Positions 1 through 64,000 of a stretch of 64,000 bases of DNA are shown here, one piece after another. Source of the stretch: Candidatus Woesearchaeota archaeon (GTDB lineage Archaea > Nanobdellota > Nanobdellia > Pacearchaeales > GW2011-AR1). The stretch covers positions 17 through 64,016 of the forward strand of contig CAYHEN010000001.1 in assembly GCA_964355745.1 (NCBI GenBank). Reading direction: 5' to 3'. The translations under genes and the position numbers were made by a program. The notes beneath the pieces were generated by a model. That model searched no databases and was not told the DNA's origin. It saw nothing but the letters and a program-made list of their open reading frames with translations. Within the stretch, counting starts at the first letter, position 1; the number at the start of each line of letters is the position of its first letter.

Positions 1-609
1 TATCCACTCTGCCCATTCTGTAATTTTTACTCCATAAAGGGTTGGTATCCATTCAACTCTTTCATTAGGAAGGACATCTGTAAATATTCCTAGAGTTATG
101 CTTCCAGAAAGAAGTGTGGCATCTTTGTTGAGGCTATTCCATGTAAATCTCTGTTCAGTATGTGTTCCTGTCTGATTTTGAACACAATCATATTTTTCTA
201 TACTTCCATTAACACTTAATCTTTCTTTACAAACTGTTTCATAATCAGGAACTTCAATATTGTAATATGTTTTATATTTATACCTAAACTCTCTACTAAA
301 TGACTTCATATTATTTTTAACATCATAGAATTCCATATCATTGAAAACATTAGAAATATCAGCATAATTTTCTATTGTAAATTCAGCAACTAATCTGTCT
401 TTTCCTCTTATTACATTGTATATCTGCGGAGTATTCAATCTTATTTTTGCTACCTCAATTGCTCCATTACTGATAGTTACAGTTTTAGTTACAGAATCAT
501 AACTCTTGGTGTTGTCTGTGGGAGCTGCAAGAACAAAATACAATGAAAAACTAATTATTAAAAGTAAAATAATCAATACAGAAAGCTTCGTCTTCCCCTT
601 TTTATCCAT
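1..609 (-). CDS. Secreted/membrane-anchored hypothetical protein, N-terminal part only (runs off window start)
   Basis: Reverse-complement translation from ATG (607-609) gives MDKKGKTKLSVLIILLLIISFSLYFVLAAPTD... This is a basic N-terminus followed by a hydrophobic helix (signal peptide or signal anchor). The frame stays open to position 1. Confidence 0.5.
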   Translation of the reverse strand, partial: MDKKGKTKLSVLIILLLIISFSLYFVLAAPTDNTKSYDSVTKTVTISNGAIEVAKIRLNTPQIYNVIRGKDRLVAEFTIENYADISNVFNDMEFYDVKNNMKSFSREFRYKYKTYYNIEVPDYETVCKERLSVNGSIEKYDCVQNQTGTHTEQRFTWNSLNKDATLLSGSITLGIFTDVLPNERVEWIPTLYGVKITEWAEWI

Positions 610-755
610 TTTATACTATTTTTATACTAAAATTAGTATGTATTTAAACTTTGGGGTTATTTTGTAGATTATTATATTAATTAGAGAATAAAACAATTCA
701 GAAGATTTATGAAAACATTTAATAATTTACTTTTTAATTTTTAGTGAGATAAAAC

Positions 756-2027
756 ATGATAAAATACACTACCTCTGAAGCAGGAGACAAGAAAATAGAA
801 TCAGACATGAAAATTATCTGCAAAGAAATTTTAAATAGAATAACAAATGTGGAGAGCATAATTTTAACAGGCGGGTTTTCAAGAGGAGAGGGGGCTGTAA
901 AAATAGAAAAAGGAAAAATTTTCCCGTATAATGACTACGACATTCAGGTTATCAGCGAAACAAAAATTAGCAAAGAAGACATAGACAAAATCTCTATACA
1001 GATATCAGAAAAATTAGGATATAAAGGGATTGTTAATTTCTATCCATTCAAAAAAGAAAACCAGAAAATGAAAAATAATTTTTATATTGATTTGAAGATA
1101 AACTCTGCAGAAGATTTAAGGAAAATGCTTCCAAGAATAAGAACTTATGAACTCAAGAACAATTCAAGAATTTTATATGGGAAAGACCCGAGATACTCGA
1201 TTCCCAATTACAGTTTAAGGGATATTCCTTTGTCTGAAGGAGCAAAACTCTTACTCGATAGAATGAGCCAGATGATTGAATATTATTCTTTAGATAAAAA
1301 GCACGAGGAAGAGTTCTTGACATATATAATCCAGCAGGCATATGCTGCTTGCTGCACTTCTCTTTTATTGCTGAGCAAGAAGTATGAAATTGGATATGAA
1401 AAATCCATGCATATCTTAAAAGACACCTATAGAAAAGATTTTCCAAAATTGTGTGATAAAATCCCAGATTTAACTGAGAAGATTGAGCAATTTATCAAAT
1501 GGAAATTAAATCCAGAAAAACTTCCAAATAACAATGTTGAAAAAGAATGGTTTATAGCCAAGAAAAACATTCTTGAGGTATCTAAATATTTTTTCAGCAG
1601 ATTTCTGCACAAAAAAATAGAAACAATAGAAGAATTATCCAAAGCGATATCGAATATGAAAAGAGAATTCTATAGTCCGTATATAAAAGTAATGAAAAAA
1701 TTTAAAGTAAGAGGGGTGGATTGGTTTGATAAGAGTATTGGATATCTCCTTGTTCCATTTTGGTTTAGACATCTGTATAATAGAAGATTAAAAAGATTGT
1801 CCATAGAATTTAAGACAAGAAAGTCATCTCCAGATTTAGTAATTTTCTCGTCGCTGATTTATCTAATCAGCACAATAAAAGAAGAAAACAAGATAGACGA
1901 AAGAGAATTATCAAAGGGAAAGGATATCTTGTCGCTTGTTTATCCTGTAAATGGAAAAGATTGGGAGGAAATAACTATCGATTATGCAAATGCTTATATA
2001 GCGTTTTTTCTTCAAAAAATTCGATGA
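756..2027 (+). CDS. Pol-beta-superfamily nucleotidyltransferase domain protein (423 aa)
   Basis: The N-terminus has ILTGGFSRGEG...NDYDIQVI, a G[GS]-x-RGE...DxD nucleotidyltransferase-fold motif. ATG confirmed at 756. The stop overlaps the next gene as ATGA. Confidence 0.55.
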   Translation: MIKYTTSEAGDKKIESDMKIICKEILNRITNVESIILTGGFSRGEGAVKIEKGKIFPYNDYDIQVISETKISKEDIDKISIQISEKLGYKGIVNFYPFKKENQKMKNNFYIDLKINSAEDLRKMLPRIRTYELKNNSRILYGKDPRYSIPNYSLRDIPLSEGAKLLLDRMSQMIEYYSLDKKHEEEFLTYIIQQAYAACCTSLLLLSKKYEIGYEKSMHILKDTYRKDFPKLCDKIPDLTEKIEQFIKWKLNPEKLPNNNVEKEWFIAKKNILEVSKYFFSRFLHKKIETIEELSKAISNMKREFYSPYIKVMKKFKVRGVDWFDKSIGYLLVPFWFRHLYNRRLKRLSIEFKTRKSSPDLVIFSSLIYLISTIKEENKIDERELSKGKDILSLVYPVNGKDWEEITIDYANAYIAFFLQKIR

Positions 2028-3127
2028 AAAAATTGATAATCTGCATTGACGGATTAGGATATGACTTAATTTCAGAAGAAAATACTCCTTTTTTATACAA
2101 TTTTGGGATTAAAAATAATTTAAGTGTTTTAAAAACCTTTTTTGCATTTACTGGTGTGGAATACAGTTTTTTTAGAGCAGATACGCCACAGGAAAATGGA
2201 ATTTGGCTGGAATTTTCAAAATCAGCAGATTCTATATTTAATAATTCTATTTTAAGATTTCTTTCATTTAACAAAAAATTAAGAACTTATCTTGGAGCAA
2301 TTCTCCAATTTTTAAATAAAAGGACTTATATCTCTGCGTTGCACAATATTCCTGCAAACAAACTAAAATATTTTGATTCCAGTGTTAAACAGGGATTGTG
2401 GAAACTGCCTTATTTTCAAAATAAGAACTTTTCTTTTTACAAATGGCCTTTTTTTATTACAAAAAATGAAAAAGAAAAAAGAAAAATAATCTTCAGATAT
2501 GAATCTGATGAAGAAAGACTTGATAGGCTGACCAAAGAGAAAAATAAAGAAATATACTATACCCAACTAATGTCTGTAGATAAAACCCTGCATAAGTTTG
2601 GCAAGAGAAGCATACAGGCAAAAAATTCTTTGTTAAGCATAGACAAAATAATGAGAAGATATGTAAATGAGTTCTTAGAAGAAAACCCTGAAGGAAGAAT
2701 TATTATCTGGGGAGACCACGGATTTGCTGATATTACAGATTACATAAATTTGGAAGATATTTTGCCTAAAAGAAAAGATTATCTCTTTTTCATTGCAGGA
2801 ACTACTGCTTCTTTTTGGTTTAGCAATGAAGAGGCTAAAAAAGAGGTTTTAGAAAGGTTATCTAAAATTAAAGAGATAAAAATACTGGATAAAAAAACTG
2901 CCAAGAAATATAAAATTCCATTCGATAAAAAATATGGGGAGATTGTATTTTATGTAGAAAAGGGAAAATACTTTTTTCCAAATTTTTATCAAAATTCAGA
3001 AGAGGAGCAATTCAAAGCCATGCACGGCTACCCAAACGATGATGAGTTAGATGGTTTTTTAATTACCAATATAAAAAAAAGAGTGAATAAATCTTTAAAA
3101 ATAAATGAGATTAGAAAAATTCTATGA
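2024..3127 (+). CDS. Alkaline-phosphatase-superfamily metalloenzyme (type I phosphodiesterase / nucleotide pyrophosphatase-like)
   Basis: Motifs ICIDGLGYD near the N-terminus and IIIWGDHGF, matching the DG...DHG metal-ligand pattern of the AP superfamily. The track ORF begins with TTG at 1961. I moved the start to ATG 2024 (MKKLIICIDG), which overlaps the upstream stop as ATGA. Confidence 0.5.
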   Translation: MKKLIICIDGLGYDLISEENTPFLYNFGIKNNLSVLKTFFAFTGVEYSFFRADTPQENGIWLEFSKSADSIFNNSILRFLSFNKKLRTYLGAILQFLNKRTYISALHNIPANKLKYFDSSVKQGLWKLPYFQNKNFSFYKWPFFITKNEKEKRKIIFRYESDEERLDRLTKEKNKEIYYTQLMSVDKTLHKFGKRSIQAKNSLLSIDKIMRRYVNEFLEENPEGRIIIWGDHGFADITDYINLEDILPKRKDYLFFIAGTTASFWFSNEEAKKEVLERLSKIKEIKILDKKTAKKYKIPFDKKYGEIVFYVEKGKYFFPNFYQNSEEEQFKAMHGYPNDDELDGFLITNIKKRVNKSLKINEIRKIL

Positions 3128-4578
3128 ATGACATTTGTTTGATTAATCCTCCTTTAGATAAAAAAACAACAAGCAAATTTCCTATGTCTGGAGTTCCTTT
3201 GGGAATTGCGTGTTTAGCAGCTTATCTAAGAGAGAGAAAAATATCCTCACAAGTCATAGATGCTCCTATAAAAGGATGGAATTTTGAAAAAACAGCCATA
3301 GAAGCCATTAAATCCGGAGCAAAGATAATAGGAGTCAGTTGCTTAACAGAAAATAGATATTCCGCCTTAAAAACATTAGAAGAAATTAAAAAAAGAGATC
3401 CTGAAATCATCACAATAATCGGGGGATTGCATGCTACTTTCTTAGACAGATTATTGCTGGAAAATTATAAGTTTATTGACATTGTTGTCAGAGGAGAGGG
3501 AGAAGAAACCTTGTACGAATTAATCAAGGCAATAAAGAACAAAAAATCCATAGATAAAATTTTAGGAATCTCCTTCAGAAAGGGGAAAGAGGTAAAAATT
3601 AATCTTCCCAGATGCTTCATTGAGAGTATAGAAAACCTTCCTCTTCCTGCTTATGATTTATTCCCTATGAAAGAATACCCTCTGCCTCCTGATGTTAAAA
3701 ATGTGAAGCAAACAACTTTAGTAACAACTTCAAGAGGGTGCCCTATGGGATGTAAGTTCTGCGAAACAACTCTGGCTTGGGGAAAAAAAGTAAGAAGTAC
3801 CTCTGCTGAAAAGTTGTTTGAACAGGTTAAACAGTTAAATAAGGAATATGGAATTGATTATATCAGATTTGCCGATGATTTATTCACTCTTAAAAAAGAA
3901 AAAGTTATGAGATTTTGTGAGTTAGTAATCAAAAATAAGCTGCCTATCAAATTCAGGATACAGGCAAGAGTGGATACTGTTGACGAAGAAATGCTAAAAA
4001 TGTTAAAAAAAGCGGGTTGTGATCTGATTGAATATGGAGCAGAAGCAGGCTCTGATAAAGTCTTAAGAGCTATTGGAAAGAATATAACAATTGAGAGAAT
4101 AAAAAGAGCTTCTGCTTTAACAAAAAGGATTGGAATTGAACTAAAATTCTTTTTAATCATAGGTTCTTTGGAAGAAATTCCAGAAGACACCTGGGAAACT
4201 TTCGAATTAATAAAAGAAACAAGACCAGACTGGATAGGCATTAATGCTCTGACGATATATCCTGGAACTTATGTTTATGACATTGCAAAAAAAGAGGGGC
4301 TAATCAGCGACGATTTATGGCTTCATTATATAAATCCCAAAACAGGAAATGCCCCATTATATACAAAGAATTATTCAGACAAAGAAATGATTTTTTTGGC
4401 TCAATTAGGGCATGTTTGGGGTTGCAGGAATTCTGACAAAAAGAAATCTTATTCCTCATTGGAAAAAATACTCGCATTTTTATTAACAGAAAATTTTGCA
4501 AGGCTACTTGTTAAGAATAAAATTACGAGAAAAATTGCTGCTAATGTAGCATGGATTTTTTCTCCTCTTTTGCCATGA
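3124..4578 (+). CDS. B12-binding-domain radical SAM protein (class B type)
   Basis: N-terminal Rossmann-like B12-binding-type domain (IIGVSCLTENR...IIGGLHAT). Then SRGCPMGCKFC, the CxxxCxxC rSAM cluster. ATGA overlap with both neighbours. Confidence 0.8.
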   Translation: MNDICLINPPLDKKTTSKFPMSGVPLGIACLAAYLRERKISSQVIDAPIKGWNFEKTAIEAIKSGAKIIGVSCLTENRYSALKTLEEIKKRDPEIITIIGGLHATFLDRLLLENYKFIDIVVRGEGEETLYELIKAIKNKKSIDKILGISFRKGKEVKINLPRCFIESIENLPLPAYDLFPMKEYPLPPDVKNVKQTTLVTTSRGCPMGCKFCETTLAWGKKVRSTSAEKLFEQVKQLNKEYGIDYIRFADDLFTLKKEKVMRFCELVIKNKLPIKFRIQARVDTVDEEMLKMLKKAGCDLIEYGAEAGSDKVLRAIGKNITIERIKRASALTKRIGIELKFFLIIGSLEEIPEDTWETFELIKETRPDWIGINALTIYPGTYVYDIAKKEGLISDDLWLHYINPKTGNAPLYTKNYSDKEMIFLAQLGHVWGCRNSDKKKSYSSLEKILAFLLTENFARLLVKNKITRKIAANVAWIFSPLLP

Positions 4579-5573
4579 GAATTTTAGTTACAGGAGCCAG
4601 TGGATTTATTGGAAGCCATCTAGCTGAAAGGCTTGTTAAGGAAAAATATGATGTTAGAGTTTTGATTAGAAAAGAAAACCCCAAAAGAAGAAAAGACTCT
4701 TTGGAATTGCTTAAAAAATTAAAAGTAGAAATTATCAAAGGAGATTTGCTGGACAAAGAATCTTTGAAACATGCGATTAAAAATACAGATGTTATTTTTC
4801 ATTTGGCTGCAATAGCAAGACCAATGGCTATTCCTGATGAAGCATATTTTAAAGTAAACGAAGGAGGAACAAGAAATTTATTGGAGGTTTGTAGGGGTAA
4901 GAAAATAAAAAAAATAATCATAATGAGCAGCGTCTCTGCTGTAGGGACGACTAAAAACGGAATAGCAGTAAACGAACAAACAGAATGCAAACCAGTAGAC
5001 GTTTATGGGTGGAGCAAGCTCGCTGAAGAAAATGTTGCTATGGAGTATTTTAACAAGTACAAAATGCCTATTGTTATATTAAGGCCCCCGATGGTTTTTG
5101 GTGAAAGAGATTTTGAAATGCTCAAATTATTCAAAATTATAAGCAAGAGATTTTTTCCGATAAGCAGCAATATTAAGTGCATGGAATTTTTATATGCCGG
5201 AAATTTAGCCGAGGCATGCTTATTAGCAATGAAAAAAGGGAAAAATGGGGAGATATATCATATTTCAAATGGAGAGCATTACAGCATTAATGAAGTAGTC
5301 CATGCGATAGAAAAGGCGGGAAATAAAAAAATTTTTCCTGTGCAATTTCCAAAATTTATTATTATCTTTGGAGGCTATGTCTTGGAAACTCTTGGGAAAA
5401 TTTTCCATTTTCATCCGCCATTTAAACATGATACAATAGATTGGATGACTAAACAACTCTGGTATACTGACATCTCGAAAGCAGAAAGAGAGTTGATGTA
5501 TAAACCAATTTTCTCGCTTCAAGAAAGCATAAAAAAGACAGCAAATTATTATAAAGAGAGGGGTTATTTATAG
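4575..5573 (+). CDS. NAD-dependent epimerase/dehydratase (extended SDR)
   Basis: MRILVTGASGFIGSHL glycine-rich NAD-binding motif and the YGWSK YxxxK catalytic motif. Start trimmed to ATG 4575, which overlaps the upstream stop (ATGA). Track end coordinate kept. Confidence 0.8.
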   Translation: MRILVTGASGFIGSHLAERLVKEKYDVRVLIRKENPKRRKDSLELLKKLKVEIIKGDLLDKESLKHAIKNTDVIFHLAAIARPMAIPDEAYFKVNEGGTRNLLEVCRGKKIKKIIIMSSVSAVGTTKNGIAVNEQTECKPVDVYGWSKLAEENVAMEYFNKYKMPIVILRPPMVFGERDFEMLKLFKIISKRFFPISSNIKCMEFLYAGNLAEACLLAMKKGKNGEIYHISNGEHYSINEVVHAIEKAGNKKIFPVQFPKFIIIFGGYVLETLGKIFHFHPPFKHDTIDWMTKQLWYTDISKAERELMYKPIFSLQESIKKTANYYKERGYL

Positions 5574-5574
5574 A

Positions 5575-7005
5575 ATGAAAATAGTTTTTATAATAAAAAA
5601 ATTGAGTATTTCTGACCCTCTGGGAATTATGTGCCTATCATCTGCCCTCAAAGAAGCAGGGCATGAAACAGATTTGATATGTTTTGCAAAAGAGAATTTA
5701 TTTGAAAAACTGAGACAATTAAAACCTGATGTTGTTGCTTACAGCTTAACTACTGGTATGCATCAGGGATATATCTCTATAAATCAGGAAATTAAAAAAC
5801 ATTTTAAGGTATATTCTGTTTTTGGGGGGCCTCATCCTACTTTCTACCCTGAAATGATTAAAGAGGAAGGCGTAGATGCTGTATGCATAGGGGAAGGAGA
5901 AGAGGCTTTTGTTGAATTTGTAAACAAATTAGAAAAGAAAAAAGATGCAAGCAGGGTAAAAAACTTCTGGGTAAAAAATTCTAAGACAGGAAAGATAATA
6001 AAAAATCCATTAAGAATGTTAACTGAAAATTTGGATAAATTGCCTTTTGCTGACAGAGAATTGATTTACAAAAAAGACTCCTTTTTCGAAGGACTTGAAA
6101 TAAAAAGATTTATGACTGGCAGAGGATGTCCTTTCAAATGCACATATTGTTTTAACAGACAATATAATTCACTATATAAAGACAAAGGAAAAATTATCAG
6201 GCATAGAAGTGTGGATAATGTAATAAAAGAAATTCAGGAAATAAAAAGGAAATATCCTCTCAGAACTATTAAATTTATAGATGATACTTTTAATATAAAT
6301 TCTGTTTGGCTAAAAGAATTCTGTGAAAAATATAAAGAAAAAATAAATTTGCCATTCATATGCAATATACGTGCAGATTTAATAAATCCAGAAATGGTGC
6401 GACAATTAAGAAATGCAAATTGCATAGTCGTTTATATTGGCATTGAAACTGGAAATGAAAAAGTAAGAAGAGAAATATTAGAAAGAAATATGGGCAATGA
6501 ACAGATATTGAATGCATGCAGATTACTTAAAAAAGAAGGAATAAAGATAGTTGCACAGAACATGTTAGGGCTGCCAGGAGAAGATATAAATGGAACTTTT
6601 GAGACGATATTATTTAATTCAAAATGTAAGGTAGATTTTCCGGGATTTTCTATCTTTCAACCATATCCAGATACAGTTCTTACAGATTATGCAATAAGAA
6701 AAGGTTTTTTTGATGGGGATTTTGACAATTCTAATCCAGATTATCTGCGTAAGAGTCCATTAAAGCTTGGAATAAAAGAAAAAAGAGAGTTAGAAAACTT
6801 GAATAAATTTAGCAGCTTATTAGCAAAATTTCCTGTTTTAACTCCGATCATTCGTTTACTAATAAAATTCCCGGAAAATAAGGTATATAATTTAGTTTAT
6901 GCTTTATCTTATGGCATGTCTTTATGGAGTGTTTATTCAACTGCCTTTGGCTCTAATTTAAAACTTATAAAATCTGCTAAGAGGCTTTTAGAATACACTT
7001 TTTAA
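5575..7005 (+). CDS. B12-binding-domain radical SAM protein
   Basis: B12-binding-like N-domain (DVVAYSLTTG...VFGGPHPT...AVCIGEGEE) and GRGCPFKCTYC rSAM motif. Paralogous to 15932-17470 and 39697-41241. Confidence 0.8.
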   Translation: MKIVFIIKKLSISDPLGIMCLSSALKEAGHETDLICFAKENLFEKLRQLKPDVVAYSLTTGMHQGYISINQEIKKHFKVYSVFGGPHPTFYPEMIKEEGVDAVCIGEGEEAFVEFVNKLEKKKDASRVKNFWVKNSKTGKIIKNPLRMLTENLDKLPFADRELIYKKDSFFEGLEIKRFMTGRGCPFKCTYCFNRQYNSLYKDKGKIIRHRSVDNVIKEIQEIKRKYPLRTIKFIDDTFNINSVWLKEFCEKYKEKINLPFICNIRADLINPEMVRQLRNANCIVVYIGIETGNEKVRREILERNMGNEQILNACRLLKKEGIKIVAQNMLGLPGEDINGTFETILFNSKCKVDFPGFSIFQPYPDTVLTDYAIRKGFFDGDFDNSNPDYLRKSPLKLGIKEKRELENLNKFSSLLAKFPVLTPIIRLLIKFPENKVYNLVYALSYGMSLWSVYSTAFGSNLKLIKSAKRLLEYTF

Positions 7006-7010
7006 ATAAA

Positions 7011-7538
7011 ATGGTTGACAAATTATCTGCTACTTATCTTAATAAAAATCCGATAATAAGAATTTTTAGCAGAACAAAAATAAAAATTGCTCTTATAATA
7101 GCGGATTTAAAAAAAGACGATTTAATATTGGATTTTGGATGTGGACAGGGTTGGCTGAAAAATAATCTTAAAGGACAGGGCTATAATATTATAGGATATG
7201 ACATAACTCCAGAGCACAGCGATGTGAAAGATTACACTAAAATAAAACCAGATAAAATATTTGCAATGGATGTTTTTGAGCATATCCCAAAAGAGGAAGT
7301 TAGGAAAACTATTAAAAATTTCAAAAAAATGAACCCTAATTTTGAACTCATAACTTCTATTCCCACAGAAAATTGGATTTCAAGAAAGGCGAGAAAGCTT
7401 CTGGGAAAGAGCGAGAGAGTTAAAGACCACATAACCAACCTGAAAGAGATTAAGGAAATTTTAAAAGAAGAATTGAAATTAGCAAAAAAATTTAATTTCC
7501 TGACAGTTAGCTATATCGCCAAATTTAAGAATATTTAA
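7011..7538 (+). CDS. Class I SAM-dependent methyltransferase
   Basis: ILDFGCGQGW (motif I) and DVFEHIP (post-motif II), as in Methyltransf_11/23. Confidence 0.65.
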   Translation: MVDKLSATYLNKNPIIRIFSRTKIKIALIIADLKKDDLILDFGCGQGWLKNNLKGQGYNIIGYDITPEHSDVKDYTKIKPDKIFAMDVFEHIPKEEVRKTIKNFKKMNPNFELITSIPTENWISRKARKLLGKSERVKDHITNLKEIKEILKEELKLAKKFNFLTVSYIAKFKNI

Positions 7539-9099
7539 TTTCATAAATAACAGCAACTGGCTTTTCCTGTTGGTAATATGCCTGAACAGGCATCATACTA
7601 GAATTATGTCTCTCTGGATAAGAGTACATCCAAGGTTCATGATATTCAAAGGAAGATAACATTAGGTATCTTGGTTTTATTCTTGATAAATTTCTTTGGA
7701 ATGTTGCTTCATCTGCCCCCATCTGGCCTAAGCCATAAGTGGTTCTCTCAGAATAATAAGTTATTTGTGGACGAGATTCAGAGATTATTATGTCTTGCGG
7801 ATTTGAATTTTCTTTCATCCATATTCCTGCCTGCTGTACTTCTAAATAAGAAGTCAGTTTGTTGTCTATCAAACCATTTGACCAAGCATAATTTGAAGGA
7901 GCACTACTAGTAAGGTTTATTATTAAAAGCAGTAAAAGAAAAATCATTGAAAGAGCATATATTACTTTCTTGCTTATTTTTGGATAATGCTTGTTTATTA
8001 GATTTCCTGCTTTTATTATAGGAGTTGCTGCAATTAAGAACAAAAATGGGAGAGTTGAAAGAATGTATCTGTGTTCCACCAATTGAGTTATATAACCTAA
8101 AACCAAGAATGGAACAACAATCCACAGGAAGATAAAAAATTTCTTTTGAACTTCCTCATTCTTGAAAATCTTATCCAATCCAAGAAACATGTCCTGAAAG
8201 AAAATAAATATTCCTATCACAAACAAAACAAGAATAGATTTGGTGAGAATATATGGCAAATCTTTGAAATAATCAAATATTGTTGAAACACTCCTTACAT
8301 TAGGTGTTGTGCTGGAAACTCCTGAAACTCCAAAATAGTGAGAAAGAATATCTGTAAAAATATTTCCATAGTGCGTCCAGTATAAAACAAAGAATGGGAG
8401 AAGAACTGCAAATGCCAAACCAACAGTTATCCAAAGGTGTTTATTCTTAATGAATTTGAATTTCTCCCTTGTAAATATGAAAACAAGGAAAGGAAGAGCA
8501 AACATCGCAAACTGGAATCTTGTTAACAATGAAAGAGCATAAAAAACTCCAAACAGGTATAAAAATTTATTTCCTTCTTTAAGAACATATCCTTTCCAAA
8601 AAAATAACAGAGCAAGCAGAAGAAAAAATGTTGCCGGAATATCTGTTAATATCCTTCCTGTAAAAAATAAAGAAACCCAAGAAAATAATACTCCTAAAGA
8701 CACTAAAATAGCAGTTTTTTTATCAAACATTTTAGAGATTATAAAATAAGAGAGGGCAACTAGAGATGTTGACATCAACATAACCAAAAACCTTACTCCT
8801 ATCTCCCCTAAACCAAATTTAAAAAATACAGCGCCGATTAGCGCCCATAGAAAACCTCTTCTGTAATACCAGATATCCCCTATATTCAATCCAAGCCCCC
8901 ATTCTTTAGCTGTAGAGAAATAATCTCCCTCGTCCCACCAAAGAGGCTGATGTGCAGTTTTTAAGAAAATCAAAAATCTTATTATAAATGCGGCTATTAG
9001 AAGAACAATAAATATTTTATCATAATTATCTTTTATCATAGAAGAAAGTTTTTTCTTTATAGAATTTTTTCTCTTTTCTATGTCTTCTTCCATTAACAA
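7525..9099 (-). CDS. GT-C fold membrane glycosyltransferase (PMT/ArnT-like, GT39/GT83 family)
   Basis: At least 10 predicted TM helices. N-terminal loop motif PLWWDEGDYFSTAKEW, resembling the DE/DD loop of PMT/ArnT-type lipid-linked-sugar transferases. Confidence 0.6.
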   Translation of the reverse strand: MLMEEDIEKRKNSIKKKLSSMIKDNYDKIFIVLLIAAFIIRFLIFLKTAHQPLWWDEGDYFSTAKEWGLGLNIGDIWYYRRGFLWALIGAVFFKFGLGEIGVRFLVMLMSTSLVALSYFIISKMFDKKTAILVSLGVLFSWVSLFFTGRILTDIPATFFLLLALLFFWKGYVLKEGNKFLYLFGVFYALSLLTRFQFAMFALPFLVFIFTREKFKFIKNKHLWITVGLAFAVLLPFFVLYWTHYGNIFTDILSHYFGVSGVSSTTPNVRSVSTIFDYFKDLPYILTKSILVLFVIGIFIFFQDMFLGLDKIFKNEEVQKKFFIFLWIVVPFLVLGYITQLVEHRYILSTLPFLFLIAATPIIKAGNLINKHYPKISKKVIYALSMIFLLLLLIINLTSSAPSNYAWSNGLIDNKLTSYLEVQQAGIWMKENSNPQDIIISESRPQITYYSERTTYGLGQMGADEATFQRNLSRIKPRYLMLSSFEYHEPWMYSYPERHNSSMMPVQAYYQQEKPVAVIYEIKYS

Positions 9100-9117
9100 T
9101 TATTAATTTGTGAGTTT

Positions 9118-9672
9118 TTATTTGTTTTTATTGTTTAAAATATAATGAGCTGCTTCTAACATATCTCTCGCTACAAACTCTGCTTCTTTTACTAGATTTT
9201 TTTCTTCTCGTATCAGAATATGAATTGTTCTGCATCCTGCATTTTTTCCAGTCTGTATATCTCTTAAAGAATCTCCAATCATCCAAGATTCTCTTAAATT
9301 TAGATTAAAATCTCTTGCTGCTTGTTCAAGCATTCCTGTTTTGGGTTTTCTACAATCACAATCAGATTTATATTTTTCTATTGTTCCGTTTGGATGATGC
9401 GGACAGAAGTATTCTGCATTTATGAAAATTTCATGTTCTTTTAATTTTTCATGCATTTCTTTTTTAAATCTAAAATAATCTTCTTCTGTATAATATCCTC
9501 TTGCAATTCCAGACTGATTTGTAATGATTATTAATTTGTATCCTGCTTGTCTCAGCAATTTTAATCCTTCTACAACATTAGGGAGAATTTCCAAATCTTC
9601 TATTTTGTAGACATAACCTTTATCCACATTAATAGTTCCATCTCTGTCCAAAAAAACTGCTTTATTTTCCAT
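9118..9672 (-). CDS. gmhB: D-glycero-D-manno-heptose 1,7-bisphosphate phosphatase GmhB (HAD family)
   Basis: VFLDRDGTIN, IIITNQSGIARGY, YFCPHHP and CDCRKPKTGM all match GmhB signature segments. Confidence 0.8.
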   Translation of the reverse strand: MENKAVFLDRDGTINVDKGYVYKIEDLEILPNVVEGLKLLRQAGYKLIIITNQSGIARGYYTEEDYFRFKKEMHEKLKEHEIFINAEYFCPHHPNGTIEKYKSDCDCRKPKTGMLEQAARDFNLNLRESWMIGDSLRDIQTGKNAGCRTIHILIREEKNLVKEAEFVARDMLEAAHYILNNKNK

Positions 9673-10720
9673 TTTTTAATATTTTTAAGTTTTGATAAAG
9701 GGACAAAAGAAAATTTCTATTGTTTTCTTTTATATAATGCATTTCTCTCGCATTCATTCTATGAAAAGTTTTGCAAAAACGCAAGTAATATGCGGGATTG
9801 CTTTTTTCTGGCTCGAATCCTTTGTTCCAATCCCCTCCTTCCTGAATATCATTTATAACAATTGTAAAATCTTCAATTCTCCTATTTTCCTGTCTTGCTA
9901 AATTTCTTGCCATAGATAAGGATTTTTCAAATATCATTGGAGACATTATTGCAGAACCCACTGAAATATAAATCCCTTCTTCTAATTTATTTACGCTATC
10001 AGCAAATTTCAGGAAATCTATTTCAGCGCATTTTCCTACTGAAGCACCATCGCTTAAGGGATGAGTATAAATTATATCATAACCAAATCCAGGATGGACT
10101 GTAAATGGAATTTTCATAAATACAGAATCCTGCACAGAATATTTTTTATAAGGATGATTAACTGTAATTTTGCAAGAATCTATGCCTTGTTTCATAAGTT
10201 TTTCTTTTAAGTTCTTGTTCTCATAAACTTCTCCAAGAATAGTTATCTCCTCATCATGAATCATTTCGCATACAGCTTCTCCATATCCTTTTCCTTTTTC
10301 TGCTCCTGAAATTAATGCTAAATTGATATATCGCCCTGTCTCTTCCCATAAACCAAATTGCCCTTCTTTGATATATTCTTCAACATCCTCTTCTGTCTTG
10401 CCTTGAAATGCAAACTCCCAGTCGTGAATAGAACCTGCCCCGTTTGTTGCTAGATGAGTAACAAAATCTTCTTCAATCATTCTCCTCAAAATTAAACCTA
10501 ACCCATTTTTTATCAGATGAGCTCCATAAACCATAATCACTTGTTTATCTCTTTTTCTTGCAACAATAATTTCTCTTGCTATTTTATTTATTAATTTAGA
10601 ATTTTGTGAATGGCAAAAAGGTGAATCATCTGGATTTACTGCTATTTCCTCTATAGAAGATTGATTTTTTCTTAATCCCAAGGGAAGAATTTTTAATTTG
10701 GTTCTGTCAAATAATCCCAT
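9662..10720 (-). CDS. Deoxyhypusine-synthase-like (DS family) protein
   Basis: VYGAHLIKNGLGLILRRMIEEDFVTHLATNGAGSIHDWE parallels the DHS core (..GYTSNLISSG...VDVLVTTAGGVEED). IVINDIQEGGDWNK parallels the DHS C-terminal INTAQEFDGSD segment. Recalled alignment, not a search. Confidence 0.5.
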   Translation of the reverse strand: MGLFDRTKLKILPLGLRKNQSSIEEIAVNPDDSPFCHSQNSKLINKIAREIIVARKRDKQVIMVYGAHLIKNGLGLILRRMIEEDFVTHLATNGAGSIHDWEFAFQGKTEEDVEEYIKEGQFGLWEETGRYINLALISGAEKGKGYGEAVCEMIHDEEITILGEVYENKNLKEKLMKQGIDSCKITVNHPYKKYSVQDSVFMKIPFTVHPGFGYDIIYTHPLSDGASVGKCAEIDFLKFADSVNKLEEGIYISVGSAIMSPMIFEKSLSMARNLARQENRRIEDFTIVINDIQEGGDWNKGFEPEKSNPAYYLRFCKTFHRMNAREMHYIKENNRNFLLSLYQNLKILKNGK

Positions 10721-10723
10721 GTT

Positions 10724-12133
10724 TTATTCTTCAGATTTGGAATTTTTTATTTTTTTAATTGTGTCTGTTGTTGACAATTCTGAAAGCCCCTTAGGAAGAT
10801 ATATTTCCCCGTTGTAACTTTCTACAATTCTTCTTTCTTCCTGATTTATCGTATCTATCGTATAATCTCCTGATTTAAGATAGACATGGGGTTGTAATCT
10901 TTTTAGATATTCTGCTGCTTTCCCAAAAGGAAATATTGTTACATAATCCACAAAGCCCATTCCAGATAAAATTTCTGCTCTCTGTTCTTCATTATAAACA
11001 GGCCTCCCAGGACCTTTTAGTTTTCTAACAGATTCATCTGAATCCAAACCAACAATTAAAACATCCCCCCTTTTTCTGGCCTGTTCAAGAGAATATTTAT
11101 GTCCTGCATGAAATAAATCGAAACATCCATTTGTCCAAACAATTCTTCTCTGTTCTCTCTTTAATTCTCTCACTATCTCAGATAATTCATCAAGAGTTTT
11201 TAGTTTTCTTTCTTCTCCAGAAATTGCTTTTTCTAATTCCCATAATTTAACCTGGTAAGTCCCAACCTTACTCACTGAAATTCCTGCTGCATGATTTGCC
11301 AGAATTACTGCCTCTTCAAGAGAAGCTCCTGAAGCTAAAGATAAACAAATTGCTGCATTTGCAGTATCTCCTGCTCCTGCAACATCGTATACCTCTCTTG
11401 AAGATGTAGGTATCTCAACTTCATTATCTGAAAATAATGCCATTCCCTTTTCTCCGCGAGTAATAAGAACATTACAATTCAACATTTTTTGTAAATCTCT
11501 TCCTGCAGAATGAATCTCTCTCTGATTAGACATCTCTAAGGCTTCTTTTTCATTTGGAGTAATTAAAAAAGAATTTTTGTAGAAAGATATATTCTGTGGT
11601 TTAGGATCAACTACAATTTTTTTTCCAAGAGAGTTTAAAAAATCCATCAAATCTCCTGTTATTGTTCCTTTCGCATAATCTGAAATTAATATTAAATCTG
11701 AATTTCCAATTTCTCTTTTCATTGTTTCTAAAGTATCAGGACTAAAAATTTTTAGAGAATTCTCTTCATAATCTATTCTTAAAAGTTGCTGATTTCTACT
11801 CCTCACCCTTATTTTTAAGGTAGTAAGAGCATTCTTATCCAAAAAATATTCTATTCCTCTCTTTCCTAATATTTCTGATAGAACATTTGCATTATTATCT
11901 CTTCCAGCAAACCCAAACAAAGAAACATTTCCTCCAAGTGAGGCAAGATTTGCTGCAGTATTTGCTGCTCCTCCAGGCTCATAAAGTTCCTCTTTAACAT
12001 TAACTATCTGGATTGGCGCTTCAGGGGAGATTCTTGAAACCTCGCCTATAATGGTCTTGTCAAGCATAACATCTCCAATAACAGTTATCTTTCTCTTAGA
12101 AAAGCCCTTTAAGATTTCTAATAACCTTTCCAT
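10724..12133 (-). CDS. hldE: Bifunctional heptose-7-phosphate kinase / heptose-1-phosphate adenylyltransferase HldE (RfaE)
   Basis: N-domain: GDVMLDKTIIGEVSRISPEAPIQIV...GGAANTAANLASLG...DVAGAGDT (PfkB kinase, nearly identical signature to E. coli HldE). C-domain: VWTNGCFDLFHAGH...GLDSDESVRKLKG (cytidylyltransferase-like). Confidence 0.85.
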   Translation of the reverse strand: MERLLEILKGFSKRKITVIGDVMLDKTIIGEVSRISPEAPIQIVNVKEELYEPGGAANTAANLASLGGNVSLFGFAGRDNNANVLSEILGKRGIEYFLDKNALTTLKIRVRSRNQQLLRIDYEENSLKIFSPDTLETMKREIGNSDLILISDYAKGTITGDLMDFLNSLGKKIVVDPKPQNISFYKNSFLITPNEKEALEMSNQREIHSAGRDLQKMLNCNVLITRGEKGMALFSDNEVEIPTSSREVYDVAGAGDTANAAICLSLASGASLEEAVILANHAAGISVSKVGTYQVKLWELEKAISGEERKLKTLDELSEIVRELKREQRRIVWTNGCFDLFHAGHKYSLEQARKRGDVLIVGLDSDESVRKLKGPGRPVYNEEQRAEILSGMGFVDYVTIFPFGKAAEYLKRLQPHVYLKSGDYTIDTINQEERRIVESYNGEIYLPKGLSELSTTDTIKKIKNSKSEE

Positions 12134-12204
12134 TAATTTTTCTACAAAATCCAGTATAAAAAGATTATTATCTAAAGATATATATTTGAGATTATTTTGT
12201 AGTT

Positions 12205-13593
12205 TTAATCAAGGAAAGAGGACAAAGCCTCCTCATATAACCCTTCCACATAATCCAATTGTTCAAGTTCTTCTAAAGAAACCCACCTAAACTCTTCTGC
12301 TTCTTCATTTATCTTTACATCTCCTTTTTTTACATTTACAAGATAACATTTTCCTAATACCCTTTCCCCATTTTCCCAAGAATAAGAATAATCTGAAATC
12401 TTTTTTATTATTTGATTAAGTTCAAGATTAGTTTCTTCTTTTATCTCTCTTCTTAATGCTTCTTCAAGGGTCTCATTGTCTTCTACAACTCCTCCAGGAA
12501 AAGCCCATTTCTTCTTATGAATCCCTTCGTTTCTTTTAACTATCAAAATTTTTTCATTATCTTTTATAATAGCATTAACAACTCTCTTTGTCTTTTGAGA
12601 ATTTTCCAAGGCATTTAAAACTTCATCAGCAGAAATACTCTTTACCAATTCCTTGTCATATTCGTTCATTTTTTCTGGAAAAAAATCATATAATCTTGGG
12701 GAAATTATTTTTTTTAATAATCCATAATCCTCAATTTCATTTGGAGATGTGCAAAAAAATAATCCTATTGTTGGTTTTTTAAGAGCTAAGGAAACATGCA
12801 AAGAAGTACTATCTGAACAAACCATTTTGGTACATAAATTTACTAATGACGCAAATTCTTTCAAAGTATTATTAGGATTATTTCTATAAACTTTAATTCC
12901 TTTTTCTTCTAAGTCCTTGGAGAATTTCTCATGTATATCTATTTCATCCGGCCCCCCAAACAATAATATTTCACATCCTCTTTGTTTAGCCTTCTCAATA
13001 AATTCTTTAATATTTTCTAAATCCCATACTTTAGAAGGCCATCTAGTAGAAGCACCCATATGTATTCCTATTAATTTTTTTGTATTAATGTTATTTTTAT
13101 TTACAAAATCTTCTGCATATTTTATATTCCTTTCAGTTAAATAAAGGGGGTGATGTTGTTTTTTATAAGGAAGTTCTGCTGCTTCAAACATCATTTGCTG
13201 ATAAGTTTTGGTATTTATTTTTTTTAATTTATCATCAAAAAGAGTATTAAGATAATATTCTGCAGGAAAATTAAATGCGGCCGGATATCCCCCTTCTGAA
13301 AAAAATCCATATTTTTCTTTTGCTTTTATCTCCTCTGCTAATTTTGTTGCATCTTCTTCTATATCAAAATTTAATAAAATATCAAATTCTTCTAAAAATT
13401 CTTTTAAATTAAGGGGAATTGTTAAAATTTTGTTTATATAAGGACTCATTTCTAAAATTTCTCTAGATGGGGGTTTTGTAATCCAACTTATCTCAGAATC
13501 AGAATATTTCTCTTTTATCGCTATTAATGAAGGAAGTGTTCTGATTACATCTCCTTTTGCTCCAAGTTTTATTACCAATATCTTCTTTACCAC
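12205..13593 (-). CDS. GT9 heptosyltransferase fused to a C-terminal NUDIX hydrolase domain
   Basis: N-terminus KILVIKLGAKGDVIRTLPSLIAIK matches the GT9 (ADP-heptose:LPS heptosyltransferase) start. C-terminal ~130 aa has the NUDIX box GGVVEDNETLEEALRREIKEETNL. Confidence 0.7.
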   Translation of the reverse strand: MVKKILVIKLGAKGDVIRTLPSLIAIKEKYSDSEISWITKPPSREILEMSPYINKILTIPLNLKEFLEEFDILLNFDIEEDATKLAEEIKAKEKYGFFSEGGYPAAFNFPAEYYLNTLFDDKLKKINTKTYQQMMFEAAELPYKKQHHPLYLTERNIKYAEDFVNKNNINTKKLIGIHMGASTRWPSKVWDLENIKEFIEKAKQRGCEILLFGGPDEIDIHEKFSKDLEEKGIKVYRNNPNNTLKEFASLVNLCTKMVCSDSTSLHVSLALKKPTIGLFFCTSPNEIEDYGLLKKIISPRLYDFFPEKMNEYDKELVKSISADEVLNALENSQKTKRVVNAIIKDNEKILIVKRNEGIHKKKWAFPGGVVEDNETLEEALRREIKEETNLELNQIIKKISDYSYSWENGERVLGKCYLVNVKKGDVKINEEAEEFRWVSLEELEQLDYVEGLYEEALSSFLD

Positions 13594-13655
13594 AGTTAAA
13601 TTTAAAACTAAAAAGCCTATTTAAAATCTATTAAGATAAATTATATAAAAATGAT

Positions 13656-14075
13656 ATGAAAGTTTATATTGCCGGAAAATTAGGAACAGAAAGTGAGAAG
13701 AAACAGCTGGAAGAAATAGCAGAGATATGCAATTCTCTTGATATTAAAACTTTTTTGCCTCATAAAGATATAGGAATTTGCAAGGATGTTAAAGATGTGG
13801 GTGATATATTTAAAGGAGATATAATCGAAGGACTCAGAAATTGTGATTTAGTAATCGCCTTGCTTGATGGACTTCATGTTGGGGCAGGAACTGCTTGGGA
13901 ACTCGGTTATGCTTATGCTAAAGGAATTCCTACTATTGGCGTAAAGACAGACGAAGAAATTGAAGATGCAATTGAATATTTAAGTGCAATTTTAATAGCA
14001 TCAACACCAATTGTTAAATCTTTGAATGAATTAAAGGAAAAATTAAAAGAATTCAAAAATAAAAAATTAATCTAA
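13656..14075 (+). CDS. Nucleoside 2-deoxyribosyltransferase-like (NDT/LOG-like fold) protein
   Basis: MKVYIAGKLG...DLVIALLDGLHVGAGTAWELGYAYAKGIPTIG resembles the Nuc_deoxyrib_tr family. Confidence 0.45.
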   Translation: MKVYIAGKLGTESEKKQLEEIAEICNSLDIKTFLPHKDIGICKDVKDVGDIFKGDIIEGLRNCDLVIALLDGLHVGAGTAWELGYAYAKGIPTIGVKTDEEIEDAIEYLSAILIASTPIVKSLNELKEKLKEFKNKKLI

Positions 14076-14990
14076 TGGGCTAGTTGATTTTATTTCTATT
14101 TCTCTCCAACCATCAGAATACACTTTTTCATCATTCATATCTTTAAACGCTTTATTATAAATTTTATATCTTGCTTTTAAAAGATTTAATGTCCATGAGA
14201 ATTCTTTAAAATTTTTAGGATAAAAGATAGTATGAAAAAAACCATATTTAATTTCATTCCAAAAAGTTTTTGTTCTTGGCATTTCTGGAAATAATTTGCT
14301 GAGATTCTCGTGTCCTTTTATATTTCTTAATTTCTGATTTTCCCAATCTTTTATATTATCTGGATTTTTTACATAAACTTCTACATTAGAAAGATACTTT
14401 ATTTTGTATCCTTTTTGCCAGAATAAATATGGGATTACAGAATCTTCTGAAACATCAAGCGGAAAATCCTGGATTACTCCTTTGCGTATTGCAAATAAAT
14501 ATCCAGAACATTCAAAGAATTTTTTCTCATTAGATAATTTTTCCCTAATCCTATGAATTCCTGAAAGTAATAAATGGGACCAATAACCAAATTGAGTATT
14601 TCTCTTATCAACAGGAATTGGTTTTCCTGTGACACAACCGATTTCTTTGTTTTTGAAAGCAGTTGAAATTTCATTAATCGCATTATCTGAAACATAAACA
14701 TCTCCGTCTGTAAGAATGAATATATCTTCTTTCTTATCTGATTTCAATTTTTTAAACAATAGATTAAGAGCATAACTTTTTCCCTCTCCAGGATCCAGAA
14801 AAAATCCTACTCTTTTATCTTTTATTTCTTTTTTTATAAACTCCCTAACCTCTTCAAATGGATCGCAGATAATTATTCTAAACTCTTCTTGTGTATTTTG
14901 ATTTAAGAAAGCGTTAACTGCTCTTAAAGTGGATTTGGGTTCATTATAAGAGGTTACGATTATATCTATCATTTTATTAAACAGAATCAA
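14067..14990 (-). CDS. Glycosyltransferase family 2
   Basis: MIDIIVTSYNE start, and an ILTDGD DxD motif. GT-A fold. Confidence 0.7.
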   Translation of the reverse strand: MILFNKMIDIIVTSYNEPKSTLRAVNAFLNQNTQEEFRIIICDPFEEVREFIKKEIKDKRVGFFLDPGEGKSYALNLLFKKLKSDKKEDIFILTDGDVYVSDNAINEISTAFKNKEIGCVTGKPIPVDKRNTQFGYWSHLLLSGIHRIREKLSNEKKFFECSGYLFAIRKGVIQDFPLDVSEDSVIPYLFWQKGYKIKYLSNVEVYVKNPDNIKDWENQKLRNIKGHENLSKLFPEMPRTKTFWNEIKYGFFHTIFYPKNFKEFSWTLNLLKARYKIYNKAFKDMNDEKVYSDGWREIEIKSTSPLD

Positions 14991-15171
14991 AGGGGTAATC
15001 TTCTGGACGTATGAGGACTATTTTCTCTTGTTTTGGAGAAAGTGCAACAATTCTTACTTTTCTCATACCATGTTTTCCTATATCAGATATTTCTAGTTCT
15101 TCTATAGTATATTGTTGGCTTGCTAAAATTATTTTGTCTCCCTTTTTTAACTGCCTTGCGGGTTTTTTCAT
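14977..15171 (-). CDS. Truncated aIF5A-like protein (SH3/KOW N-domain only, hypusine-site loop GKHG retained)
   Basis: LKKGDKIILASQQYTIEELEISDIGKHGMRKVRIVA matches the aIF5A N-domain pattern (..vIDGePCrIVEIekSKtGKHGsAKaRIva). The protein stops after 64 aa, so the C-terminal OB domain is absent. Confidence 0.45.
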   Translation of the reverse strand: MKKPARQLKKGDKIILASQQYTIEELEISDIGKHGMRKVRIVALSPKQEKIVLIRPEDYPFDSV

Positions 15172-15221
15172 AAAATAATCCCATAAAACAAATTTATAAA
15201 GATTACCTAAATCAAATAGTT

Positions 15222-15935
15222 ATGAAACATGCTTTAGTATTATGCTCTGGAGGATTGGACAGTGTTGTAACTGCACATTATGTAAAAAAAAGATTAAATT
15301 GCTCAGATGTTAAGATAATTTTTTTTAATTATAATCAAAAGAGCCTTGTTCAGGAAAGAAATTGCTCTAAAAAATGTGCCAAAGAGATTTCTGCAGAATT
15401 TATTGAAATAGATGTAAGATGGCTGGGAAATATTACAAGAAATTTGGGTAATAAGCCAAAAAAAATTACGAGAAAAAAATTAAAAGATAGTTCTGAAGAG
15501 TCTAAGAAGTTATATGTCCCATGCAGGAATATTATCTTTCTTGTTTATTCTCTCGCATTTGCAGAGTCTTTATATATTAAAAGGAAGAAAAAGTATGACT
15601 TATTTGTAGGATTCAAGAACGAAGGAAAAGAAGCATATCCAGATACAACCCCTAAGTTTGTAAATGAAATGAATAGATTAAGCAAAATAGGTTGCTATAA
15701 AGATTTTCAAATTAAAGCCCCATTAATAAAAAAAGACAAAGAAGATATTATAAGACTTGGAGCCCAACTCAGAGTTAATCTAAAAAATACATTCAGCTGT
15801 TATAACAGCATTGGGGGGAAGCATTGTGGTTACTGCTTATCCTGCAGATTAAGGCAGGAGGGGTTTTATTGGGCAGATATAAAAGACCCTACACACTATA
15901 AGGTAAAAATGAAAGATTTTAGAAAATCTAATTAA
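15222..15935 (+). CDS. queC: 7-cyano-7-deazaguanine synthase QueC (PP-loop ATPase)
   Basis: ALVLCSGGLDS PP-loop, and a C-terminal Zn-binding CYNSIGGKHCGYCLSCRLR cluster. Confidence 0.8.
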   Translation: MKHALVLCSGGLDSVVTAHYVKKRLNCSDVKIIFFNYNQKSLVQERNCSKKCAKEISAEFIEIDVRWLGNITRNLGNKPKKITRKKLKDSSEESKKLYVPCRNIIFLVYSLAFAESLYIKRKKKYDLFVGFKNEGKEAYPDTTPKFVNEMNRLSKIGCYKDFQIKAPLIKKDKEDIIRLGAQLRVNLKNTFSCYNSIGGKHCGYCLSCRLRQEGFYWADIKDPTHYKVKMKDFRKSN

Positions 15936-17470
15936 ACTCTGTATCTAATCTTATCATACCATATTTTGAAATTTACAGGGGTGGAATGATAGAGGGGTTT
16001 TAGTATTTTTTCTCTTAATAAATCCATTATCTCAACGAATTTTAAGGCTATTTTAGTCATAAAAGGATTTTTTATATTCTTCTCAACTCTCTTGGAAAAT
16101 AAGAGCCAATTAATTAAAAAAGAAGGCATAAATCCAAATCTTTTTTCTGTAACAGAACCTCTCATTAAATTCAGAATTAAAACAAGATATGCATTTTTCT
16201 CTTTTAATTTAATATGCTTTGCTCTATCCCAGTAATTTAATTTGTAAGCAGCATCTTTTTCTGATTTTATTGTTCCATCTGTAACTGCTCTTCTGTATAA
16301 CTGCGAGCCAGGGAAAAAAACAAGGTTGTTTATAGAAAGATAATAGGGTTTGGGAAGTTTTTGCAAAAGACGGATCAGGCTGATTACATCTTCTTGTTTT
16401 TCATATGGATTGCAAGTAATAACATCGTACATCACTGCTAATTTTTCTTTGTATTTGTTTAATATTTCGGCTGCTTTCAAGACATCATTATCTGTCTGAT
16501 TTCTATGATATATATCTAAATTTGTTCTCTCGCTTCCCTGTATCCCTATAATGATATCTGTGCATCCTGCATCAACTAGTAATTTTATTTTTTCATCAGA
16601 AACTGTATGGGGGTCTGCCAAACATTTGAATCTCATCTTGACATTTTCTTTGTAAAGTCTGCAGAATTTTTTTATGTCTTCTAAAGCCCTTAAAGAAAAG
16701 GTATCATCTCTTATATCAAAATAACCAAGCGTTGTAGGGAATTTTTTTTTCAATTCTAGAATTCCTTTTATGATATATTCTGGAGAATGCCACCTTAAAA
16801 TAGATTTTCTCTTCCCTTCATAGAGCTTGTTGAAAAAGGAATTGCTGCAATAGTCACATCCATAAGGACAGCCTCTTCCTGTTAAAAAAAAGATTTGTCC
16901 TGCTAAATCATACTCTCTGAACTTTCTTATTCTTCCCTTATCAAGAATATAATGATTTTCTATATCATAATCTGGAAGAGGCAGAGAATCTAAGTCATTT
17001 ATAAGATTCCTAACAGGGTTTTTTATTATTTTATCACTTTTTCTTATCCAAAGATTTTTTATTTTTTCGAAGTTTTTTATTTTTTCTACGGCTTTTGCTA
17101 AATCTACTATTGCTTCTTCCCCTTCTCCAACACAAACAATATCTGCAACCTTTATACAATCTTCTGGCGAGATTGTCGCATGAACGCCCCCATATATTAT
17201 TGGAACATCTAAATTTTTTTTCAAAAAAGAAATTATTCTTGAAGCTCTTTGCGATGTTGAAGCGAAAGAGTTTATTCCAATCAATCTGCTATCCTTACAA
17301 AGTCCCAATAACTGAATCAATTCTGAAGAAGTGTAATTCTTTGAGTAATCTTCGCTAAGAGCCATAAAAACAATTTTAACTTCATGCCCTTCTTTTTTTA
17401 AAACACTTGATATTGTTCTTATTCCCTGATCAGAAGGAAAAGTCGAAGTGGATATGAGCGTTATCTTCAT
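15932..17470 (-). CDS. B12-binding-domain radical SAM protein
   Basis: B12-like N-domain plus GRGCPYGCDYCSN. About 50-55% identical over the N-terminal half to 39697-41241 (same motifs: VCVGEGEEAI, GRGCPYGCDYCSN). Confidence 0.8.
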   Translation of the reverse strand: MKITLISTSTFPSDQGIRTISSVLKKEGHEVKIVFMALSEDYSKNYTSSELIQLLGLCKDSRLIGINSFASTSQRASRIISFLKKNLDVPIIYGGVHATISPEDCIKVADIVCVGEGEEAIVDLAKAVEKIKNFEKIKNLWIRKSDKIIKNPVRNLINDLDSLPLPDYDIENHYILDKGRIRKFREYDLAGQIFFLTGRGCPYGCDYCSNSFFNKLYEGKRKSILRWHSPEYIIKGILELKKKFPTTLGYFDIRDDTFSLRALEDIKKFCRLYKENVKMRFKCLADPHTVSDEKIKLLVDAGCTDIIIGIQGSERTNLDIYHRNQTDNDVLKAAEILNKYKEKLAVMYDVITCNPYEKQEDVISLIRLLQKLPKPYYLSINNLVFFPGSQLYRRAVTDGTIKSEKDAAYKLNYWDRAKHIKLKEKNAYLVLILNLMRGSVTEKRFGFMPSFLINWLLFSKRVEKNIKNPFMTKIALKFVEIMDLLREKILKPLYHSTPVNFKIWYDKIRYRV

Positions 17471-17546
17471 AAAAAACCTTAGAGAAAACTATTTTTAAGG
17501 CTTATGTAACTCAATTCAATGTATATTTTGAAAGAATATAGTTTTC

Positions 17547-17556
17547 TTATATAAAT
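17547..17556 (+). promoter_or_regulatory. TATA box (TTATATAAA) upstream of the NTase-GT4 fusion gene, with GAGGGAAG RBS-like element 8 nt before the ATG
   Basis: A/T-rich TATA consensus ~36 nt upstream of ATG 17588. Purine-rich GAGGGAAG at 17573-17580. Confidence 0.3.
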
Positions 17557-17587
17557 GCTTTAAAGACTGAAAAGAGGGAAGTAGATA

Positions 17588-19462
17588 ATGAAAGCATTGA
17601 TATTAGCAGGAGGAAGGGGGAGCAGATTAAACGAATTCACAAAAGACAAAAACAAGAGCATGATTCCTCTTCTTGAAAAGCCTATAATAGAATATAATTT
17701 AGAGCACGCAGTTGAAGCAGAAGTCAGCGAGATTATAATTGTTATAGGATATAAGGGGAAAGAAATTAAGAAATATATCGGAGAGGAATACAGAGGAATT
17801 CCTGTGAGATATGCTACACAAAAAGAACAGAGAGGACTTGTTCATGCAATCGAATGTGCTAAAGAAGCCATTGGAAATTCTGATTTTTTTCTGATGCTGG
17901 CAGATGAGATTATTCCAAAAGCAAGAATAAAAGACATGGTTAAGAAATTCAAGAAAGAAGAATTATTTGCTGTTTGTGGTGTGGTTTATGAAAGCGATAA
18001 ATTAAGCATAGGAAAGACTTATTCTGCAATGACAAATGAAAGAGGAAGAACTTTTAGATTAATAGAAAAACCAAAAGGGGTCATAAATAAAATTAAAGGG
18101 ACAGGACATTGCATTTTGAAAAATGAAATGCTCGGATATATTGATAGAACTCCGATAAATGCTAACAGAGGGGAAAAAGAATTAGTTGATTGGATTCAGG
18201 TTGCTATTGACGATGGAAAAAAAGTCTATGTCTATCCTATAAACAAAAGCGGATATGTAAATATTAATACAAAAGAGGATTATGAATTGGCAAAAGAATT
18301 GATAAGAAAATCAAATCTAAAAGTTTTGATTGTTCACACGCAGATGAAATATCTTGGAGGAGCAGAATTGCTTATTACTGAACTGGCTAATTGGATGACA
18401 AAAAAGGGAATTAAGAATGATATCCTTGCTCTGTCAAAATCAGGAGAAGCTGAGAGGAATCTGATAAATACAAAAATAATCATTCCAAGGCACAATATTA
18501 ACTTACAACCGCCGGGATTCAAAACAACAAAAGAGATAATAGAATTTATCAGAGTTTATAGAAGAGAGTTAAGAAAGATAATAAAAAATTATGATGTAAT
18601 TAATTTTCATAATTTTCCTGTTACATGGACTTTATCTCCAAGAAAAAAGCCCTGCGTTTGGATGTTGAATGAACCTCCAAATTTATGGAGCAAACCAAAA
18701 GCAAATTTTATTTTAAAGATATTAAACAAAATAAGAAACAGAATAGACAAGGAGATTGTTAAAAATTCTATTGACATCATTTGTGTGGCAGATGAGTTCA
18801 ATAAAGAAAGGACAGAAGAGAGGTATAGGAAAAAGGTAAGAATTGTTTATTATGGGGTTAATCATGAATTTTTTTCTAAAGGAAATGCGAATAATGCTAT
18901 AAAAAAATTTAATCTAAAAAACAAGTTTGTTGTTATTCAGTCAGGCATGATAATTGATACTAAAAACCAGTTAGAAAGTGTAAAGATAATAAATAAAATC
19001 AAGGAGAAAATTCCTTCTGTTCTTTTAGTCTTAGCAGGAAAAATTGCAGATGAAGCATACAAAAAGAAAATAGACAACCATATACAAGAAAATAAGCTTG
19101 AAAAAAATATCTTATTTACTGGAAATTTAAACAGAGAAGAATTAAGAGATTTATACAAGGCTTCAGATATCGGATTATTTCCTGTTGGCAGGCAGGGAGG
19201 GGGGCTTGCGCCCTTTGAAATGCTATGTGCAGGAGTGCCAATAATTGTATCAGAAGATATAGGTGCTGCTTCTATAATAAAAAAATTTGATTTAGGGATA
19301 GCAACAAAAGATTATGCAAATTCTTTATTGGAGATTCATAAAAATAAAAAGCAATATAAAAAGCAGGCAAAAATAGCCTCTGAATTTATCCAAAAAAATT
19401 TGGGCTGGAATGTTTTCAGCGATAAAATGATAAAGGCATTTGAAGATGCAATGAGAAGATAA
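17588..19462 (+). CDS. Sugar-1-phosphate nucleotidyltransferase fused to a GT4 glycosyltransferase
   Basis: N-terminus MKALILAGGRGSRL (G1P thymidylyl/uridylyltransferase signature). C-terminus GGGLAPFEMLCAGVPIIVSEDIG (GT4/GT-B EX7E-region-like). Confidence 0.7.
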   Translation: MKALILAGGRGSRLNEFTKDKNKSMIPLLEKPIIEYNLEHAVEAEVSEIIIVIGYKGKEIKKYIGEEYRGIPVRYATQKEQRGLVHAIECAKEAIGNSDFFLMLADEIIPKARIKDMVKKFKKEELFAVCGVVYESDKLSIGKTYSAMTNERGRTFRLIEKPKGVINKIKGTGHCILKNEMLGYIDRTPINANRGEKELVDWIQVAIDDGKKVYVYPINKSGYVNINTKEDYELAKELIRKSNLKVLIVHTQMKYLGGAELLITELANWMTKKGIKNDILALSKSGEAERNLINTKIIIPRHNINLQPPGFKTTKEIIEFIRVYRRELRKIIKNYDVINFHNFPVTWTLSPRKKPCVWMLNEPPNLWSKPKANFILKILNKIRNRIDKEIVKNSIDIICVADEFNKERTEERYRKKVRIVYYGVNHEFFSKGNANNAIKKFNLKNKFVVIQSGMIIDTKNQLESVKIINKIKEKIPSVLLVLAGKIADEAYKKKIDNHIQENKLEKNILFTGNLNREELRDLYKASDIGLFPVGRQGGGLAPFEMLCAGVPIIVSEDIGAASIIKKFDLGIATKDYANSLLEIHKNKKQYKKQAKIASEFIQKNLGWNVFSDKMIKAFEDAMRR

Positions 19463-19464
19463 CT

Positions 19465-20586
19465 TTAATATTTGATATCATAAGCAGGGCATAATGCACA
19501 TTCCTTAGGACATTTATTTTCTCTTATCATTTTTCTCATTTGGACATATCTCGGAGAATACCAAATTTCCCTGAATGGCTTTTCCAAAACATTTCCAAGA
19601 GACAATTTTTTCTGCCAGTCTCTTGCATTGGCTTCATTCTGAGCACAGCAGGGAGTTATATGTCCTGTTACAAAAATAAAAGGCATTATGTATTCCTTAC
19701 ACCTATTTATAGGGGGTTTTTTTATTAAACCTTCTGCCTCTTGCTTTGCAGACATATTTACAGTTATAGGTATTTTGTATTTCTCTGCTTTCCTCTTAAT
19801 TCTCTCTACATAATTTTCGTCTATTTTAACAGCATATTTTTTAGCTTCTTTGAAATCATGCAACATAGGAGTAACAAGAATCTCTCCAATCTCTGTATTC
19901 AGAGAATGAACAAAATCCAGAAAATCAAAAATCTCCTCTTTTGATTCGCTTGTTATGATATAATGAAAATTTAGTATAGGAAATCTCTTTTTCATTTTTT
20001 TCTTGATGTTGACAAAGGTTTTAATGTTCTTTTTAATTTTTTCGTAATCGCTTCCAACACAAACCCTCTCAAAAGAGCTCTTTGAGGCGCCGTAAGTTGA
20101 AACAAACTGAAAATCAGGACCTATTTCAATAAGTTCTTTTATCTGATTATCGTCCTTGAAATGTGCAAAATGGTCCATTACTTCTACTATTGTCCCTTTT
20201 GACTTAGCATAGGTAAGCATTTTATGAAAATCTTTATTCAAATAAGAGGAACCTATTCCTGTCAAGCCTAGCCATTTTGGTTTTCCGAAATCATCAAATA
20301 TTTTCTTGAATTGCTGAAGATTCATATTTTTAGACGGTTCTTTCCAAAAAGTATGCTCGCAGCACAGACAACGGAAATTGCAGATAGTAGTAGGCTCTAT
20401 TTCCAAAAATGGAGGGAATAAATCAATTCCTAATTTCGGAAATAATTTGTTTAGCAAAAATGCTGCTGTTTTTCTGTTCCACCACAATGGATAGATCCAA
20501 AACATATTGTAAATCTCTCTAAATTTTCCAGCAATAACAAAATTAGAAAAGAGTTTAATCTTATGACTCATAGACATTGTTGGCAT
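19465..20586 (-). CDS. Radical SAM protein with SPASM/twitch-like C-terminal Cys cluster
   Basis: EPTTICNFRCLCC (CxxxCxxC). C-terminal CCAQNE...CPKECALCPAY auxiliary-cluster motif. Confidence 0.65.
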   Translation of the reverse strand: MPTMSMSHKIKLFSNFVIAGKFREIYNMFWIYPLWWNRKTAAFLLNKLFPKLGIDLFPPFLEIEPTTICNFRCLCCEHTFWKEPSKNMNLQQFKKIFDDFGKPKWLGLTGIGSSYLNKDFHKMLTYAKSKGTIVEVMDHFAHFKDDNQIKELIEIGPDFQFVSTYGASKSSFERVCVGSDYEKIKKNIKTFVNIKKKMKKRFPILNFHYIITSESKEEIFDFLDFVHSLNTEIGEILVTPMLHDFKEAKKYAVKIDENYVERIKRKAEKYKIPITVNMSAKQEAEGLIKKPPINRCKEYIMPFIFVTGHITPCCAQNEANARDWQKKLSLGNVLEKPFREIWYSPRYVQMRKMIRENKCPKECALCPAYDIKY

Positions 20587-20692
20587 TTCAGAAAAAAAGG
20601 ATATTCATTTATAAAGATTGTTGATGAATACTAAATAGAAGATATATCTTTGATACATAAATCTATTTAAATATAATTTATGCTTTTTATTT

Positions 20693-21736
20693 ATGCCAAA
20701 AGTTCTTGTAACAGGGGGATGTGGATTTTTAGGCAGCCATATCTGCGAAATGTATATAAAAAAAGGCTGGGAAGTAATTGCTTATGATAATTTAACAAAG
20801 CATGAGTTTGCAAGGAACCCTTATATGAAGCCAGAAGCAAGATACCACAATCAAAAGTTATTGGAAAAAATAGGAATAAGGGTCGCTGTTGAAGACATAA
20901 GAAACAAAGAAGCATTAATGAAACATACAGAAGGATGTGATTATATATGTCATACTGCTAGCCAGCCAACAATGACTCTTAGCTTGGAAGAGCCTGAACT
21001 GGATTTTTCAACAAATCTTATTGGAACATTTAATGTATTGGAAGCTGCAAGAAGATTCAAAATTCCTGTTGCTTCATGCAATTCTGTGCATTGCTATGGT
21101 CCTGATAAAATTAATTCTGAACTAAGTGAGAGAGAAACAAGGTATGTCAGAGAGCCAGTTGCAATAGATGAGAATGAACCCTTATTGCAGGGAGTTGTAA
21201 CTCCTCTTCACGCTTCAAAATCCTCTGCTGAGAATTATGTGAGGTGTTATATTGATACCTTCAAGATTAAGGCTGCAAGTTTTAGACTCACAGGAATTTA
21301 TGGAGAGAACCAGTTTGGAGGAGAAGACCATGGATGGGTTGCGAATTTTGCAATCAGGAACCATCTTGAAATGCCATTAACTATTTTTGGAACAGGAAAA
21401 CAGGTTAGAGATATTTTGTATGCAACAGACGTTGCAGAAGCATTTGATGCATTTCACAGAAATCAAAAACCCGGAATCTACAATATTGGGGGTGGAGGAA
21501 AGACTATGGTTTCTCTACTTGAATGCATCAGTTTAATAGACAAAATCTCTAGAAAAAAGTCTGATATAAGATTTGACAAAGACAGATTTGGAGATTTGAG
21601 ATATTATGTTTCTGATATAAGCAAGGCAAAAAAAGAACTGGATTGGAACCCAAAAGTTCTTCCTGAAGAAGGCGTCAGTAAATTGATAGGATGGATAAAG
21701 GGTAATGAAGATTTATTCATAAGAAGTTTATCTTAA
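20693..21736 (+). CDS. NAD-dependent epimerase/dehydratase (extended SDR)
   Basis: VLVTGGCGFLGSH NAD-binding motif. CYGPDK YxxxK motif. Confidence 0.75.
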   Translation: MPKVLVTGGCGFLGSHICEMYIKKGWEVIAYDNLTKHEFARNPYMKPEARYHNQKLLEKIGIRVAVEDIRNKEALMKHTEGCDYICHTASQPTMTLSLEEPELDFSTNLIGTFNVLEAARRFKIPVASCNSVHCYGPDKINSELSERETRYVREPVAIDENEPLLQGVVTPLHASKSSAENYVRCYIDTFKIKAASFRLTGIYGENQFGGEDHGWVANFAIRNHLEMPLTIFGTGKQVRDILYATDVAEAFDAFHRNQKPGIYNIGGGGKTMVSLLECISLIDKISRKKSDIRFDKDRFGDLRYYVSDISKAKKELDWNPKVLPEEGVSKLIGWIKGNEDLFIRSLS

Positions 21737-21769
21737 TTAAATTTATAAGAGCTATATTTATTTTATTTT

Positions 21770-23131
21770 ATGGCAAAAATAGTATTAGTAAACGCAGGGA
21801 CAAAGTATGAATACGGAGTTCATGAACCTTTGAATTTATTGGTTTTAGCGGCATATGTTAAAAAATTTGGACACGAAGCTTTTATTGCAGACCAGATAGC
21901 AGGAGAAAATATTTTTAAAAAAATTAAAAAAATAAGGCCGGATTTTGTCGGCATAACTGCCACAACAGCAGTTATAAGCGATGCCTATAAAATAGCTGAC
22001 TGGTGTAAGAAAAAGGGATTTAAAACAATATTAGGAGGAGTGCATGTTACTGTTTTGTCAGAAGAAGGATTGAAACATGCAGATTATGTTGTTAAGAACG
22101 AAGGAGAAGATGCCCTAATAAAAATTTTAGAAGGAAAAGCAGAGAAAGGAATAGTAACTGGAAACACGATAATAAATCTGGATACTCTCCCCGAACTTGA
22201 CAGAGATTTGATAAATATTAAACACTATCAAAAAGGCAAAGACAGGAGTCCTGGAACACATTTGCATTTTGTTCCTCCAAACACAAAATTAAATTCTATT
22301 CTCGCAACAAGAGGATGTCCATATAACTGCATTTTCTGCCATAACAGTTGGAGAGGGTTGCCTGTAAGAATGAATTCTGCAAAAAGAATAATTGAAGAGA
22401 TGAAAGAACTTGAAAACAAATATGCAACAGAAGCTGTTTTTTTTATGGATGATGATTTTTTATGTAATAAATCACGAACAAAAGAGTTTTGTGAATTGTA
22501 CAAAGAAGAAGAGCTTAAGATAATTTGGGGATGTCAGGCGAGGGTTACTTCTCGGGGATTAGAATTATTAAAAGAACTAAAAGAAGCAAATTGTAAGCAA
22601 ATTACTTTTGGACTTGAGTCTGGGAACCAAAGAGTGTTGAGCCTTTTAAAAAATGACACTACAACAGTCAAACAAAATAAAGAAGCAATAAAAAAGGTGA
22701 AAGAAGCAGGAATCTTGGCTTGTGGCAGTTTTATGATTGGAAATCCTAGTGAGACAGAAGAGGAAATTTCGGAAACTAGGCAATTCATTTTAGAAAATGA
22801 TTTAGATGGGTTTGGTTTAAGCATAACAACACCATTTCCAGGAACAAAATTGTGGAAGATGTGTGAAGAAAGGGGGATTATCCCAAAAGAAATAGATTGG
22901 AAAAATTTTAATTTGAATAAACTGACCTTTGCACTTAGTGATATCTCTCCCCAGAGGATGGAAGAAATTCACAAAGAGTTTCTTAATCTGGTATTAGAAA
23001 GAAATCCTGGAATGGCTCCAAAAAATGTTTTAAGAGTTGCCATAAAACATCCAAGTAAAGCCCTGAAAAGACTGATAAAAGACCCGAAATCAATAAGGAT
23101 ATTGCTAAAGAGAATTATCAAAAGAAAATGA
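21770..23131 (+). CDS. B12-binding-domain radical SAM protein
   Basis: N-domain DFVGITATTAV...ILGGVHVT, then TRGCPYNCIFCHN. Confidence 0.8.
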   Translation: MAKIVLVNAGTKYEYGVHEPLNLLVLAAYVKKFGHEAFIADQIAGENIFKKIKKIRPDFVGITATTAVISDAYKIADWCKKKGFKTILGGVHVTVLSEEGLKHADYVVKNEGEDALIKILEGKAEKGIVTGNTIINLDTLPELDRDLINIKHYQKGKDRSPGTHLHFVPPNTKLNSILATRGCPYNCIFCHNSWRGLPVRMNSAKRIIEEMKELENKYATEAVFFMDDDFLCNKSRTKEFCELYKEEELKIIWGCQARVTSRGLELLKELKEANCKQITFGLESGNQRVLSLLKNDTTTVKQNKEAIKKVKEAGILACGSFMIGNPSETEEEISETRQFILENDLDGFGLSITTPFPGTKLWKMCEERGIIPKEIDWKNFNLNKLTFALSDISPQRMEEIHKEFLNLVLERNPGMAPKNVLRVAIKHPSKALKRLIKDPKSIRILLKRIIKRK

Positions 23132-24312
23132 AAAAGATTAAAGTCATTATGATTGCCCATTGCTCGCATTCTTATTTTCTTGGAGAAGGAGAAAAAGATT
23201 TGAAAAAGCTTTTTTTAAATGATTGGTATGTAAAAACAGCAAAACAATTAAATAAATTTTACTCAGAAATTGAGGTTGAATGCTGGGCGCCTGAAAAGCT
23301 TAACAATGAAATAGAAGAAATAGTTCTGGAAGAAGTAAAATTCAAGTTTTTCCCGGTTAACTTTTCTCCTATCTATGCTTTAGATTTGTCTATGCCAATG
23401 TTAAAGGAATTAAAAAAAGAAATAAAGAAAAGCGAAGCAGAAGATTATAAATTGATAATTCATATTCATGAAATTCACAATCTTCATGGATTATTGATAG
23501 CCACTCTGTTTAAAAAGCAGAAAATCATAGTACAGCACCACGGAGGAAGTTGGCCTTTAAAGCATTTAAAGCAAACAAAAAGATACAAACTATTTTTCCC
23601 TCTTTTTATTTTAGCGCAAATATGGGAAAATTCAGTTTTGCATAATGTTAGTTGTTTTTATGCTTTAAGTGAAGATGAAATGAATTACCTAAAAAGAGTT
23701 GCTCCTAATTCAAAAATAAAATTTCAAACAATGGGGATTGATGATGAATACTTCAAGAAAGTCGATAAAAAAACAGCAAGAAAAAAATTAGGGTTGCCTT
23801 TGAACAAAAAAATTTTAATTTACATTGGGAGAATCAATGACATTAAAGGAATCGGTTTTTTATTAGAAGCCATGAATAAGTTAAAAAAAGAAGATATTTT
23901 GTTAAAAATAATTGGATTTGGTCCTCAGGAAGACAAATTCAAAAAATATGTTCAAGAGAACGATTTAAAAAATGTAGAATTTTTGGGTGGTGTTTTTGGA
24001 GAGAAAAAGTTATTGTATTTAAGCGCTGTTGATGTTTTTGTTCTTCCTTCATCAAAAGAAGGGGCTCCTGTTACAGTTATGGAAGCCCTCGCAAGAAATT
24101 TGCCTGTTGTGATTACCAATGTAGGGGGAACAGGTTTAATGGTCAAAAATAAAAGAGAAGGAATAATAATCTCCCCAAAAAAAACCGAGGAGATTGTTGA
24201 AGGAATTAAAGAAGTATTGAAATGGAAAGAAAAAGACATAAGAAAGTATGCAGAAATTTATAAATGGAAAAAAATAATTAAAGGAACAGTTAAGGATTAC
24301 TACACGAATTAA
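23128..24312 (+). CDS. Glycosyltransferase family 4 (GT-B)
   Basis: VFVLPSSKEGAPVTVMEALARNLPVVITNVGG, the GT4 E-x7-E region. ATGA overlap with the upstream gene. Confidence 0.7.
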   Translation: MKKIKVIMIAHCSHSYFLGEGEKDLKKLFLNDWYVKTAKQLNKFYSEIEVECWAPEKLNNEIEEIVLEEVKFKFFPVNFSPIYALDLSMPMLKELKKEIKKSEAEDYKLIIHIHEIHNLHGLLIATLFKKQKIIVQHHGGSWPLKHLKQTKRYKLFFPLFILAQIWENSVLHNVSCFYALSEDEMNYLKRVAPNSKIKFQTMGIDDEYFKKVDKKTARKKLGLPLNKKILIYIGRINDIKGIGFLLEAMNKLKKEDILLKIIGFGPQEDKFKKYVQENDLKNVEFLGGVFGEKKLLYLSAVDVFVLPSSKEGAPVTVMEALARNLPVVITNVGGTGLMVKNKREGIIISPKKTEEIVEGIKEVLKWKEKDIRKYAEIYKWKKIIKGTVKDYYTN

Positions 24313-24383
24313 AATGCTAATACAAAGAATAATATTCTATTTGAAAACCAAGAGTTCGATTAGGTCTAAAATGTAAATAATAA

Positions 24384-24884
24384 TTGCAAAAAATGAAAAA
24401 ACTTAATTTTGGGTGCGGAGATTTGATATGGGAAGGATATGATAACTTTGACATACAAAAAGACCCAAGATTAACTAAAAATTTTGATTTTAATAAATTT
24501 CCTTATCCTATAAAAGATAATACTTATGATTATGTATGGAGTAGAAGCGTATTGGAACATTTAAACGAGCCAGATAAGGTATTAAAAGAATTATGGAGAA
24601 TATGCAAGAAAAACGCTATTATAGAAATAATAGTTCCTTATTACAATAATAAATCTGCATTTTCAGATATGCAGCATAAACATTTTTTCTCTGATGCAAC
24701 ATTCAAGGTATTTGTAGATGAGGGAGCGGTTATAAATAAAAAAGGATATTATAAGATAGAATGTTTAGAACTAGTTCCTACAATTATTGGGAAATTCTTT
24801 CCTAAAAAATTAAGAGAAAAACTTTCTTTGTTTCTTGGAGGGGTAATCTCCTATGTTCATGTGAAGTTAAAGGTAAACAAATAA
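24384..24884 (+). CDS. Class I SAM-dependent methyltransferase
   Basis: LNFGCGD (motif I) and SRSVLEHLNEP (Methyltransf_11-like). Confidence 0.55.
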   Translation: MQKMKKLNFGCGDLIWEGYDNFDIQKDPRLTKNFDFNKFPYPIKDNTYDYVWSRSVLEHLNEPDKVLKELWRICKKNAIIEIIVPYYNNKSAFSDMQHKHFFSDATFKVFVDEGAVINKKGYYKIECLELVPTIIGKFFPKKLREKLSLFLGGVISYVHVKLKVNK

Positions 24885-25646
24885 TCATTTCTTTTTGCAT
24901 ATTGCAGTATAATTGATTGTTCCATACAACCCCAACATTGCAGGAATCTTGATTGTGAGTTTCTTTTCTCTTTTCTTCATCTTTTTCATCTCTTCAAGAC
25001 TATCGCAAGAACCAATGTCTCTTCCTATCTCTTCATAAGTTGTTGAAAAATCTTTAGAGAGAAGATGTTTCAAGTCTTTTATTAGGAACATGAAAGGATG
25101 ATGAATGTTGAATATATTTCCTGTCAAAGATTTTTTTATTGTTCCATAGATATTTGCAATTCTGATAAAATTTTTCTGATAGAACAAATTTTCAAAGTGA
25201 AAGATTCCCTTACCTTTTAACACTCTTTTTATTTCAGACAGGGCTTTTTCTGGCTGCTCTACATGGTCTAGCACATTTGCTAAAATTATTACATCAAAAT
25301 AATTATCTTTAAATGGCAATTTCTCTGTTCTTCCTTCTATAAATAAAATTGAATCATAATTCAAACCAAATTTCTTTTTGTAAAAATCTGCCAAGGGATC
25401 AATGGCATATCTTTTTCCTATAGAAATATAATTGATAACATCTTCTGGGCCGCAGCCTATCTGCAAAATCTTGGAATTTTTGTTTAATTTAAGGAATTTT
25501 TTCCATTCGTCCTCTAAAATTTTTGCCTTTTTTTCATGTCTTTCTGCTTCTTCTTTCAAAAGAGTATCTTTTGTGAAGCCTTCCCAGTATTCTCTCTCTG
25601 AATCTTGTGCAATTTCCCAACGTTTAGAGCCAACTGTATTGTTCAT
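24885..25646 (-). CDS. Class I SAM-dependent methyltransferase
   Basis: ILQIGCGPED and DVIILANVLDHVEQP motifs. Confidence 0.6.
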   Translation of the reverse strand: MNNTVGSKRWEIAQDSEREYWEGFTKDTLLKEEAERHEKKAKILEDEWKKFLKLNKNSKILQIGCGPEDVINYISIGKRYAIDPLADFYKKKFGLNYDSILFIEGRTEKLPFKDNYFDVIILANVLDHVEQPEKALSEIKRVLKGKGIFHFENLFYQKNFIRIANIYGTIKKSLTGNIFNIHHPFMFLIKDLKHLLSKDFSTTYEEIGRDIGSCDSLEEMKKMKKREKKLTIKIPAMLGLYGTINYTAICKKK

Positions 25647-25651
25647 TTTAT

Positions 25652-26722
25652 TTAATTTAAGATTTTTTCAGTATACTCCTTTTTCCAGATATCATCATCA
25701 TAATTTTCCATTACAAATTTCCTTGATTTGTCTGAAAGTTCCTTTCTCTCTAAATTTGAAAGATTAAAAAAGTCTTTAATGGCTTGATTCATTTTTTCCT
25801 TGTTTATTTTAACCTTAATTGCATATTCTATTGACTTAACAGGCAAAATATCTGAAATTATTACAGGAGTGGCGCAAGCCATTGCTTCTCTTGGAACTAC
25901 CGGCAAACCCTCAATTCTCGTTGGAAAAAAACATAAATCAGCTGCATTGTAATAATTCACCAGTTCTTTGTTAGGCTTTGGAGGCAAGAGAATAAGATTT
26001 GGGAAATTAATATGCTTAAAACTATTGTCTACTATGTTTCCTATAATGATAAATTTTTTGTCTGGATTTTTCTCTATAACATAAGAGAGTATGTCAGAAC
26101 CTTTTAAGAATCCTATTCTTCCTACATAGATTATTACTCTATCCTCTTTTTTTAATCCTAATTTTTTTCTGATTTTATTCTTATCTTTTGGGTAAAATCT
26201 CTTTGTTGAGAGAGTTGGAGGAAGATAGAAAACTTTTTTCCTTGAAAGAGACAAGTATTTCTTAACTAAATTTACCAAATCTTTTGATGGGAGGATTATT
26301 TTTTTAGGAAAGGGTGAAAAAAGATATGAAAAAAACACTTCAAAAATCCCAATTAACCTCGTGTAAAGAGGACCTACTTTAAATCCTTCTACAGGATTTC
26401 CCAAATTAAAGTATAGAAAATGAGTTTTTGAAAAGAGAGTTGAAAATAAAAGAACAAACTCTTCATAAGGCAATAAACCTAAACTAATCAACCTCTGAAT
26501 TTTATTTTTTCTGCAAAATCTTCTCAATGCAACAAAAGAACCTATTTTAGAGCAGTCAGTATTCACAACCCTTATTCTGTCAAATTTGTAGGAATTTTTG
26601 TGATGTTTGGTTGTAAACAAAAAAACTTCTGTATCTGTTGGAAGAGCTTTTTCCAGATATTTAAGCATGACTTCTCTGTTTGCTGAGTAACTAAAAGTAA
26701 AAATGCAGAGTTTTTTTATCAT
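25652..26722 (-). CDS. Glycosyltransferase family 4 (GT-B)
   Basis: ADLCFFPTRIEGLPVVPREAMACATPVIISD. GT4 C-terminal domain. Confidence 0.7.
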   Translation of the reverse strand: MIKKLCIFTFSYSANREVMLKYLEKALPTDTEVFLFTTKHHKNSYKFDRIRVVNTDCSKIGSFVALRRFCRKNKIQRLISLGLLPYEEFVLLFSTLFSKTHFLYFNLGNPVEGFKVGPLYTRLIGIFEVFFSYLFSPFPKKIILPSKDLVNLVKKYLSLSRKKVFYLPPTLSTKRFYPKDKNKIRKKLGLKKEDRVIIYVGRIGFLKGSDILSYVIEKNPDKKFIIIGNIVDNSFKHINFPNLILLPPKPNKELVNYYNAADLCFFPTRIEGLPVVPREAMACATPVIISDILPVKSIEYAIKVKINKEKMNQAIKDFFNLSNLERKELSDKSRKFVMENYDDDIWKKEYTEKILN

Positions 26723-26795
26723 TATTTCTTGATAAATAGAACATATATAAAGATTATGAAGAAATGTTTATATACGCGTTGTTAGGAAAGAATAT

Positions 26796-27860
26796 ATGGC
26801 CTATAAAATAATGAGATTGACAAAATATTATGATGCCCTCAGAACAAACACTCCTTTCTTTAAAACTTCAAGCAAACAAAAAGCAAGAATTCTGTTTAAC
26901 ATATTAAAATTCTTTATAGACAAAGGAAAATTTGTCATAAGAAACAGGCCAGTAGTGGCTCAGATAGAACCAAATTCTACCTGCAATTTGAAATGCGAAA
27001 TGTGCATCAGAGAGAAGATAGGAGTTCCTATAGGAACTATGAATTTTGAAGATTTTAAAAAGATTTTAGAAAAGTTAGATTGTCTATTTAAAATCCATTT
27101 GTCTGGGCAAGGAGAGCCATTCTTAAACAAGGATTTTTTTAAAATGGTAGAATATGCAAATCAAAGAGGAATTTTAGTGAATACGAATACTAATGCCACT
27201 CTTTTAGATGAGGAAGCGATAAGAAAAATCTGTGATGTGGACATGGGAGAAATCGGAATTTCAATAGAATCTCCTGAAGAAAAAACATATGAAAAAATAA
27301 GGAAGGGTGCAAAGTTTGAAGAACTCATGAGAAATATAAAAAATCTGACTAAAAAAATAAAAGAAGAAAATAAAAAAACAATTGTAAGTTTTGCAATAAC
27401 AATATTAAAAGAAAATGTTGATGATATCCCTAAATTTGTAAAGTTAGCAGAAAGAGTCGGAATTAAAAAGATAGTTTTTCAGACAATGCAAAACAAGGAA
27501 GATTATCTCTCTAAATACAGTGCAAAGACAAGAAAGCAGGGGGTTTTTGATCTGGCAGGAAAGATAGAGGAAAAGATGGGAGAAGCTGTAGAAATAGCAA
27601 AAGAAAAAGGAATAATCTTAATTTTTGACGAAGGAAAAAGCAGTACAGGATGCGTTTGGCCATGGAGGAGCATCTATATCAGTTGGAATGGATTTGTTAC
27701 TGCCTGTTGCAAAATACTGGATTACAGAACCCCTTATCTTGGAAATATCCTCAAAGAAGATTTGTGGAAAGTGTGGAATGGAGACGAATATCAAAAATTC
27801 AGAAGATTGCTAAAAGACAGAAAAGCTCCTCTTCCTTGCAGAGGATGCAGCATGGTTTAA
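26796..27860 (+). CDS. Radical SAM / SPASM domain protein
   Basis: EPNSTCNLKCEMC (CxxxCxxC). C-terminal SPASM-like CVWPW...ACCKILD...CRGC. Confidence 0.7.
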   Translation: MAYKIMRLTKYYDALRTNTPFFKTSSKQKARILFNILKFFIDKGKFVIRNRPVVAQIEPNSTCNLKCEMCIREKIGVPIGTMNFEDFKKILEKLDCLFKIHLSGQGEPFLNKDFFKMVEYANQRGILVNTNTNATLLDEEAIRKICDVDMGEIGISIESPEEKTYEKIRKGAKFEELMRNIKNLTKKIKEENKKTIVSFAITILKENVDDIPKFVKLAERVGIKKIVFQTMQNKEDYLSKYSAKTRKQGVFDLAGKIEEKMGEAVEIAKEKGIILIFDEGKSSTGCVWPWRSIYISWNGFVTACCKILDYRTPYLGNILKEDLWKVWNGDEYQKFRRLLKDRKAPLPCRGCSMV

Positions 27861-28480
27861 TCTTTTGATTTTAAAACATACAAAACATCTCTTACAAACG
27901 CCTGGGGAAATAAATAAGCAAGAAATTTCTTCATTGATTGTGGGATTAATCTTGGCTTTACCGGAAGGAGATAAATTCTTGTTAAAATTTCAAAGCCATT
28001 ATTTTTTAGAAATTTTTCTCCTGACTTTATGGGAAAATAGTGCAAATGTCCATAAGGAGCAAATGGATTTTCTGTAAGATGTCTATTTAATAAAAACCTT
28101 ATTTTGTTTAGAATGTGATAATCATTTGGCAGACTAACAATAATCTTCCCATCTTTTTTTAATCTCTTTTTAGAATCAAGGAGAAGTTTTTGAGGATTTA
28201 CAATATGTTCTAGCACATCAAGGAGAAGAATGAAGTCAAATTTTTCATTTTTGAATGGGAGTTCATTTTTGTTCAAATCTGCTTGTTTTGCCTTTATGCC
28301 TTTTTTTACTAGTTCTGAAATCAGTTCCTCATCAATATCTATACCATAATAAAATGGGTTTTTTAGAAAATCTTTTATCTTCCCATTGTTGCATCCTATA
28401 TCTAAAATTTTTGAATTTTCTTGAATGAATTTTGAGACTTGGGTAAATTTTTCCTTGACAAAAGATTCATGGCTATTCAT
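27857..28480 (-). CDS. Class I SAM-dependent methyltransferase
   Basis: ILDIGCNNG and FDFILLLDVLEHIVNP. Confidence 0.65.
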   Translation of the reverse strand: MNSHESFVKEKFTQVSKFIQENSKILDIGCNNGKIKDFLKNPFYYGIDIDEELISELVKKGIKAKQADLNKNELPFKNEKFDFILLLDVLEHIVNPQKLLLDSKKRLKKDGKIIVSLPNDYHILNKIRFLLNRHLTENPFAPYGHLHYFPIKSGEKFLKNNGFEILTRIYLLPVKPRLIPQSMKKFLAYLFPQAFVRDVLYVLKSKD

Positions 28481-28554
28481 CGGTTAAATAAATTGCATCT
28501 GCTTAAAAACTTTTATATAATTAAATTTTTATACCCTTACCTTTTGGTAGAAAC

Positions 28555-29325
28555 ATGATATATCTCACAGGAGATGTCCATTCCAGAATAAAAGAAAACT
28601 GGGAACAGAAAATATCTGGAAATGAATTAGATGCTGCAAAGAGATATTTAGAAATTTTGAAAAGAAATAAATTATCCTCAACCTTATTTATCAATGGGAA
28701 ATGCTTGGATGAAAGCCCTGAAAAAGTTAAAGAATTGTTAAAGTATGATGTTGAAATAGGGGGGCACACTTATGATAATTTTGGCAATTTTGGAATAATA
28801 AAAAGTTACATCAACAGAAAACTTTTTGGATGTGTTTATGGCTCAAAAAGATTCCAAAAAAAGGACATAAAAAAAACTAAGAAAGCATTTGAGAATTTTG
28901 GATTAGAAATGAAAAGCTGGAGAACACATGCATTTAACTCAAATAGAACAACATTCAGGATATTAAAGGAAAATAACATAAAGTATGTTTCTGATTTGAT
29001 TGGAGACATAAAACCTCACGGAGAGAAAATTATTCATGTCCCTATAAACATCCCTGTTGACGTTGTCACAATCGCCTATGGAGAAACAAAGCCAGAAAAC
29101 AGAAATCCTTTTGCTTCTTGCACTAAAGGAAGAATTAAAGCAGAAGAATGGTTTGAAATCATTAAAAAAAGAATTGTTGATAATGAGAAAAATAAGATAG
29201 ATAGTGTTCTCTTGATTCACCCAATAACAATGAAGGTATTAGATGATTTTGAATTATTTGAAAAAATAGCTAAATTCTTGTTTAAATATAAATCTGGAAA
29301 AATTGAAGAATTTAAACTTAATTAA
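28555..29325 (+). CDS. Divergent polysaccharide deacetylase-like (CE4/NodB-like) protein
   Basis: LTGDVHS (TFDDG-like), GGHTYDN, WRTHAF and IIHVPIN loosely fit NodB motifs 1, 2, 3 and 5. Weak. Confidence 0.4.
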   Translation: MIYLTGDVHSRIKENWEQKISGNELDAAKRYLEILKRNKLSSTLFINGKCLDESPEKVKELLKYDVEIGGHTYDNFGNFGIIKSYINRKLFGCVYGSKRFQKKDIKKTKKAFENFGLEMKSWRTHAFNSNRTTFRILKENNIKYVSDLIGDIKPHGEKIIHVPINIPVDVVTIAYGETKPENRNPFASCTKGRIKAEEWFEIIKKRIVDNEKNKIDSVLLIHPITMKVLDDFELFEKIAKFLFKYKSGKIEEFKLN

Positions 29326-30259
29326 TATCTTTAATCTCAACACTAGTATGCCCTAGTTCTTGATTTGAGTTTGATTTTGATTTTACATCACAAGGATTAC
29401 AATTTCCATATTTATCACAGGATTTAAAAATATCCTGTATTTCAAATTCCGGATTTAAAATATTCCCTACTGCATTTTCTTGATTATATAAATCTCTGTG
29501 ACATCTAAAAACATCCCCATTTGGGCCAATGATAAGTTCTGATGTTTTACACACACAGAATTTTGTTTTGTCTTGAAATAAAGAATCTGGATATTTTGTA
29601 TAATTTCCTCTTTTCATAACAAAGGAACTTCCAAAATCGTCTTTTCCCTCATATTTCCCTATAAAAGATTTTACTCTGAAGCTTAATCCATTATTTCTGC
29701 ATTCTATACCCATCTGTTCTATTGCTCTTCCCTGCTCGTCACTTGGGTAATTCACAACCTCTATTCCTGCATTAAAACCTGCATTTTTTAATCTTAAAAT
29801 ATTTTTCATAAGTTCTTTTCCATCTCCCATTTGTTCGGGGTGATAAGAAACCCGTATAGAGGGGTATTTAGGATTACCACTTATCCTTTTAGAATCAATT
29901 TCAGAAATAAACTTATCCAATAACCCCTGCGTCCAATAAAGATTTGTTAAAATATTAATTCCAAGTTCGGGTTTAATATTTTTTATAATATAAAGAAAAT
30001 CTGGGTGTATTGTAGGCTCCCCTCCGCTAAAAGTTAATGGAACATTCAGAGAGATTATCCTATTTAAACCTCTTATCCATTCTTCCCCAGAGATTTCTTT
30101 AGAAAGACGGGAAAAGTTTTTATCATTAGCATTGATACAATAACTGCAATTTAGAGTGCACCTAAAAGTGGGGAAAATTGCTATGTATTTATAGGTTTCA
30201 GGAATAATTATTGGTTTCATTTTAAGAAAACAACTATATAAGTTAAAAAGCTTTTCCAT
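29318..30259 (-). CDS. Radical SAM protein with C-terminal SPASM/twitch-like Cys cluster
   Basis: FPTFRCTLNCSYC (CxxxCxxC). C-terminal CVCKTSE...RCHRD...CDKYGNCNPC. Confidence 0.65.
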   Translation of the reverse strand: MEKLFNLYSCFLKMKPIIIPETYKYIAIFPTFRCTLNCSYCINANDKNFSRLSKEISGEEWIRGLNRIISLNVPLTFSGGEPTIHPDFLYIIKNIKPELGINILTNLYWTQGLLDKFISEIDSKRISGNPKYPSIRVSYHPEQMGDGKELMKNILRLKNAGFNAGIEVVNYPSDEQGRAIEQMGIECRNNGLSFRVKSFIGKYEGKDDFGSSFVMKRGNYTKYPDSLFQDKTKFCVCKTSELIIGPNGDVFRCHRDLYNQENAVGNILNPEFEIQDIFKSCDKYGNCNPCDVKSKSNSNQELGHTSVEIKDIN

Positions 30260-30352
30260 CTTTTAATATAATAAAAAATGGTTCTTTTTCCAGATTATAG
30301 CTTATACACTAATAATATGAATATTTAAAAACAGACATAATAGAAGTGATTT

Positions 30353-31411
30353 ATGTCAAAAGATTTAGAAAATCTATCAGATGAAGACAGAACCTTCTTA
30401 GATAAAGCAAGTCAATTTCTTTCCTTAGATAAATACGGAGATTTTTTATTAAGGTGGGCAAGAGCTATTGAAGCTTATGGAACCCCAAGAGATTTTGTGT
30501 ATTCAACATATTATGAACAGACTAATGTTAATCTTGATGGTAAACTATATCCAATGCAGTATTTTATTTCTGAAAATAATGCACAGAGAGGAGCATTAAT
30601 GAATAAACAAAAGGCAGAAGCTGAGGCAAGAAAAACAAGGGGTGAAAAACCAAGATGGCCAAATGATGGAAATATTGCTTGTTTTCTTTGTGATAATATT
30701 GGGCAGGCAATAAGTAGAAGTGATAATATTGTTTATGATTTGGGAATTCATCTCATATTACCAAACAAATATCCCTCTCAATTCGGTCACTCTCTTTTTG
30801 TTCCAAAAGAGCATGATGATGAAACAAAAAGAGTAACACCCCAACAAATTCCAGAAGAGAGAGCAACATTATATGCCCCTGAAGAGGGGAAAACTCGAGG
30901 AAATATTCTTACAAGAGATTATCTGGATGCTGTGATTGAGTCTTGTGATAAATATCATTTATTTGGTGTTAGAAATCATGTACTTGATGGAATGAGTATT
31001 CCGGGTCACGACCACTTCCACATTTTCCCTCAAGACTTGCCTATATCTTCATTAGTTAGCTATGTTACTAAAGCAAAAAGAAAAACAGAATTTGGTCCAA
31101 CAATTTATTTATTAGAAAATACTCCCTTTGATACATTACTTATTCAAAGAGAAAATAGAAGAGATGTAACTTCTGTTGCTATTTCCCTCCTTGAAAAAAT
31201 GGAAAGAGACAATCAAGTATTTACTCTTACTTATAATAGAGGACAACTTTTTGTTAGCCCAAGGAACAGAGAACAAGTAAATAATAAAAGAATCCAAATT
31301 GGAGCAGGAGTTCCAACTCATTTTTCTGATACAAAAGGGGAAGAATTTTTACAAAGATTAGATAAATTTGTTCCGAAAAGAGGAGAATATAGCTGGGAAA
31401 AATACATGTGA
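30353..31411 (+). CDS. HIT-superfamily / GalT-like nucleotidyltransferase-phosphorylase
   Basis: Histidine-triad motif GHDHFHIFPQ in the C-terminal half. Length and two-lobed layout resemble the GalT/Ap4A-phosphorylase branch. Confidence 0.45.
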   Translation: MSKDLENLSDEDRTFLDKASQFLSLDKYGDFLLRWARAIEAYGTPRDFVYSTYYEQTNVNLDGKLYPMQYFISENNAQRGALMNKQKAEAEARKTRGEKPRWPNDGNIACFLCDNIGQAISRSDNIVYDLGIHLILPNKYPSQFGHSLFVPKEHDDETKRVTPQQIPEERATLYAPEEGKTRGNILTRDYLDAVIESCDKYHLFGVRNHVLDGMSIPGHDHFHIFPQDLPISSLVSYVTKAKRKTEFGPTIYLLENTPFDTLLIQRENRRDVTSVAISLLEKMERDNQVFTLTYNRGQLFVSPRNREQVNNKRIQIGAGVPTHFSDTKGEEFLQRLDKFVPKRGEYSWEKYM

Positions 31412-31417
31412 AATAAA

Positions 31418-32095
31418 ATGCCTACATTAGATTATACACCAATAGATTATAATTCCTGGAATTTTGGTGGACAAGGAAAAAATATACTTGATTCATTAAA
31501 AAAATCTGAAAGAGATATCTGGGGCGCTGCACTTCCTTTTCAAGATAAGAGAGAGGATATTGGGCATGCGGAAACTGTAACTTATTTTGCATTAAAAATT
31601 TTAGAGTCTATACCTGCAGATAGGAGAATAGTTATCCCTGCTGCGATTTTACATGACACTGGATGGAGCCAGCTTTCTTCTGAAGAAATCGCAAAATTTT
31701 ATTTGCCTAACTGGAAAGAATTTGAGCCACAACTGAGGAGAAAACATCAAGAAGAGGGAGTTAAAACCGCAAGAGAAGTTTTGGGGGTGTTGTATAAAAA
31801 AGAACTAATTCCTTCAATACTAGAGATAATTTCTCAACATGATACAAGGCAGGGATTTCTTAATACAGAAGATGGTGTTGTGAGAGATGCTGACAAACTT
31901 TGGATATTCACTGCTCCTTGTTGTGAATTAGCAGTAAGAAAAGAGCGTAATTTTGGAAAGTCGATTTATAATCAACTCAATGAATGGTTAAGTAGTGAAA
32001 GTTTTTTTTATTCTCCAATTTCGAAGAGTATTGCAAGAAAAGAATTTGAAAATAGTTTAAGCTATCTTCATGAAAAAAATATTTCATTAGAGTAA
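31418..32095 (+). CDS. HD-domain phosphohydrolase
   Basis: H...HD motif: IGHAETV ... ILHDTGW ... DADKL. Confidence 0.6.
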   Translation: MPTLDYTPIDYNSWNFGGQGKNILDSLKKSERDIWGAALPFQDKREDIGHAETVTYFALKILESIPADRRIVIPAAILHDTGWSQLSSEEIAKFYLPNWKEFEPQLRRKHQEEGVKTAREVLGVLYKKELIPSILEIISQHDTRQGFLNTEDGVVRDADKLWIFTAPCCELAVRKERNFGKSIYNQLNEWLSSESFFYSPISKSIARKEFENSLSYLHEKNISLE

Positions 32096-32136
32096 AATTT
32101 GATTAAATTTTTAAATATTAACATGCTTTACAGGAT

Positions 32137-32646
32137 ATGATAAACATCAACCCAGAGAATTATAAATCTGATAATATATTATCAGAAGAAGAACTTATAA
32201 AAAAATTAGAAGAATTGAGAAGAAATGGAAAAAAGATTGGTTTGTGCTCGGGGAGTTTTGATTTGCTTCATCCAGGACATATTACACATTTAACCTCTGC
32301 AAAGAAGATGTGCGATATACTTGTCGTGGCTGTTGCCAGAGATCATTTTAATTCCAAAAAGAAAGGGAAGAACAGACCAGTTTATTCTCATAATATTCGT
32401 GCATTTATGATAAGTAAACTAAGACCTGTTGATTTTGTTATTTTAGATGATGGCACACTTGATACTCTCAATTTAGTAAAGCCAGATATTTACATAAAGG
32501 GAATAGATTACTCAAGTGAGAAAAATCCAGATATTGAACAACAAAAAGGGATAATTAATAATATTGGTGGAAAGATATGCTATACTAAAGATGAAAAGCT
32601 TTCAACTACAGATATAATAAAATATATAAAAGAAGAAGTGGAATAA
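32137..32646 (+). CDS. Cytidylyltransferase-like protein (TagD / RfaE-domain-II type)
   Basis: GLCSGSFDLLHPGHITHL is the (H/T)xGH nucleotidyltransferase signature. Small size is like glycerol-3-phosphate cytidylyltransferase. Confidence 0.65.
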   Translation: MININPENYKSDNILSEEELIKKLEELRRNGKKIGLCSGSFDLLHPGHITHLTSAKKMCDILVVAVARDHFNSKKKGKNRPVYSHNIRAFMISKLRPVDFVILDDGTLDTLNLVKPDIYIKGIDYSSEKNPDIEQQKGIINNIGGKICYTKDEKLSTTDIIKYIKEEVE

Positions 32647-32659
32647 AAAATTAAACAAT

Positions 32660-34303
32660 CTAAATAAAATTAATATGCATTGGAAACTTGCCTTCTGGTT
32701 GTTTATATTCTATTTCTCCTTTTTTCAGTTTGTCAAGAAATTCGTTAACTTTATGTTGCAGGCATAAAGTTCCACACATGGTTTTTGCATCGAACTTTTC
32801 AGAGGCAATAAGATTCATAACTTCCCAGTATTTATCACTCTGCCAAATTTCTTTAAATGATTTTTCGCATATATTGCCAATGTGATATTTTTTATATTTG
32901 TCATTAAATAACATACCACAGGGGGCAACTAAACCAGAGCCAGAAAGCTGAATTATAAATGGTGGCCCATAGCATTGAGAATAATCTCTTTTTCCCCCGC
33001 TTAAAATCTTTGACCATTTTGCTTTTACAGAGTATGTATCTGTGGAATAGGATTCTGCTTCTTTTATCATTTCTATTAAATCTTTCTCAAAATATTTATC
33101 ATATTTCACACCCAAATTTCCTTCTTCATCATCACTGCAGTGTTTTATCACGAGATAGTCCACACCAAGTTCTTTCCCTAACTTTGCTAATGGCAAGATT
33201 TGATCCTTAAATTCAGGCATTAATACCATCTGCATTCCTATTGTCACATTAAAATTATTTTGTTTTTTTATTTGCACAGCTTCTTTTATTATATCAATAA
33301 CTTCATAGAAATCTTCTTCTTTACAGCCCATTATCTCTGCGTATCTCCTTGGTTCTCCTGCAGAAAAGTTAAATCTCAAATAAGTAAGACATGGAAGAAT
33401 ATCCTTGAGTCTGTCTTTTCTTAATAGCCTACCGTTTGTTCCAAGAGCCATATCTAACCCTAAACTTTTACCATATATAATCGCATCATATAGATAAGCT
33501 GAACATGTACTTTCACCATCGCTCACAAAACTTATTGCTTTAACTCCTATCTCTGCTGCATCTTTTAGAAATCTCCTTATAACGTCTAAAGTCATTCTTT
33601 TCTCATCATTCTCCTGCAATTGCCCGTAACAGTAGACGCATTTATAATTACATCTTCTTGTTAGAGCGCAATCTATTGTTATAGGAGCAATTCTCTCTCC
33701 TCTCAACCAGGCTTCAATTCTTTCTTTATGCCATGCTAGTTTTGTCCCATCTAAAATAAGTTTTTCTTGGTTATCTTCAAACTCTTCGGAATACAAATCC
33801 TTCCTTTCTATTACCATTACTGGTTTCTCAAATTTTCTAGCTTCTTCATATGCCCTTTTTATTTCTTCAACATTATTTGCTTCATAAACTGGAAAATGCA
33901 CTATTCTTTTGAAGATTTCTGTAAAATCTTGCATATGCTGTAAACCAGGATAAAGTGGTTTTGTTGCTCCAACTATTGCTCTTATGATTATTGGAGCCTT
34001 AAATTGCCCTTTAGACATTACTTCCATTTTATCTAAATGGTTTACTAATGCATCTAAGGCTATAAGCATGAAATCATGCCTCTCATAAAATAAAACCGGT
34101 TTAAATCCTTCTAAAGCAAGTCCGATTGCTAAACCAGCCATTAAGTTTTCTGCAACAGGAGTTTCTACACATTTTGATACATCAATATCTTTCAATGTCC
34201 CATAAGATTTTGAGCCATGAATTAGATTATAACCCAAAAAAATAACTTTATCATCTTCTGCTAATATTTCCATTTCTCTTTTTATTGCATCTTGATATTT
34301 CAT
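32660..34303 (-). CDS. Fusion: TPP-enzyme pyrimidine-binding (Transket_pyr / E1-beta N-domain) + radical SAM + SPASM domain
   Basis: Residues ~1-175: VETPVAENLMAGLAIGLALEGFKPVLFY...IIRAIVG...PVYEANNVEEI, the E1-beta/transketolase PYR domain. Then LTRRCNYKCVYCYG (CxxxCxxC). C-terminal CYGPPF...APCGM...CGTLCLQH SPASM cluster. Confidence 0.65.
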   Translation of the reverse strand: MKYQDAIKREMEILAEDDKVIFLGYNLIHGSKSYGTLKDIDVSKCVETPVAENLMAGLAIGLALEGFKPVLFYERHDFMLIALDALVNHLDKMEVMSKGQFKAPIIIRAIVGATKPLYPGLQHMQDFTEIFKRIVHFPVYEANNVEEIKRAYEEARKFEKPVMVIERKDLYSEEFEDNQEKLILDGTKLAWHKERIEAWLRGERIAPITIDCALTRRCNYKCVYCYGQLQENDEKRMTLDVIRRFLKDAAEIGVKAISFVSDGESTCSAYLYDAIIYGKSLGLDMALGTNGRLLRKDRLKDILPCLTYLRFNFSAGEPRRYAEIMGCKEEDFYEVIDIIKEAVQIKKQNNFNVTIGMQMVLMPEFKDQILPLAKLGKELGVDYLVIKHCSDDEEGNLGVKYDKYFEKDLIEMIKEAESYSTDTYSVKAKWSKILSGGKRDYSQCYGPPFIIQLSGSGLVAPCGMLFNDKYKKYHIGNICEKSFKEIWQSDKYWEVMNLIASEKFDAKTMCGTLCLQHKVNEFLDKLKKGEIEYKQPEGKFPMHINFI

Positions 34304-34950
34304 CAGAAAGATAAGCCTCCTGCTTTTTTCCCACCAAAATCAACCCACTTATCGGTTCCAACATGAGGGTAGGTTGCATTGTATTTATATCTTCTAACAC
34401 ATTTTGGCCAAGACATTTCTGATTTTCCATATCTCTCTTTTTTTGGAGTATCAACAGAACGATTATTGTCTTCTATTATAAAAATACAGGGCAAGTTCCA
34501 GCCGTCAACATATCTTACTGCTTCATAAAAATGCCCTTCATCTTCTGCCCCATCTCCTATAAAACACCATACCCTATTGTTACTGTCCTTCTTCTTTAGA
34601 CCTAATGCAATGCCAGCAGCAATTGCGGGGCAGCCGGCAACAATAGATGAAGTAAAAAAATTCAATTTTTTGTCAAATACATGCATACTGTCTCCTCTTA
34701 GAATCATTTCTTTTAATTTTTCTTTTGAACCACCAGCAAGAAGATAGTGATAATGATTCCTATGAGTGGATAAGATATAATCTCCCGGCTGAATTTCCTT
34801 GAAGATTTCCATTAATTCATCTTCATTCCCCCCAGAAAAGTGGACTGGATATGGAATTTTGGCATCTTCCCATAATTTAATTATTTCGCTTTCAAAATCA
34901 ATTAACTCCTGTTTTGTTATTTTTATTTCCATTTTAAATAAAATTGTCAT
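34303..34950 (-). CDS. TPP-binding (PP-domain) subunit of a split E1-alpha/transketolase-like enzyme
   Basis: STHRNHYHYLLAGG ... WCFIGDGAEDEGHFYEAV ... IIEDNNRSV, the GDG(X)n-N TPP-binding motif of E1-alpha/transketolase N-terminal subunits. 1-nt overlap (TGATG) with the downstream Transket_pyr-rSAM gene. Confidence 0.65.
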   Translation of the reverse strand: MTILFKMEIKITKQELIDFESEIIKLWEDAKIPYPVHFSGGNEDELMEIFKEIQPGDYILSTHRNHYHYLLAGGSKEKLKEMILRGDSMHVFDKKLNFFTSSIVAGCPAIAAGIALGLKKKDSNNRVWCFIGDGAEDEGHFYEAVRYVDGWNLPCIFIIEDNNRSVDTPKKERYGKSEMSWPKCVRRYKYNATYPHVGTDKWVDFGGKKAGGLSF

Positions 34951-35986
34951 GGGGGTGCGGATTCTTTAATCTAAAAAGATAATTGTTTACAGGATCTAAT
35001 CTACATCCTTTTCTGCATACATCAATTCCTCTTTGTTTTATTTTTTCAATAATCTTTTTTCTCTGTTCACTTTCCCAAATTTCAGAAAAACTTTTTTCAT
35101 TTAGATTTCCATAGGTAAATTCAGGAGTGTTATAAAACAAGTTGCAGGGAATAACATTTCCTCTTGCATCTATTAATGCAAAAAAGGGCAGCCCATAACA
35201 TTCCCTGTAATCTCTTCCTTCTTCTATCCTTTTCATTGTCTGTTTCCTGAACTGCACCTGAAATTTTTCATCTTCTAATTTTTTTAACTCTTCCTCAATC
35301 CATTCTAGCTTTGAGTAATCCACTGAATAATTATTCTTACTTGAGGGATGATGAGAATAAGGCTTAATCTGTATGTTATCTGCTCCTGTCTCTTTTACCA
35401 ATTTAACTGCTCTTACTGCTTCATTAATATTTTCCGAAATCAATAGAAACTGAACCCCTATGGTTGTTTTCAATCCTTTTTCATTTCGTATTTTTACTGC
35501 TTCTTTTATATTGCTTATTACTTTGTCAAAATCTTCTTTTCTTGTTCCGTGAATTTTGGAATAACTTTCTCCTATTCCTGCATCAAGGCTAAATCTAATC
35601 CAAGATAAATGATGGAGACATCTTTCAGCCTTTTCTTTATCAAATAAGACTCCATTTGTAGTTATCGAAATATCCAAGCCATATTCTTTTGCTTTTTCTA
35701 TAAATTCACATATGTCCTTATGCAAAAGAGATTCACCCTCACCAGCAAACATAATTGATTTAACCCCATGATCCGCCATATCTTTTAATGCTGAAAGCAT
35801 AATTTCTCTGTTTATATCAGCACCGCCATGTTCTAACCAATCAAGTGCGCAAAAGATGCATCTGTGATTACACTTATTAGTAGTCCCTATTTCAACATAA
35901 ATAGGATAACAATCTCCCGCCTCATTCCATTCAAAAACTCTTTGGGGGTGAAAAGCGAGTTTGTGGCTGTCTGTCTCTATTTTCAT
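34934..35986 (-). CDS. Radical SAM / SPASM domain protein
   Basis: GTTNKCNHRCIFC. C-terminal CYGLPFFALIDARGNVIPCN...CRKGCR SPASM cluster. Confidence 0.7.
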   Translation of the reverse strand: MKIETDSHKLAFHPQRVFEWNEAGDCYPIYVEIGTTNKCNHRCIFCALDWLEHGGADINREIMLSALKDMADHGVKSIMFAGEGESLLHKDICEFIEKAKEYGLDISITTNGVLFDKEKAERCLHHLSWIRFSLDAGIGESYSKIHGTRKEDFDKVISNIKEAVKIRNEKGLKTTIGVQFLLISENINEAVRAVKLVKETGADNIQIKPYSHHPSSKNNYSVDYSKLEWIEEELKKLEDEKFQVQFRKQTMKRIEEGRDYRECYGLPFFALIDARGNVIPCNLFYNTPEFTYGNLNEKSFSEIWESEQRKKIIEKIKQRGIDVCRKGCRLDPVNNYLFRLKNPHPHDNFI

Positions 35987-36002
35987 TCTTTATACTTTTA
36001 AT

Positions 36003-37253
36003 TTAGTTGCTCTTAAATTCTTCTATGATATTATTAACATATTCAATTATTTCCTTTCTTCTTCTTTCCCCATAGGGATATGGAATTTCAAAATAAGGTG
36101 TAGGATTTTTCATATATTCCGCCCAATAATCTTTTTTGTAGAAGCCTTCCTTCAATAAACTTTGATAATAATCTGTATTTGGCTCTGGAAAAAGAATATT
36201 AAAATAAGGATATTTTATTCCAAGCTTCCTAATCATTTCAGGAAGTTCTGCAAGATACTTTTCATCATCTGTTGGTGCTCCTAATATAAAGTAGCCTAAG
36301 ATATCAATATTATTTTTATTCATTACTTCACAAAAACTTTTTATTTCTGCTAAAGAATTATTCTTTCTAAAAAATTCCAATGTTTTTTCATTAAGCGATT
36401 CTATCCCGACATGTATTCTTTTAAAATTATGCGCTGCAAGTTTTGGAGCTAAATCAAAGTCCATTCTTACCTGCCCCCTGCCGCTTAATTCAACAGAAAA
36501 ATTTTGCCGGTCCATCTCATCTAATATTTCTTGAACGTGATTCTTATTGATATTAAAATTGTCGTCTAAGATATGAACACTTCTGCAACCAACAGAATAA
36601 AGATGTTTCATCTCCTCAACTATTGTTTTCGGATTTTTGAACTGGACTTTTTTTGTTTGAACATTGCAGAAATTACAGTTATTCGGACACCCGATACTGG
36701 AGAACATAGGCAGTCTATTCGGAGCTTTGAATAAAACAGAAATTTTAGGAAAATAGTCTTCGATATTTATTAAAGTTCTATCTGGGAATTTTATATCATT
36801 TATTTGTGTATTGCATTGGATTACACCTTTAGGCAGTTCTTTTACAGCTTTAGCAAACTCCAGCTCTGCTAAAGGTCCGATAAAAACAGCATCAGCTCCT
36901 TTTTGGAGTACCTTTTCAGAATAATACAACGTATGCGGTCCTCCAACCACCTTATATGGGGCAGAAGTTCTTCTTAAAATTTCAGTCATTGCATAAACTC
37001 TTCTAGTAACAACAGAAAGTCCGAGTATGTCTGGTTTTTCAGACTCTATTTTTTCTATAGTTTGGTCAATTGTCCATCCTTCACTCGAAGGATCTAAAAT
37101 AACTATCTCATAGTCATCTGATAAATTTGTAGCCAAAGAAAGAATTCCTAAAGGAACATTTTTATTGCCTTTTGGCATAAAAAATTTGGGGGTTGTCCAA
37201 TCTACAAACTCTCCCTCTGCAGGCATTGTAGTTAATAAAATCTTTTTGGACAT
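36003..37253 (-). CDS. B12-binding-domain radical SAM protein
   Basis: N-domain PDILGLSVVT...VVGGPHTL, then SSIGCPNNCNFCNV. Confidence 0.8.
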   Translation of the reverse strand: MSKKILLTTMPAEGEFVDWTTPKFFMPKGNKNVPLGILSLATNLSDDYEIVILDPSSEGWTIDQTIEKIESEKPDILGLSVVTRRVYAMTEILRRTSAPYKVVGGPHTLYYSEKVLQKGADAVFIGPLAELEFAKAVKELPKGVIQCNTQINDIKFPDRTLINIEDYFPKISVLFKAPNRLPMFSSIGCPNNCNFCNVQTKKVQFKNPKTIVEEMKHLYSVGCRSVHILDDNFNINKNHVQEILDEMDRQNFSVELSGRGQVRMDFDLAPKLAAHNFKRIHVGIESLNEKTLEFFRKNNSLAEIKSFCEVMNKNNIDILGYFILGAPTDDEKYLAELPEMIRKLGIKYPYFNILFPEPNTDYYQSLLKEGFYKKDYWAEYMKNPTPYFEIPYPYGERRRKEIIEYVNNIIEEFKSN

Positions 37254-37255
37254 TT

Positions 37256-38203
37256 TTAATAAAAATTTTGAATTTTTTTAATTTCCTCCAAAATTTTTTC
37301 TGTATTAATATCTAAAATGCATGGTTTTTCTTTTTTGCATTCTGGTTTAAAACAAGGCATGCATTCTGGAACTGGGTCGGGTAGAATTGCTTTCCCTTGT
37401 CCATAAAAATATACTTCTTTATGAGGAGTTGGCCCAAATAAAGCAAGAATTTTTTTATTTAATGCTATTGCCAAATGCATACCTAAACTATCATTACTGA
37501 TAACTAATTTCCCTGAGTTTATCCAATCCATATAATCATGCAGATTTGTTAATATTTCATTTGGTTGTTTATCCTGTCTGCTCACTTTTAATCCTTCTTC
37601 AATTAGCTTTTCTTCAATTCTGTTCCACCTCTCAGCAGACCAAGCTTTATTCGGCCATTTCTGGCCCGCAAGAGTATTTAAACAAACATCATACTGTTCC
37701 ATTGTTCTAGGTTTATATCCTAAAACATATTTTTCCCCATTCCATTTCTTTCCAACCATCTCAAACAGAAGTTCTTGGGCTGTCTTTTCATTTTTTTGTT
37801 TCAAAATAGAATCAGAGCTTACAGCCAAAACTTCAAAAGCTCTATCATGTGCTTCTGCTTCTCCAGTGAAGGTATTAAACCGAAATCCAAATTTTTTCCA
37901 TGCTTTTATCTTGTCAGCTAATGCGCAAATCCCAGGAACTTTTTCTAAGTTTATTACACTATCGAACTCTTCTGATTCTAGTTGCAAAATTGTATTTACA
38001 TCGTAAGGCAATAATCTTTTTATAAAAGGATTATTTTCCAACAAAGGATAAGCGGATTCATCAGTTACCCATGTTACATTATCTTCTTTATATAAATGTA
38101 AAAGGGGTGTTGTCCTTAGTACATCTCCAAAACTAACTTTTCTAGAATGATTTCTCTCGAGAAATTCAGAATATCCTGCTTTTATTATTAAAACCTTTTC
38201 CAT
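37256..38203 (-). CDS. GT9 family heptosyltransferase
   Basis: MEKVLIIKAGYSE...FGDVLRTTPLLHLYKE (GT9 N-terminal signature) and GPTPHKE near the C-terminus. Confidence 0.7.
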   Translation of the reverse strand: MEKVLIIKAGYSEFLERNHSRKVSFGDVLRTTPLLHLYKEDNVTWVTDESAYPLLENNPFIKRLLPYDVNTILQLESEEFDSVINLEKVPGICALADKIKAWKKFGFRFNTFTGEAEAHDRAFEVLAVSSDSILKQKNEKTAQELLFEMVGKKWNGEKYVLGYKPRTMEQYDVCLNTLAGQKWPNKAWSAERWNRIEEKLIEEGLKVSRQDKQPNEILTNLHDYMDWINSGKLVISNDSLGMHLAIALNKKILALFGPTPHKEVYFYGQGKAILPDPVPECMPCFKPECKKEKPCILDINTEKILEEIKKIQNFY

Positions 38204-38278
38204 TTTACTTTCTTTTTATTTAAGATTATAAAGAAGGATAATGATTTATAAATCTTATTATACTTTAGTTAGATTTTC

Positions 38279-39490
38279 TTAAGAGTTTTCTTTATTAAAG
38301 TCTACTACTTTATTAATAAAATTCTCCAATCTCACAAAATTCTTTTCCATGCTTAATTCATTCCTGGCAATAACTATATTTTTTTGAATTTTTTCCCAGC
38401 TTATTTTTTGCAGTCTCTTTTTCAAATTTTTTAGATTCTTATCGTTAAAAGACATTGAAAGATTATAATGTTTCATTAATTTATCCACAAAGACAAGTTG
38501 TTTGTTATAAATAAAAGGAATCCCTGCTTCTAAATAACTGGCTAGTTTATTTCCTGTTGCAAAAAGAGGTTCTATGGTTGTTCCGTCAACTAAATTTGAT
38601 GCCCAAAATCCAAAATCATACTTTGAAATCTCTGGGACTATTTCTTTAGGTCCAAGAGGCTTATGTATATGAAAAAATTTATTATTCATTATCTCATCAA
38701 ATACACGCGAGATATACTCTCCTTCATTTTTCTCAGAAAGATGCTTAAAAGTCACATAAGCATGTATATGAATTCCTTGATTTAGGATTATTTTAAACAG
38801 GTTTGTAAGTCTAGAATCTGATGGAAAACCTCCAATATACACCATATGAAAAAAATTGTCCTTTTTTGAAAGTTTATCTTTGTTGATAGGAACTGTAAAT
38901 TCCTTGGAACAATATGGAAGAAAATTTAATTGAAAAGGAACGATTTTCAAATTTTTATGAATTCTATTATCAAGGTATTTAAGCTCGTCTGGAGCGCCCT
39001 TATGCGTTATTCCATTGGCATTTTCAAAACAATATCTTTCTGCTTCTATTTCAAATTTTTTGGTTGTTTTTAATGCCTTTTCTTTGGAATTGTATAAATG
39101 AGAGATAATATCATAAGGAAAATAAATAAAAGGATATTTCTTAAAAATATATTTATGCACTAATTTTAATTGCCAATTGTTTCCAGAAACACCTATTACT
39201 ACATAGGGTTTTAAAATTTTCATGGAAATTATAAATTTGATAAGACTTGGAATTTTTTTTATAAAATAAAAAAGAGATTTTAGATTTGGTTTAAAAAACT
39301 GAAAATTTGAACATATTATTTTATCAAATGCTTTTGAATAGAAATTGAAATCAAATCTGTCTTTCTCAGACACTGTTATTAAAACAGTCTCGTAGTTTTT
39401 TTCCTTGAATATTTTTGCTATCTTATATATCATCTCAAAAGGATGAGACGCACAATAAAATACAATTTGTTTTTTATCTTTCATTTTCAC
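38279..39490 (-). CDS. Hypothetical protein (403 aa), island-specific
   Basis: Long ORF with typical codon usage, co-oriented with GT9. No motif I can name. Confidence 0.4.
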   Translation of the reverse strand: MKMKDKKQIVFYCASHPFEMIYKIAKIFKEKNYETVLITVSEKDRFDFNFYSKAFDKIICSNFQFFKPNLKSLFYFIKKIPSLIKFIISMKILKPYVVIGVSGNNWQLKLVHKYIFKKYPFIYFPYDIISHLYNSKEKALKTTKKFEIEAERYCFENANGITHKGAPDELKYLDNRIHKNLKIVPFQLNFLPYCSKEFTVPINKDKLSKKDNFFHMVYIGGFPSDSRLTNLFKIILNQGIHIHAYVTFKHLSEKNEGEYISRVFDEIMNNKFFHIHKPLGPKEIVPEISKYDFGFWASNLVDGTTIEPLFATGNKLASYLEAGIPFIYNKQLVFVDKLMKHYNLSMSFNDKNLKNLKKRLQKISWEKIQKNIVIARNELSMEKNFVRLENFINKVVDFNKENS

Positions 39491-39696
39491 TTTAAGTTCT
39501 AATTAATTTTTTCTTGAATCACCCTCTTCATCTAAAAATTTAGAATAACCAGTTTTTATAATTAAAATTTTTTCTCTCTGGTTCATAAAGAAAAAATGAG
39601 GCTTAAGGTTTAAAAAGATTATTATCCAAAAGATTGTCAATTCTTTGAGAGGAGTTTGGAGTTAAGTTTATAAATGATTATGGCATCATAAAAAAA

Positions 39697-41241
39697 ATGA
39701 AAATAGTTTTAATTTCTACATTAACAGGTCCTTCAAACCTAGGGCTAGCAATCCTCTCTTCAGTCTTAAAAAAAGCAGGGTATGATGTAACTATGGTATT
39801 TATGGCAACAAATAAACTAACCAAAAACTCATATAATAAAAAAGAATTAAAACAATTAGAATTAATCTGTGAAGGCTGTGATTTAGTTGGGATTAGTTCA
39901 TTTACTGCAACATCCAAAAGAACAATTCAGATAATCGATTTTTTGAAGGGGAAAGTTCCAAATATGGTTTGGGGAGGAGTTCATGCCACTCTTTATCCAG
40001 AAGACTGTATTAAATATTGTGATATTGTATGTGTTGGTGAAGGAGAAGAAGCAATTTTAGATTTGGCAAAGGCAATTGAAAAAAACAAGCCAATTGATAA
40101 TATTAAAAATTTATGGATTAAAAAGGATAATAAAATAATAAGAAATCCAATTAGAAATATGATTAATGATTTGGATAAGATTCCTTTCCCAGATTTTGAG
40201 ATTGAAAAGCAATTTGTTCTAAAAAATGGGAAATTAAAGGGATTTGAAGAAAAAGATTTCGGCGGGCTGATAATATTTATGGCTGGTAGAGGTTGCCCTT
40301 ATGGATGTGACTATTGCAGCAATAATGTATTCAATAGGATATATGAGGGGAAAAGAGAATGCATAGTAAGAAAACACAGTATTGATTATGTTATTGATGT
40401 ATTGGCTTATATAAAGAACAAATTTCCAAATGTTAAAAATTTAGAGATTTCCGATGATTCATTTTCTCTCAGACCAATCAAAGAAATAAAAGAATTTGGT
40501 GAGAAATACAAAAAGAGAGTTGGTTTAAAATTCTATTGTTTAATTGACGCAAGAACTCTCACAGAAGAAAAAGCCAAGTTATTAGTTGATGCTGGATGCC
40601 AGATGGTTACAATAGGGATTCAAAGTTCAGAGAGGGTTAATAGACAAGTTTATCACAGGTATATAACAGATGAAGATGTACTTAGGAGTTCTAAAATATT
40701 AAAAAGTGTAAGTAAAAATTTAGCAACTACTTATGATATTATAACCTGTAATCCTTATGAAAAGCCGGAAGATATAATCGCTTTAATTAATCTTTTGAGA
40801 AAAATACCAAAGCCTTATCGTCTTTCAGTTAGTGCTCTTCTTTATTTTCCAGGAACCAATATAACTAATCGTGCCTTAAAAGACAAATTAATAACTGAAA
40901 AAGACTTATTCCAAGAAGATACTCCTGACAGGATGGGATTTCTTTTGAAGAGAAAAAAGAATCTGTACCTTAATTTAATTTCTACTTTAATGGGTGGGCT
41001 TGCTATAGACAATAAAGTAGGGTTAATTAATGATTCTTGGTTTGATTATCTTCTTGATGAAAAAAGGATTGAGAAGAATTTAAAAAATCCTTTTTTTGTT
41101 ATTTTGTTTATAAGATTCTTTAGAGTTCGTGATTTTGTTAGAAATAATATAGTAAAGAAAATTATTCCAGAATCATTTAAAAGAAGATATATAGAAATCA
41201 GGCTTAAAAATAAAATTCTATACAATCCAGTTCAAAACTAA
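39697..41241 (+). CDS. B12-binding-domain radical SAM protein (paralog of 15932-17470)
   Basis: GRGCPYGCDYCSN, VCVGEGEEAILDLAKAIEK. High similarity to the minus-strand paralog. Confidence 0.8.
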   Translation: MKIVLISTLTGPSNLGLAILSSVLKKAGYDVTMVFMATNKLTKNSYNKKELKQLELICEGCDLVGISSFTATSKRTIQIIDFLKGKVPNMVWGGVHATLYPEDCIKYCDIVCVGEGEEAILDLAKAIEKNKPIDNIKNLWIKKDNKIIRNPIRNMINDLDKIPFPDFEIEKQFVLKNGKLKGFEEKDFGGLIIFMAGRGCPYGCDYCSNNVFNRIYEGKRECIVRKHSIDYVIDVLAYIKNKFPNVKNLEISDDSFSLRPIKEIKEFGEKYKKRVGLKFYCLIDARTLTEEKAKLLVDAGCQMVTIGIQSSERVNRQVYHRYITDEDVLRSSKILKSVSKNLATTYDIITCNPYEKPEDIIALINLLRKIPKPYRLSVSALLYFPGTNITNRALKDKLITEKDLFQEDTPDRMGFLLKRKKNLYLNLISTLMGGLAIDNKVGLINDSWFDYLLDEKRIEKNLKNPFFVILFIRFFRVRDFVRNNIVKKIIPESFKRRYIEIRLKNKILYNPVQN

Positions 41242-41304
41242 GTCTCAAAGAGAAAAAGGGTGAAAGAAAATGTCTATTACGCAATTTCTATCTTCATTCT
41301 TAAT

Positions 41305-42840
41305 TTAGGTTCTAGTTATCTTTCTTTTAAATATCCTTAATATTTCAAAATCATTTCTGTCTAAACTCTTTGTTACAAGAATTAATAAAATATACAATAG
41401 AATAAAAAAAGAACCGAGCAAAATTATTGAGATTAAATTAATAGAAAAAAATTGTCTAACATAAAGGAGTATTATAGAAGGAATTGCTACTGAAATTAAT
41501 ATCCGAATCATTTTCCTCCTTATAGGAACTATATTAATGTAATATTTAACCTGAAAGAAAAGAATTATATTAAGGAGGATGTAACTTATTGTTGTAGAAA
41601 ATGCTGCTCCATTAATTCCATATTTTGGAATAAGCAAGATATTTAATACGAAATTAAAAACAGAGAGGATTATTATATCTATTAAAGATATTTTAGATTT
41701 TCCAATAACCAATATCAGATTTTCTGAGATTTGTGTCATAGAACAGAACAAAAAACCCACTGATAAAATCTTAAGAGCCTGTTCTGCTGCCATATACTGT
41801 TCACCAAAGAGAATATTGATAAATGCACCAGAAAATAAAAACATAAGGGAAAAGAAAGGAAGGTTTATGATTAATATCCATTTTTGAATTTGCTTGCTCA
41901 ATTCTCTCATGACTTCAATCTTTTTTTCAGAAAATTCTCTAATAACCATTGGAAAGAGAATCTGCAAGAATAAAGAGGGTACAAAAACCATTAAAGAAGC
42001 GATTGGAAAGGCGGCATTATAAATACCTACATCAGAAGAACCCTTAAAGAATCCTATAACTGAAGAATCCGTATATGCAAAAAGATCGAATAGGATGTTT
42101 GAAAAAATGAGAGGTATAGAATATAAGAAAAATTTACTTTTTATCTGTTTTTTTATTTTTTCTTTTAGAATATAACTTTTAAAAATTTCTGGAAGTTTAT
42201 ATCTGCAGTAGAGATAAGCCACAAAGAAAACTGTTAAGATGCCTATCAGGTAAGAAAGGGCTACTGAATTAGCTTTTACCCCAAAGAAAATGAGCAAGAG
42301 AAGAGAAACTAATTTAATTAAGGTCTGGAAAAATTCTGATATAAAAGAATGTACTTTTATTTTTTCAAATCCCCTTATTAAACAAAGAAAAACAGAACCA
42401 ATCATGTAAAAAGGCATTGCAATGCTTAATATTTTGAGAAAAATGATTAGATTTGGCTCATGGAAGAGATTAATAGAAATAAATTCTGAGGAAAAAAATA
42501 GAATTAAACTAAAGAAAATGCTTGATAGAGTTAATATTAAAACAGAAAATCTAAAAATGTACCTAATATTATTGATTTTTTTTGTACCCCTGTAAAAAGG
42601 AATAAATCTCAAAAGCCCTTCAAAAAATCCAAAAGAAGAGATAGATACAGCAAATAAGAAAACTATAGAAGCAAGGGAGAAAGTACCATAAACTGCAGGT
42701 CCAAAATTTCTAGCAATAACTATCCTGTAAAAGTAAAAGAGAACCTTAGAAAACAGAACTGTAACAAAGATAAAAACAGAAGTCTTTGCAATTATCTTTA
42801 AAGAATCGTCTATATCTTCATCTTTTGATTTTTTATTCAT
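41305..42840 (-). CDS. Wzx-type oligosaccharide flippase (MOP superfamily)
   Basis: 511 aa, about 12-14 hydrophobic helices, polysaccharide-biosynthesis-protein topology. Sits inside the GT cluster. Confidence 0.65.
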   Translation of the reverse strand: MNKKSKDEDIDDSLKIIAKTSVFIFVTVLFSKVLFYFYRIVIARNFGPAVYGTFSLASIVFLFAVSISSFGFFEGLLRFIPFYRGTKKINNIRYIFRFSVLILTLSSIFFSLILFFSSEFISINLFHEPNLIIFLKILSIAMPFYMIGSVFLCLIRGFEKIKVHSFISEFFQTLIKLVSLLLLIFFGVKANSVALSYLIGILTVFFVAYLYCRYKLPEIFKSYILKEKIKKQIKSKFFLYSIPLIFSNILFDLFAYTDSSVIGFFKGSSDVGIYNAAFPIASLMVFVPSLFLQILFPMVIREFSEKKIEVMRELSKQIQKWILIINLPFFSLMFLFSGAFINILFGEQYMAAEQALKILSVGFLFCSMTQISENLILVIGKSKISLIDIIILSVFNFVLNILLIPKYGINGAAFSTTISYILLNIILFFQVKYYINIVPIRRKMIRILISVAIPSIILLYVRQFFSINLISIILLGSFFILLYILLILVTKSLDRNDFEILRIFKRKITRT

Positions 42841-42870
42841 TAGATAATTATAGGGGATATCTTTTTAAAT

Positions 42871-43950
42871 TTAGCCCGAATATTTTAATTCATCTATAAT
42901 CTTACTTAATTTTTCAAAAAGAGGGGTTGGATTCATTTTTCTCTTAAATAAACTCTTTAAAAAATTCATGTCATAAATATAAATTTGACCGCCATATTCT
43001 CCTCCTAAAACTCTTTTCCGAGCAAAATTATCCTCTAAATCAGAAGAATTAGATTCCAAAATAGGTTTCGGTTTTCCTTTAAACAGAATTTGATTTGGAA
43101 AACTAGAACTGTCTATATAAAAATGACTATAAAGAATCATGTAATAAGCAGCTAAACATCTAAGAAAATTGTCGTCTTTTAGCCTTTTTTTTAAAATGTT
43201 AAATCTGTTTACTTCAGAAAGATTTCTTAATATCATAAAATGTGTAAGAAAATCATAAAGATTGTATGCCTTTTTCATTAAGAAATTTTTTAAAAATCTC
43301 TCATTGCCATATTTTTCTATATATTGATTAAAAACAGGATAATTTTTTAAAAAGGGGTAAACAAACCTTCTTATATGAGTAGTATCTGGACCGAGATAAT
43401 TTTCTTTGTCAAAGGAAAAATCATAATTAACTAAAAGAACCAAATCCTCTCTATATCCAAAAAAACATTCATCGCCCATAAAGAAAGGTTTAGTCATTTC
43501 AAACCAAGGAGCCCATATTTTGTATTTGAATATATTCCCTTTAGGTAAGGAGTATAATATTTCAAGAATTTTCTCTTTTTCAGAAAATAATTTTTCTAAA
43601 AATTTAGGTTCTATGTATACATCTGTGCGAGTTTTTAATACAAATTTGTCTTTAGATACCTTGTTTAATCCAGCCTCTAGAGATTTCATCTGACACCATA
43701 CGTTTCCATCTCCCCTATCTATTGGCTCTTCGCTTTCCACTACTAAAACTTTTTTACTTTTCAGAAAAGAAGAGAGTTCTGGAGTTTTTTGGACTTCTCC
43801 TTTCCATGTTGATAGGATGATTTTAGCTACGAGCCATTTCTTACGCAACGAAGTTAAATCTTCAATGGTCTTTTTGAATGAATCTAATTCTCTTATCAGC
43901 CCACAAAAAACCACATCTACTGGTTTAACTTTTTTATTTTTTAGGGTCAT
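42871..43950 (-). CDS. Hypothetical protein (359 aa), island-specific
   Basis: Long ORF. No recognisable motif. Confidence 0.4.
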   Translation of the reverse strand: MTLKNKKVKPVDVVFCGLIRELDSFKKTIEDLTSLRKKWLVAKIILSTWKGEVQKTPELSSFLKSKKVLVVESEEPIDRGDGNVWCQMKSLEAGLNKVSKDKFVLKTRTDVYIEPKFLEKLFSEKEKILEILYSLPKGNIFKYKIWAPWFEMTKPFFMGDECFFGYREDLVLLVNYDFSFDKENYLGPDTTHIRRFVYPFLKNYPVFNQYIEKYGNERFLKNFLMKKAYNLYDFLTHFMILRNLSEVNRFNILKKRLKDDNFLRCLAAYYMILYSHFYIDSSSFPNQILFKGKPKPILESNSSDLEDNFARKRVLGGEYGGQIYIYDMNFLKSLFKRKMNPTPLFEKLSKIIDELKYSG

Positions 43951-44057
43951 TTTTTATATCTGTTGATAATTATTTATAAATTTATGGATATAAAAATTTA
44001 TAAAAAAGGATTTTCAATAAAATACATCGAAAATTAAATTTTTTTATAGTCAATAAT

Positions 44058-45668
44058 ATGAAAAATTACGAAATACTGATGATTGTACCCAGATATGAAT
44101 CAACTAATAAAAAGAGGTATAATTACTTTTTTCCAATTGGTTTAGGGTATATTGTGGCAGTTTTAAAAAAGGCAGGGTATTCTGTAGATTGTTTAAATCT
44201 AAATCACGAAAAAGGAGCTTCAGAAGAAATAATAAAAAATTATTTAGATAAAAAAGAATATAACTTTGTTTGTACGGGGAATAATGCTTTAGGTTATAAA
44301 ATTACGAGAAAGATAATTAATTCTGCTAGGGCACACAAATCAAATCCAAAGATAATCCTTGGAGGACCTCTTATAACCAGTGAACCAGATTTGATATTTA
44401 AGGACCTTCGTCCTGATTTTGGGGTTATCGGAGAGGGAGAGGGAACTATTGTAGAAATTTTAGAATATTTAAAAAAAAATAAGCCATTGAAAGAAGTTAG
44501 AGGGTTAATGTATTGGGAAGATGATAAAGCCATATTAACTGAAAAAAGAGTATCATTAAATATTGATTCTATCCCTTTTCCTGATTTTGACGCTTTGGGG
44601 TTTAAAGAATATTTAGATAATTCTGCCCCAAATTATTCTTATATGCATAGTGTCTTTGATAATCCTAGAACTTACTATATTGTTGGTAGTCGTTCATGCC
44701 CCTTCCAATGCACTTTCTGCTGGCATTATGATAATAAATACAGACAAAGGTCAATTGATAATATAATGAAAGAATTAGAAGAAAGAGTAAAAAGATACAG
44801 AATTAATAGGATTTATATATTAGACGAATGTTTCTCAATAGATAAAAAGAGATTGGTTGAATTCTGTAAAAGAATTTCTAAATTAAAGAAAGAAATCTCT
44901 TGGGAATTAAGATGGATTAATTCCTCAAAAGTAAGCGATGTTGATGAAGATATTTTAAGAATGTTGAAAGAATCTGGCTGCGATATTATAAGTTATGGGT
45001 TTGAAAGTTATAGTCTGATAATTCTTAAAGGCATGAAGAAAATGATTACTCCAGAACAAATTGACAACGCTATTAAAAAAACCTATAACGCGAAAATTGC
45101 GATACAGGGTAATTTTATTTTTGGTGATATTGCAGAGACTAAAGAAACAGCATACGAAACTCTCAATTATTGGAAGGAAAATTGCGAGGGGCAACCGTAT
45201 CTAGCATTCATAATGCCATTTCCAAACAGTGAGATATACAGGTCTTGTTTAGAAAGAGGAATAATAAAAGATAAGTTAGAATTTATAAAAAATTTGGAGG
45301 GAGAATTCATAATGAAAATGACAGATAAGATGACAGATGAAGAATTCAACCAACTAAAAGAAGACATACTAAAAGCACTTGCTAAGTATAATAGAATAGT
45401 AAAACCGATATCAATCAAAAAGATAAAAGGTAAAAGATATGAATTGGAAGTAAAATGCCCTTATTGTAATCAAATAATAGAGTATAGGAATTTTTTAATT
45501 AAAAGTAAACTTTATTATCTTCTTTATGTAATGTGTAAAGATTGTTCTAAAAAATTTCATATAGGAAATAGTTTAACCGTATTTTTATATAAAAATTATG
45601 ATAAAGCAAAAAAGTTAAGAACCATGAAAGATAAAGTAGCAGGTTATATCAGGAAGATGAAACAATAA
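44058..45668 (+). CDS. B12-binding-domain radical SAM protein with C-terminal C4 zinc-ribbon
   Basis: GSRSCPFQCTFCWH, N-domain FVCTGNNALG...ILGGPLIT. C-terminus CPYCNQ...CKDCSKKF. Confidence 0.8.
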   Translation: MKNYEILMIVPRYESTNKKRYNYFFPIGLGYIVAVLKKAGYSVDCLNLNHEKGASEEIIKNYLDKKEYNFVCTGNNALGYKITRKIINSARAHKSNPKIILGGPLITSEPDLIFKDLRPDFGVIGEGEGTIVEILEYLKKNKPLKEVRGLMYWEDDKAILTEKRVSLNIDSIPFPDFDALGFKEYLDNSAPNYSYMHSVFDNPRTYYIVGSRSCPFQCTFCWHYDNKYRQRSIDNIMKELEERVKRYRINRIYILDECFSIDKKRLVEFCKRISKLKKEISWELRWINSSKVSDVDEDILRMLKESGCDIISYGFESYSLIILKGMKKMITPEQIDNAIKKTYNAKIAIQGNFIFGDIAETKETAYETLNYWKENCEGQPYLAFIMPFPNSEIYRSCLERGIIKDKLEFIKNLEGEFIMKMTDKMTDEEFNQLKEDILKALAKYNRIVKPISIKKIKGKRYELEVKCPYCNQIIEYRNFLIKSKLYYLLYVMCKDCSKKFHIGNSLTVFLYKNYDKAKKLRTMKDKVAGYIRKMKQ

Positions 45669-45669
45669 A

Positions 45670-46425
45670 ATGAATATTATAGTCCCTCTTGCAGGCAAAG
45701 ATAAGAATTTTGAGAATAGAGGAATGATAAAACCTTTAACAAAAATCAGAGGCAAGGAAATAATAAAATGGATTTCTGAATCAAGACCTTTCCCTTACGA
45801 AAATGCGATCTTCGTTGTTTTAAGAGAACATCAGGAACAATATAGCATAATAGATGAATTAAAAAGGCTATTTGGAGAGAGGATAAAGATTGTTATTGCT
45901 GAACAAATGACAGAAGGTTCTCCTCAATCCATTCTCCTTGCAAAGCCTTTAATTGACAACAACGAAGAGCTTTTAATTGATTTGGGAGATCAGTATCTTG
46001 ACTTAACAGAGTTTGAGCAAGTTATGCATAAAGAATTTATGAAATCAGATGAAAAAAGATATGATGGAATCATTCCTACTTTCAAGGCTTATTATTGGAA
46101 TCAAGGATATATGATTATCGGAGAAGATGGTTTTGTGAGAAAAATCTCTGAAAAGGATCCTGTTCCAATTTCTAACGATTCCACTGCTTGTATTTCTTAT
46201 TTCAAGAAGGGCTCTCACTTTGTGAAATATGCTCAACAAATGATTGCTAAAAAAAGAACAGCAGTAAATGGGGTTTACCTGCCGAGTTTGACTTACAACG
46301 AAATGATTGAAGATGGAAAGAAGATCGTTACTTGTCCATGCGAGATGATTGTTAATCTTGGGAAGATAGAGGGTGTTGATGTATTTGAACAAATAAACAG
46401 GCCTTTGAAATGGAAACAGAAATAA
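45670..46425 (+). CDS. Nucleotidyltransferase (NTP_transferase / GT-A-like, LicC/sugar-phosphate type)
   Basis: MNIIVPLAGKDKNF ... LIDLGDQY. Paralogous to 47890-48663. Confidence 0.55.
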   Translation: MNIIVPLAGKDKNFENRGMIKPLTKIRGKEIIKWISESRPFPYENAIFVVLREHQEQYSIIDELKRLFGERIKIVIAEQMTEGSPQSILLAKPLIDNNEELLIDLGDQYLDLTEFEQVMHKEFMKSDEKRYDGIIPTFKAYYWNQGYMIIGEDGFVRKISEKDPVPISNDSTACISYFKKGSHFVKYAQQMIAKKRTAVNGVYLPSLTYNEMIEDGKKIVTCPCEMIVNLGKIEGVDVFEQINRPLKWKQK

Positions 46426-47153
46426 TCTTACATAGAGGATATAAAGGAAAACATTTAGAAAACAGCAGAGTTGCTTTTGAAAATGCTATAAGAGAATGTA
46501 TGTCTTTTGAGACAGATATAAGAGTCAGCAAAGACGGAAAATGTTTTCTAATTCATGATGAATACTTGGAAAGGCTTCTTGGCATTTCAGGAAGAGTACA
46601 AGATTACAATGCTGAAAGATTAAGAAACATGAAATATATTGGAGATTCTTCTTCTTTGGTTTTGTTTGACGAATTAATAAATTTAATTAAAAAAAATAAA
46701 GAAAATTCTGGTAAAATTTTTATTCATATCAAACAATTAAACGATATTCCTTATGTTATGCACTCTTTAGATGGAAATTTAAAAGAAAAATTAAGATTTT
46801 TTGCCTGTGATGATATTACTAAAGGATTAGTAAACTTAATCAGAGAAAATTATCCAGGATATATTGTAGGATTGCATGTTGCTGAAGATTCTCCTTATAA
46901 AAATGAAGAACATTTTAAGAAGGCAGATTTTATCTGGACCGATGAAATTAAAAAGAAAAGCATAAATTCTCGATTAGTTAGACTTGCTAATAGCACAGAA
47001 AAGCCAATATATGTTATCTCGCCAGAATTAATCCCTGAATCTGTATTTAATAAAGACATTCAAAAAAGGTGGAGAGAGTTTGTTGCAATGAATGTAAACG
47101 GAATCTGTACAGACAAACCAATTGAACTTATGAATTTCTTAAGGAAGAACTAA
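46410..47153 (+). CDS. Glycerophosphodiester phosphodiesterase family protein
   Basis: ILHRGYKG..ENSRVAFENAI..ETDIRVSKDGKCFLIHD is the GDPD signature HR..ENT..E.D...DG..V..HD. Confidence 0.65.
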   Translation: METEIILHRGYKGKHLENSRVAFENAIRECMSFETDIRVSKDGKCFLIHDEYLERLLGISGRVQDYNAERLRNMKYIGDSSSLVLFDELINLIKKNKENSGKIFIHIKQLNDIPYVMHSLDGNLKEKLRFFACDDITKGLVNLIRENYPGYIVGLHVAEDSPYKNEEHFKKADFIWTDEIKKKSINSRLVRLANSTEKPIYVISPELIPESVFNKDIQKRWREFVAMNVNGICTDKPIELMNFLRKN

Positions 47154-47893
47154 TTCTTTTTTTTAAAGAATATTAAATCACAAGCAGAAGGACATCCTTC
47201 AATATATCCTAACTCTCTTTGTACGAATCCGATAAAGCCATATTTCTCTAATAAAGGAATGAGATTCCCTAACTTCATCTGCTTTTTATGAAAGTCTTTA
47301 AAGAACCATTCAATTTGCAGAACATCTACTTCTTTTAATCTGTTACCAAATCCTCTGAGAACATTGGTTTCTGCTCCTTCCACGTCAATTTTGACGAAAC
47401 AAGGTCTTTCTATTGAGATTTTTAGTTTATCAAACCTTTTCTGTTGTAATCTTACTTCAGAAAGTTTGTCTTTAGCCCCAATGTATTTTGTATAATTTGT
47501 AAGAGGTTTTAGAAAAGAACTTGCGCCTGTATTCTCTCTATTCACATAAAACATGCTTTCTCCTTCCTTGTCCCATAACCCAAAATTAAAGGCAGTTACA
47601 TTTTTTATTTCCTTGATTATATTGTAAAATTTTATTTGGGGTTCAAATGCATATATTTTGGCCTTAGGGAAGATGTATTTTGCCGCTTTTATAAACAAAC
47701 CTTCATTAGCTCCGATATCAATTATTGTTTTAACTTCTCCAATTAAATCTTGGGTAGTAAGACAAGTATAACAGTGATTAGAATTTATTCCTTTAAATTT
47801 TCCCGTTAAAACTCGAGGATATTCTATAATTCTCTCAACTGTTCTGCTTAATCTCTTCAATTTTGAATTCATTTTAAAAGAATTCGGTGTCAT
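47150..47893 (-). CDS. FkbM-family methyltransferase
   Basis: IIDIGANEGLFIKAA ... AFEPQ resembles FkbM motifs. Confidence 0.6.
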   Translation of the reverse strand: MTPNSFKMNSKLKRLSRTVERIIEYPRVLTGKFKGINSNHCYTCLTTQDLIGEVKTIIDIGANEGLFIKAAKYIFPKAKIYAFEPQIKFYNIIKEIKNVTAFNFGLWDKEGESMFYVNRENTGASSFLKPLTNYTKYIGAKDKLSEVRLQQKRFDKLKISIERPCFVKIDVEGAETNVLRGFGNRLKEVDVLQIEWFFKDFHKKQMKLGNLIPLLEKYGFIGFVQRELGYIEGCPSACDLIFFKKKN

Positions 47894-48663
47894 TTAAATT
47901 TTTTATTATTTCTTGATTCAAAAAAATCCAAAACCTTGTTTTTATTCTCAAAAAATTCTTCGGGAGCCCCTAACTGAAACATTTCGGCTATAGGATAATG
48001 AAGGATAGTCTTAAAATCCTGAATAAACTGATTGTAGACAGGAGCAGTATAAAATTCATTGTTTACTCTTATATTCTTTGCAATCATCCTTTCTGCATAC
48101 TTCACAAAGTCAGAGCCTTTCGCAAAATAATAAATTCCAACTGAACCATGGTTGCTTATCACTGATTTTTCTGCTGTTTCAATTATCTGCCCTTTTGAAT
48201 TTACCCTTGAAAAGCTATAATTTGGTCTGTCAGTATGAATATTCACGATTGCACCATCTGCCTTGTTTCTTTCTACAAACTCAAAGAAATGCTCTGGATT
48301 CCAGTTGATTATCTGGTCACAATCCTTTACAATCATCGAATTATCATCGTTAAAATAGTCCTTAGCCAGCAGAACAGTGCAAACAGCTCCCTGAGTTATT
48401 TCATTTATCTTTACTATTTTTGCGTTTGGCTCTATCTCTAAAAGTTTTTTGTCTAGCTGAAATTCATCACAATGATCTTGCCTTACAATAAAAATAAATT
48501 GTGCCTGAGGAACTTTCATAATGTCAATTATATGCTTAATAACCAAATCATCTCCTATCTTTAACAGGGGTTTTGGAGTCATATATCCTGCTTCAATAAA
48601 TCTCTGTCCTCTCCCTGCCATGGGAATAACAATATTTATTTTTTTCATTTCACATACCCCCAC
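47890..48663 (-). CDS. Nucleotidyltransferase (NTP_transferase family)
   Basis: MKKINIVIPMAGRGQRF ... TPKPLLKI. Confidence 0.6.
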   Translation of the reverse strand: MGVCEMKKINIVIPMAGRGQRFIEAGYMTPKPLLKIGDDLVIKHIIDIMKVPQAQFIFIVRQDHCDEFQLDKKLLEIEPNAKIVKINEITQGAVCTVLLAKDYFNDDNSMIVKDCDQIINWNPEHFFEFVERNKADGAIVNIHTDRPNYSFSRVNSKGQIIETAEKSVISNHGSVGIYYFAKGSDFVKYAERMIAKNIRVNNEFYTAPVYNQFIQDFKTILHYPIAEMFQLGAPEEFFENKNKVLDFFESRNNKKFK

Positions 48664-49889
48664 TTCTCAATTGCCAAATTTAATTCTATTTTATTTTTCA
48701 TAAATTTCTGAATATCTGCGCCTTGCTGATAACATTCAAATGCCTGTCGCATTGCTCTTGCTCCTGCTTCTGTTCCAAGAGGATGTCCCTGCATTGCTCC
48801 TCCTACATTCATCATTAAATCAGTCCCAAAATTGCCTATTGTTGTATTAACCAATCCAGGATGACTTCCGCATGATAAAGAAGGAACAGTCGGGTTGTAA
48901 GTATTTCCTTCTCTTAAAGATTCCATCACTCTTGACAGATCCTCTTTTGTATCAGAAAGATACCCCCCCCACATCCCTGCATGTATAAAATCAGAACCCA
49001 TCATTCTTGCTAATTTGCAAAGAACATTCCAGTCGATGCTGAAGTCATGTTTTTTATTTGTTATAACTTTGTCTCCGCTCTTCTGAAAGAAAATCGCACT
49101 TTTCAAATCCAAGTCTCTAAGAGTCCTATATGCTGAAAGTCCTGCCCAAAAATTTAAATGCAGTGCTTTTGCTCCATTTTCTGAAGCGAATTTTGCTCTT
49201 TCTAACAAATAAGGATAATCAGAATTTATACATGGAGCATAAAATATTTCTCTTTTCTGCTTTGCTGAAAATTCATTAACTATATCTGAAACTCTTTTTA
49301 CTCTCTCTTTAAACCTACAAAAATAAGGATTTCCCAAGATTTCATCTTCTTTAATAAAATCAACTCCTCCTGCTAACATTTCTTTAATCATCTCTTCTAA
49401 TTGAGAGACTGTAATCCCTGTTTTGGGTTTAACTATCCCCCCAAGCAGCGGCCTATCAACTGCTCCTGCTCTTCTTTTGATATCTTTTATCCCAAATTTT
49501 GGACCTTTGTACTCTTCTAAAAATTTCTTAGGAAAGCCGATATCAATAAGTCTGCAGGATTTAATTTCATCTATATCCATTTGCCCCCCCATAAGCGTGC
49601 ATAGTAATTGAGTTATCCCATCTTCATAAATATCAAAATTAATTAAAGGATAAGCAATCTGAACAATTCCGTTTGAAGGAGCAATTTCATTTACATTGAT
49701 AATTTTTGCTAAATTATTCTTGAATATTTCCGGAGAATCTCTCTGGGTTCTAATTTCTGGATTTCCGATTGACTGTCCTATTGCAATATCTTTTGTAGCC
49801 TTTGTTAGATCTTTGCTCCTAATTGAATACGTTGCAATAATATTTTCTTCTCCATCCACCTTAGATTGAAAGATATATTCGTCAATCAT
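48645..49889 (-). CDS. RuBisCO large-subunit family protein, probably a RuBisCO-like protein (RLP)
   Basis: GGIVKPKTGI matches the KPK(L)G motif. GGVDFIKEDE matches GGLDFTKDDE (carbamylated-Lys motif). FIHAGMWGGYLSD aligns to HIHSGTVVGKLEG. VGGAMQGHPLGTEAGARAMRQA aligns to [21 protein letters not shown]. In my alignment the positions of H294/R295 and K334 are not conserved. Confidence 0.7.
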   Translation of the reverse strand: MIDEYIFQSKVDGEENIIATYSIRSKDLTKATKDIAIGQSIGNPEIRTQRDSPEIFKNNLAKIINVNEIAPSNGIVQIAYPLINFDIYEDGITQLLCTLMGGQMDIDEIKSCRLIDIGFPKKFLEEYKGPKFGIKDIKRRAGAVDRPLLGGIVKPKTGITVSQLEEMIKEMLAGGVDFIKEDEILGNPYFCRFKERVKRVSDIVNEFSAKQKREIFYAPCINSDYPYLLERAKFASENGAKALHLNFWAGLSAYRTLRDLDLKSAIFFQKSGDKVITNKKHDFSIDWNVLCKLARMMGSDFIHAGMWGGYLSDTKEDLSRVMESLREGNTYNPTVPSLSCGSHPGLVNTTIGNFGTDLMMNVGGAMQGHPLGTEAGARAMRQAFECYQQGADIQKFMKNKIELNLAIEKWGYVK

Positions 49890-50008
49890 ACCTGAAACTG
49901 CGATTAAGAATTTATAAATATATATGCAATAATAAAGAATATTTCATATTTTTGAAGCATATTTCATAACAAAGAAATCTTTATAAAAAAGAAATTGTAG
50001 ACTTGTAA

Positions 50009-51811
50009 GTGGAAGAAAGAAATGTAGAATTATTTGTTCCTGGCAGATTATGTTTGTTTGGGGAGCATTCTGATTGGGCAGGAGGACATAGGGTACAAAA
50101 TTCCAAAATTGGAAAAGGATATACTATTGTTGTTCCTACAAACCAAGGGACATATGCAAGAGTAAAAAAAATTGATGAATCTCTTTTTAGATTAAAGACT
50201 GCCTTAAATGAAAAAAATATAGAAATCCCATTAAAAAAAGAAGAGTTATTAAAAATCGCAGAAGATGGAGGCTTTTTTAGTTATATTGCCGGAGTTATTT
50301 ATGAAATCATAGAGAGTTACGAGCAATGCACAAAACACGGAATTGAAATAGATAATTACAAAACTGATCTTCCTATTAAAAGCGGACTCTCAAGTTCAGC
50401 ATCAATATGTGTTCTTGTAGTAGAAGCGTTTAATAAAATATACGGACTTGGATGCACTAAAAGAAGAATTATGGAATTGGCTTATTTGGGGGAAATAACA
50501 ACTCCTTCTAGATGTGGAAGAATGGACCAAGCCTGTGCCTATAAAAAACCAGTATTGATGATTTTTGATGGGAATAGAGTTAATGTAGAAGAATTAAATA
50601 TCCAAAAAGAGCTCTATCTTTTAATTGTGGATTTAAAAAAGGGGAAAAATACAGTCAAAATTCTTGCAAATTTAAATGAAGGTTTTCCTTGGCCAAGAGA
50701 TGAAAGAGAAAAACAAAAGCATGAGTATTTAGGGCCAATTAATAAACAAATTGTTCTGAGTGCTAAAAAATTTATTGAGGGGGGAGATGCCATAAAAACA
50801 GGGGTAATGATGACTTTGGCTCAGAATTTTTTTGATTCCTATCTAAAAGAATTTTGTCCAGAGGAACTTGAAGCCCTTGTATTGCATTCTGTTTTAGAGA
50901 TGCCAGAGATTCAAAAATTTATTTATGGAGGAAAAGGAGTTGGGAGTGGTGGTGATGGTAGTGCGCAAATTATCTGCAAGTCTAAAGAAGATAGGGAAGA
51001 GGTTAAAAAAATATTAGAATCTAAGAGTTTTGGATGTTTAGATTTAGATTTAATTCCATCTGAAAGATACATAGATAAAAAAATCAAGGCTATAATTCCT
51101 GCAGGAGGCTTTGGTGAAAGATTATACCCTTTAACTGAAGAAAAACCTAAATCTCTACTGGAAATTAAAGGAAGAGCTTTAATCGATTATACAATTGATA
51201 AAATTAATGAAATAAAAAATATTAGTGAAATAATTATAGTCACAAACAATCTTTTTTATAAACAATTTTTAGAATGGAAAAAAAGAAGAAAAGAGAATAT
51301 AAAAATTATAAATAATGGTATAAATTCAAGCCAAGAACTTTCAAGCGGATTGGGAAACCTTTCAATTGCAATTAATAATGGAGATGTAAATGAGGATATC
51401 TTAGTAATTGGTGGAGACAATTTCTTTGAATGTTCCCTAAATGAGATTTATAATATTTTTAAAAAAGAAGAAAAAGAATTGGCTATATTTCATCATGTTC
51501 AAGACATAGAAAGAGCAAAGAGTTTGGGGGTTGCTCAAATTAAAGACAACATACTCGTAGATTTCAAAGAAAAACCAGAAAATCCAAAATCTACTATATG
51601 CTCCACTAGTGCTTATTTTTATAAAAAAGAAACATTAAACCTGATAAATGATTTTGCGCAGATGCGTATACATGGCCATTTGGGAACTTTATTAGAACAT
51701 CTTTACAAAATTTCCCCTGTCTATGCCCATGTTATAAAAGAAAAATGGATAGACATAAATGATAAAAATGCATTGAAGTTAGCAGACCCAATAACTTATA
51801 GAGATTTATAG
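50009..51811 (+). CDS. Fusion: GHMP sugar kinase + sugar-1-phosphate nucleotidyltransferase
   Basis: N-terminus VPGRLCLFGEHSDWAGG (galactokinase-like signature) and LPIKSGLSSSAS (GHMP motif). C-terminus IKAIIPAGGFGERLYPLTEEKPKSLLEI (NTP_transferase). Confidence 0.65.
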   Translation: MEERNVELFVPGRLCLFGEHSDWAGGHRVQNSKIGKGYTIVVPTNQGTYARVKKIDESLFRLKTALNEKNIEIPLKKEELLKIAEDGGFFSYIAGVIYEIIESYEQCTKHGIEIDNYKTDLPIKSGLSSSASICVLVVEAFNKIYGLGCTKRRIMELAYLGEITTPSRCGRMDQACAYKKPVLMIFDGNRVNVEELNIQKELYLLIVDLKKGKNTVKILANLNEGFPWPRDEREKQKHEYLGPINKQIVLSAKKFIEGGDAIKTGVMMTLAQNFFDSYLKEFCPEELEALVLHSVLEMPEIQKFIYGGKGVGSGGDGSAQIICKSKEDREEVKKILESKSFGCLDLDLIPSERYIDKKIKAIIPAGGFGERLYPLTEEKPKSLLEIKGRALIDYTIDKINEIKNISEIIIVTNNLFYKQFLEWKKRRKENIKIINNGINSSQELSSGLGNLSIAINNGDVNEDILVIGGDNFFECSLNEIYNIFKKEEKELAIFHHVQDIERAKSLGVAQIKDNILVDFKEKPENPKSTICSTSAYFYKKETLNLINDFAQMRIHGHLGTLLEHLYKISPVYAHVIKEKWIDINDKNALKLADPITYRDL

Positions 51812-51815
51812 AAAG

Positions 51816-52613
51816 TTATCTTAACAATTTCTTTTTATTGAGGAGGTATTGTTCAATTCCACCTATACAATGGTCTGCTGCTAATCCTCCCTTTACTCCC
51901 CCTTCTTTTAAGAATTTGGAAAGAGAATCTGTATCTGTTGGCAAAAACCATAAATCAGAATGTTCTTTATTTTCTGGGTTTAATCTCAGTTTTGTATGGG
52001 GAACTCTCAAGGGAATATAAATATAAGTAGTTAAATCTGTGTTGCTTCCTCTGGACAATCCAAGAAATCTTGCGTCTTGAATATCAAATGCACTTTCTGG
52101 ACAAAGCAAATCATACGCTCCCTCTTCATGGCATTCAGAATATGCAACACTAAATGGGTTTTTAGGAGGTAAATTCTTTTCATTGTCAAAGAATCCTGAG
52201 CCAAAAAAGCAAAGTCCTCTTTGATCAGAGATTCCTCCTCTTACTGCAATCGGTATAAAACCGTCAGTTGTTTCTTGGATTGAATTAACTGTTATTGGTG
52301 ATGGGTAGAAAGAATCTGGCATTCCCTTTGTCTCTCTTAGAATATTGTGCCAAACATATTTTGTTGGACTTACCCATAGATGTAAATTTTTATCGGAATC
52401 AAAAGTGTATCCCTCATATCTCCATGCACCTTCACGAAGGGGACGTTTACCTCCACTTTTTTTGTTCCATTTTTCTTCTATTTCTCTTTCAAGGCTGGGG
52501 GGTAATACAAAAGTAGATTCTCTTTCTCCCATTAAAACCTGATTACATCCGAGAAATGGAGGTTCTGGTTCTAAAAAGAAAGTTAGATTTTTACCATATT
52601 CTGATCTTCTCAT
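51816..52613 (-). CDS. Hypothetical protein
   Basis: 265-aa ORF. No confident motif. Confidence 0.4.
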   Translation of the reverse strand: MRRSEYGKNLTFFLEPEPPFLGCNQVLMGERESTFVLPPSLEREIEEKWNKKSGGKRPLREGAWRYEGYTFDSDKNLHLWVSPTKYVWHNILRETKGMPDSFYPSPITVNSIQETTDGFIPIAVRGGISDQRGLCFFGSGFFDNEKNLPPKNPFSVAYSECHEEGAYDLLCPESAFDIQDARFLGLSRGSNTDLTTYIYIPLRVPHTKLRLNPENKEHSDLWFLPTDTDSLSKFLKEGGVKGGLAADHCIGGIEQYLLNKKKLLR

Positions 52614-52698
52614 TAAGGAAATCTTGTTTTCTTAGTTTAAAAGGTTTTATATCCCTTTTTGTATATAATTTTATAAAAGGTTTTTTCTTGTAAAATCT

Positions 52699-53679
52699 GT
52701 GAAAAATCCAAAAGTATCTATAATTATTCCTTCGAGAAGCGTGGATTCTTTGACTGAAAAATGCATTCAAGAGTGTTTAAACTTGGATTATGACAACTTC
52801 GAAATTATATTGTCTGTGGCAGTTAAAAACAAAAGTTTCAAAGACAAGAGAGTTAAAATAATTGAAGTCGGAGAGGTTAAACCATCTATAAAAAGAAATA
52901 TGGCGATGAAGAAAGCAAATGGAGAATTTTTGGCATTTATTGACTCTGATGCATATCCAAGAAAGGATTGGCTGAAAAATGCAATTAGATATTTTGACGA
53001 TGAAAAAATAGGAATTGTTGGTGGTCCAAATTTAACCCCTCCAGAAGGAAATTTTGCTGAAAGAGTTTCTGGTTATGTTCTTTCTAATTTTTGGGCAAGC
53101 GGATTTGCTTATTTAAGATACAGGATAACCGAAAATCAGTTCGTTAAAATGATGCCTTCGTGTAATTATATCTCTCGGAAAAAAATTTCTCCAGAGTATG
53201 ATTCTGGATTTCTGACTGCAGAGGATTCTAAATTCTGTTTTGAAATTAAAAAAAGGGGGTATAAAATATTTTATGCTGGGAATGTCGTGGTATATCATCA
53301 TAGAAGAGATACAATGAAGAAACATATTAAACAAATGTTTATTTATGGCAGGGATATGAGTTGGTTAATTAAGGAAGAATTTTCTCTTGATAAATTATAT
53401 TTCTCTCTGTTGAGTCTTTTTAGCTTAGGATTTGTCGCAGGGATTATTTTGTCTATTTTCTCTCTAACAGTTAGAATATTTTTTTTATATTTAGTTTTTA
53501 TTTATGCATTGATTATCTTATTTACTAGTATTCATGAAAATATAAAAACAACTTTTTGGGTTAGCATAATTACAATACTAACACATTTTTCCTATGGGTT
53601 TGGTTTTTTATATGCGGCACTATTCAAAAATTCGAAAGAAAAGGCAGTTTATCCTACACTAAAATCAAATAGCGTCTAA
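52699..53679 (+). CDS. Glycosyltransferase family 2 with C-terminal TM helices
   Basis: VSIIIPSRS and FIDSDAY (DxD). C-terminus hydrophobic. Confidence 0.7.
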   Translation: MKNPKVSIIIPSRSVDSLTEKCIQECLNLDYDNFEIILSVAVKNKSFKDKRVKIIEVGEVKPSIKRNMAMKKANGEFLAFIDSDAYPRKDWLKNAIRYFDDEKIGIVGGPNLTPPEGNFAERVSGYVLSNFWASGFAYLRYRITENQFVKMMPSCNYISRKKISPEYDSGFLTAEDSKFCFEIKKRGYKIFYAGNVVVYHHRRDTMKKHIKQMFIYGRDMSWLIKEEFSLDKLYFSLLSLFSLGFVAGIILSIFSLTVRIFFLYLVFIYALIILFTSIHENIKTTFWVSIITILTHFSYGFGFLYAALFKNSKEKAVYPTLKSNSV

Positions 53680-54132
53680 GTTAGTCAATTTTTTAAAAAT
53701 AAAAAGATTATAAATAACAGAAAGTTTGCTGAATCTCTGTTCAAACATTATTTCTGTGATGAAATCAACAAATAAATGAAAGAGGAACCCAATAAAAATA
53801 AAATTAAAAATTGGATATAAATAAAACCCAAGAAAAAGAAGAATGATTAAACTTTCTACTCCGTGGAGAAAGTAAAATCCAAGATAAATCTTCTTTTTCT
53901 GCTCCTTGCTCATAGAATAAAGCTTTCTTATATTTTTTATATACCATTTATAAGCTGTAAAAGGATTCAAATCATTTTTCTTAAAAATATAATAAATGTA
54001 ATGGTCTATGTCTATAACAACTGAGGACAGGAGAATAATCGTTAAACCAAAAATGGAAATTATTGGAGAAAAAAAGAAATATAAAATAGCCACAAAAACA
54101 ATTCCCAAAATAAAGTGAATTTGTGGTAGCAT
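53665..54132 (-). CDS. Small polytopic membrane protein
   Basis: Four hydrophobic helices and a DIDHY motif. Unknown family. Confidence 0.4.
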   Translation of the reverse strand: MLPQIHFILGIVFVAILYFFFSPIISIFGLTIILLSSVVIDIDHYIYYIFKKNDLNPFTAYKWYIKNIRKLYSMSKEQKKKIYLGFYFLHGVESLIILLFLGFYLYPIFNFIFIGFLFHLFVDFITEIMFEQRFSKLSVIYNLFIFKKLTNLDAI

Positions 54133-54133
54133 C

Positions 54134-55660
54134 TTATTCCTGAATCATATTTACAATGTCTGCAAATGCAGGTCTTGTGATTAAAACTCCTAAGGTAATT
54201 CCTATCAACGTCATAATCGCAAATCCCTTTAACAAACCCGCTCCTGCCCATAAAAGAGGCAATAATGAAACTACTACTGTAAAATATGCTCCTAAAATTA
54301 TTGTAAATGCCCGTTTTATTCTCTGTTTAACGCTTAAAACTTCTTTTGTTTTTGCTTCATCCAATACAACAATTTGGTCATCTACTCCTGTCCCTATTGC
54401 GGCAAGGATTCCTGCTATTCCCGCCAAATCTAAATCCTGTCTTAAAAGTGCTGCTATTCCCAAAGTAATTATTATTTCAGAAGTACAGATGAGCAAAGGA
54501 GGGATTGCTAATCTGAATTTTTTGTATTTTATGAATATTATAATCGCTACAGAAAGCAATGCTATAACTCCTGCAAGAAGTATGTATTTCGTAAAGTTAG
54601 TTCCAAGCGTAGGAGAGATTGTCTGAAGCTTAACAATTTCTAACTTGAAAGGCAGACTTCCTGTGATTAAAATTGTCTGAAGATTTTTCATTTGTGCTTC
54701 TGCATCTTTTACTGCATCTAATTGTGTTTCTCCAAAACCACTTCCAGTAATCTGAATTTGTGTTGTTACTCTTCCCTTCAAGTTCTCACTTATCAGCAGA
54801 CTATCAACTAAATTATCATCTAAATACAAATCTAATTTTTTAGAAAGGTAATTTCCCTGAGAAGTTAAATTAACACTTATGTTGCTTGTTATTGCTGCGT
54901 GTCTCTCTGCAGCGGTTTGGCTTAAATAAACAGTAAATCTAAACTCGCAAAAATACCCTCCTTGTGGATTCTGATTACAAGAATAAACTCCTGAATCCTG
55001 TCCTCCTCTCGCCACATCAGAGATATCTTTTTCTCCTCCAATAAAAACAGTTTCATTTCCTATTTTGGCTTCAAATTTTCCCTGCTGAGAGATTAAATTT
55101 TCTAAATCTTTTGGAGTTGCTCCTGCAATTTCTACTAACATAAAATAATCTCCATACAAATCCCTGATTGGCCTTACAGTAATGTCAGAAATTCCGTAAA
55201 CATTAAACCTATTGCTAATTACATTTACTAAATCATTAATCTCGTTAGAACTTAGTTTATGATTTTCTGCTCTTACTAATGCTCTCGAACCCCCTGATAA
55301 ATCCAGTCCTGTTTTCAAATTGGTTTTTGGAAGACTGGAAACAGTTATCCCTAACGAATCATTTGAATAGATGACATATTCTCCACTTGTTGTAGTTATC
55401 GTTGTCTTTATTTTTTCATTGGAAATAAATTTCTCCTGTATAATCTTGGAATAATCCTCGATACTGCTTATTGCTTTTCCATCTATAGAAGTAATTACTT
55501 GTTTGGCTCTTACTCCTTGTTCAAAGACAGAGGAGTTTTGTTCAACACTGGTTATTTCAACTCCTTTTTGCATAAAATTCGGAGTAATAAAAATAGAAAT
55601 CAAGGCTAAAGCTAAAAAAATCAGCCAAAGCCAGATTCTAAAGGTGAATTTAATTTTCAT
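54134..55660 (-). CDS. secD: Protein-export membrane protein SecD
   Basis: N-terminal TM, large extracytoplasmic domain, then a C-terminal 5-TM bundle with LIGITLGVLITRPAF. Follows secF, which is the archaeal gene order. Confidence 0.7.
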   Translation of the reverse strand: MKIKFTFRIWLWLIFLALALISIFITPNFMQKGVEITSVEQNSSVFEQGVRAKQVITSIDGKAISSIEDYSKIIQEKFISNEKIKTTITTTSGEYVIYSNDSLGITVSSLPKTNLKTGLDLSGGSRALVRAENHKLSSNEINDLVNVISNRFNVYGISDITVRPIRDLYGDYFMLVEIAGATPKDLENLISQQGKFEAKIGNETVFIGGEKDISDVARGGQDSGVYSCNQNPQGGYFCEFRFTVYLSQTAAERHAAITSNISVNLTSQGNYLSKKLDLYLDDNLVDSLLISENLKGRVTTQIQITGSGFGETQLDAVKDAEAQMKNLQTILITGSLPFKLEIVKLQTISPTLGTNFTKYILLAGVIALLSVAIIIFIKYKKFRLAIPPLLICTSEIIITLGIAALLRQDLDLAGIAGILAAIGTGVDDQIVVLDEAKTKEVLSVKQRIKRAFTIILGAYFTVVVSLLPLLWAGAGLLKGFAIMTLIGITLGVLITRPAFADIVNMIQE

Positions 55661-56696
55661 GTTTGTTCTTCAACACATACCATTTAATTATTGAAACATT
55701 AGTAAGCCATGTATTAATCAAATCAAACATTAAACCAATAAGCATAATTGTAAAAATCTGAGAGAGTATAGAAGAGAATGAACCAATAACAATTAATACA
55801 ATTAAAACAGAAAAGATAGATGTGAGAGTCATTGTGATTCCTGTCTTGAATGAATCAAACAATTTTCTGTTTAGACTTCCTCCCTCTCTTTTTATCGCTT
55901 TTATTGTAAGCAAAATATCTGTATCTACACTGTATCCGATAAGCATCAAGAATGCAACAATTCCTGCACTTGAAATTGAAATTCCCAAAAGGTTAACTAA
56001 AACTAAAGTCATGAATATGTCTGCAAAAGCAGAAAAAATTACAGCCATTGAGGGGATGCTGTATTTTATATAAAAGAAAAGATTTACTAAAAAGATTGTC
56101 CCTGAAAAAATAAATGCTTGATTGATTGAAATTACATGTATTGCAAAAAAGAGGAAAGGAGTTAATAAAGACAAAAATACTAACAAAGTCTTAATCTTTG
56201 TGTTCTTTGAGAAGATAAAGAAAACGACTGTCCCCATAAAGGTGAATGCAAATAAAATTGCCAGTATTAATTGTGAATAAAACCCTTCACTCAAAGTAGA
56301 GCCAGTAAATTCAAAACTGCTGTTCTCGTCATTTAATTCATACCCAAGATAGCCTTCAAGAACTTCTCTTGTCTGTGAGTCATTGCTTCTTGTTTCTACT
56401 ATCACTGCAATCTGTTTTTGAGTTATCAAATCAGAAATTTCTCGAATCTGAACTCCTTCAAGTTTGCTTGAAATTGCATTTCTTAAATCTGCTAAGTCGA
56501 TATTTTCATCATTGATAGTTACAGAAGTTCCTCCTGTCAGAGAAACGTCCTTATTAATAAAATCATGGTGTTGCGAATAAAAAAATCCCATATAAACAAA
56601 ACTTGATACGATTAAAATTAGGGGAATTAAGAGCAAAATCTTATAATTCTTGTCATGAAACTTTGTGAATTTTTCTTTAAATTTTTCTTTTTCCAT
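55650..56696 (-). CDS. secF: Protein-export membrane protein SecF
   Basis: Single N-terminal TM, periplasmic domain (VSLTGGTSVTI), and a C-terminal TM bundle. Overlaps secD by 11 nt. Confidence 0.65.
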   Translation of the reverse strand: MEKEKFKEKFTKFHDKNYKILLLIPLILIVSSFVYMGFFYSQHHDFINKDVSLTGGTSVTINDENIDLADLRNAISSKLEGVQIREISDLITQKQIAVIVETRSNDSQTREVLEGYLGYELNDENSSFEFTGSTLSEGFYSQLILAILFAFTFMGTVVFFIFSKNTKIKTLLVFLSLLTPFLFFAIHVISINQAFIFSGTIFLVNLFFYIKYSIPSMAVIFSAFADIFMTLVLVNLLGISISSAGIVAFLMLIGYSVDTDILLTIKAIKREGGSLNRKLFDSFKTGITMTLTSIFSVLIVLIVIGSFSSILSQIFTIMLIGLMFDLINTWLTNVSIIKWYVLKNKHEN

Positions 56697-56697
56697 T

Positions 56698-57096
56698 TTA
56701 GTGATAAGTTACTTCTAATTTAATTCTATCTGGGTCTTCAAAATATACAGCATAATAATTCTCTCCATATTCGGGGTATTGTTTAGGGCTGTTGTAAAGA
56801 ACTGTTTCTTTTTTGTTTGACAAAAACCTATTAAAAAATTCATCAACTTCTTGCTTAGAATTAACTTTAAATGCTATATGGTTTAAACCTGTGCTTTTTC
56901 TATGAAATTTTTTATCTTTAAAATTAGATTCTGTTTCAACTACCCAGAATGAAAAATCATCATTTATCCAACTTATTATACTCTCTTCTTCCATAAATTT
57001 TTTCCAGTCAAGAATTTTAAACATTTCCGAATAGAATTTCTTAGATTTTTCAAAATCAGAAACATTAACTTGTATGTGAATTATTTTTCCTTTCAT
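56698..57096 (-). CDS. VOC / glyoxalase-family protein
   Basis: HIQVNVSDFEKSKKFY...LNHIAFKV...EVDEFF resembles the glyoxalase/bleomycin-resistance fold. The track ORF extends to 57153 only by translating antisense tRNA-Gly, so I trimmed the start to ATG 57094-57096. Confidence 0.5.
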   Translation of the reverse strand: MKGKIIHIQVNVSDFEKSKKFYSEMFKILDWKKFMEEESIISWINDDFSFWVVETESNFKDKKFHRKSTGLNHIAFKVNSKQEVDEFFNRFLSNKKETVLYNSPKQYPEYGENYYAVYFEDPDRIKLEVTYH

Positions 57097-57104
57097 GTTA
57101 AAAA

Positions 57105-57177
57105 TGCGCCGACCGGGAATCGAACCCGGACCCTCAGCTTGGAAGGCTGACATTCTACCTTTAAACCATCAGCGCGC
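57105..57177 (-). tRNA. tRNA-Gly (anticodon TCC)
   Basis: Reverse complement GCGCGCTGATGGTTTAAAGGTAGAATGTCAGCCTTCCAAGCTGAGGGTCCGGGTTCGATTCCCGGTCGGCGCA. 7-bp acceptor stem, loop CTTCCAA, GGTTCGATTCC T-arm. CCA not encoded. Confidence 0.8.
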
Positions 57178-57241
57178 TGATAGTATAATAAAGCAGGGCA
57201 TTTTAAATATTATTATTTGGAGAAAGAAGTTTATTACTTAA

Positions 57242-57330
57242 CGCGCCTGGAAGGATTTGAACCTTCGACTTCGTCCTTTCCCAAGAATTGTAGGGGGGAC
57301 GCACTCTAATCCAAGCTGAGTTACAGGCGC
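57242..57330 (-). tRNA. tRNA-Arg (anticodon CCT), with a 13-nt intron
   Basis: Reverse complement GCGCCTGTAACTCAGCTTGGATTAGAGTGCGTCC-CCCCTA[CAATTCTTGGGAA]A-GGACGAAGTCGAAGGTTCAAATCCTTCCAGGCGCG. Acceptor and T-arm are perfect. 20 nt sit between the anticodon-stem halves. A canonical 37/38 intron gives mature loop CCCCTAA. C33 is unusual. Confidence 0.55.
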
Positions 57331-57369
57331 ATGGAATACCTTTTTAAATAACAACTTGGTTTAAAAAAC

Positions 57370-57642
57370 ATGTTGGTTAAAGCATTAGGAGTATTAGATT
57401 TTGTTGGGGGGTTAATTCTTATGTTTAGTTCAGGGGCAAAGATTCCTATATCTGTTTTAATAGTTTTGTCCATAATCTTTCTAATTAAAGCAGGAATTGG
57501 ATTGCTGAAAGAATTCGCAAGCTGGATAGATTTAATCGCGGGAATTGTCTTTATTCTTATGATATTTTTCCCTGTTTATTGGATTGTTTGTTTCATATCA
57601 GGAATTCTATTAATTCAGAAGGGGGTAGTTAGTTTTCTATAA
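57370..57642 (+). CDS. Small membrane protein (90 aa, 3 TM)
   Basis: Hydrophobic ORF between tRNA genes. ATG confirmed. No homology recognised. Confidence 0.35.
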   Translation: MLVKALGVLDFVGGLILMFSSGAKIPISVLIVLSIIFLIKAGIGLLKEFASWIDLIAGIVFILMIFFPVYWIVCFISGILLIQKGVVSFL

Positions 57643-57812
57643 TGCGGGAAATTATTTCATACTGATTATCTTTTCATATAACTCTTTCCAGGAGTAAACT
57701 CTCTCCGCGATATTTGATTCATTCACATTTTTACTCTTAATTCCATCAAAAAGATATCTATATCAAATCCAACTTTTAACGTCCAAGTTTTCATTTTAAA
57801 TTCCAAATAAAA

Positions 57813-57896
57813 TGCGGGAGATAGGATTTGAACCTACGCAGGCACTAAGCCACGAGAGCCTTAATCTCGCCCATTTGACCACTCTGGCACTCCCGC
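57813..57896 (-). tRNA. tRNA-Leu (type II, long variable arm), anticodon ambiguous
   Basis: Reverse complement GCGGGAGTGCCAGAGTGGTCAAATGGGCGAGATTAAGGCTCTCGTGGCTTAGTGCCTGCGTAGGTTCAAATCCTATCTCCCGCA. The best anticodon stem CGAGA/TCTCG gives loop TTAAGGC, which reads AAG. A 1-nt shifted fold reads TAA. Confidence 0.7.
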
Positions 57897-57988
57897 AGAG
57901 CATGTTCGCGAAACTTCAATATCGCCCTTGATTTTGAGCGAGCGTGCGAACAATACTTAAAATACAATTAATTTTCTATATAAAAAGC

Positions 57989-57998
57989 TTTATAAATA
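57989..57998 (+). promoter_or_regulatory. TATA box (TTTATAAATA) about 25 nt upstream of the 5S rRNA 5' end
   Basis: Archaeal TATA-box consensus at the canonical distance from the mature 5S end. Confidence 0.35.
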
Positions 57999-58017
57999 AC
58001 ACCTCTTCTATAAAATT

Positions 58018-58133
58018 GAAGACGGCCATAATAGGTTGGAAACACCTGTTCCCTTTCCGAACACAGAAGTTAAGCTTCCTATGTTGACTGTGTTAGTGCC
58101 CGACAAGGCGCCAAGCAATCAAGCTGTCTTCTT
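58018..58133 (+). rRNA. rrf: 5S ribosomal RNA
   Basis: GAAGACGGCCATAATAGG...CCCTTTCCGAACACAGAAGTTAAGC...AAGCTGTCTTC. Conserved 5S segments, and a 9-bp helix I closing the ends (GAAGACGGC / GCTGTCTTC). T-run follows. Confidence 0.75.
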
Positions 58134-58370
58134 TGAATCTTGATAAGAATTACTTAACGTTTTCCCTTTTTCATATAAAGAAATCTCTAACAGAGCATCA
58201 TCAACTATTTCAGGAGAGAGATATTGCCTTCCAAGTTTATTGGTTCTAGTTTTATCATACGTCTCAACAATCCTTCTTGCTCGCCAATATTCCCCATCTT
58301 CAAAAAAAAATCTCTCGACTCTTCCGACAAATGTCTTAACTTTTCCAACAAAAACATCCAAGCTTTTCAC
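58119..58370 (-). CDS. Possible small protein (~83 aa, GTG start), PRC-barrel-like?
   Basis: The track ORF 58119-58496 overlaps the 5S 3' end and rnp4. Only the C-terminal 83 codons (VKSLDVFVGKVKTFVGRVERFFFEDGEYWRARRIV...) look protein-like. In-frame GTG at 58368-58370 sits 25 nt from the TATA at 58391-58400. Confidence 0.3.
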   Translation of the reverse strand: MKSLDVFVGKVKTFVGRVERFFFEDGEYWRARRIVETYDKTRTNKLGRQYLSPEIVDDALLEISLYEKGKTLSNSYQDSKKTA

Positions 58371-58390
58371 AAATAATAATATATCCAGAA

Positions 58391-58400
58391 CTTTATAAAG
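58391..58400. promoter_or_regulatory. Near-palindromic TATA box (CTTTATAAAG) positioned for divergent leaderless transcription
   Basis: 25 nt upstream of rnp4 ATG (58421) on + and 25 nt upstream of GTG (58370) on -. Confidence 0.3.
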
Positions 58401-58420
58401 ATTTGTTGCTTTTAATGGAT

Positions 58421-58672
58421 ATGAAAAAGATTTCAAAGACAGAAGCTGAAGAAAAGATAAAAAAATTCTTTGAGAATATTGAAAATAAATCTCCAAGAGA
58501 TATTAAAAAAATGAAAAAATTAGCAATGAGTCATAATCTTCAGTTAAAAGGATTAAGAAAAAAATTCTGCAAGAAATGTTTCAGTCCAGATTTGAAAATA
58601 AGGGGTATAAAAAAGAAAATAAAAACAGTTGAGTGTAAAAGTTGTGGAAATTTAATGAGATGGGGAATTTAA
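58421..58672 (+). CDS. rnp4: RNase P protein subunit Rpp21/Rpr2 (Zn-ribbon)
   Basis: KIKKFFENIE...RDIKKMKKLAMSHNL...KKFCKKCFSPDL...VECKSCGN. Rpr2 family layout, a basic helix then a CxxC...CxxC ribbon. The track ORF starts at TTG 58403. ATG at 58421 fits a leaderless start. Confidence 0.6.
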   Translation: MKKISKTEAEEKIKKFFENIENKSPRDIKKMKKLAMSHNLQLKGLRKKFCKKCFSPDLKIRGIKKKIKTVECKSCGNLMRWGI

Positions 58673-58675
58673 AGA

Positions 58676-58873
58676 TTAAGATTTTTTGAATTTTCCAACA
58701 AGTTCAATCAAATCTGTTTGCCCTAAAAACATACTTCTGCAACAGGCTCTTTCCAAACCAAGCTCATCCATTACTTTTTTGGGATTTTCTCCACTAGAAG
58801 TTCTTTTCTTGTACTCTCCCCAAAGGTGTCCTATTGGCTTTCCGCAACTGAAACAACGAACTGGAATTATCAT
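58676..58873 (-). CDS. rpoN: DNA-directed RNA polymerase subunit N (Rpo10)
   Basis: MIIPVRCFSCGKPIGHLW..Y...CCRSMFL is the canonical RpoN/Rpb10 sequence. Confidence 0.8.
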   Translation of the reverse strand: MIIPVRCFSCGKPIGHLWGEYKKRTSSGENPKKVMDELGLERACCRSMFLGQTDLIELVGKFKKS

Positions 58874-58962
58874 AATATTATGCCTTATTTTTGGTTTATA
58901 AAACTTTGTAAGTAGATCAATTACACAAGATTTAAATAAATCCCAACACGGTTGGAGACAGG

Positions 58963-59162
58963 ATGAAAAACGACAATATAATTGAATTAAAAAATGTTTG
59001 CAGATATTATCAATTAGGAAATGTGAAAATAAAAGCCCTTTGTGATGTAGATTTACAGATTAAAAGAGGAGATTTTCTTTCTTAATCGGTACACTTTCGG
59101 GGGTGCTTCCTGCAATGCAGGCAGCAAAATTAAATCCTGCTGATGCACTCAGATATGAGTGA
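58963..59162 (+). pseudogene. Deletion remnant of a MacB/LolD-type ABC transporter (ATPase N-terminus joined to FtsX-permease C-terminus)
   Basis: ATG 58963: MKNDNIIELKNVCRYYQLGNVKIKALCDVDLQIKRGDFLS then TAA, the start of an ABC ATPase up to just before the Walker A. From 59085 in another frame: IGTLSGVLPAMQAAKLNPADALRYE then TGA, the conserved FtsX permease C-terminus. About 600 codons missing between. Confidence 0.5.
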
Positions 59163-59223
59163 GTAGAGAATAAAAATATTTAAAAACTAACTTTATTTTT
59201 CAAGATGACTAAAAGGTGAAAAA

Positions 59224-59445
59224 ATGAGGAAATGTATTTTTTGTGGGAAAGAGAAAGTCCATGAAGATGCAGTAATGGATTTCTGCGATGATTGTGGGAT
59301 AAGGGTTTGGGGCCCTAAGATGTTTGCCACAATAAAGGCTAATTATACTAAAGCGAGAGATGAAGATGATTTGATTCATATGGACACTAGTTCTACTTTG
59401 AAGACATTAAGAGGAGATTCTCAAAGGGCCAGGAAAATTACATAA
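59224..59445 (+). CDS. Small zinc-ribbon protein
   Basis: CIFCGK...CDDCG C4 ribbon. 73 aa. Confidence 0.4.
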   Translation: MRKCIFCGKEKVHEDAVMDFCDDCGIRVWGPKMFATIKANYTKARDEDDLIHMDTSSTLKTLRGDSQRARKIT

Positions 59446-59483
59446 TAAGATAGTTTTTTAAATGAAATATTTCTGAATAATTT

Positions 59484-59747
59484 ATGGTAAACAAAAAGCC
59501 TATTAGGACTCGAGGAAAATTACAGCTTAGTAGGTACTTTCAGGAACTAAATGAAGGAGATTTTGTAGCCGTATCTAGAGAGCAATCTCTTCCCATAAAT
59601 TTCCCAAAAAGGTTTCAGGGGCTTACAGGACAAGTTGAAGGTAAGAGAGGAAGTGTTTATATTGTAAAAATCAAGGATGGAAACCAGGAAAAGAGAATTT
59701 TAATCGCACCAATACATTTAAAAAAAATAAAACAAATTAAGAAGTAA
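59484..59747 (+). CDS. rpl21e: 50S ribosomal protein L21e
   Basis: KPIRTRGKLQLSRYFQEL...GDFVAV...GKRGSVYIV is the L21e signature. Confidence 0.8.
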   Translation: MVNKKPIRTRGKLQLSRYFQELNEGDFVAVSREQSLPINFPKRFQGLTGQVEGKRGSVYIVKIKDGNQEKRILIAPIHLKKIKQIKK

Positions 59748-59840
59748 AATGAGCAAACACGAAATCCAATTCGCAATCTCGCTGATATGGATTATACGCG
59801 AAATTGCTCACCACAAATACAAAATAGGAGATTTTGCATA

Positions 59841-60146
59841 ATGATAAAAAATAGCGAACCATTGAGCATGGCTGAAGTTATTGAATACGTCAGGAAAGGC
59901 GAGGAAAGTGAAACAGAAATAATTGGATTCATAAAAAAATTTAACAAATTAAAGGCTAAAGAAGCCATACAATTAAAACAAGAAATAGAATCTTTAAATA
60001 TTATAAAGGTAAGAGCAGAATATCTGGTAAAGATAATAGACTTGTTGCCTGAGAATTCAGAAGAATTAAACAAAATTTTTGTGGATGTCAGCTTGGATGA
60101 AGATGAAACAAAAAAAATACTTGATACAGTTAAAAAATTTAAATGA
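59841..60146 (+). CDS. rpoF: DNA-directed RNA polymerase subunit F (Rpo4), by synteny
   Basis: About 100-aa acidic helical protein between rpl21e and the DUF655 gene, the conserved archaeal L21e-RpoF-DUF655 order. Start trimmed to ATG 59841 (MIKNSEPLSMAEV). Confidence 0.5.
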   Translation: MIKNSEPLSMAEVIEYVRKGEESETEIIGFIKKFNKLKAKEAIQLKQEIESLNIIKVRAEYLVKIIDLLPENSEELNKIFVDVSLDEDETKKILDTVKKFK

Positions 60147-60688
60147 TGAAAATGGAAAAAGAAGAAAATGCAATTATATTAGATTATCTACCGAATGGGT
60201 ATCCTCTAGAAAGAAAAATGATCCCTGTAGCCCAAGCTATAGGGAAAAGAAATTTGATATTGTTAGAATTAGTTCCTAGAAGAGGGATCTCCTTGGAAGT
60301 TGGGGAAGAAGTCTATATCGGAGAAGGAAAACGGGACAAGATATATTACATTCTTGGAAGATTGCACAGGGAAAGATTAACCGAATCTGCAAAAAATCAA
60401 TTGCAGGAATTTATAGAAAAAATAGTTAAGGAAAGGGAAAAGGAATTTGTTGAGTTTTTCAACAAATCAGAAGCAATAAATAAAAGGCTTCATCAGGTTG
60501 AACTGCTTCCTGGATTTGGAAAGAGACATATGCACGAAATATTAAATCAAAGGAAAGAAAAAGATTTTGTGTCTTTTGAAGACATGAAGAAAAGAATACA
60601 AAATCTCCCTGATCCTGAAAAAGCAATACAAAAAAGAATATTAACTGAGTTAATAAATATTGAAAGACACAATTTATTTGTGAAATAA
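60143..60688 (+). CDS. DUF655-family RNA-binding protein (HhH), conserved archaeal neighbour of rpoF
   Basis: ILDYLPNGYP ... AIGKRNLILLELVPRRG ... LLPGFGKRHMHEIL (HhH). ATGA overlap with rpoF. Confidence 0.65.
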   Translation: MMKMEKEENAIILDYLPNGYPLERKMIPVAQAIGKRNLILLELVPRRGISLEVGEEVYIGEGKRDKIYYILGRLHRERLTESAKNQLQEFIEKIVKEREKEFVEFFNKSEAINKRLHQVELLPGFGKRHMHEILNQRKEKDFVSFEDMKKRIQNLPDPEKAIQKRILTELINIERHNLFVK

Positions 60689-60693
60689 ACCAA

Positions 60694-61191
60694 ATGGAAC
60701 AAGCACAAAGACACAAACCAGAAGAGGAAAAATATGAAGAGAAGTTAATTAGAATTCTATCAAAAGACATTGAGGGGGGCTTGAAAACCTATGTTGGGTT
60801 GACAAAAATTAAAGGGATATCCTGGAGTTTGGCGAATGCAATCTGCAAGTCACTAAAACTCGATAAAAACAGAAAAATCGGTTCTTTAAGCAAGGAAGAA
60901 ATAGAAAAAATAAATGGTTTCATAAAAAATCCGAAAATACCGGCTTATTTGTTAAACAGAAAAGTTGATTATGAAACAGGAGAAAACAAACACCTTATTG
61001 GAAGTGATTTGGAATTGCAAAAAGAAATGGATATTGGAAGATTGAAAAAAATCAAGAGCTATAAGGGATATAGACATGCTATGGGCTTGCCTTTGAGAGG
61101 ACAAAGAACAAAAAGCCATTTCAGAAAGAACAAAAAGAGGGGAGTCGGAATTAAAAAGAAAACTGTGCTTAAAAAGCAGGAAGGAAAATAA
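60694..61191 (+). CDS. rps13: 30S ribosomal protein S13
   Basis: KGISWSLANAI ... YKGYRHAMGLPLRGQRTKSHFR. Confidence 0.85.
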   Translation: MEQAQRHKPEEEKYEEKLIRILSKDIEGGLKTYVGLTKIKGISWSLANAICKSLKLDKNRKIGSLSKEEIEKINGFIKNPKIPAYLLNRKVDYETGENKHLIGSDLELQKEMDIGRLKKIKSYKGYRHAMGLPLRGQRTKSHFRKNKKRGVGIKKKTVLKKQEGK

Positions 61192-61686
61192 ATGAAAAGA
61201 AAACACAAAACCTATTCAAGACCAAAAAGACCTTTTGATAAAGCAAGAATACAGGAAGAGGGGGAGATAAAAAAGGAATTTGGGTTGAAGAATAAAAGAG
61301 AGATATGGAAAGCAGATGCAAGAATAAAATCAATAAGAGAAAAAGCAAAGAAGTTGATTTCTGCTGACGAATCTGAAAAAAGAGCCTTTTTTGAAAGATT
61401 AAAGAAAATGGGGTTCAAAGTAGATTCTATCAGTGATGTTCTTTCCCTGGACAAGAGAGATTATTTGAAAAGAAGGTTACAAACTGTTCTTGTAAATAAG
61501 AGGATGGCTCATACTCTAAAGGGGGCAAGGCAATTGATAACCCATAAAAAAGTTTTAGTTGGAGAGAACAATATAAATTCCCCGTCTTATATAGTCCAGA
61601 TTGACCTAGAAAACAAGATTACAATCAAACCAAGCAAAGAAAAAAAGAAGGTTGTTAAAGAAGCGATAGGAGTAGAAAATGAGTGA
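61192..61686 (+). CDS. rps4: 30S ribosomal protein S4
   Basis: YSRPKRPFDKARI ... LDKRDYLKRRLQTVLV ... ARQLITHKKVLV (S4 domain). Confidence 0.85.
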   Translation: MKRKHKTYSRPKRPFDKARIQEEGEIKKEFGLKNKREIWKADARIKSIREKAKKLISADESEKRAFFERLKKMGFKVDSISDVLSLDKRDYLKRRLQTVLVNKRMAHTLKGARQLITHKKVLVGENNINSPSYIVQIDLENKITIKPSKEKKKVVKEAIGVENE

Positions 61687-62164
61687 ACAAGAAATGATTG
61701 AAGAAGTTAGACAAAAGGCAGAGCCTTTAGCCAATTCATCTCTTACGAGCCAAATTAAGGAAGAAAAAAAGCCAAGAGAAAAACACGGAAAAGAAATAGA
61801 AGCTGTTGTAAATATTTATACTTCTTTCAATAACACAATCGCTCATGTTACAGACATGTCCGGAAGAACAATTGCAAAGGTAAGCGGAGGGCAGGTAACG
61901 AAACATGGAAGATTAAAAGCAAATCCAACTATTGCTATATTTATCGCAAAGAGAATTGCAGAAACCTTGAATGATTTGGGAATAAAATTTCTTTATGTAA
62001 GAATAAGAGCAAAGACGAGAAGTCCTGCGCCTGGACCAGGAGCAAATGCGATAATCAAGAGTCTGACAAGAGAAGGCTTTAAGATACTGAATATATTAGA
62101 TACTACAAGATATCCGCGTGGAGGACCTAAGAAGAAGGGCGGAAGAAGGGGCAGGAGGCCATAG
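61679..62164 (+). CDS. rps11: 30S ribosomal protein S11
   Basis: GIAHVTDMSGRTIAKVSGG ... PGPGANAIIKSL ... TRYPRGGPKKKGGRRGRRP. Confidence 0.85.
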   Translation: MSEQEMIEEVRQKAEPLANSSLTSQIKEEKKPREKHGKEIEAVVNIYTSFNNTIAHVTDMSGRTIAKVSGGQVTKHGRLKANPTIAIFIAKRIAETLNDLGIKFLYVRIRAKTRSPAPGPGANAIIKSLTREGFKILNILDTTRYPRGGPKKKGGRRGRRP

Positions 62165-62225
62165 AGTTCCAAGAGAAAAGAGACCTTAAACATAAATTTA
62201 AAAATCAAATTTGTAAGATAATAAA

Positions 62226-62948
62226 ATGAAAATAATAGATAAGAAAGACCATCAGATAACTTTCAGTACAGAGTTAGACGAAAGTTTGGCTAATGCAATA
62301 AGAAGATATGTGGATCAGATTTCTATTCTTGCTGTTGATGAAGTCGAAATCTCAAAGAATGATTCTCCATTATACGACGAGACAATTGCCCACAGAATTG
62401 GACTTGTTCCTTTAAAAATGGATAAGACAATCAGTGAAAAGAGTGTTGAGCCCATAACTCTAATCGCGAAAAAAGACGGGATAATTTATTCTGAAGAGAT
62501 GAAGGGGAAAGTAAAGCCAGTCTATGATAAAATCCCTATAACTATTTTGAAGAAAGGACAGGAATTAGAAATACTCGCTACTGCGAGAGTAGGAAAAGGA
62601 AGCAGACATTCTAAATTCTCTCCCGGATTGATGTTTTACAGAAATTTAATAAAAGTAAAAGTAGACAAAGATTGTCCAAAGGAAATTATCAACAGTTGTC
62701 CTTTGGGAGTTTTTGGATTAGAAGATGGAAAGGTTGCAGTTATCGATGAAAACAAATGCGATATGTGTGAAATGTGTGTTGATATGGCAAGAAAAATGGG
62801 TAAAAACTCTATTGAATTAACACCAACAGGAGAATTAGTTATTACAATAGAATCTTTCGGGCAAATAGATGAAAAAGAAATTTTCAAGAGAGCAATCGAA
62901 ATATTACAGGATGATTTGAAAGAAGTTTCTAAAAAGATTTCTAAATAA
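62226..62948 (+). CDS. rpoD: DNA-directed RNA polymerase subunit D (Rpo3)
   Basis: ANAIRRY ... HRIGLVPL ... CPLGVF ... CDMCEMCVDMA (archaeal RpoD 4Fe-4S-like Cys motif). Confidence 0.85.
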   Translation: MKIIDKKDHQITFSTELDESLANAIRRYVDQISILAVDEVEISKNDSPLYDETIAHRIGLVPLKMDKTISEKSVEPITLIAKKDGIIYSEEMKGKVKPVYDKIPITILKKGQELEILATARVGKGSRHSKFSPGLMFYRNLIKVKVDKDCPKEIINSCPLGVFGLEDGKVAVIDENKCDMCEMCVDMARKMGKNSIELTPTGELVITIESFGQIDEKEIFKRAIEILQDDLKEVSKKISK

Positions 62949-62991
62949 GAATTATAAAGATTTTTATATAATTGATTTGTCCTATTTTTAA

Positions 62992-63075
62992 GCGGGAATG
63001 CCGGAGCGGTCAAACGGGACAGACTCAAAATCTGTTGGCTCAGTGCCTACATAGGTTCGAATCCTATTTCCCGCA
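62992..63075 (+). tRNA. tRNA-Leu (anticodon CAA), type II
   Basis: GCGGGAATGCCGGAGCGGTCAAACGGGACAGACTCAAAATCTGTTGGCTCAGTGCCTACATAGGTTCGAATCCTATTTCCCGCA. 7-bp acceptor, loop CTCAAAA, long variable arm, TTCGAAT T-loop. Confidence 0.8.
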
Positions 63076-63084
63076 TAAATTAAC

Positions 63085-63420
63085 ATGACAAAAACAGTTG
63101 AAACTATCACTGCAAAAATATATTTAGGATTAAGGGAAGGATATACAAGCAATATCCATAGTATTGATGAACTTAAAACTTTTTTACAAGAGTATATCAA
63201 TAGAGTTGGATTATGTGTAACAGTAACTCCAACAACTTTTCTTTATAAAGACGGAAAAGAAGAGGGGGTTATAATTGGATTAATAAATTATCCGAGATTT
63301 CCAACAACTAAAGAAAAATTAAAAAATACTACAGCAGAAATTGCACAACTCTGTAAAAATAAATATAAACAGAACAGGGTATCTATAGAATATCAAGAAG
63401 AAACAGTCATGATAGAATAA
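63085..63420 (+). CDS. Hypothetical protein (111 aa) inserted between rpoD and rpl18e
   Basis: ORF with local codon usage. No recognisable motif. Confidence 0.4.
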   Translation: MTKTVETITAKIYLGLREGYTSNIHSIDELKTFLQEYINRVGLCVTVTPTTFLYKDGKEEGVIIGLINYPRFPTTKEKLKNTTAEIAQLCKNKYKQNRVSIEYQEETVMIE

Positions 63421-63463
63421 AGAAACTAAACTTTTATAAACCATAATTCTCTTAAATTTTTAC

Positions 63464-63513
63464 CTGCGAGTTAACGCGCATAGCGGGTGAATACATATTC
63501 ACTATTTCTCGCA
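63464..63513 (+). promoter_or_regulatory. Compound hairpin in the rpl18e 5' leader (CTGCGAG...GTGAATA-ca-TATTCAC...CTCGCA), with TATA-like TTTATAAA about 25 nt upstream
   Basis: Inner perfect 7-bp inverted repeat (63487-63502) nested in an outer 6-bp pair (63465-63470 / 63508-63513). TTTATAAA at ~63434-63441. Confidence 0.3.
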
Positions 63514-63521
63514 AAAACCAA

Positions 63522-63890
63522 ATGAAAAGCAAAACATCAATAGAAAAACAATTAGAAAAGAAAACAAATCCACAATTAGTTAAAACTATAATTGAAGCCA
63601 AGAAAAAAAAGAACTGGCTTGAAGTTGCTGCAGTTCTTTCAAGTCCAAGAGCGAAAAGAATAAACATGAATCTTGACAAAATAAATGAAGAGGCTAAAGA
63701 TGGGGAGATTGTTGTTGTTGCTGGAAAGGTTTTATCCCAAGGACAGCTAAACAAAAAGATTAAAATAGTTGCTCTAAGTTTTTCTGAAATGGCAAAGGAA
63801 AAAATATCAAAAGCAAAAGGAGAAGCCATGACAATATTGGAAGAAATTAAAAAAAATCCTGAGGCAAAAAATGTGAGGTTTTTGAAATGA
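63522..63890 (+). CDS. rpl18e: 50S ribosomal protein L18e
   Basis: LSSPRAKR ... GEIVVVAGKVLSQG ... KIKIVALSFSEMAKEKI is the L18e pattern. Confidence 0.75.
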   Translation: MKSKTSIEKQLEKKTNPQLVKTIIEAKKKKNWLEVAAVLSSPRAKRINMNLDKINEEAKDGEIVVVAGKVLSQGQLNKKIKIVALSFSEMAKEKISKAKGEAMTILEEIKKNPEAKNVRFLK

Positions 63891-64000
63891 AAGTCATAGA
63901 CGGAAAAGATGCAATCTTAGGAAGGTTAGCAAGTTATGCTGCAAAAGAAGCGCTTAAAGGAGAAGATATTGCAATTATAAATTGCGAGCAGATAATGATA
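63888..64000 (+). CDS. rpl13: 50S ribosomal protein L13, N-terminal fragment (continues past window end)
   Basis: MKVIDGKDAILGRLASYAAKEALKGEDIAIINCEQ is the L13 N-terminus. Follows L18e as in the archaeal cluster. Confidence 0.7.

Follow-up and report, generated by a model that had tools for sequence, protein, structure and literature searches.

Class B radical SAM (rSAM) enzymes include non-methylating members, and the substrates of BlsE, viperin and MoaA are nucleosides or nucleotides. In sugar biosynthesis, E1-like heterodimers put a C-acetyl branch on NDP-keto-sugars (PMC4753412, PMC10338323). The locus described here lies in a 64,000-nucleotide stretch (the window) of a DPANN contig from Hainich groundwater. 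The contig carries DUF655-S13-S4-S11-RpoD, SecDF, a 5S rRNA and tRNAs, confirming an archaeal host; its G+C content is uniform (27–34%), and the named relatives are Nanoarchaeota, Pacearchaeota and Woesearchaeota. We interpret the region, with a probability of about 0.6, as the locus for cell-envelope glycans in an ultra-small archaeon of the DPANN group, made up of three blocks (A, about 2–28.5 kb; B, 28.5–38.2 kb; C, 38.3–48.7 kb; Table 1), with twelve rSAM enzymes that would tailor sugars by the route proposed below.

Table 1. Features of the locus by position in the window, with profile scores.
Feature	Coordinates	Strand	Evidence
Type I phosphodiesterase/phosphotransferase-like protein, left edge	1961..3127	+	PF01663 59 bits
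B12-rSAM a (class B)	3124..4578	+	PF02310 83.9, PF04055 83.8 bits; CPMGCKFC at residue 206
SDR NDP-sugar epimerase/dehydratase (Epim1)	4551..5573	+	PF01370 142.8 bits
B12-rSAM b	5575..7005	+	PF04055 93.3, PF02310 74.3 bits
SAM methyltransferase	7011..7538	+	Methyltransf_23
GT-C glycosyltransferase (PMT_2/ArnT-like)	7525..9099	-	PF13231 42.8 bits; 11 hydrophobic segments
GmhB, heptose 1,7-bisphosphate 7-phosphatase	9118..9672	-	TIGR00213, NF006506
GSU2086-family protein	9662..10720	-	NF052581 318 bits, cut-off 250
HldE-like bifunctional heptose-7-P kinase/heptose-1-P adenylyltransferase	10724..12133	-	PfkB + CTP_transf_like
GT9 (heptosyltransferase family)-NUDIX hydrolase fusion	12205..13593	-	PF01075 81.6, PF00293 79.7 bits
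Nucleoside 2-deoxyribosyltransferase-family protein	13656..14075	+	PF05014 63.9 bits
GT2 glycosyltransferase a	14067..14990	-	PF00535
QueC-family PP-loop enzyme within core	15222..15935	+	PF06508 167 bits
B12-rSAM c	15932..17470	-	PF04055 61.1, PF02310 50 bits
Sugar-1-P nucleotidyltransferase (NTP_transferase)-GT4 fusion	17588..19462	+	PF00483 111, PF00534 79.7 bits
rSAM/twitch-like SPASM 1	19465..20586	-	PF13186 43.3, PF04055 29.6 bits
SDR, 4,6-dehydratase-like (Epim2)	20693..21736	+	PF01370 141 bits
B12-rSAM d	21770..23131	+	PF04055 97.5, PF02310 61.5 bits
GT4 b	23128..24312	+	PF00534 122 bits
Methyltransferase fragment, C-terminal half alone	24384..24884	+	Methyltransf_11 positions 54-93 of 95
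SAM methyltransferase	24885..25646	-	Methyltransf_11
GT4 c	25652..26722	-	
rSAM/twitch-like SPASM 2	26796..27860	+	PF04055 80.7, PF13186 55.9 bits
MetW-like SAM methyltransferase	27857..28480	-	
Polysaccharide deacetylase family protein	28555..29325	+	PF01522 39.2 bits
rSAM 3, short twitch-like tail, module member	29318..30259	-	PF04055 47.4 bits; SPASM 18.8, sub-threshold
Soluble protein	30353..31411	+	no family match
HD-domain phosphohydrolase	31418..32095	+	PF01966
Second heptose-1-P adenylyltransferase-like cytidylyltransferase-family protein	32137..32646	+	TIGR02199
TPP-enzyme beta (pyrimidine-binding)-rSAM/twitch 4 fusion	32660..34303	-	PF02779 36.6, PF04055 63.2, PF13186 33.9 bits
TPP-enzyme alpha (diphosphate-binding), short E1-alpha-like	34303..34950	-	PF00676 74.3 bits
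rSAM/twitch 5	34934..35986	-	PF04055 70.4, PF13186 41.7 bits
B12-rSAM e	36003..37253	-	PF04055 66.9, PF02310 45.1 bits
GT9 b, module member	37256..38203	-	PF01075 57.1 bits
Protein with one hydrophobic segment	38279..39490	-	no family match
B12-rSAM f	39697..41241	+	PF04055 62.7, PF02310 57.9 bits
Wzx-type flippase	41305..42840	-	PF01943, PF13440; 12 hydrophobic segments
WavE-like protein, possible glycosyltransferase	42871..43950	-	PF07507 22.5 bits, below gathering score 27
B12-rSAM g, C-terminal 2xCxxC	44058..45668	+	PF04055 56.9, PF02310 52.5 bits
Right-hand conserved genes	45670..48663		unknown ORF 45670+, GDPD 46410+, FkbM methyltransferase 47150-, unknown paralogue 47890-
Form III-like RuBisCO	48645..49889	-	between right-hand block and outlying glycan genes
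Outlying glycan genes	50009..53679	+	GHMP kinase-NTP_transferase fusion 50009-51811; GT2 b 52699-53679

The original prediction was of twelve CxxxCxxC rSAM ORFs, seven with an N-terminal B12-type domain and five with C-terminal SPASM/twitch cysteine clusters, and this description holds. All twelve start where proposed, carry a single motif and pass the Pfam Radical_SAM profile, and the motif is absent from the other 45 ORFs examined; it lies at about residue 185–214 in the seven long proteins, at about 34–69 in the four shorter proteins and at 218 in the TPP beta fusion. PF02310 is passed by all seven B12-type proteins (45–84 bits, gathering score 32.1), which score 57–98 bits with PF04055 (gathering score 29.5, barely exceeded by rSAM 1). 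DxHxxG is missing from all seven B12 domains, as had been noted, and GGxHxT is present in six. The remaining five all have a SPASM-type C-terminus, four of them scoring above the PF13186 gathering score of 21.5 and rSAM 3 falling below it. All five contain CX9-15GX4C followed by just two or three further cysteines, in contrast to the seven-cysteine SPASM pattern, so by motif a single auxiliary cluster (twitch-like) appears likelier than two. The rSAM genes account for 12 of 38 ORFs in 42.5 kb (32%, or 0.28 per kb), and because the contig ends on the left while still within the island, twelve is a minimum.

No NCBIfam curated cut-off is reached by any of the twelve, so the glycan with many C-methyl sugars put forward in the original prediction stays an inference. 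The top NCBIfam matches of the B12-rSAM enzymes include BchE (for B12-rSAM a, with ApyD; about 200 bits vs cut-offs of 750 for ApyD and 481 for BchE) and HpnJ (for B12-rSAM b; 128 bits vs 578). The predicted structure of B12-rSAM c (AF2; pLDDT 88, pTM 0.86) has TsrM, MgmA, OxsB, AprD4 and CysS as its top fold matches. OxsB, which is among the PDB matches, BchE and HpnJ exemplify the class B enzymes that do not methylate, and the closest solved rSAM core for the B12-rSAM enzymes is that of AprD4, a diol dehydratase. The seven class B enzymes most likely act on the carbons of sugars, alkylating (C-methylating) or rearranging them with cobalamin that would probably have to be imported into the cell.

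Two points count against a sugar-tailoring role: archaeal lipid-modifying rSAM enzymes (GrsA/B, Gmm, Gms) share both architectures and are likewise clustered, and SPASM and twitch rSAM enzymes are usually peptide maturases. By score, all twelve stay far from the lipid-rSAM families (at most 122 bits with ladderane TIGR04072, cut-off 360), and the match to Tes (7tol) is confined to the rSAM core. Where a locus is long enough for neighbours to be seen, relatives of these genes mostly adjoin genes for glycosyltransferases or sugar-nucleotide enzymes. Domain content, synteny and conservation are observed directly, and substrates and chemistry are inferred from them. We favour a reading in which envelope glycans built on heptose or hexose undergo radical tailoring under anaerobic conditions, a two-carbon branch installed by a TPP enzyme being one of the modifications.

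The glycan context itself is clear, with the rSAM genes lying among GT2, GT4, GT9, GT-C, Wzx, an HldE/GmhB heptose route, SDR and methyltransferase genes. The original inventory listed eight glycosyltransferases and five SAM methyltransferases. In the interval 3124–45668, seven glycosyltransferases are firm (PMT_2, GT9-NUDIX, GT2 a, NTP_transferase-GT4, both other GT4 proteins and GT9 b) and the WavE-like protein is not; four conventional SAM methyltransferases lie inside (one a fragment) and a fifth, FkbM, just outside; one Wzx and two SDR epimerases/dehydratases are present. GmhA, an initiating phosphoglycosyltransferase, Wzy and AglB were not found in the window.

A link to heptose is provided by GmhB, the HldE-like protein and two GT9 genes, with an ADP-heptose-type route in block A. 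GmhB passes curated cut-offs (TIGR00213, 187 bits, cut-off 150; NF006506, 185 bits, cut-off 178), and the HldE-like protein reaches 407 bits with NF008454 HldE, under the cut-off of 521. The GSU2086-family protein sits between these two, in the slot expected for GmhA; a PDB search gave no relative, and its gene adjoins cytidylyltransferase and HldE genes in loci L023 and L027. Epim1 best matches an HpnA-like sugar epimerase (164 bits vs cut-off 368), Epim2 scores 143 bits with the dTDP-glucose 4,6-dehydratase model (cut-off 365), the QueC-family protein falls slightly below the TIGR00364 cut-off (144.5 vs 150.3 bits), and GT2 a is a candidate polyprenyl-phosphate sugar synthase.

Within the island, conservation is highest for B12-rSAM c. 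It has more than 700 homologues, the best 120 at 71–90% identity; its orthologues, at 68–91% identity, lie nearly all on metagenome contigs, and the few named carriers are mostly Nanoarchaeota or Pacearchaeota. Across 26 loci holding an orthologue, the core is GT4/B12-rSAM/GT2/PMT_2 with 1–7 rSAM genes per ~20 kb: GT2 lies beside c in all 26, and GT4 is present in 25, PMT_2 in 22, and GT9-NUDIX and the QueC-family gene in 16 each. The 2-deoxyribosyltransferase-family homologue accompanies GT9-NUDIX in 15 of the 26, and the methyltransferase at 7011 adjoins PMT_2 in 8/26 metagenome loci and in L053 and L054. In L054, L055 and L088, the B12-rSAM core has a homologue of the left-edge protein next to it. 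L053 and L055 contain counterparts of the nucleotidyltransferase-GT4 fusion (59–77% identity), rSAM 1 (79% and 64%, respectively) and B12-rSAM d (84% and 71%), and rSAM 2 orthologues (52–63%) adjoin a MetW-like methyltransferase in L005, L053, L054 and L055. The island is no isolated case: orthologous rSAM-rich islands recur on many related contigs of DPANN archaea, reaching eight rSAM genes in 21.5 kb, and about 9 kb of the island is a module shared with bacteria. In L120, block B follows immediately after the block A core.

This module (genes 29318–38203; order GT9, rSAM, TPP enzyme alpha/beta, rSAM, rSAM) occurs in bacteria as well (Omnitrophota, Nitrospirota, Planctomycetota, Desulfobacterota and Patescibacteria). 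Its TPP (E1 alpha/beta) enzyme, the beta subunit of which is here fused to one rSAM, had been overlooked. The core enzyme is rSAM 4, with nine invariant cysteines; its rSAM part shares 58–86% identity with proteins of ~367 aa from many phyla of bacteria and archaea, and its AF2 model (pLDDT 83) has as nearest fold that of DesII, an rSAM enzyme acting on a TDP-sugar, with further matches to BlsE, viperin and MoaA. The paralogue rSAM 5 (33% identity) is encoded upstream of the two TPP genes in most longer loci, rSAM 3 comes after the core rSAM in 16 loci, both bacterial and archaeal, and GT9 adjoins the module in 15. The alpha subunit has an intact GDG...NN motif (residue 132) and PDH E1-alpha as its top PDB match; in 14 bacterial loci it resembles Transketolase_N and not E1, so the transferred unit may vary among versions of the module. 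Fusions connect rSAM domains with glycan enzymes and with the TPP enzyme, taking the form E1 beta-rSAM (the window and P0002–P0011), E1 alpha-E1 beta-rSAM (P0012) and GT2-rSAM (P0028). Bacterial neighbours include HldE, a SIS/GmhA-like gene and an epimerase. In the window, the cytidylyltransferase-family protein at 32137 scores 117 bits with TIGR02199 rfaE_dom_II (cut-off 181) and is 35% identical to the HldE C-terminus, and the proteins at 30353 and 38279 have no match in Pfam, NCBIfam or PADLOC, the latter having a 38% homologue in L005.

In block C, B12-rSAM f is a paralogue of c (50% identity), and B12-rSAM g, with C-terminal cysteines at 467/470/493/496, has over 1300 homologues, of which the top 120 show 48–75% identity. 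Two close relatives (L051 and L052) keep the order Wzx, WavE-like, g, unknown ORF, GDPD, FkbM, with 80–82% identity for the WavE-like protein and 58–90% for the syntenic right-hand genes, and L052 also repeats the outlying glycan gene arrangement. Gene content to the left of Wzx varies in both, and a fixed block C beside variable left-hand genes is the pattern of O-antigen and capsule loci.

A third of the genes in the island encode uncharacterised radical enzymes, and the occurrence of such islands in related archaea and of the five-gene module in many anaerobic bacteria points to a widespread and unstudied sugar chemistry. In the route that we propose for block A, sugars would be activated to NDP-sugars, GT2 or GT4 would load them onto polyprenyl phosphate for tailoring, and after flipping by Wzx the GT-C enzyme would transfer them extracellularly. 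In block B, a twitch rSAM would produce a keto-sugar from a heptose (or hexose) nucleotide by oxidation or dehydration, the E1-like TPP enzyme would attach a pyruvate-derived two-carbon unit, and the remaining rSAM enzymes would complete the product for transfer by GT9. The keto-sugar step is modelled on DesII, BtrN and anSME, and the two-carbon branch is proposed by analogy with AviB1/AviB2, Pau11/Pau12 and EvdU5/EvdS3.

The window contains 57 sizeable ORFs, and the CxxxCxxC motif of radical SAM (rSAM) enzymes is present in exactly 12 of them, all at the positions named in the original prediction. These account for 12 of the 38 ORFs between 3124 and 45668, a density of 0.28 per kb. In seven proteins ('a' to 'g') a B12-binding Rossmann domain matching PF02310 with 45–84 bits, against a gathering score of 32.1, precedes the rSAM core (PF04055, 57–98 bits), which is the class B architecture; the predicted B12-like N-terminal domains are thus all recovered by the Pfam model. 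As also predicted, none of the seven has the canonical DxHxxG motif, and six carry GGxHxT. The other five ('1' to '5') combine PF04055 with a C-terminal match to PF13186, which exceeds the gathering score in four and falls below it in ORF 29318. The rSAM paralogues are pairwise 20–37% identical, with the exception of the c/f pair (50%), and we therefore ruled out recent tandem duplication as the source of the rSAM density; for the same reason the seven B12-binding enzymes represent several distinct, unnamed subfamilies. None of the 12 reaches a curated cut-off in an NCBIfam scan, and no function can therefore be transferred from curated families. A phosphonate pathway of the Fom3/PhpK type was ruled out because there is no PEP mutase among the window ORFs, and PADLOC reported only viperin-like core matches and one QueC match, with no anti-phage defence system.

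Positions and strands of the island genes and neighbouring features discussed in the text
Feature	Position	Strand	Type
'a'	3124	+	B12-binding rSAM
'b'	5575	+	B12-binding rSAM
'c'	15932	-	B12-binding rSAM
'd'	21770	+	B12-binding rSAM
'e'	36003	-	B12-binding rSAM
'f'	39697	+	B12-binding rSAM
'g'	44058-45668	+	B12-binding rSAM
'1'	19465	-	twitch rSAM
'2'	26796	+	twitch rSAM
'3'	29318	-	twitch rSAM
'4'	32660-34303	-	twitch rSAM, TPP-beta fusion
'5'	34934	-	twitch rSAM
TPP alpha	34303-34950	-	short E1-alpha-like subunit
Module GT9	37256	-	glycosyltransferase
GT2 'a'	14067	-	glycosyltransferase
GT4 'b'	23128	+	glycosyltransferase
PMT_2	7525	-	GT-C enzyme
Epim1	4551	+	
Left-end ORF	756-2027		423 aa
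GSU2086-family protein	9662-10720	-	
GT9-NUDIX, deoxyribosyltransferase-family and QueC genes	12205-15935		
Methyltransferase-like ORF	24384-24884	+	166 aa
Flank paralogue 1	45670-46425	+	soluble protein
Flank paralogue 2	47890-48663	-	soluble protein
RuBisCO homologue	48645-49889	-	putative form III-like large subunit
tRNA	57242-57330	-	89 nt
5S rRNA	58018-58132		lone gene

The contig carries archaeal genes (DUF655-S13-S4-S11-RpoD, SecDF, 5S rRNA and tRNAs) at a uniform G+C content of 27–34%, and those relatives that have an organism name are mostly Nanoarchaeota, Pacearchaeota or Woesearchaeota; the host is therefore a DPANN archaeon. Identical proteins are encoded on contigs from the 0.1-µm fraction of well H43 of the Hainich groundwater observatory. 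The 5S rRNA gene stands alone, and the fourth tRNA, which was found by Rfam and is absent from the ARAGORN output, is possibly an intron-containing archaeal tRNA.

Within the island the rSAM genes alternate with genes for GT2, GT4 (one fused to a sugar-1-P nucleotidyltransferase) and GT9 enzymes (one fused to a NUDIX domain), and with a PMT_2-type GT-C enzyme, Wzx, two SDR enzymes and a polysaccharide deacetylase. Five interleaved SAM methyltransferases had been predicted; four are in the range 3124–45668 and the fifth, an FkbM protein, is just beyond it. Wzx matches both PF01943 and PF13440 and has 12 hydrophobic segments. Neither a Wzy polymerase nor an initiating phosphoglycosyltransferase is encoded among the window ORFs. 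On the left the island extends to the very end of the contig (64,152 bp), where the first 3124 nucleotides of the window encode a 423-aa protein given no family and a phosphodiesterase, with homologues in related islands (L055, L059, L062 and L088); beyond the twelve, the complete island may have further rSAMs. The 166-aa methyltransferase-like ORF begins with TTG, aligns with methyltransferase models over their C-terminal half only and is probably a truncated gene; matching ORFs are present in 5 of 26 related loci (e.g. L059 and L086).

Several genes resemble those for heptose synthesis. GmhB exceeds two curated cut-offs (187 vs 150 bits and 185 vs 178), an HldE-like protein scores 407 bits against a cut-off of 521, with both of its domain models also slightly short, and a second heptose-1-P adenylyltransferase-like protein is present. 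No window ORF has the SIS domain of GmhA; SIS genes accompany the cross-domain module described below in nine bacterial loci and are also present in the related locus L054. The GSU2086-family protein (NF052581, above cut-off) takes up the place expected for GmhA, with HldE on one side and GmhB on the other. A PDB search with it was empty, and its family adjoins cytidylyltransferase and HldE genes in two bacterial loci, L023 and L027; the protein may substitute for one of the steps of heptose synthesis.

The class B enzymes all miss the subfamily cut-offs for BchE, HpnJ, HpnR, PhpK, TsrM, the MCR Gln C-methyltransferase, KedN5, ApyD, BzaD, the ladderane B12-rSAM and AprD4, the nearest approaches being 204 vs 750 bits (ApyD) and 195 vs 481 bits (BchE). 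Against the PDB, their B12 profile matches AprD4, MgmA, OxsB, TsrM, TokK and CysS, and in sequence the rSAM core is best matched by AprD4, annotated as a 1,2-diol dehydratase and not as a methyltransferase. An AF2 model of 'c' (pLDDT 88, pTM 0.86) superposes best on TsrM, MgmA, OxsB, AprD4 and CysS, which indicates that its class B fold, as modelled, is sound. The simplest prediction for these enzymes is a C-alkylating or rearranging activity. The 'g' protein ends in two CxxC pairs (residues 467/470 and 493/496) that look zinc-ribbon- or rubredoxin-like and that the other six do not have.

In all five remaining rSAMs the core is followed by an abbreviated C-terminal domain that starts with CX9-15GX4C and has just two or three further cysteines; the seven-Cys SPASM motif for two auxiliary clusters (CX9-15GX4C ... 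CX2CX5CX3C ... C) is in none of them. Judged by these cysteine patterns, the domains look like the one-cluster twitch type and not full SPASM domains. Their profile matches SkfB, BtrN, PqqE and MoaA in the PDB.

Twitch enzyme '4' is fused to a transketolase/E1-beta pyrimidine-binding domain. The gene upstream encodes the short E1-alpha-like subunit, with an intact GDG...NN thiamine-diphosphate (TPP) motif, and beyond this is an rSAM-twitch gene paralogous to '4'. The rSAM part of '4' is 58–86% identical to stand-alone proteins of about 367 aa across two domains of life, and a database search identified at least 5955 relatives. A scan of one genome per species gave 44 loci, and synteny analysis showed a recurrent gene order of [GT9], rSAM '5', TPP alpha, TPP beta, rSAM '4', [NUDIX] and rSAM '3'. 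All 44 loci are in metagenome-assembled genomes, mostly of Omnitrophota, with others from Nitrospirota, Planctomycetota, Desulfobacterota, Fibrobacter, Elusimicrobia, Bdellovibrionota, Patescibacteria/Saccharibacteria, Woesearchaeota and Pacearchaeota. Neighbouring genes encode a 256-aa GT2 (28 loci), an epimerase (20), a B12-binding rSAM (15), a DegT aminotransferase (12), HldE (11) and a SIS/GmhA-like protein (9); in locus L120 the module comes directly after the core around 'c'. The TPP pair takes three forms, namely full-length E1 alpha/beta, Transketolase_N plus the pyrimidine-binding domain, and the short archaeal form. Two further fusions of the core rSAM are E1 alpha + E1 beta + rSAM (P0012, 802 aa) and GT2 + rSAM (P0028, 629 aa). 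Of the nine cysteines that are invariant in the '4' family, three belong to the SAM cluster and four to the C-terminal domain; the other two are Cys267 and Cys389. An AF2 model of '4' (pLDDT 83) is closest to DesII, an rSAM acting on a TDP-sugar, and then to SkfB, SuiB, PDH E1-beta, viperin, anSME, BlsE and MoaA.

One explanation for the pairing is that the TPP enzyme is an electron source, with hydroxyethyl-TPP electrons passing via the auxiliary cluster to reduce the SAM cluster, a PFOR-like activation for cells without flavodoxin or ferredoxin reductases. From the E1 beta-rSAM and E1 alpha-E1 beta-rSAM fusions it follows that both proteins act in physical contact; two rSAMs always enclose the TPP pair, and the island encodes no reductase partner. 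However, we know of no precedent for reduction of Fe-S clusters by E1-type enzymes, and the module is also present in bacteria with large genomes, such as Sedimentisphaerales, Nitrospirota and Desulfobacterota, for which no need of a built-in reductant system is expected. Precedent for sugar branching offers a simpler account of the pairing, and we consider an electron-donor role quite improbable.

The most serious rival to a glycan function is lipid tailoring, in which the rSAMs would remodel scavenged archaeal lipids or the polyprenyl carrier by methylation, cyclisation or cross-linking, and the glycosyltransferases would add glycolipid head groups; each of the other alternatives is less likely. 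GrsA/GrsB and Gmm are B12-binding rSAMs and Gms is a SPASM/twitch rSAM, and they are clustered in archaeal genomes (PMC11214058, PMC11186832), presenting the same two architectures as the island. Moreover, 'a' to 'g' partially match hopanoid (HpnJ, HpnR) and ladderane-lipid models, and the best match of Epim1 is the hopanoid-associated HpnA. These lipid-model matches are nevertheless far under cut-off (for TIGR04072, at most 122 bits vs 360), the twitch/SPASM profile matches Tes (7tol) over the generic rSAM core only (profile residues 35–159, E = 1e-13, ranked below SkfB and BtrN), and Pacearchaeota are reported to have no Tes homologues (PMC8941075). In bacteria the module sits in heptose, O-antigen-like loci with WecG, Bac_transf and Wzy, and the fusion partners of the rSAMs are GT2 and the TPP enzyme, not lipid enzymes. 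On the Tes, ladderane and hopanoid comparisons identity as tetraether or lipid enzymes is improbable, and lipid tailoring as a whole seems unlikely.

Maturation of a ribosomal peptide or an S-layer protein, as in sactipeptides and proteusins, is a very unlikely role for these SPASM/twitch and B12 rSAMs. Although SkfB, PqqE and SuiB are among the best PDB sequence matches of the SPASM profile, and ApyD and rSAM_ocin RiPP C-methyltransferase models are also matched, these matches are to the core domain and far under cut-off. Intergenic gaps are at most about 230 bp, no candidate precursor ORF is beside any rSAM, there is no gene for a protease, leader-peptide recognition (RRE) or an ABC exporter, and the neighbourhoods are consistently of sugar genes. 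A RiPP cluster was ruled out, there being no space for precursor ORFs.

Homologues of 'c' number more than 700, of which the best 120 are 71–90% identical; the few that are named are mostly Nanoarchaeota or Pacearchaeota, and the identity of 'c' is about that of ribosomal proteins in comparison with the relative in L005. We compared 26 metagenome loci of at least 15 kb with a 'c' orthologue. GT2 'a' is present around 'c' in all 26, GT4 'b' in 25 and PMT_2 in 22; there are 1–7 rSAMs per locus (median 3.5; 0.16 per kb), and three genome contexts have 7, 6 and 8 rSAMs, each within 21.5 kb. Eight of the 12 window rSAMs have orthologues in other DPANN contigs, mostly with at least 50% identity. The island is not a singular case; the window is at the upper end of a pattern common in related DPANN loci and the rSAM-rich island is a feature of the lineage. 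Horizontal acquisition of the island as a whole was ruled out by the uniform G+C and the conserved synteny with relatives, although the module is still common to bacteria. Fused NTP_transferase-GT4 genes occur in 16 of the 26 loci. GT9-NUDIX (16/26), QueC (16/26) and nucleoside 2-deoxyribosyltransferase-family (15/26) genes co-occur in the core, so that QueC is unlikely to be a housekeeping gene that merely happens to lie there; its role may be amidation of a sugar acid or some nucleoside-linked step.

Two loci of close relatives, L051 and L052, have a 'g' protein that is 71% identical to that of the window, and keep the order Wzx, WavE-like, 'g', unknown, GDPD, FkbM, unknown, RuBisCO ... SecDF. 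Their genes to the left of Wzx are quite different from those of the window: L052 has DegT, sugar C-methyltransferase, GT4 and methyltransferase genes, and L051 has genes for an APS-kinase (APS_kinase), a methyltransferase, a PPDK-like protein (PPDK_N/PEP-utilizer), a nucleotidyltransferase (NTP_transferase) and a GATase (Peptidase_C26/GATase) at L051:139-7243 (GCA_040961665.1, JBFOMY010000053.1), then inositol-phosphatase and sulfotransferase genes. A variable region beside a fixed flank is the behaviour of O-antigen and capsule loci. We take the gene set of L051:139-7243 to resemble the Campylobacter O-methyl-phosphoramidate capsule cassette (Cj1415-Cj1418). The RuBisCO homologue is at the same position in L051 and L052, with 79–80% identity, and the two soluble flank paralogues, which are 30% identical to each other, are 81–90% conserved there; the L051/L052 counterpart of the second has a weak NTP_transferase annotation.

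We propose that the locus directs synthesis of an envelope glycan, for which NDP-sugars, including one of ADP-heptose type, would be formed and tailored and then built up on a lipid carrier; Wzx would flip the product and the GT-C enzyme would transfer it. By analogy with known enzymes, we propose that the module would form a keto-sugar by radical chemistry, add two carbons to it in a TPP-dependent step, and process the product further by radical chemistry before transfer by GT9. The precedents for this are rSAM dehydrogenases and dehydratases (DesII, BtrN, anSME and AprD4) and the PDH-E1-like heterodimers AviB1/AviB2, Pau11/Pau12 and EvdU5/EvdS3, which are proposed to attach a C-4 acetyl branch from pyruvate to NDP-4-keto-sugars (PMC4753412, PMC10338323). 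In its fullest form, to which we give a probability of only about 0.3, the proposal is that rSAM '5', TPP alpha/beta, rSAM '4' and rSAM '3' with GT9 make an undescribed class of sugar, heptose-derived and two-carbon-branched or chain-extended, with TPP carboligation coming after a radical oxidation or dehydration; that anaerobic bacteria and DPANN archaea have exchanged this chemistry horizontally; and that, together with the B12-rSAM core found throughout the lineage, it would make these ultra-small symbionts dependent on imported cobalamin for envelope synthesis.

The product could instead be a secreted small molecule, an aminoglycoside-, orthosomycin- or nucleoside-like oligosaccharide acting against or on the host. 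The closest characterised relatives are from antibiotic pathways (AprD4, OxsB, TsrM, BtrN, DesII and BlsE), avilamycin, everninomicin and paulomycin are the only products for which E1-like sugar-branching pairs are known to date (PMC4753412, PMC10338323), and the core includes the nucleoside-related QueC, nucleoside 2-deoxyribosyltransferase-family and NUDIX proteins. Yet the presence of Wzx and the GT-C transferase suggests that assembly is lipid-linked and takes place outside the membrane, the window ORFs include neither a sugar aminotransferase or cyclitol synthase nor an exporter or resistance gene, and the core is conserved at about ribosomal-protein level across many related contigs, at a fixed chromosomal site beside SecDF and ribosomal genes. 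We therefore regard a secreted product as unlikely and favour a structural envelope glycan.

A glycan locus with tailoring enzymes from known superfamilies is nothing new. What is undescribed, there being no description of these loci in the searchable literature, is the composition of seven class B and five twitch rSAMs with an rSAM-fused TPP enzyme, kept across many related DPANN contigs and partly common to bacteria. Chemically, nothing is known of the surface glycans that DPANN archaea, Omnitrophota and CPR bacteria carry, although these are a likely interface with their hosts; here a large share of a very small genome is devoted to oxygen-sensitive radical chemistry for the envelope, including seven enzymes predicted to need cobalamin. 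The rSAM '4' family is uncharacterised and very strongly conserved, with several thousand database relatives, and, as it is always paired with a TPP enzyme, it offers enzymologists a clearly defined target. Should the proposed chemistry prove correct, it would be an anaerobic route to branched or C-alkylated sugars, and dependence on vitamin B12 would be a metabolic reason for the symbiotic lifestyle.

Among known systems, TsrM, MgmA, CysS, TokK and OxsB, and the sugar-acting GenK, GenD1 and HpnJ, share with the island enzymes the N-terminal Rossmann B12 domain followed by the CxxxCxxC barrel, the island domains having no DxHxxG; but the 'c' model is only 12–16% identical to any solved structure, and no known family is reached at any curated NCBIfam cut-off. 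Tes, GrsA/GrsB, Gms and Gmm, which modify archaeal GDGT lipids, have the same B12-rSAM and SPASM/twitch architectures and clustering, whereas the island has no lipid-synthesis context, resembles Tes in the generic core only, and has glycosyltransferase and sugar-nucleotide genes as neighbours in most loci long enough to show any; the genomic context argues against membership in this group. The bacterial ADP-heptose/GT9 LPS-core pathway (GmhA, HldE, GmhB, HldD and WaaC/WaaF) is matched by GmhB over cut-off, a bifunctional HldE-like protein, two GT9 enzymes and SDR epimerases, but in an archaeon without LPS, with a GSU2086-family protein in place of GmhA and one GT9 fused to NUDIX. DesII, BtrN, BlsE, viperin, MoaA and anSME have the rSAM core and C-terminal CX9-15GX4C auxiliary-cluster domain of the island twitch enzymes, with DesII the best structural match of '4' and BtrN, MoaA and viperin among the best sequence matches. 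This sequence likeness is marginal (E ~1e-4 for '4' alone); '4' has its own invariant motifs at Cys267 and around Cys389 (KHCSD), and it is fused to or adjoins a TPP enzyme, unlike known twitch/SPASM enzymes of sugars or nucleotides. The AviB1/AviB2, Pau11/Pau12 and EvdU5/EvdS3 pairs are likewise two-subunit E1 alpha/beta-type TPP enzymes in sugar-tailoring loci, as is the island pair with its intact TPP motif. The two island subunits, of 215 aa and about 175 aa, are far smaller than those of these pairs, the beta subunit having no transketolase C-terminal domain and being joined to an rSAM in one chain; an rSAM always lies on either side of the pair, and some bacterial versions of the module have a Transketolase_N-type alpha subunit. 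The settings also differ, the AviB1/AviB2 type belonging to actinomycete antibiotic clusters and the island pair to a surface-glycan locus.

Follow-up and report, generated by a model that had tools for sequence, protein, structure and literature searches.

A probable heptose activation and transfer module, with a candidate GSU2086-family partner protein, in the surface-glycan island of a DPANN archaeon

The locus described here raises the question of why an archaeon, a host without LPS, carries a string of genes resembling the bacterial ADP-heptose pathway, and how that pathway would begin when the gene for its first enzyme is not seen beside the others. The window (the whole stretch of DNA analyzed, 64,000 nucleotides) covers nearly all of a 64,152-nt contig of a small DPANN archaeon from groundwater, and the remaining genome lies outside it. 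That the host is archaeal was borne out by Pfam matches to Rpb4/RpoF, DUF655, S13, S4, S11, and RpoD and by the names (Woese-, Pace-, or Nanoarchaeota) carried by homologs of the window's proteins. The four open reading frames recognized in the initial annotation were recovered at exactly the same coordinates on the minus strand, and the tightly packed gene string was found to extend past gmhB, in the same direction, into a gene for a PMT_2 membrane glycosyltransferase (positions 7525 to 13593; Table 1). The string is embedded in a glycan island of about 50 kb. We consider it probable that these genes form a lineage-typical DPANN (Woese-/Pacearchaeota-type) module that makes and transfers a nucleotide-activated heptose within a large surface-glycan island.

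Table 1. Predicted features of the gene string and of related genes in the window
Feature	Coordinates	Strand	Basis or remark
GT9 glycosyltransferase (residues ~1-330) fused to C-terminal NUDIX hydrolase (~335-450)	12205..13593	-	PF01075, PF00293; first gene of the string
Bifunctional HldE: PfkB heptose-7-phosphate kinase + heptose-1-phosphate nucleotidyltransferase	10724..12133	-	NF008454; PfkB + CTP_transf_like domains
GSU2086-family protein, DHS / LOR-SDH-like dinucleotide-binding fold	9662..10720	-	NF052581; AF2 + Foldseek
GmhB, D-glycero-D-manno-heptose 1,7-bisphosphate 7-phosphatase (HAD-IIIA)	9118..9672	-	TIGR00213, NF006506
PMT_2 / ArnT-like GT-C membrane glycosyltransferase	7525..9099	-	PF13231 42.8 bits, PF02366 28.3 bits
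Second GT9 glycosyltransferase	37256..38203	-	PF01075 57.1 bits
Stand-alone HldC-like (rfaE domain II-like) nucleotidyltransferase	32137..32646	+	TIGR02199 117.1 bits
Nucleoside 2-deoxyribosyltransferase-like gene	13656..14075	+	Pfam; conserved upstream synteny block 13656..15935
GT2 gene	14067..14990	-	Pfam; conserved upstream synteny block 13656..15935
QueC-like gene	15222..15935	+	Pfam annotation of the same gene in L001 and of syntenic counterparts

Heptose-pathway enzymes and glycosyltransferases

The near-canonical character first ascribed to HldE and GmhB held. HldE scored 407.5 bits over residues 8 to 465 on NF008454, 308.9 bits on TIGR02198, and 150.6 bits on TIGR02199, and it aligns along its whole length with E. 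coli HldE at 37% identity (residues 8 to 466; E = 1.5e-92), with the motifs GAGD253, HAGH342, and STT454 intact. GmhB, 40% identical to its E. coli counterpart, exceeded the cutoffs of two GmhB-specific models (TIGR00213, 187.2 bits against 149.6; NF006506, 185.4 bits against 178) and retains DRDGT at residue 9, a CPHH..CDC zinc loop at residue 90 (CxH..CxC), and GDSLRD at residue 133. It could be argued that both enzymes act on another sugar phosphate, either a hexose or a different heptose isomer, and that the product is not ADP-D-glycero-D-manno-heptose; the HldE scores lie below the NCBIfam equivalog cutoffs (521, 345, and 181.5 bits, respectively), the C-terminal motif reads GLSELSTT where the consensus is (F/L)xxGxSTT, and in bacteria, the neighborhood of GSU2086-family genes combines an HldE-like kinase::HAD fusion and genes for mannosidases and sugar transporters. 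However, the HldE models scored about 300 bits above all other PfkB or cytidylyltransferase models (best non-heptose model, ribokinase, 104.6 bits), which also sets aside a generic kinase or cytidylyltransferase, and both GmhB-specific models were passed. Moreover, relatives add GmhA, which is specific to the heptose route, and a 2024 study reported functional NDP-heptose enzymes from archaea; according to a commentary (PMC11461863) on that work by Tang et al. (doi 10.1126/science.adk7314), archaeal HldE-type enzymes made ADP-heptose in vitro. A different sugar is very unlikely on this evidence; judged by sequence, HldE and GmhB are genuine heptose-pathway enzymes. The enzymes of Tang et al. 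belong to the same classes as those of the window (a kinase/nucleotidyltransferase, or "HENase," and a phosphatase), and the commentary makes no mention of a DHS-fold partner, a GT9::NUDIX fusion, or a cupin-fused HldE. A stand-alone HldC-like protein is also encoded in the window; its TIGR02199 score of 117.1 bits, compared to 48 bits on the glycerol-3-phosphate cytidylyltransferase model, lies below the cutoff of 181.5 bits, and HPGH and LSTT motifs are readable in its translation.

Both proposed GT9 genes passed Pfam Glyco_transf_9. The GT9::NUDIX protein scored 81.6 bits on PF01075 and 79.7 bits on PF00293, with a readable Nudix box (GX5EX7REIKEETNL), and the second GT9 (PF01075 cutoff, 22 bits) is 26% identical to it (E = 9e-23). 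An orthologous relationship to WaaC, WaaF, or WaaQ was ruled out by the equivalog scores, which were far below cutoff for both proteins (72.7, 59.9, and 53.8 bits for the first GT9 on LPS heptosyltransferases I, II, and III), and by an identity of only about 22% between the first GT9 and WaaC or WaaF; at this distance from characterized heptosyltransferases, the specificity for a heptose donor is presumptive. In the PDB, the first GT9 matched the GT9 protein 3tov best, with WaaF and WaaC next. Its NUDIX domain is nearest to MutT/NudI-type proteins, and the fusion recurs in 49 of the 120 best-listed GT9 homolog clusters, all named ones of which are from Nano- or Pacearchaeota. WcaH/NudD, the GDP-mannose mannosyl hydrolase, is a NUDIX enzyme of the colanic-acid polysaccharide cluster that is thought to control a nucleotide-sugar pool. 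It is likewise encoded with glycosyltransferases, whereas in the window NUDIX and GT9 are domains of one protein. By analogy with such hydrolase genes in polysaccharide clusters, the fused domain probably trims or proofreads the nucleotide-sugar pool.

By homology, the kinase domain of HldE would phosphorylate D-glycero-D-manno-heptose 7-phosphate at C1, GmhB would remove the 7-phosphate, and the nucleotidyltransferase domain of HldE would form an NDP-heptose, most likely ADP-heptose, the donor used by glycosyltransferases of family GT9. The acceptor would be an archaeal lipid-linked or protein-linked glycan rather than LPS, as suggested by a related archaeal locus in which the same gene string shares one island with AglB/STT3, an AglH-like GT4, and gmhA. 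The two-domain architecture of HldE and the GT9 family are shared with the E. coli pathway (GmhA, HldE, GmhB, HldD, and the transferases WaaC, WaaF, and WaaQ). In contrast to that pathway, the window has neither GmhA nor HldD, one of its GT9s is fused to NUDIX, hldE and gmhB are separated by an additional gene of the GSU2086 family, and the cluster includes a gene for a PMT_2 GT-C glycosyltransferase.

The isomerase step and HldD

The initial annotation had noted no GmhA and no unambiguous HldD in the window, and the absence of both was confirmed. A GmhA HMM run against the six-frame translation of the window gave a best E value of 0.39 (positive controls, about 210 bits), no SIS domain was found by Pfam in the ORFs of at least 100 amino acids that were scanned (about 60 of the 68 listed), and no cupin isomerase was detected in the window by a six-frame search. 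The ORFs outside the Pfam scan were a few short, mostly nested or overlapping ones, which the six-frame GmhA and cupin searches covered. No HldD was found in the window either; the two SDR epimerases at 4575 and 20693, which had been suggested as substitutes, scored 94 and 53 bits on TIGR02197 (cutoff, 274.6), and nothing was found to favor such a role, their best models being HpnA-like and dTDP-glucose-4,6-dehydratase-like.

The absence from the window stood, but the claim that the pathway lacks a step did not, since the window is nearly the whole contig and absence of GmhA from the organism cannot be concluded from it. Ten related archaeal loci gave a mixed picture, with gmhA within 10 kb in three, a cupin isomerase fused to HldE in two, and neither in five. 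The gmhA gene adjoins hldE in L006 and L086, and in L172 it lies 8 kb from hldE, beside AglB/STT3, with 208.6 bits on the GmhA HMM; a GT9::SIS fusion (P0339) also exists. The HldE-cupin fusions, in which the cupin is of the D-lyxose/D-mannose isomerase type, are those of L169 and L170, and 8 of the 120 HldE homologs listed have such a fusion as well. No isomerase of any known type was seen in the window, in the 21 kb examined around L005, the closest relative, or within 10 kb on either side in L171, L174, and L085. DPANN archaea have patchy metabolism, and these absences (in 64 kb of the window and around L005, L171, or L174) could mean that the pathway truly has no isomerase, either because a reduced symbiont scavenges heptose or its 7-phosphate from a bacterial or archaeal host or because the module is a decaying remnant. 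We regard this as unlikely: all ORFs are intact with their catalytic motifs, none of the family-invariant residues is missing from the GSU2086 protein, there is no evident transporter for heptose phosphate, and the gene string is conserved over many genomes, which argues for selection. Moreover, relatives do encode isomerases, and in E. coli gmhA, gmhB, hldE, and hldD are mutually unlinked. Sedoheptulose-7-phosphate isomerization would most likely be carried out by an off-contig gene product, either a SIS-type GmhA or a cupin isomerase, as in relatives, and a 6-epimerase would not be needed if D,D-heptose is the sugar transferred.

The GSU2086-family protein

The gene between hldE and gmhB, which was not singled out at first, is judged here to be the most interesting element of the locus. 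It starts 3 nt past the hldE stop codon, overlaps gmhB by 11 nt, and scored 317.9 bits on NF052581 (cutoff, 250). Its DHS-like fold, noted earlier, was supported by an AlphaFold2 model (pLDDT 90.9) for which the top Foldseek matches were the AgrE/ArgZ C-terminal domain, LOR/SDH 3c2q, and deoxyhypusine synthases (E = 3e-8 to 1e-4; probability 1.00; TM about 0.45); a profile match of residues 40 to 109 to AgrE/ArgZ/3c2q (E about 0.006 to 0.009) includes a shared His-Asp. Deoxyhypusine synthase itself was rejected (PF01916, 17.7 bits against 27; TIGR00321, 22.7 against 304; identity, 11 to 17%). The protein shares the overall fold and the N-terminal dinucleotide-binding segment (residues 40 to 109) with DHS, the ornithine cyclodeaminase domain of AgrE/ArgZ, and archaeal TIGR00300, but its genomic neighborhood belongs to the metabolism of sugar phosphates and not to that of polyamines or ornithine. 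The cofactor in relatives of this fold is NAD+ or a nickel-pincer adenine dinucleotide (PMC13524815). Across the family, 52 positions are invariant, five His and a Lys/Arg cluster among them, and the window protein keeps all of them.

Genomic context links the family to heptose genes in archaea and bacteria alike. A PfkB gene is a neighbor at 56 of 81 GSU2086 loci (immediately upstream at 49) and a GmhA-like SIS gene at 32, and in other organisms the protein is fused to CTP_transf, HAD, PfkB plus HAD, PfkB, SIS, or ARMT1 plus CTP_transf domains. In Geobacter sulfurreducens, the operon GSU2084-2087 is gmhB-hldE-GSU2086-gmhA, and transposon insertions in hldE, GSU2086, and gmhA gave a common phenotype (PMC5585712), although this could reflect a polar effect. 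There, too, an NF052581 member adjoins hldE, whereas gmhA is in the operon and the heptose is used for LPS; the window lacks gmhA but has GT9::NUDIX and PMT_2 in addition. The closest bacterial loci look catabolic (GH38/GH92, an SSF transporter, AGE epimerase, ROK); an HldE-like kinase is present in 51 of these 75 and GmhA in 34, and none of the 75 has an HldC-type nucleotidyltransferase or GT9, so that the protein may have a role extending beyond heptose biosynthesis. The gene also stands as an orphan, away from any sugar genes, at four archaeal loci (L087, L088, L173, and L013).

Could this protein be the missing enzyme? As the only constant uncharacterized member of the operon, present where no SIS or cupin isomerase is nearby (the window, L005, L171, L174, and L085) and with invariant His/Asp/Glu residues and a Lys/Arg cluster that would fit a metal- and phosphate-binding sugar-phosphate site, it might be a nonorthologous replacement of GmhA as sedoheptulose-7-phosphate isomerase. 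However, it coexists with GmhA in the Geobacter operon, in L006, L086, and L172, and in the bacterial loci counted above, it accompanies cupin-fused HldE in L169 and L170, and P0186 joins it to a SIS domain in a single protein. Such consistent retention would not be expected of a redundant isomerase, and we give this reading very little credence. It is also quite unlikely that the protein is an analog of HldD, epimerizing ADP-heptose at the nucleotide level with bound NAD(P)+. Such a role would explain the missing HldD, in that the gene fills the fifth slot of heptose operons without an HldD ortholog, the transient oxidation performed by NAD+ bound to fold relatives matches the chemical logic of HldD, and fusion to an HldC-type nucleotidyltransferase occurs in at least 8 of the 120 homologs listed. 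Nevertheless, at the bacterial loci with an HldE-like kinase and no nucleotidyltransferase or GT9, an ADP-heptose-dependent enzyme would have no substrate. We therefore do not place the protein at either of these steps. It would instead be a functional partner of the kinase/phosphatase pair, a candidate for an extra dinucleotide-dependent phosphoheptose step. In relatives of this fold, an NAD+-type dinucleotide is tightly bound and serves for transient hydride abstraction; this fold, together with bacterial loci that have the kinase and a GmhA-like SIS protein without a nucleotidyltransferase, points to a cofactor-dependent phosphoheptose conversion (epimerization or redox isomerization) before nucleotide activation as the most likely role, albeit with low confidence.

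Distribution and origin of the module

Heptose genes had been considered rare in archaea and their presence here a sign of horizontal acquisition, neither of which was supported for this lineage. The best 120 HldE homologs listed are of the HldE type, several already named bifunctional HldE by NCBI, and every source-named entry among them, as among the best 120 GT9 homologs listed, is archaeal (Nano-, Pace-, or unclassified). Within this lineage, the module is common. It might still be proposed that an LPS inner-core module was recently acquired from a Gram-negative bacterium, since Gram-negative LPS is the setting in which these enzyme families are best known, the archaeal GSU2086 proteins are 53 to 57% identical to homologs from Bacteroidota, KSB1, and Planctomycetota, and a crude neighbor-joining tree places a small group of bacterial sequences as sister to their clade. 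However, the archaeal proteins are monophyletic in that same tree, and the nearest homologs of HldE, GT9, and GSU2086 are archaeal down to about 50% identity. Composition gave no signal either (GC content, 0.311 in the operon and 0.313 in the rest; codon-usage distance ranking 6th of 48 adjacent four-gene sets), the GT9s are not LPS transferase orthologs, and neither Kdo nor lipid A genes were encountered. A recent transfer is extremely unlikely; if there was a transfer, it would be an old one shared by the lineage as a whole and not particular to this genome.

The same heptose gene order was found in L001, L005, L169, L170, L171, and L172. The position taken by the PMT_2 gene, 18 nt downstream of gmhB, is likewise filled in L001, L169, L170, L171, and L172, and the upstream block of 2-deoxyribosyltransferase-like, GT2, and QueC-like genes has the same order in L001, L169, and L171.

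Heptose genes of the operon and their setting

The operon coordinates of the initial annotation were reproduced exactly by our ORF list, with all genes on the minus strand (see the table). The gene for GT9::NUDIX, a GT9 glycosyltransferase fused to a NUDIX domain, lies 71 nt from hldE. The DHS-like gene follows hldE after a 3-nt gap and overlaps gmhB by 11 nt, and 18 nt separate gmhB from a PMT_2/ArnT-like GT-C glycosyltransferase gene. Since the PMT_2 gene is a tightly packed fifth member, the unit extends from 7525 to 13593 and is slightly larger than initially annotated. These proteins are encoded on a contig of 64,152 nt, and therefore the window is essentially the whole contig. Its host is a DPANN archaeon; homologues carry the names Woesearchaeota, Pacearchaeota, or Nanoarchaeota, and the 3' end of the window has an archaeal gene order (Rpb4/RpoF, DUF655, S13, S4, S11, RpoD). 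The GC content is about 0.30 to 0.33 throughout. An identical copy of the locus was present in a 0.1-um filtrate of Hainich groundwater (well H43; ENA ERZ1292629).

Coordinates of genes and loci discussed in the text (entries with an L-number are positions in related loci; all others are positions in the window)
Feature	Position	Strand	Length or remark
GT9::NUDIX	12205-13593	-	462 aa
HldE	10724-12133	-	469 aa
DHS-like (GSU2086-family) protein	9662-10720	-	352 aa
GmhB	9118-9672	-	184 aa
PMT_2/ArnT-like GT-C glycosyltransferase	7525-9099	-	fifth co-directional gene
Second GT9	37256-38203		
SDR	4551-5573		
SDR	20693-21736		
QueC-like, GT2, and nucleoside 2-deoxyribosyltransferase-like genes	13656-15935		directly upstream of GT9::NUDIX
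NTP_transferase::GT4 fusion	17588-19462	+	624 aa
ORF rejected as DHS-like paralogue	30353-31411		352 aa
HD-domain protein	31418-32095	+	
HldC-like nucleotidyltransferase	32137-32646	+	pair spans 31418-32646
Transketolase pyrimidine-binding domain fused to radical-SAM/SPASM domain	32660-34303	-	
E1_dh-like TPP-binding half	34303-34950	-	split TPP enzyme spans 32660-34950
RuBisCO large-subunit homologue	48645-49889	-	
GHMP-kinase::NTP_transferase fusion	50009-51811	+	600 aa
Cupin-fused HldE	L169:8238-10001; L170:8233-9999 (GCA_040961665.1)		587-588 aa
136-aa ORF between hldE and GSU2086-family gene	L174:9588-9998; L006:2016-2444		136 aa
Archaeal glycan locus with AglB/STT3	L172:8593-19710		JGI Ga0374082_1005942
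Bacterial locus of Mariniphaga anaerophila DSM 26910	L074:1432-14682		
Orphan GSU2086-family genes, Nanoarchaeota	L087:8001-8972; L088:3085-4086; L173:10001-11041		

The HldE protein is collinear with E. coli HldE, with PF00294 (PfkB) at residues 14 to 294 and PF01467 at residues 333 to 441, and BLASTP aligned residues 8 to 466 with residues 5 to 475 of the E. coli enzyme at 37% identity (E = 1.5e-92). The motifs GAGD (at 253), HAGH (at 342), and LSTT (at 453 to 456) are kept. HldE scored 407.5 bits on the bifunctional model NF008454 (residues 8 to 465; cutoff, 521), 308.9 bits on TIGR02198 (cutoff, 345), and 150.6 bits on TIGR02199 (cutoff, 181.5), where the NCBIfam equivalog cutoffs are annotation thresholds and not a biochemical criterion; the scores below them were taken to mean that this HldE has diverged from the bacterial sequences used for training. 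Ribokinase, the best of the non-heptose models, reached 104.6 bits, and the lead of about 300 bits held by HldE indicated that the ORF is not a generic PfkB kinase or cytidylyltransferase. All of the best 120 homologues from a collection of 5.8 billion proteins were of the HldE type, and those with a named source came without exception from a Pacearchaeota, Nanoarchaeota, or unclassified archaeon. Several close archaeal MAG homologues (49 to 56% identical) bear the NCBI names bifunctional HldE or heptose 1-phosphate adenylyltransferase. GmhB passed both of its specific models (TIGR00213, 187.2 bits with a cutoff of 149.6; NF006506, 185.4 bits with a cutoff of 178) and was 40% identical to E. 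coli GmhB, with DRDGT at 9 and the Cys/His zinc loop CPHHPNGTIEKYKSDCDC at 90. The signatures of the two enzymes had been called near-canonical, and the predicted product of HldE is ADP-D-glycero-beta-D-manno-heptose. A stand-alone HldC-like nucleotidyltransferase (TIGR02199, 117 bits), whose gene adjoins that for an HD-domain protein and lies some 5 kb away from the second GT9, may be a second activator of heptose (or another sugar) 1-phosphate. The residues up to STT are GLSELSTT in HldE and KDEKLSTT in the stand-alone nucleotidyltransferase, and neither has an Arg five residues before the Ser, as counted for the STTR5 arginine rule of Tang et al. with the residue numbering of a commentary (PMC11461863) rather than that of the primary paper.

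The core of HldE, GmhB, and GT9 is the known NDP-heptose route, and public annotation already labels these genes; the occurrence and activity of this route in archaea were described by Tang et al. (2024), as summarized in the commentary (PMC11461863). In the literature searchable here, we found no description of the GSU2086-family partner, the GT9::NUDIX fusion, or the cupin-fused HldE, and none of DHS-like proteins together with hldE or heptose or of a heptosyltransferase together with Woesearchaeota. DPANN and heptose occurred together only in incidental mentions.

Both GT9 proteins matched Pfam Glyco_transf_9 (cutoff, 22 bits), with 81.6 bits for GT9::NUDIX and 57.1 bits for the second GT9, and their assignment to this family was upheld; the best PDB matches were the GT9 3tov, WaaF, and WaaC. 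Orthology to WaaC, WaaF, or WaaQ was rejected, since identity was about 22% and scores on the LPS heptosyltransferase equivalog models TIGR02193, TIGR02195, and TIGR02201 were below the cutoffs for the first GT9 (72.7 versus 185.3, 59.9 versus 134.6, and 53.8 versus 170.2 bits) and for the second (41.5, 38.1, and 30.1 bits). The NUDIX domain (PF00293, 79.7 bits) is nearest to MutT/NudI-type proteins. Its Nudix box, G-VVEDN-E-TLEEALR-REIKEETNL, keeps the REUXEE glutamates of the consensus GX5EX7REUXEEXGU, with an intact REIKEE core and the penultimate Gly changed to Asn. Of the 120 homologue clusters listed, 49 had the GT9::NUDIX fusion, the named ones all being Nano- or Pacearchaeota, and the others were stand-alone GT9s, 60 to 69% identical across the GT9 part. 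Further fusions were GT9::HAD (P0310), GT9::SIS (P0339, among the close GT9 homologues), and GT9::HldC::NUDIX (in locus L171). Such fusions are independent evidence linking the GT9 clade with the heptose pathway, and they favor heptose as its donor sugar. The acceptor would be a lipid-linked or protein-linked surface glycan, as judged from the constant downstream PMT_2 GT-C gene and from the glycan island of the archaeal relative L172. There, hldE, the GSU2086-family gene, gmhB, a GT2 gene, and the PMT_2 gene are followed by a GtrA-like gene and by genes for an AglH-like GT4, AglB/STT3 (924 aa), and, beside these and 8 kb from hldE, GmhA (SIS_2), a layout which suggests that heptose feeds an AglB-dependent N-glycan.

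Isomerase and epimerase steps and the question of transfer

The initial annotation had read the locus as an archaeal LPS-type pathway with its first enzyme missing and with a hint of horizontal transfer. The genes stood up to analysis; a 64-kb window does not establish that reading as a whole, and the relatives partly contradict it. A GmhA HMM trained on archaeal and bacterial sequences, E. coli among the sources, which gave 209 to 215 bits with archaeal positive controls, found no GmhA in the six-frame translation of the window (best E = 0.39 at 4.9 bits), and no SIS domain was found in any window ORF scanned with Pfam, in agreement with the reported absence of an SIS-domain GmhA. The lack of an unambiguous HldD in the window was likewise confirmed. 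On the HldD model TIGR02197 (cutoff, 274.6 bits), the SDRs at 4551 and 20693 scored 94.0 and 53.4 bits, respectively, neither passed NF008360, and their best models were of other kinds (HpnA-like and dTDP-glucose 4,6-dehydratase); the suggestion that they substitute for HldD was therefore rejected. Three of the five activities of the ADP-L,D-heptose pathway are encoded in the window. Absence from the window does not show that the organism lacks the GmhA step, and in E. coli the four heptose genes are scattered in the genome.

We compared 10 related archaeal loci, the window included, in which an HldE-type gene lies beside a DHS-like gene. In three of them (L006, L086, and L172), gmhA occurs within 10 kb, directly upstream of hldE in L006 and L086. 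Two others (L169 and L170), the closest syntenic relatives among those with neighbor annotation, encode an HldE with an additional C-terminal cupin, and the remaining five (the window, L005, L085, L171, and L174) have neither. A cupin is carried by 8 of the 120 listed HldE homologues. This domain matched Cupin_2 (37.8 bits) and Lyx_isomer (33.2 bits; cutoff, 20.8) and came just short of MannoseP_isomer (23.4 bits; cutoff, 23.6); its best NCBIfam match was the PMI half of GMP_PMI, and its best PDB relatives were D-lyxose and D-mannose ketol-isomerases. D-Lyxose/D-mannose isomerases interconvert manno-configured aldoses and ketoses, and GmhA catalyzes the same type of reaction on a seven-carbon phosphate. 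Because of this shared reaction type, the cupin is a credible candidate for a non-orthologous sedoheptulose-7-phosphate isomerase in the L169 and L170 genomes. The HldE of the window stops short of the next gene without a cupin domain, and no cupin homologue was found anywhere in the window. Most likely, the isomerase is encoded on another contig; less probably, the organism is a truly isomerase-less variant. A metagenome scan returned mostly bacterial loci of about 50% identity and short contigs and said little about archaeal gmhA linkage. Separately, in L174 and L006 a conserved 136-aa ORF separates hldE from the GSU2086-family gene; it was considered as a cupin and rejected, and it has a coiled-coil look and no family match.

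The proposed horizontal acquisition found no backing in composition. The GC content was 0.311 for the operon versus 0.313 for the rest of the contig, GC3 was somewhat lower (0.193 versus 0.249), and the codon-usage distance ranked an unremarkable 6th among 48 adjacent four-gene sets. When 55 members of the GSU2086 family were placed in a crude neighbor-joining tree, the nine from archaea formed one clade, with a small bacterial group as its sister. Given the 53 to 57% identity to some bacterial homologues, an ancient inter-domain transfer predating the diversification of the DPANN group is plausible. Nothing marks this genome as special; the operon is ordinary for its lineage and does not speak for an exceptional transfer.

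The GSU2086 family and its links to heptose enzymes

The DHS-like protein belongs to the GSU2086 family (NF052581, 317.9 bits over residues 4 to 343; cutoff, 250), whose locus-tag name signals that it is uncharacterized; we found nothing on it in the literature past one table entry. The PDB gave no meaningful match when searched with this one sequence. A confident AlphaFold2 model based on 43 homologues (pLDDT, 90.9; pTM, 0.90) was matched by Foldseek to the C-terminal, NAD+-binding ornithine-cyclodeaminase domain of AgrE/ArgZ, to the archaeal LOR/SDH protein 3c2q, and to deoxyhypusine synthases (E = 3e-8 to 1e-4; TM, about 0.45; 11 to 17% identity). In a profile search, AgrE/ArgZ and 3c2q were matched at residues 40 to 109, the dinucleotide-binding segment, with a His-Asp in common. 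The protein was rejected as a deoxyhypusine synthase (PF01916, 17.7 bits with a cutoff of 27; TIGR00321, 22.7 bits with a cutoff of 304). "DHS-like" is therefore correct as a label for the fold and "DHS" wrong as a label for the enzyme; what is shared is limited to the fold and to the dinucleotide-binding segment at the N terminus. Proteins with this fold bind NAD+ tightly and abstract hydride transiently, and the TIGR00300 cyclodeaminases have a nickel-pincer adenine dinucleotide as cofactor (PMC13524815). Such a cofactor in the GSU2086 family was kept as a lead only, no Lar genes having been seen. The family is large, with at least 6,940 clusters when grouped at 90% identity and 1,778 when grouped at 50% identity (E <= 1e-3). 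Its members were found in 589 or more GTDB species, spread over DPANN archaea, Bacteroidota, Spirochaetota, Planctomycetota, Verrucomicrobiota, Kiritimatiellota, Lentisphaerota, and KSB1, and also in Geobacter. A second window ORF of equal length was rejected as a DHS-like paralogue for want of similarity or any family match.

Family members are joined to heptose enzymes in several ways. Fusions were found to an HldC-type nucleotidyltransferase (8 of the best 120 listed homologues; P0027, P0100, and P0135), a HAD phosphatase (P0081 and P0166), PfkB (P0195), PfkB plus HAD (P0131), SIS (P0186), and an ARMT1 phosphatase plus a nucleotidyltransferase (P0132). A PfkB kinase gene neighbors the GSU2086-family gene in 56 of 81 loci, immediately upstream in 49, and a gene for a GmhA-like SIS protein does so in 32. 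An HldE-like kinase occurs in 51 of the 75 closest bacterial loci, usually as a PfkB::HAD fusion of about 630 aa with rfaE domain I as its best NCBIfam match, and a GmhA-like SIS protein occurs in 34; an HldC-type nucleotidyltransferase or a GT9 was seen in none of the 75. The operon of Geobacter sulfurreducens consists of gmhB (GSU2084), hldE (GSU2085), GSU2086, and gmhA (GSU2087), and transposon mutants of hldE, GSU2086, and gmhA shared a defect in growth on electrodes (log2 values of -3.1, -3.2, and -3.7, respectively) (PMC5585712), which may reflect a polar effect. In L074 and about 50 similar bacterial loci, the family gene directly follows the PfkB::HAD fusion gene; near such genes lie those for a GmhA-like SIS protein, a ROK kinase, GH38 and GH92 mannosidases, a 3-keto-disaccharide-hydrolase-like protein, an AGE-family epimerase, and an SSF transporter, so that the bacterial loci look catabolic. 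A nucleotidyltransferase and a GT9 are absent from all of these loci. The gene is an orphan in four archaeal genomes; the three from Nanoarchaeota given in the table have unrelated or hypothetical neighbors and no sugar-phosphate genes within 8 to 10 kb. Two further fusions join the family to a periplasmic-binding-protein/AraC regulator and to a PMT_2 membrane glycosyltransferase (P0133 and P0208); the regulator fusion could reflect a ligand-sensing role or an assembly artifact.

These associations bear on what the protein may do. A replacement of GmhA is an attractive idea, but the family coexists with GmhA, is fused to an SIS domain, and also coexists with the cupin-fused HldE, all of which argue against it. 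An HldD analogue acting on ADP-heptose would make use of the dinucleotide-binding fold; in the bacterial loci, however, it would have no substrate, since none of the 75 encodes an HldC-type nucleotidyltransferase. The conserved partner is the kinase/phosphatase pair, and therefore the likeliest substrate is a phosphoheptose. The invariant residues of the family, a Lys/Arg cluster and five histidines, would be compatible with a phosphosugar site. With low confidence, we favor a dinucleotide-dependent epimerization or redox isomerization of a phosphoheptose intermediate, on the grounds of the kinase/phosphatase partnership, the lack of a nucleotidyltransferase in the bacterial loci, and the invariant residues. 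Such a conversion might set stereochemistry or give another entry to the heptose 7-phosphate pool. The full proposal, that the family performs an unrecognized heptose-phosphate step (a DHS/LOR-SDH fold with a tightly held dinucleotide converting a phosphoheptose before nucleotide activation) and that a D-lyxose/D-mannose-type cupin fused to HldE replaces GmhA in sister genomes, is one that we consider possible rather than probable.

NDP-heptoses are building blocks of the bacterial envelope and potent agonists of the ALPK1 immune pathway, and their synthesis is commonly presented as a fixed set of four or five enzymes. In this locus and its relatives, across two domains of life, an uncharacterized and very widespread family is physically and genetically joined to the heptose kinase and phosphatase, and the interest of the locus lies mostly in the clear, testable handle that it offers on this family. 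DPANN archaea appear to solve the isomerase step in at least two ways, with an SIS-type GmhA or with the candidate cupin fused to HldE. If the GSU2086 family were characterized, this pathway, which is of interest to medicine and glycobiology, could gain a step or a new heptose isomer, and surface display by DPANN archaea during host attachment would become clearer.

Other genes in the window

A glycan island occupies about 50 kb of the window, with GT2 and GT4 enzymes, a Wzx-type flippase, NTP-transferase fusions, methyltransferases, a polysaccharide deacetylase, and 12 radical-SAM genes. The radical-SAM genes lie at a striking density in about 45 kb (3124 to 45668). Seven have B12-binding domains (starts at 3124, 5575, 15932, 21770, 36003, 39697, and 44058), and five are of the SPASM or other types (starts at 19465, 26796, 29318, 32660, and 34934); they presumably serve glycan C-methylation or other tailoring. 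The gene starting at 32660 is part of a split TPP enzyme, in which an E1_dh-like TPP-binding half adjoins a transketolase pyrimidine-binding domain fused to a radical-SAM/SPASM domain. An E1_dh-like fragment also lies beside a B12 radical-SAM gene on JGI contig 3300072015, which carries the HldC::GSU2086 fusion P0027, as does L085.

Directly upstream of GT9::NUDIX, the order of QueC-like, GT2, and nucleoside 2-deoxyribosyltransferase-like genes is kept in the related loci L001, L169, and L171; these are unexpected partners for a glycan operon, and the QueC-like call in the window comes from the precomputed Pfam annotation of the counterparts in those three loci. The GHMP-kinase::NTP_transferase and NTP_transferase::GT4 fusions are putative fused sugar-activation enzymes, and L086 has a similar GHMP/NTP_transferase fusion. 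The window also encodes a RuBisCO large-subunit homologue (PF00016, 169 bits), presumably of form III and functioning in archaeal AMP salvage, as is typical of DPANN genomes.

Follow-up and report, generated by a model that had tools for sequence, protein, structure and literature searches.

The described systems closest to the locus presented here are the GT9 heptosyltransferases, such as WaaC, and the Nudix hydrolases of the MutT type. In WaaC, we take D13 to be the catalytic aspartate and K192, E222 and D261 to be the residues that bind ADP-heptose. Some Nudix enzymes belong to a polysaccharide pathway or act on its donor pool, namely NudD/WcaH, encoded in the colanic-acid cluster of E. coli, and the ADP-sugar pyrophosphatase AspP/NudF. 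Others, NudI and plant NUDX1, hydrolyse prenyl diphosphates. Structures of ADP-ribose pyrophosphatases contain an N-terminal beta-domain for a swapped dimer, and a proline about 16 residues past the Nudix box is said to mark these enzymes (reportedly by Dunn et al. in 1999). A use of ADP-heptose on a nucleotide is described for septacidin biosynthesis, in which SepE attaches the heptose of ADP-heptose to AMP at N6 and SepF then removes the ribosyl-5-phosphate moiety as ribose-5-phosphate (PMC9978623).

The window, i.e. the whole 64-kb stretch of DNA analysed, comes from a small archaeon of the symbiotic (DPANN) type and encodes a protein in which a GT9 and a Nudix domain are joined. The GT9-Nudix fusion is genuine, a single polypeptide of two domains, as the initial annotation had proposed. 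The ORF listing of the window gives one uninterrupted ORF with a GTG start, which holds both strings quoted in that annotation (KILVIKLGAKGDVIRTLPSL, residues 4-23; GGVVEDNETLEEALRREIKEETNL, residues 367-390) and has no stop and no frameshift between the domains. The features of the gene are:

12205..13593, minus strand: complete ORF of the GT9 and Nudix fusion, 462 aa, stop codon at 12205-12207
12592..13593, minus strand: GT9 domain with predicted GT-B fold, residues 1-334 (Pfam PF01075, Foldseek, phmmer against WaaC, conservation)
12208..12591, minus strand: Nudix domain, residues 335-462, 128 residues (PF00293, AF2, Foldseek, profile search against PDB)
12424..12492, minus strand: Nudix box G368-L390, GVVEDNETLEEALRREIKEETNL, putative catalytic metal-binding motif (sequence, alignment, conservation)

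Both Pfam matches are above cut-off: Glyco_transf_9 (PF01075) at 7.3e-23 and 81.6 bits versus 22 for residues 124-298, and NUDIX (PF00293) at 2.5e-22 and 79.7 bits versus 21.1 for residues 336-447. The AF2 model of the protein has a pLDDT of 94.4 and is confident across the junction as well. According to its secondary structure and pLDDT, the Nudix domain is joined straight onto the last GT9 helix without a disordered linker, and it is predicted to be rigidly attached there. Both halves of the fusion look catalytic.

Foldseek matches of the GT9 half include 3tov (5.4e-18), 1psw (5.7e-15) and WaaC (2h1h, 7.9e-14), with target-normalised TM scores of 0.67-0.75. In phmmer alignments, D15, K188, E217 and D261 line up with WaaC D13, K192, E222 and D261, and they are conserved among 84 homologs (D15 in 82, K188 in 84, E217 in 76 plus 8 with Asp, D261 in 83). 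By this alignment, the domain keeps the catalytic Asp and the donor-binding Lys/Glu/Asp of WaaC. It scores far below the equivalog cut-offs for HepI, HepII and HepIII (TIGR02193, 72.7 vs 185.3 bits; TIGR02195, 59.9 vs 134.6; TIGR02201, 53.8 vs 170.2). ADP-heptose as the donor is supported only by the operon context with HldE-like and GmhB genes, while LPS is an implausible acceptor in an archaeon.

The Nudix box reads G368-x5-E374-x7-R382-E383-I-x-E386-E387-x-N-L390 and satisfies the consensus GX5EX7REUXEEXGU. The catalytic REx2EE glutamates, which the initial annotation had left to be checked, are thus present in R382-E383-I-x-E386-E387, and all 20 fusions aligned share them. The penultimate G of the box is N in the window protein and G in 46 of 67 clade members. 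A degenerate, non-catalytic domain serving as an NrtR-like ligand sensor was ruled out, as the box is intact in all 67. The nearest characterised relatives are MutT (1.8e-16) and NudI (1.1e-15), along with CTP pyrophosphohydrolase, RppH and Ap4A hydrolases, and the Foldseek search with this half gives target-normalised TM scores of 0.75-0.83 to many MutT-type Nudix structures. Judged by sequence and fold, the domain is a putative NTP pyrophosphohydrolase of the MutT/NudI/NudG type and not an ADP-sugar pyrophosphatase. MutT/NudG/NudI is the best-matching characterised group by sequence, even though the domain stays below every curated equivalog cut-off, those of these (d)NTP pyrophosphohydrolases included (NF008044, 51.5 vs 148 bits; TIGR00586, 50.0 vs 97.9; NF012016, 48.4 vs 95; NF007834, 43.0 vs 156). 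The best 60 PDB profile matches contain no ADP-ribose or ADP-sugar pyrophosphatase except NadM-Nudix, no GDP-mannose hydrolase and no NudF/AspP-type chain. The proline marker of ADP-ribose pyrophosphatases is absent downstream of the box in the clade alignment, where positions +12, +14 and +16 are Y, Y and R and positions +15 and +17 have no predominant residue; a clade-specific YxYxR motif stands in its place. An N-terminal beta-domain as in ADP-ribose pyrophosphatases was not found either, the Nudix domain starting directly after the GT9 helix. A W-x-FPGG motif (KWAFPGG) is conserved in the clade, and together with YxYxR it looks like a nucleotide-binding feature of MutT enzymes.

The GT9-Nudix gene is the first cistron of a putative heptose operon, and its surroundings are as follows:

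10724..12133, minus strand: HldE-like bifunctional heptose-7-P kinase / heptose-1-P adenylyltransferase, the next gene (NF008454 at 6.6e-122, under the equivalog cut-off; PfkB and CTP_transf_like domains)
9662..10720, minus strand: GSU2086-family protein, uncharacterised member of ADP-heptose operons (NF052581 at 7.7e-95, above cut-off)
9118..9672, minus strand: GmhB (TIGR00213, 187 bits vs 149.6; NF006506, 185 vs 178)
7525..9099, minus strand: membrane glycosyltransferase of the PMT_2 / GT-C type (Pfam PF13231 and PF02366)
13656..14075, plus strand: nucleoside 2-deoxyribosyltransferase-like (NDT-like) gene, divergent neighbour of GT9 (PF05014 at 1.9e-17; PDB 7m5h at 7e-10; synteny)
14067..14990, minus strand: GT2 glycosyltransferase, conserved in the same syntenic block (PF00535; synteny)

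The GSU2086 family is also found in the Geobacter operon hldE-GSU2086-gmhA, and in one related locus (L011) it is fused to an adenylyltransferase domain. The window GmhB is 58% identical to a GmhB domain that is itself fused to GT9 in another protein (P0038). No GmhA gene was found within the window, and the only Nudix box in its 64 kb is that of the fusion. In most of 80 related loci, the GT-C gene comes after GT9, whether Nudix and heptose genes are present or not. The STTR5 motif of HldE is associated with promiscuity for CTP/UTP (PMC11461863); the C-terminal motif of the window HldE-like protein is GLSELSTT, whose fit to the published pattern is not clean.

The search for GT9 and Nudix co-occurrence that the initial annotation had suggested finds the fused architecture in at least 49 of the best 120 database clusters, at 50-71% identity and with a conserved junction, and in 9 of 80 GTDB species loci. 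All labelled sources of the fused clusters are DPANN archaea (MAGs of Pacearchaeota, Woesearchaeota and Nanoarchaeota). The architecture had been described as unfamiliar among characterised heptosyltransferases, and our literature searches found no paper describing it; in the public databases, dozens of DPANN proteins already have it under generic names. A split form also exists, with the same Nudix clade as a separate gene of 126-135 aa immediately 3' of GT9; its junctions are TAAnATG or ATGA, and the cistrons are translationally coupled. At 46% identity or more, all clade members with an identifiable upstream flank adjoin or are fused to GT9; of the other Nudix proteins examined, those next in similarity (38-44% identity) have unrelated surroundings. 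Such adjacency is by itself weak evidence, because synteny in this clade extends to QueC, aIF5A and other genes that are unrelated.

The Nudix domain is an optional accessory to this GT9 and not an obligatory pathway step. It is carried by roughly 10-20% of the species that have the GT9 and is patchily distributed on the GT9 tree. Its slot is a variable position between GT9 and GT-C, filled in other genomes by inserted HldE, GmhA, GmhB and GSU2086 genes. Other fusions at the GT9 C-terminus are rare and involve GmhB (P0038) and GmhA (P0067), both enzymes of the ADP-heptose pathway. On one contig (L093), a GT9 C-terminus, an adenylyltransferase domain and a Nudix domain are found in one frame and are followed by a GSU2086 gene, this being a single short contig with an in-frame stop; a search for further adenylyltransferase-Nudix fusions found none besides it. 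Heptose-synthesis genes are present in 7 of 16 Nudix-bearing and 12 of 64 Nudix-free loci (Fisher p = 0.05), and many Nudix-bearing loci have none within 8 kb. Replacement of GmhA or GmhB by the Nudix domain was ruled out, since the domain occurs with GmhB (window, L007) as well as with GmhA (L011, L015) and without a complementary pattern. A representative search for distant Nudix fusions returned cytidylate kinase, Rce1-like, HD-CE, TIR, amidohydrolase and radical-SAM/wyosine partners, none of them heptose-related. A metagenome scan with Nudix peptide patterns, which were too generic, yielded 1 clade member among 80 loci. It also turned up a locus of 8.4 kb (L131) that contains no GT9 and has a distant Nudix gene flanked by GT2 and PMT_2 homologs; this Nudix is only 38% identical, and its orthology is not clear.

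The connection to ADP-heptose drawn by the initial annotation is plausible, because the operon continues with HldE-like and GmhB genes and because GmhB or GmhA is found at the same fusion position in relatives. The Nudix domain does not resemble ADP-sugar or ADP-ribose pyrophosphatases. Genomic context makes a link of the Nudix domain to the heptose pathway plausible, at slightly less than an even chance. Proofreading of the NDP-heptose pool, as the annotation had put it, is a context-based guess, since the domain is closest to MutT/NudI/NudG-type enzymes. Our preferred reading, held tentatively and at odds a little below even, is that the gene encodes a bifunctional enzyme whose Nudix domain acts on the donor pool of GT9 heptosylation. 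The operon would make ADP-heptose, and the GT9 would transfer the heptose to an acceptor other than LPS, which would be a lipid-linked glycan or else a carrier on which the GT-C enzyme then draws. In the nucleotide-sugar pool, the Nudix domain would convert ADP-heptose, or non-cognate NDP-heptoses and ADP-hexoses from the adenylyltransferase, to NMP and sugar-1-phosphate, and donor supply would be limited or cleaned at the point of use. The GDP-mannose hydrolase NudD/WcaH is thought to do likewise in the colanic-acid cluster. The patchy distribution of the domain and the Nudix-bearing loci that lack heptose-synthesis genes count against this reading, as does the futile cycle that would arise if an enzyme without selectivity hydrolysed its own donor. 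In a stronger version, which we consider unlikely, the domain would be a module on a glycosyltransferase dedicated to the editing or throttling of NDP-heptose, and the enzyme would be part of a heptose-based system for surface glycosylation in DPANN archaea that is new to the literature. Editing would mean the selective destruction of CDP- or UDP-heptose, ADP-hexoses or the wrong C6 epimer produced by a promiscuous adenylyltransferase, and throttling would cap the free ADP-heptose pool. The surface system would consist of GT2, GT9 and GT-C, and the uncharacterised GSU2086-family enzyme would belong to the donor pathway.

The same observations can be read without any role in heptosylation. The Nudix domain could be a house-cleaning (d)NTP pyrophosphohydrolase (MutT/NudG/NudI-like), encoded by chance just downstream of GT9 in the genome of a DPANN ancestor, fused to it when a stop codon was lost, and functioning independently of heptosylation. 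Its best sequence, profile and fold matches (MutT, NudI, CTP pyrophosphohydrolase, MutT2) are those expected for such an enzyme, no second Nudix box is present in the window, the domain is dispensable, and both the split forms and the strong synteny of functionally unrelated genes fit a chance neighbour. A housekeeping sanitiser should, however, occur in the majority of genomes and next to varied genes, whereas this clade always stands beside or within a GT9 gene where the upstream flank can be identified. The other partners at the same C-terminal position are heptose-pathway enzymes, the Nudix domain is retained behind an interposed adenylyltransferase domain in L093, and the MutT, NudI and NudG equivalog cut-offs are all missed by wide margins. 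On balance, the house-cleaning role is possible but rather doubtful. It is practically out of the question that two separate genes were joined by a frameshift or mis-assembly: some genomes do have GT9 and Nudix split, but the fusion is no such artefact, because the uninterrupted architecture, with its conserved junction, recurs in at least 49 protein clusters that come from different assemblies and sources, and the confident model across the junction likewise rules it out.

The remaining alternatives move the Nudix activity to the acceptor or to the products of the transferase. Supply or recycling of the lipid carrier used by GT9 and GT-C, through hydrolysis to the monophosphate of a polyprenyl (dolichyl) diphosphate or of an intermediate linked by diphosphate, would agree with the PMT_2/GT-C enzyme that almost always follows GT9, a class that uses polyprenyl-phosphate sugars, and with NudI and plant NUDX1 both being among the Nudix sequence matches. 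The Nudix domain is borne by the C-terminal GT-B helix, which in GT-B enzymes generally packs on the acceptor-binding N-domain, and the Nudix of L131 sits next to a PMT_2 homolog, although at only 38% identity it is not clearly orthologous. We regard this carrier-side role as decidedly unlikely: a lipid-binding feature was not identified in the domain, KWAFPGG and YxYxR look nucleotide-binding and MutT-like, and most genomes with the GT9/GT-C pair have no Nudix. The initial annotation had also offered hydrolysis of released ADP, to AMP and Pi, which would relieve product inhibition. Physical fusion to an ADP-releasing enzyme speaks for it, NDP hydrolysis is known from some Nudix enzymes of the MutT type, and glycosyltransferases are relieved in this way by Golgi NDPases. 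ADP removal is nonetheless very unlikely, because ADP is a bulk cytosolic metabolite at millimolar concentration; local hydrolysis cannot meaningfully lower it and wastes adenylate energy, and most orthologous GT9s lack the domain. Highly improbable, finally, is a septacidin-like route in which the GT9 heptosylates a nucleotide as SepE does, the Nudix domain supplies AMP, and the NDT-like neighbour removes ribose-5-phosphate like SepF. In nearly all loci, an NDT-family gene flanks GT9 divergently, but it is there with or without Nudix in a clade of generally conserved synteny, and the downstream GT-C membrane transferase points to envelope glycosylation.

If the Nudix domain acts on NDP-heptose, as in the preferred reading, the protein would be one of the rare glycosyltransferases with built-in quality control of the donor pool, as well as a ready-made reagent for dissecting the metabolism of ADP-heptose, an innate-immune agonist. 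Were the editing role true, glycosyltransferases would have their first described 'proofreading domain'; an unrelated MutT-like sanitiser would make the protein an ordinary fusion of neighbouring genes in reduced genomes. Whatever the role of the Nudix domain, a conserved GT9 and GT-C module is maintained in DPANN archaea of the Pacearchaeota type, which lack LPS. Since this module is often accompanied by a full or partial ADP-heptose pathway, heptosylated surface structures are implied in uncultured archaea. The locus also draws attention to the uncharacterised GSU2086-family protein that it shares with bacterial heptose operons.

Compared with known systems, the GT9 half resembles WaaC (HepI), WaaF (HepII) and the Veillonella parvula GT9 (2H1H, 1PSW, 3TOV) in its GT-B fold, Pfam GT9 domain, catalytic Asp and donor-binding Lys/Glu/Asp and in having ADP-heptose synthesis genes alongside, but shares only 16-19% identity with them. 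In contrast to these enzymes, it carries a Nudix domain at its C-terminus and has a GT-C membrane transferase as its partner; its acceptor must differ from theirs, because the host archaeon has no LPS. The Nudix half is similar to the minimal Nudix enzymes MutT, NudI and NudG (5X1X, 6DT3, 2RRK, 3GWY) in its compact fold of about 130 aa, canonical box and W-x-FPGG motif. It differs from them in its low identity (at most 28% to the Foldseek-matched PDB structures), its YxYxR motif and its fusion or adjacency to GT9 wherever the context is identifiable. NudD/WcaH and AspP/NudF offer a functional analogy, although they are separate proteins without a fused transferase, belong to different Nudix subfamilies and are not among the best 60 PDB matches; the sequence does not support placing the domain with them. 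NadM-Nudix (2QJT, 2QJO), an NMN adenylyltransferase joined to a Nudix domain, is a weak match in sequence and fold and differs in its partner domain and in that its Nudix is an ADP-ribose pyrophosphatase, but it provides a precedent for the fusion of a Nudix domain to an enzyme of a related pathway that metabolises nucleotides.

The gene at 12205-13593 on the minus strand is a single ORF with a GTG start that encodes 462 aa. Pfam places Glyco_transf_9 (PF01075, 7.3e-23) at residues 124-298 and NUDIX (PF00293, 2.5e-22) at residues 336-447, both far over the gathering score. The two sequence strings on which the initial annotation had based a heptosyltransferase fused to a NUDIX hydrolase both lie in this ORF, which confirms the architecture. 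Neither of the two defects named beforehand as refuting it was found: no stop or frameshift separates the domains, and the REx2EE glutamates are present (E383, E386, E387). The Nudix box, the only one in the 64-kb window, reads G368-VVEDN-E374-TLEEALR-R382-E383-I-K-E386-E387-T-N-L390 and corresponds to the full GX5EX7REUXEEXGU pattern with the penultimate Gly replaced by Asn.

An AlphaFold2 model built on a 71-sequence alignment (mean pLDDT 94.4, pTM 0.80) comprises a GT-B fold (residues 1-334) and a Nudix alpha/beta/alpha sandwich (336-462), with the last GT-B helix (322-334) leading directly to the first Nudix strand without a disordered linker. Foldseek was used to compare both halves with the PDB. 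The GT9 half matches a Veillonella GT9 protein (3tov, 5e-18), E. coli HepII (1psw) and the HepI enzyme WaaC (2h1h/6dfe). The Nudix half matches minimal MutT-type enzymes at a target-normalised TM of 0.75-0.83, namely 3gwy (putative CTP pyrophosphohydrolase), 3ees (BdRppH), 3i7u (Ap4A hydrolase), 6dt3 (NudI), 4dyw (MutT) and 5zro (MutT2). In phmmer alignments, D15, K188, E217 and D261 correspond to D13, K192, E222 and D261 of WaaC, the catalytic base and ADP-heptose ligands of that enzyme, and each is conserved in 76 or more of the 84 homologs. Since active-site residues are kept, both halves look catalytically competent. The GT9 half reaches none of the HepI, HepII and HepIII equivalog cut-offs and, because all are missed by wide margins, is not an ortholog of any of the three.

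Among 5.8 billion protein clusters searched, 637 relatives were found, and the best 120 were sorted by architecture. Full-length GT9+NUDIX proteins account for 49 of these 120 (50-71% identity) and stand-alone GT9 proteins of ~330 aa for 69 (60-69% identity over the GT9 part). Two carry a GT9 of the same clade with another C-terminal domain in the Nudix position: a HAD/GmhB phosphatase that shares 58% identity with the GmhB of the window (P0038, 512 aa), and a SIS_2/GmhA isomerase (P0067, 554 aa). In an alignment of 20 fusions the GT9-Nudix junction is well conserved. All 20 share, among other residues, D15, K188, D261 and H266 on the GT9 side and G367, G368, E374, R382, E383, E386 and E387 on the Nudix side. 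The box is intact in 67/67 Nudix-bearing members, with a YxYxR motif at +12, +14 and +16 past it. The fusion is real and recurrent. Source names, where given, are unspecific (either 'NUDIX domain-containing protein' or 'glycosyltransferase family 9 protein', Candidatus Pacearchaeota or Nanoarchaeota), and JGI uses 'ADP-heptose:LPS heptosyltransferase/8-oxo-dGTP pyrophosphatase MutT'; the architecture is thus already present in public databases. Full-text literature searches, ADP-heptose, DPANN and nucleotide-sugar contexts included, found no paper describing a heptosyltransferase-Nudix fusion, in line with the initial annotation, which named none among characterised heptosyltransferases.

Split forms were collected by a Nudix-only search and by exhaustively searching 1.84 billion representatives with HMMER. 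The stand-alone Nudix proteins comprise 126-135 aa and are 47-61% identical to the Nudix of the window. Four of them were looked up: a GT9 gene ends directly upstream in three, and the contig of the fourth (1.2 kb) is too short to show neighbours. HldE or PMT_2 follows downstream where identifiable. GT9 and Nudix meet at TAAnATG or ATGA, as is usual where cistrons are translationally coupled but not where a sequencing error has split a gene. The next Nudix tier examined (38-44% identity) is found in unrelated contexts, and the fusion partners of more distant relatives are not heptose-related. The 1.4-kb metagenome contig L093 (JGI 3300009157, Ga0105092_10133533) contains one frame (bases 3-1037) with the order GT9 C-terminus, HldE adenylyltransferase domain and Nudix (57% identical to that of the window), followed by a GSU2086-family gene. 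One in-frame stop lies within the adenylyltransferase domain, and a search for a second adenylyltransferase-Nudix fusion found none; a triple fusion, a pseudogene or a sequencing error could each account for L093. In the metagenome locus L131 (Ga0209542_10000500, 2472-5282), a distant Nudix on the opposite strand (38% identical, box intact) sits between homologs of the PMT_2 (33%) and GT2 (41%) of the window. The 8.4-kb locus contains no GT9, a hint that Nudix may associate with the GT2/GT-C module more generally.

With one genome per GTDB species, 118 species encode the GT9 clade of the window. Of the best 80 loci, nearly all carry archaeal MAG labels (Pacearchaeota, Woesearchaeota, Nanoarchaeota, 'archaeon') and two carry bacterial ones. 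An ORF and BLAST survey of the 80 revealed a conserved block of QueC(-), aIF5A(+), GT2(+), NDT-like(-), GT9(+) and PMT_2(+). The GT9-PMT_2 interval is a variable slot. It may be empty, may hold Nudix, either fused or as a gene of its own, and may, with or without Nudix, hold HldE, the kinase or adenylyltransferase half of HldE alone, GmhA, GmhB and GSU2086 in various combinations. Nudix is fused in 9 of the 80 loci, split in 3 and absent from 64, and 4 are ended by a contig edge; with the window and three metagenome loci added, the counts rise to 10 fused and 6 split. As the full-length query ranks fused forms highest, the best 80 over-represent Nudix, and the actual share of the 118 species that carry it is about 10%. 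In a neighbour-joining GT9-domain tree, Nudix-bearing sequences are scattered, which fits an old association with repeated loss. Among related loci, L028 encodes an HldE-kinase + GmhA fusion and L062 a GT9 with an unassigned C-terminal extension of ~100 aa.

In the window, the GT9-Nudix gene opens a compact minus-strand operon, which continues with:

10724-12133 (-), HldE-like kinase/adenylyltransferase (NF008454, 6.6e-122, under the equivalog cut-off)
9662-10720 (-), GSU2086-family protein (NF052581, 7.7e-95, over the cut-off)
9118-9672 (-), GmhB (TIGR00213 and NF006506, both over the cut-off)
7525-9099 (-), PMT_2/GT-C membrane glycosyltransferase

GmhA was not found in the 64-kb window. The GSU2086-family gene has the hldE-like gene on one side and gmhB on the other. 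For Geobacter sulfurreducens, a listing places GSU2086 between hldE (GSU2085) and gmhA (GSU2087) and gives it a similar defect in Tn-seq. A family member is fused to an HldE adenylyltransferase domain in L011 (10945-12495), and further instances occur in L036, L043 and L093 (1061-1372). The family seems to be a conserved, uncharacterised part of ADP-heptose operons in bacteria as well as DPANN archaea, and it possibly provides a missing epimerase- or isomerase-type step. The protein in the window has weak deoxyhypusine-synthase/ArgZ Rossmann similarity, and no solved structure related to it by sequence was found.

Other features of the window are:

13656-14075 (+), nucleoside 2-deoxyribosyltransferase-family (NDT-like) protein (PF05014; closest PDB entry 7m5h, 7e-10)
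14977-15171 (-), aIF5A-like ORF of 64 aa, N-terminal domain only, Pfam score under the cut-off
17588-19462 (+), 624-aa fusion of a sugar-1-phosphate nucleotidyltransferase (AglF/RmlA-like) and a GT4 glycosyltransferase
3124-4578 (+), 5575-7005 (+) and 15932-17470 (-), three B12-binding radical SAM proteins, at most 15 kb from glycosylation genes
4551-5573, SDR epimerase/dehydratase, near the radical SAM genes
7011-7538, methyltransferase, likewise
1961-3127, type I phosphodiesterase/nucleotide pyrophosphatase-family protein, likewise
57242-57330 (-), fourth tRNA, found by Rfam and missed by ARAGORN, possibly intron-containing or atypical
58018-58132 (+), 5S rRNA gene (Rfam)

The NDT-like gene lies beside GT9 in divergent orientation in nearly all of the best 80 related loci, with or without Nudix, and the roughly 64-aa size of the aIF5A-like ORF is kept in most related loci. 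The 624-aa protein is another fusion of donor synthesis and transferase in this genome.

The explanation of the Nudix domain that we tentatively prefer is hydrolysis of NDP-heptose or non-cognate NDP-sugars. The adenylyltransferase would make the ADP-heptose that GT9 would consume; as this donor joins the two enzymes, the Nudix domain is proposed to act on it or on related NDP-sugars, in an optional role of donor-pool control or editing. The GDP-mannose hydrolase NudD/WcaH of the colanic-acid cluster is a functional analogy. Genomic context favours the heptose link: the Nudix clade was observed only in fusion with GT9 or next to it, it occupies the slot taken by heptose-synthesis genes in other genomes, GmhA or GmhB can take its place at the GT9 C-terminus, and in L093 the Nudix stays attached despite the interposed adenylyltransferase domain. 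Heptose genes are somewhat enriched with Nudix (7/16 Nudix-bearing loci versus 12/64 without; Fisher p = 0.05). The proofreading of the NDP-heptose pool suggested by the initial annotation is plausible from context but not supported by the kinship of the domain. By HMM, profile and fold, the characterised proteins closest to it are (d)NTP pyrophosphohydrolases, features that mark ADP-ribose/ADP-sugar pyrophosphatases are absent from it, it is dispensable in most lineages, and the synteny of the clade is kept even for unrelated genes, so that adjacency is weak evidence. For these reasons the main rival, doubtful but the nearest in probability, is an ordinary MutT-like sanitiser fused with a neighbour gene.

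Action on a polyprenyl diphosphate carrier is unlikely. It would suit the ever-present GT-C partner, the prenyl-PP activity of NudI and NUDX1, and the GT9-free setting of the L131 Nudix between GT2 and PMT_2 homologs. Removal of the ADP released by the transferase, also suggested initially, is slightly less probable again; it is unlikely because ADP is a bulk metabolite. Less probable still is a septacidin-like nucleotide heptosylation involving the conserved NDT-like neighbour, for which SepE/SepF chemistry would be a speculative analogy to an NDT-like gene beside a heptosyltransferase.

Compared with known systems, the GT9 half has the fold, Pfam domain and active-site residues of family GT9 and is predicted to act in the manner of WaaC/WaaF; in contrast to these, it forms a divergent archaeal branch with a presumably non-LPS acceptor. 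The Nudix half is bona fide and closest to the MutT/NudI/NudG group, and is an equivalog of none of them. The architecture is real, clean and testable; domain fusions are common, and the proposed Nudix function is derived from context. Archaeal ADP-heptose biosynthetic enzymes are already reported (Tang et al. 2024, summarised by PMC11461863). The new elements are the conserved and recurrent joining of Nudix to a heptosyltransferase, by fusion or within operons, and a GT9/GT-C module in DPANN archaea.
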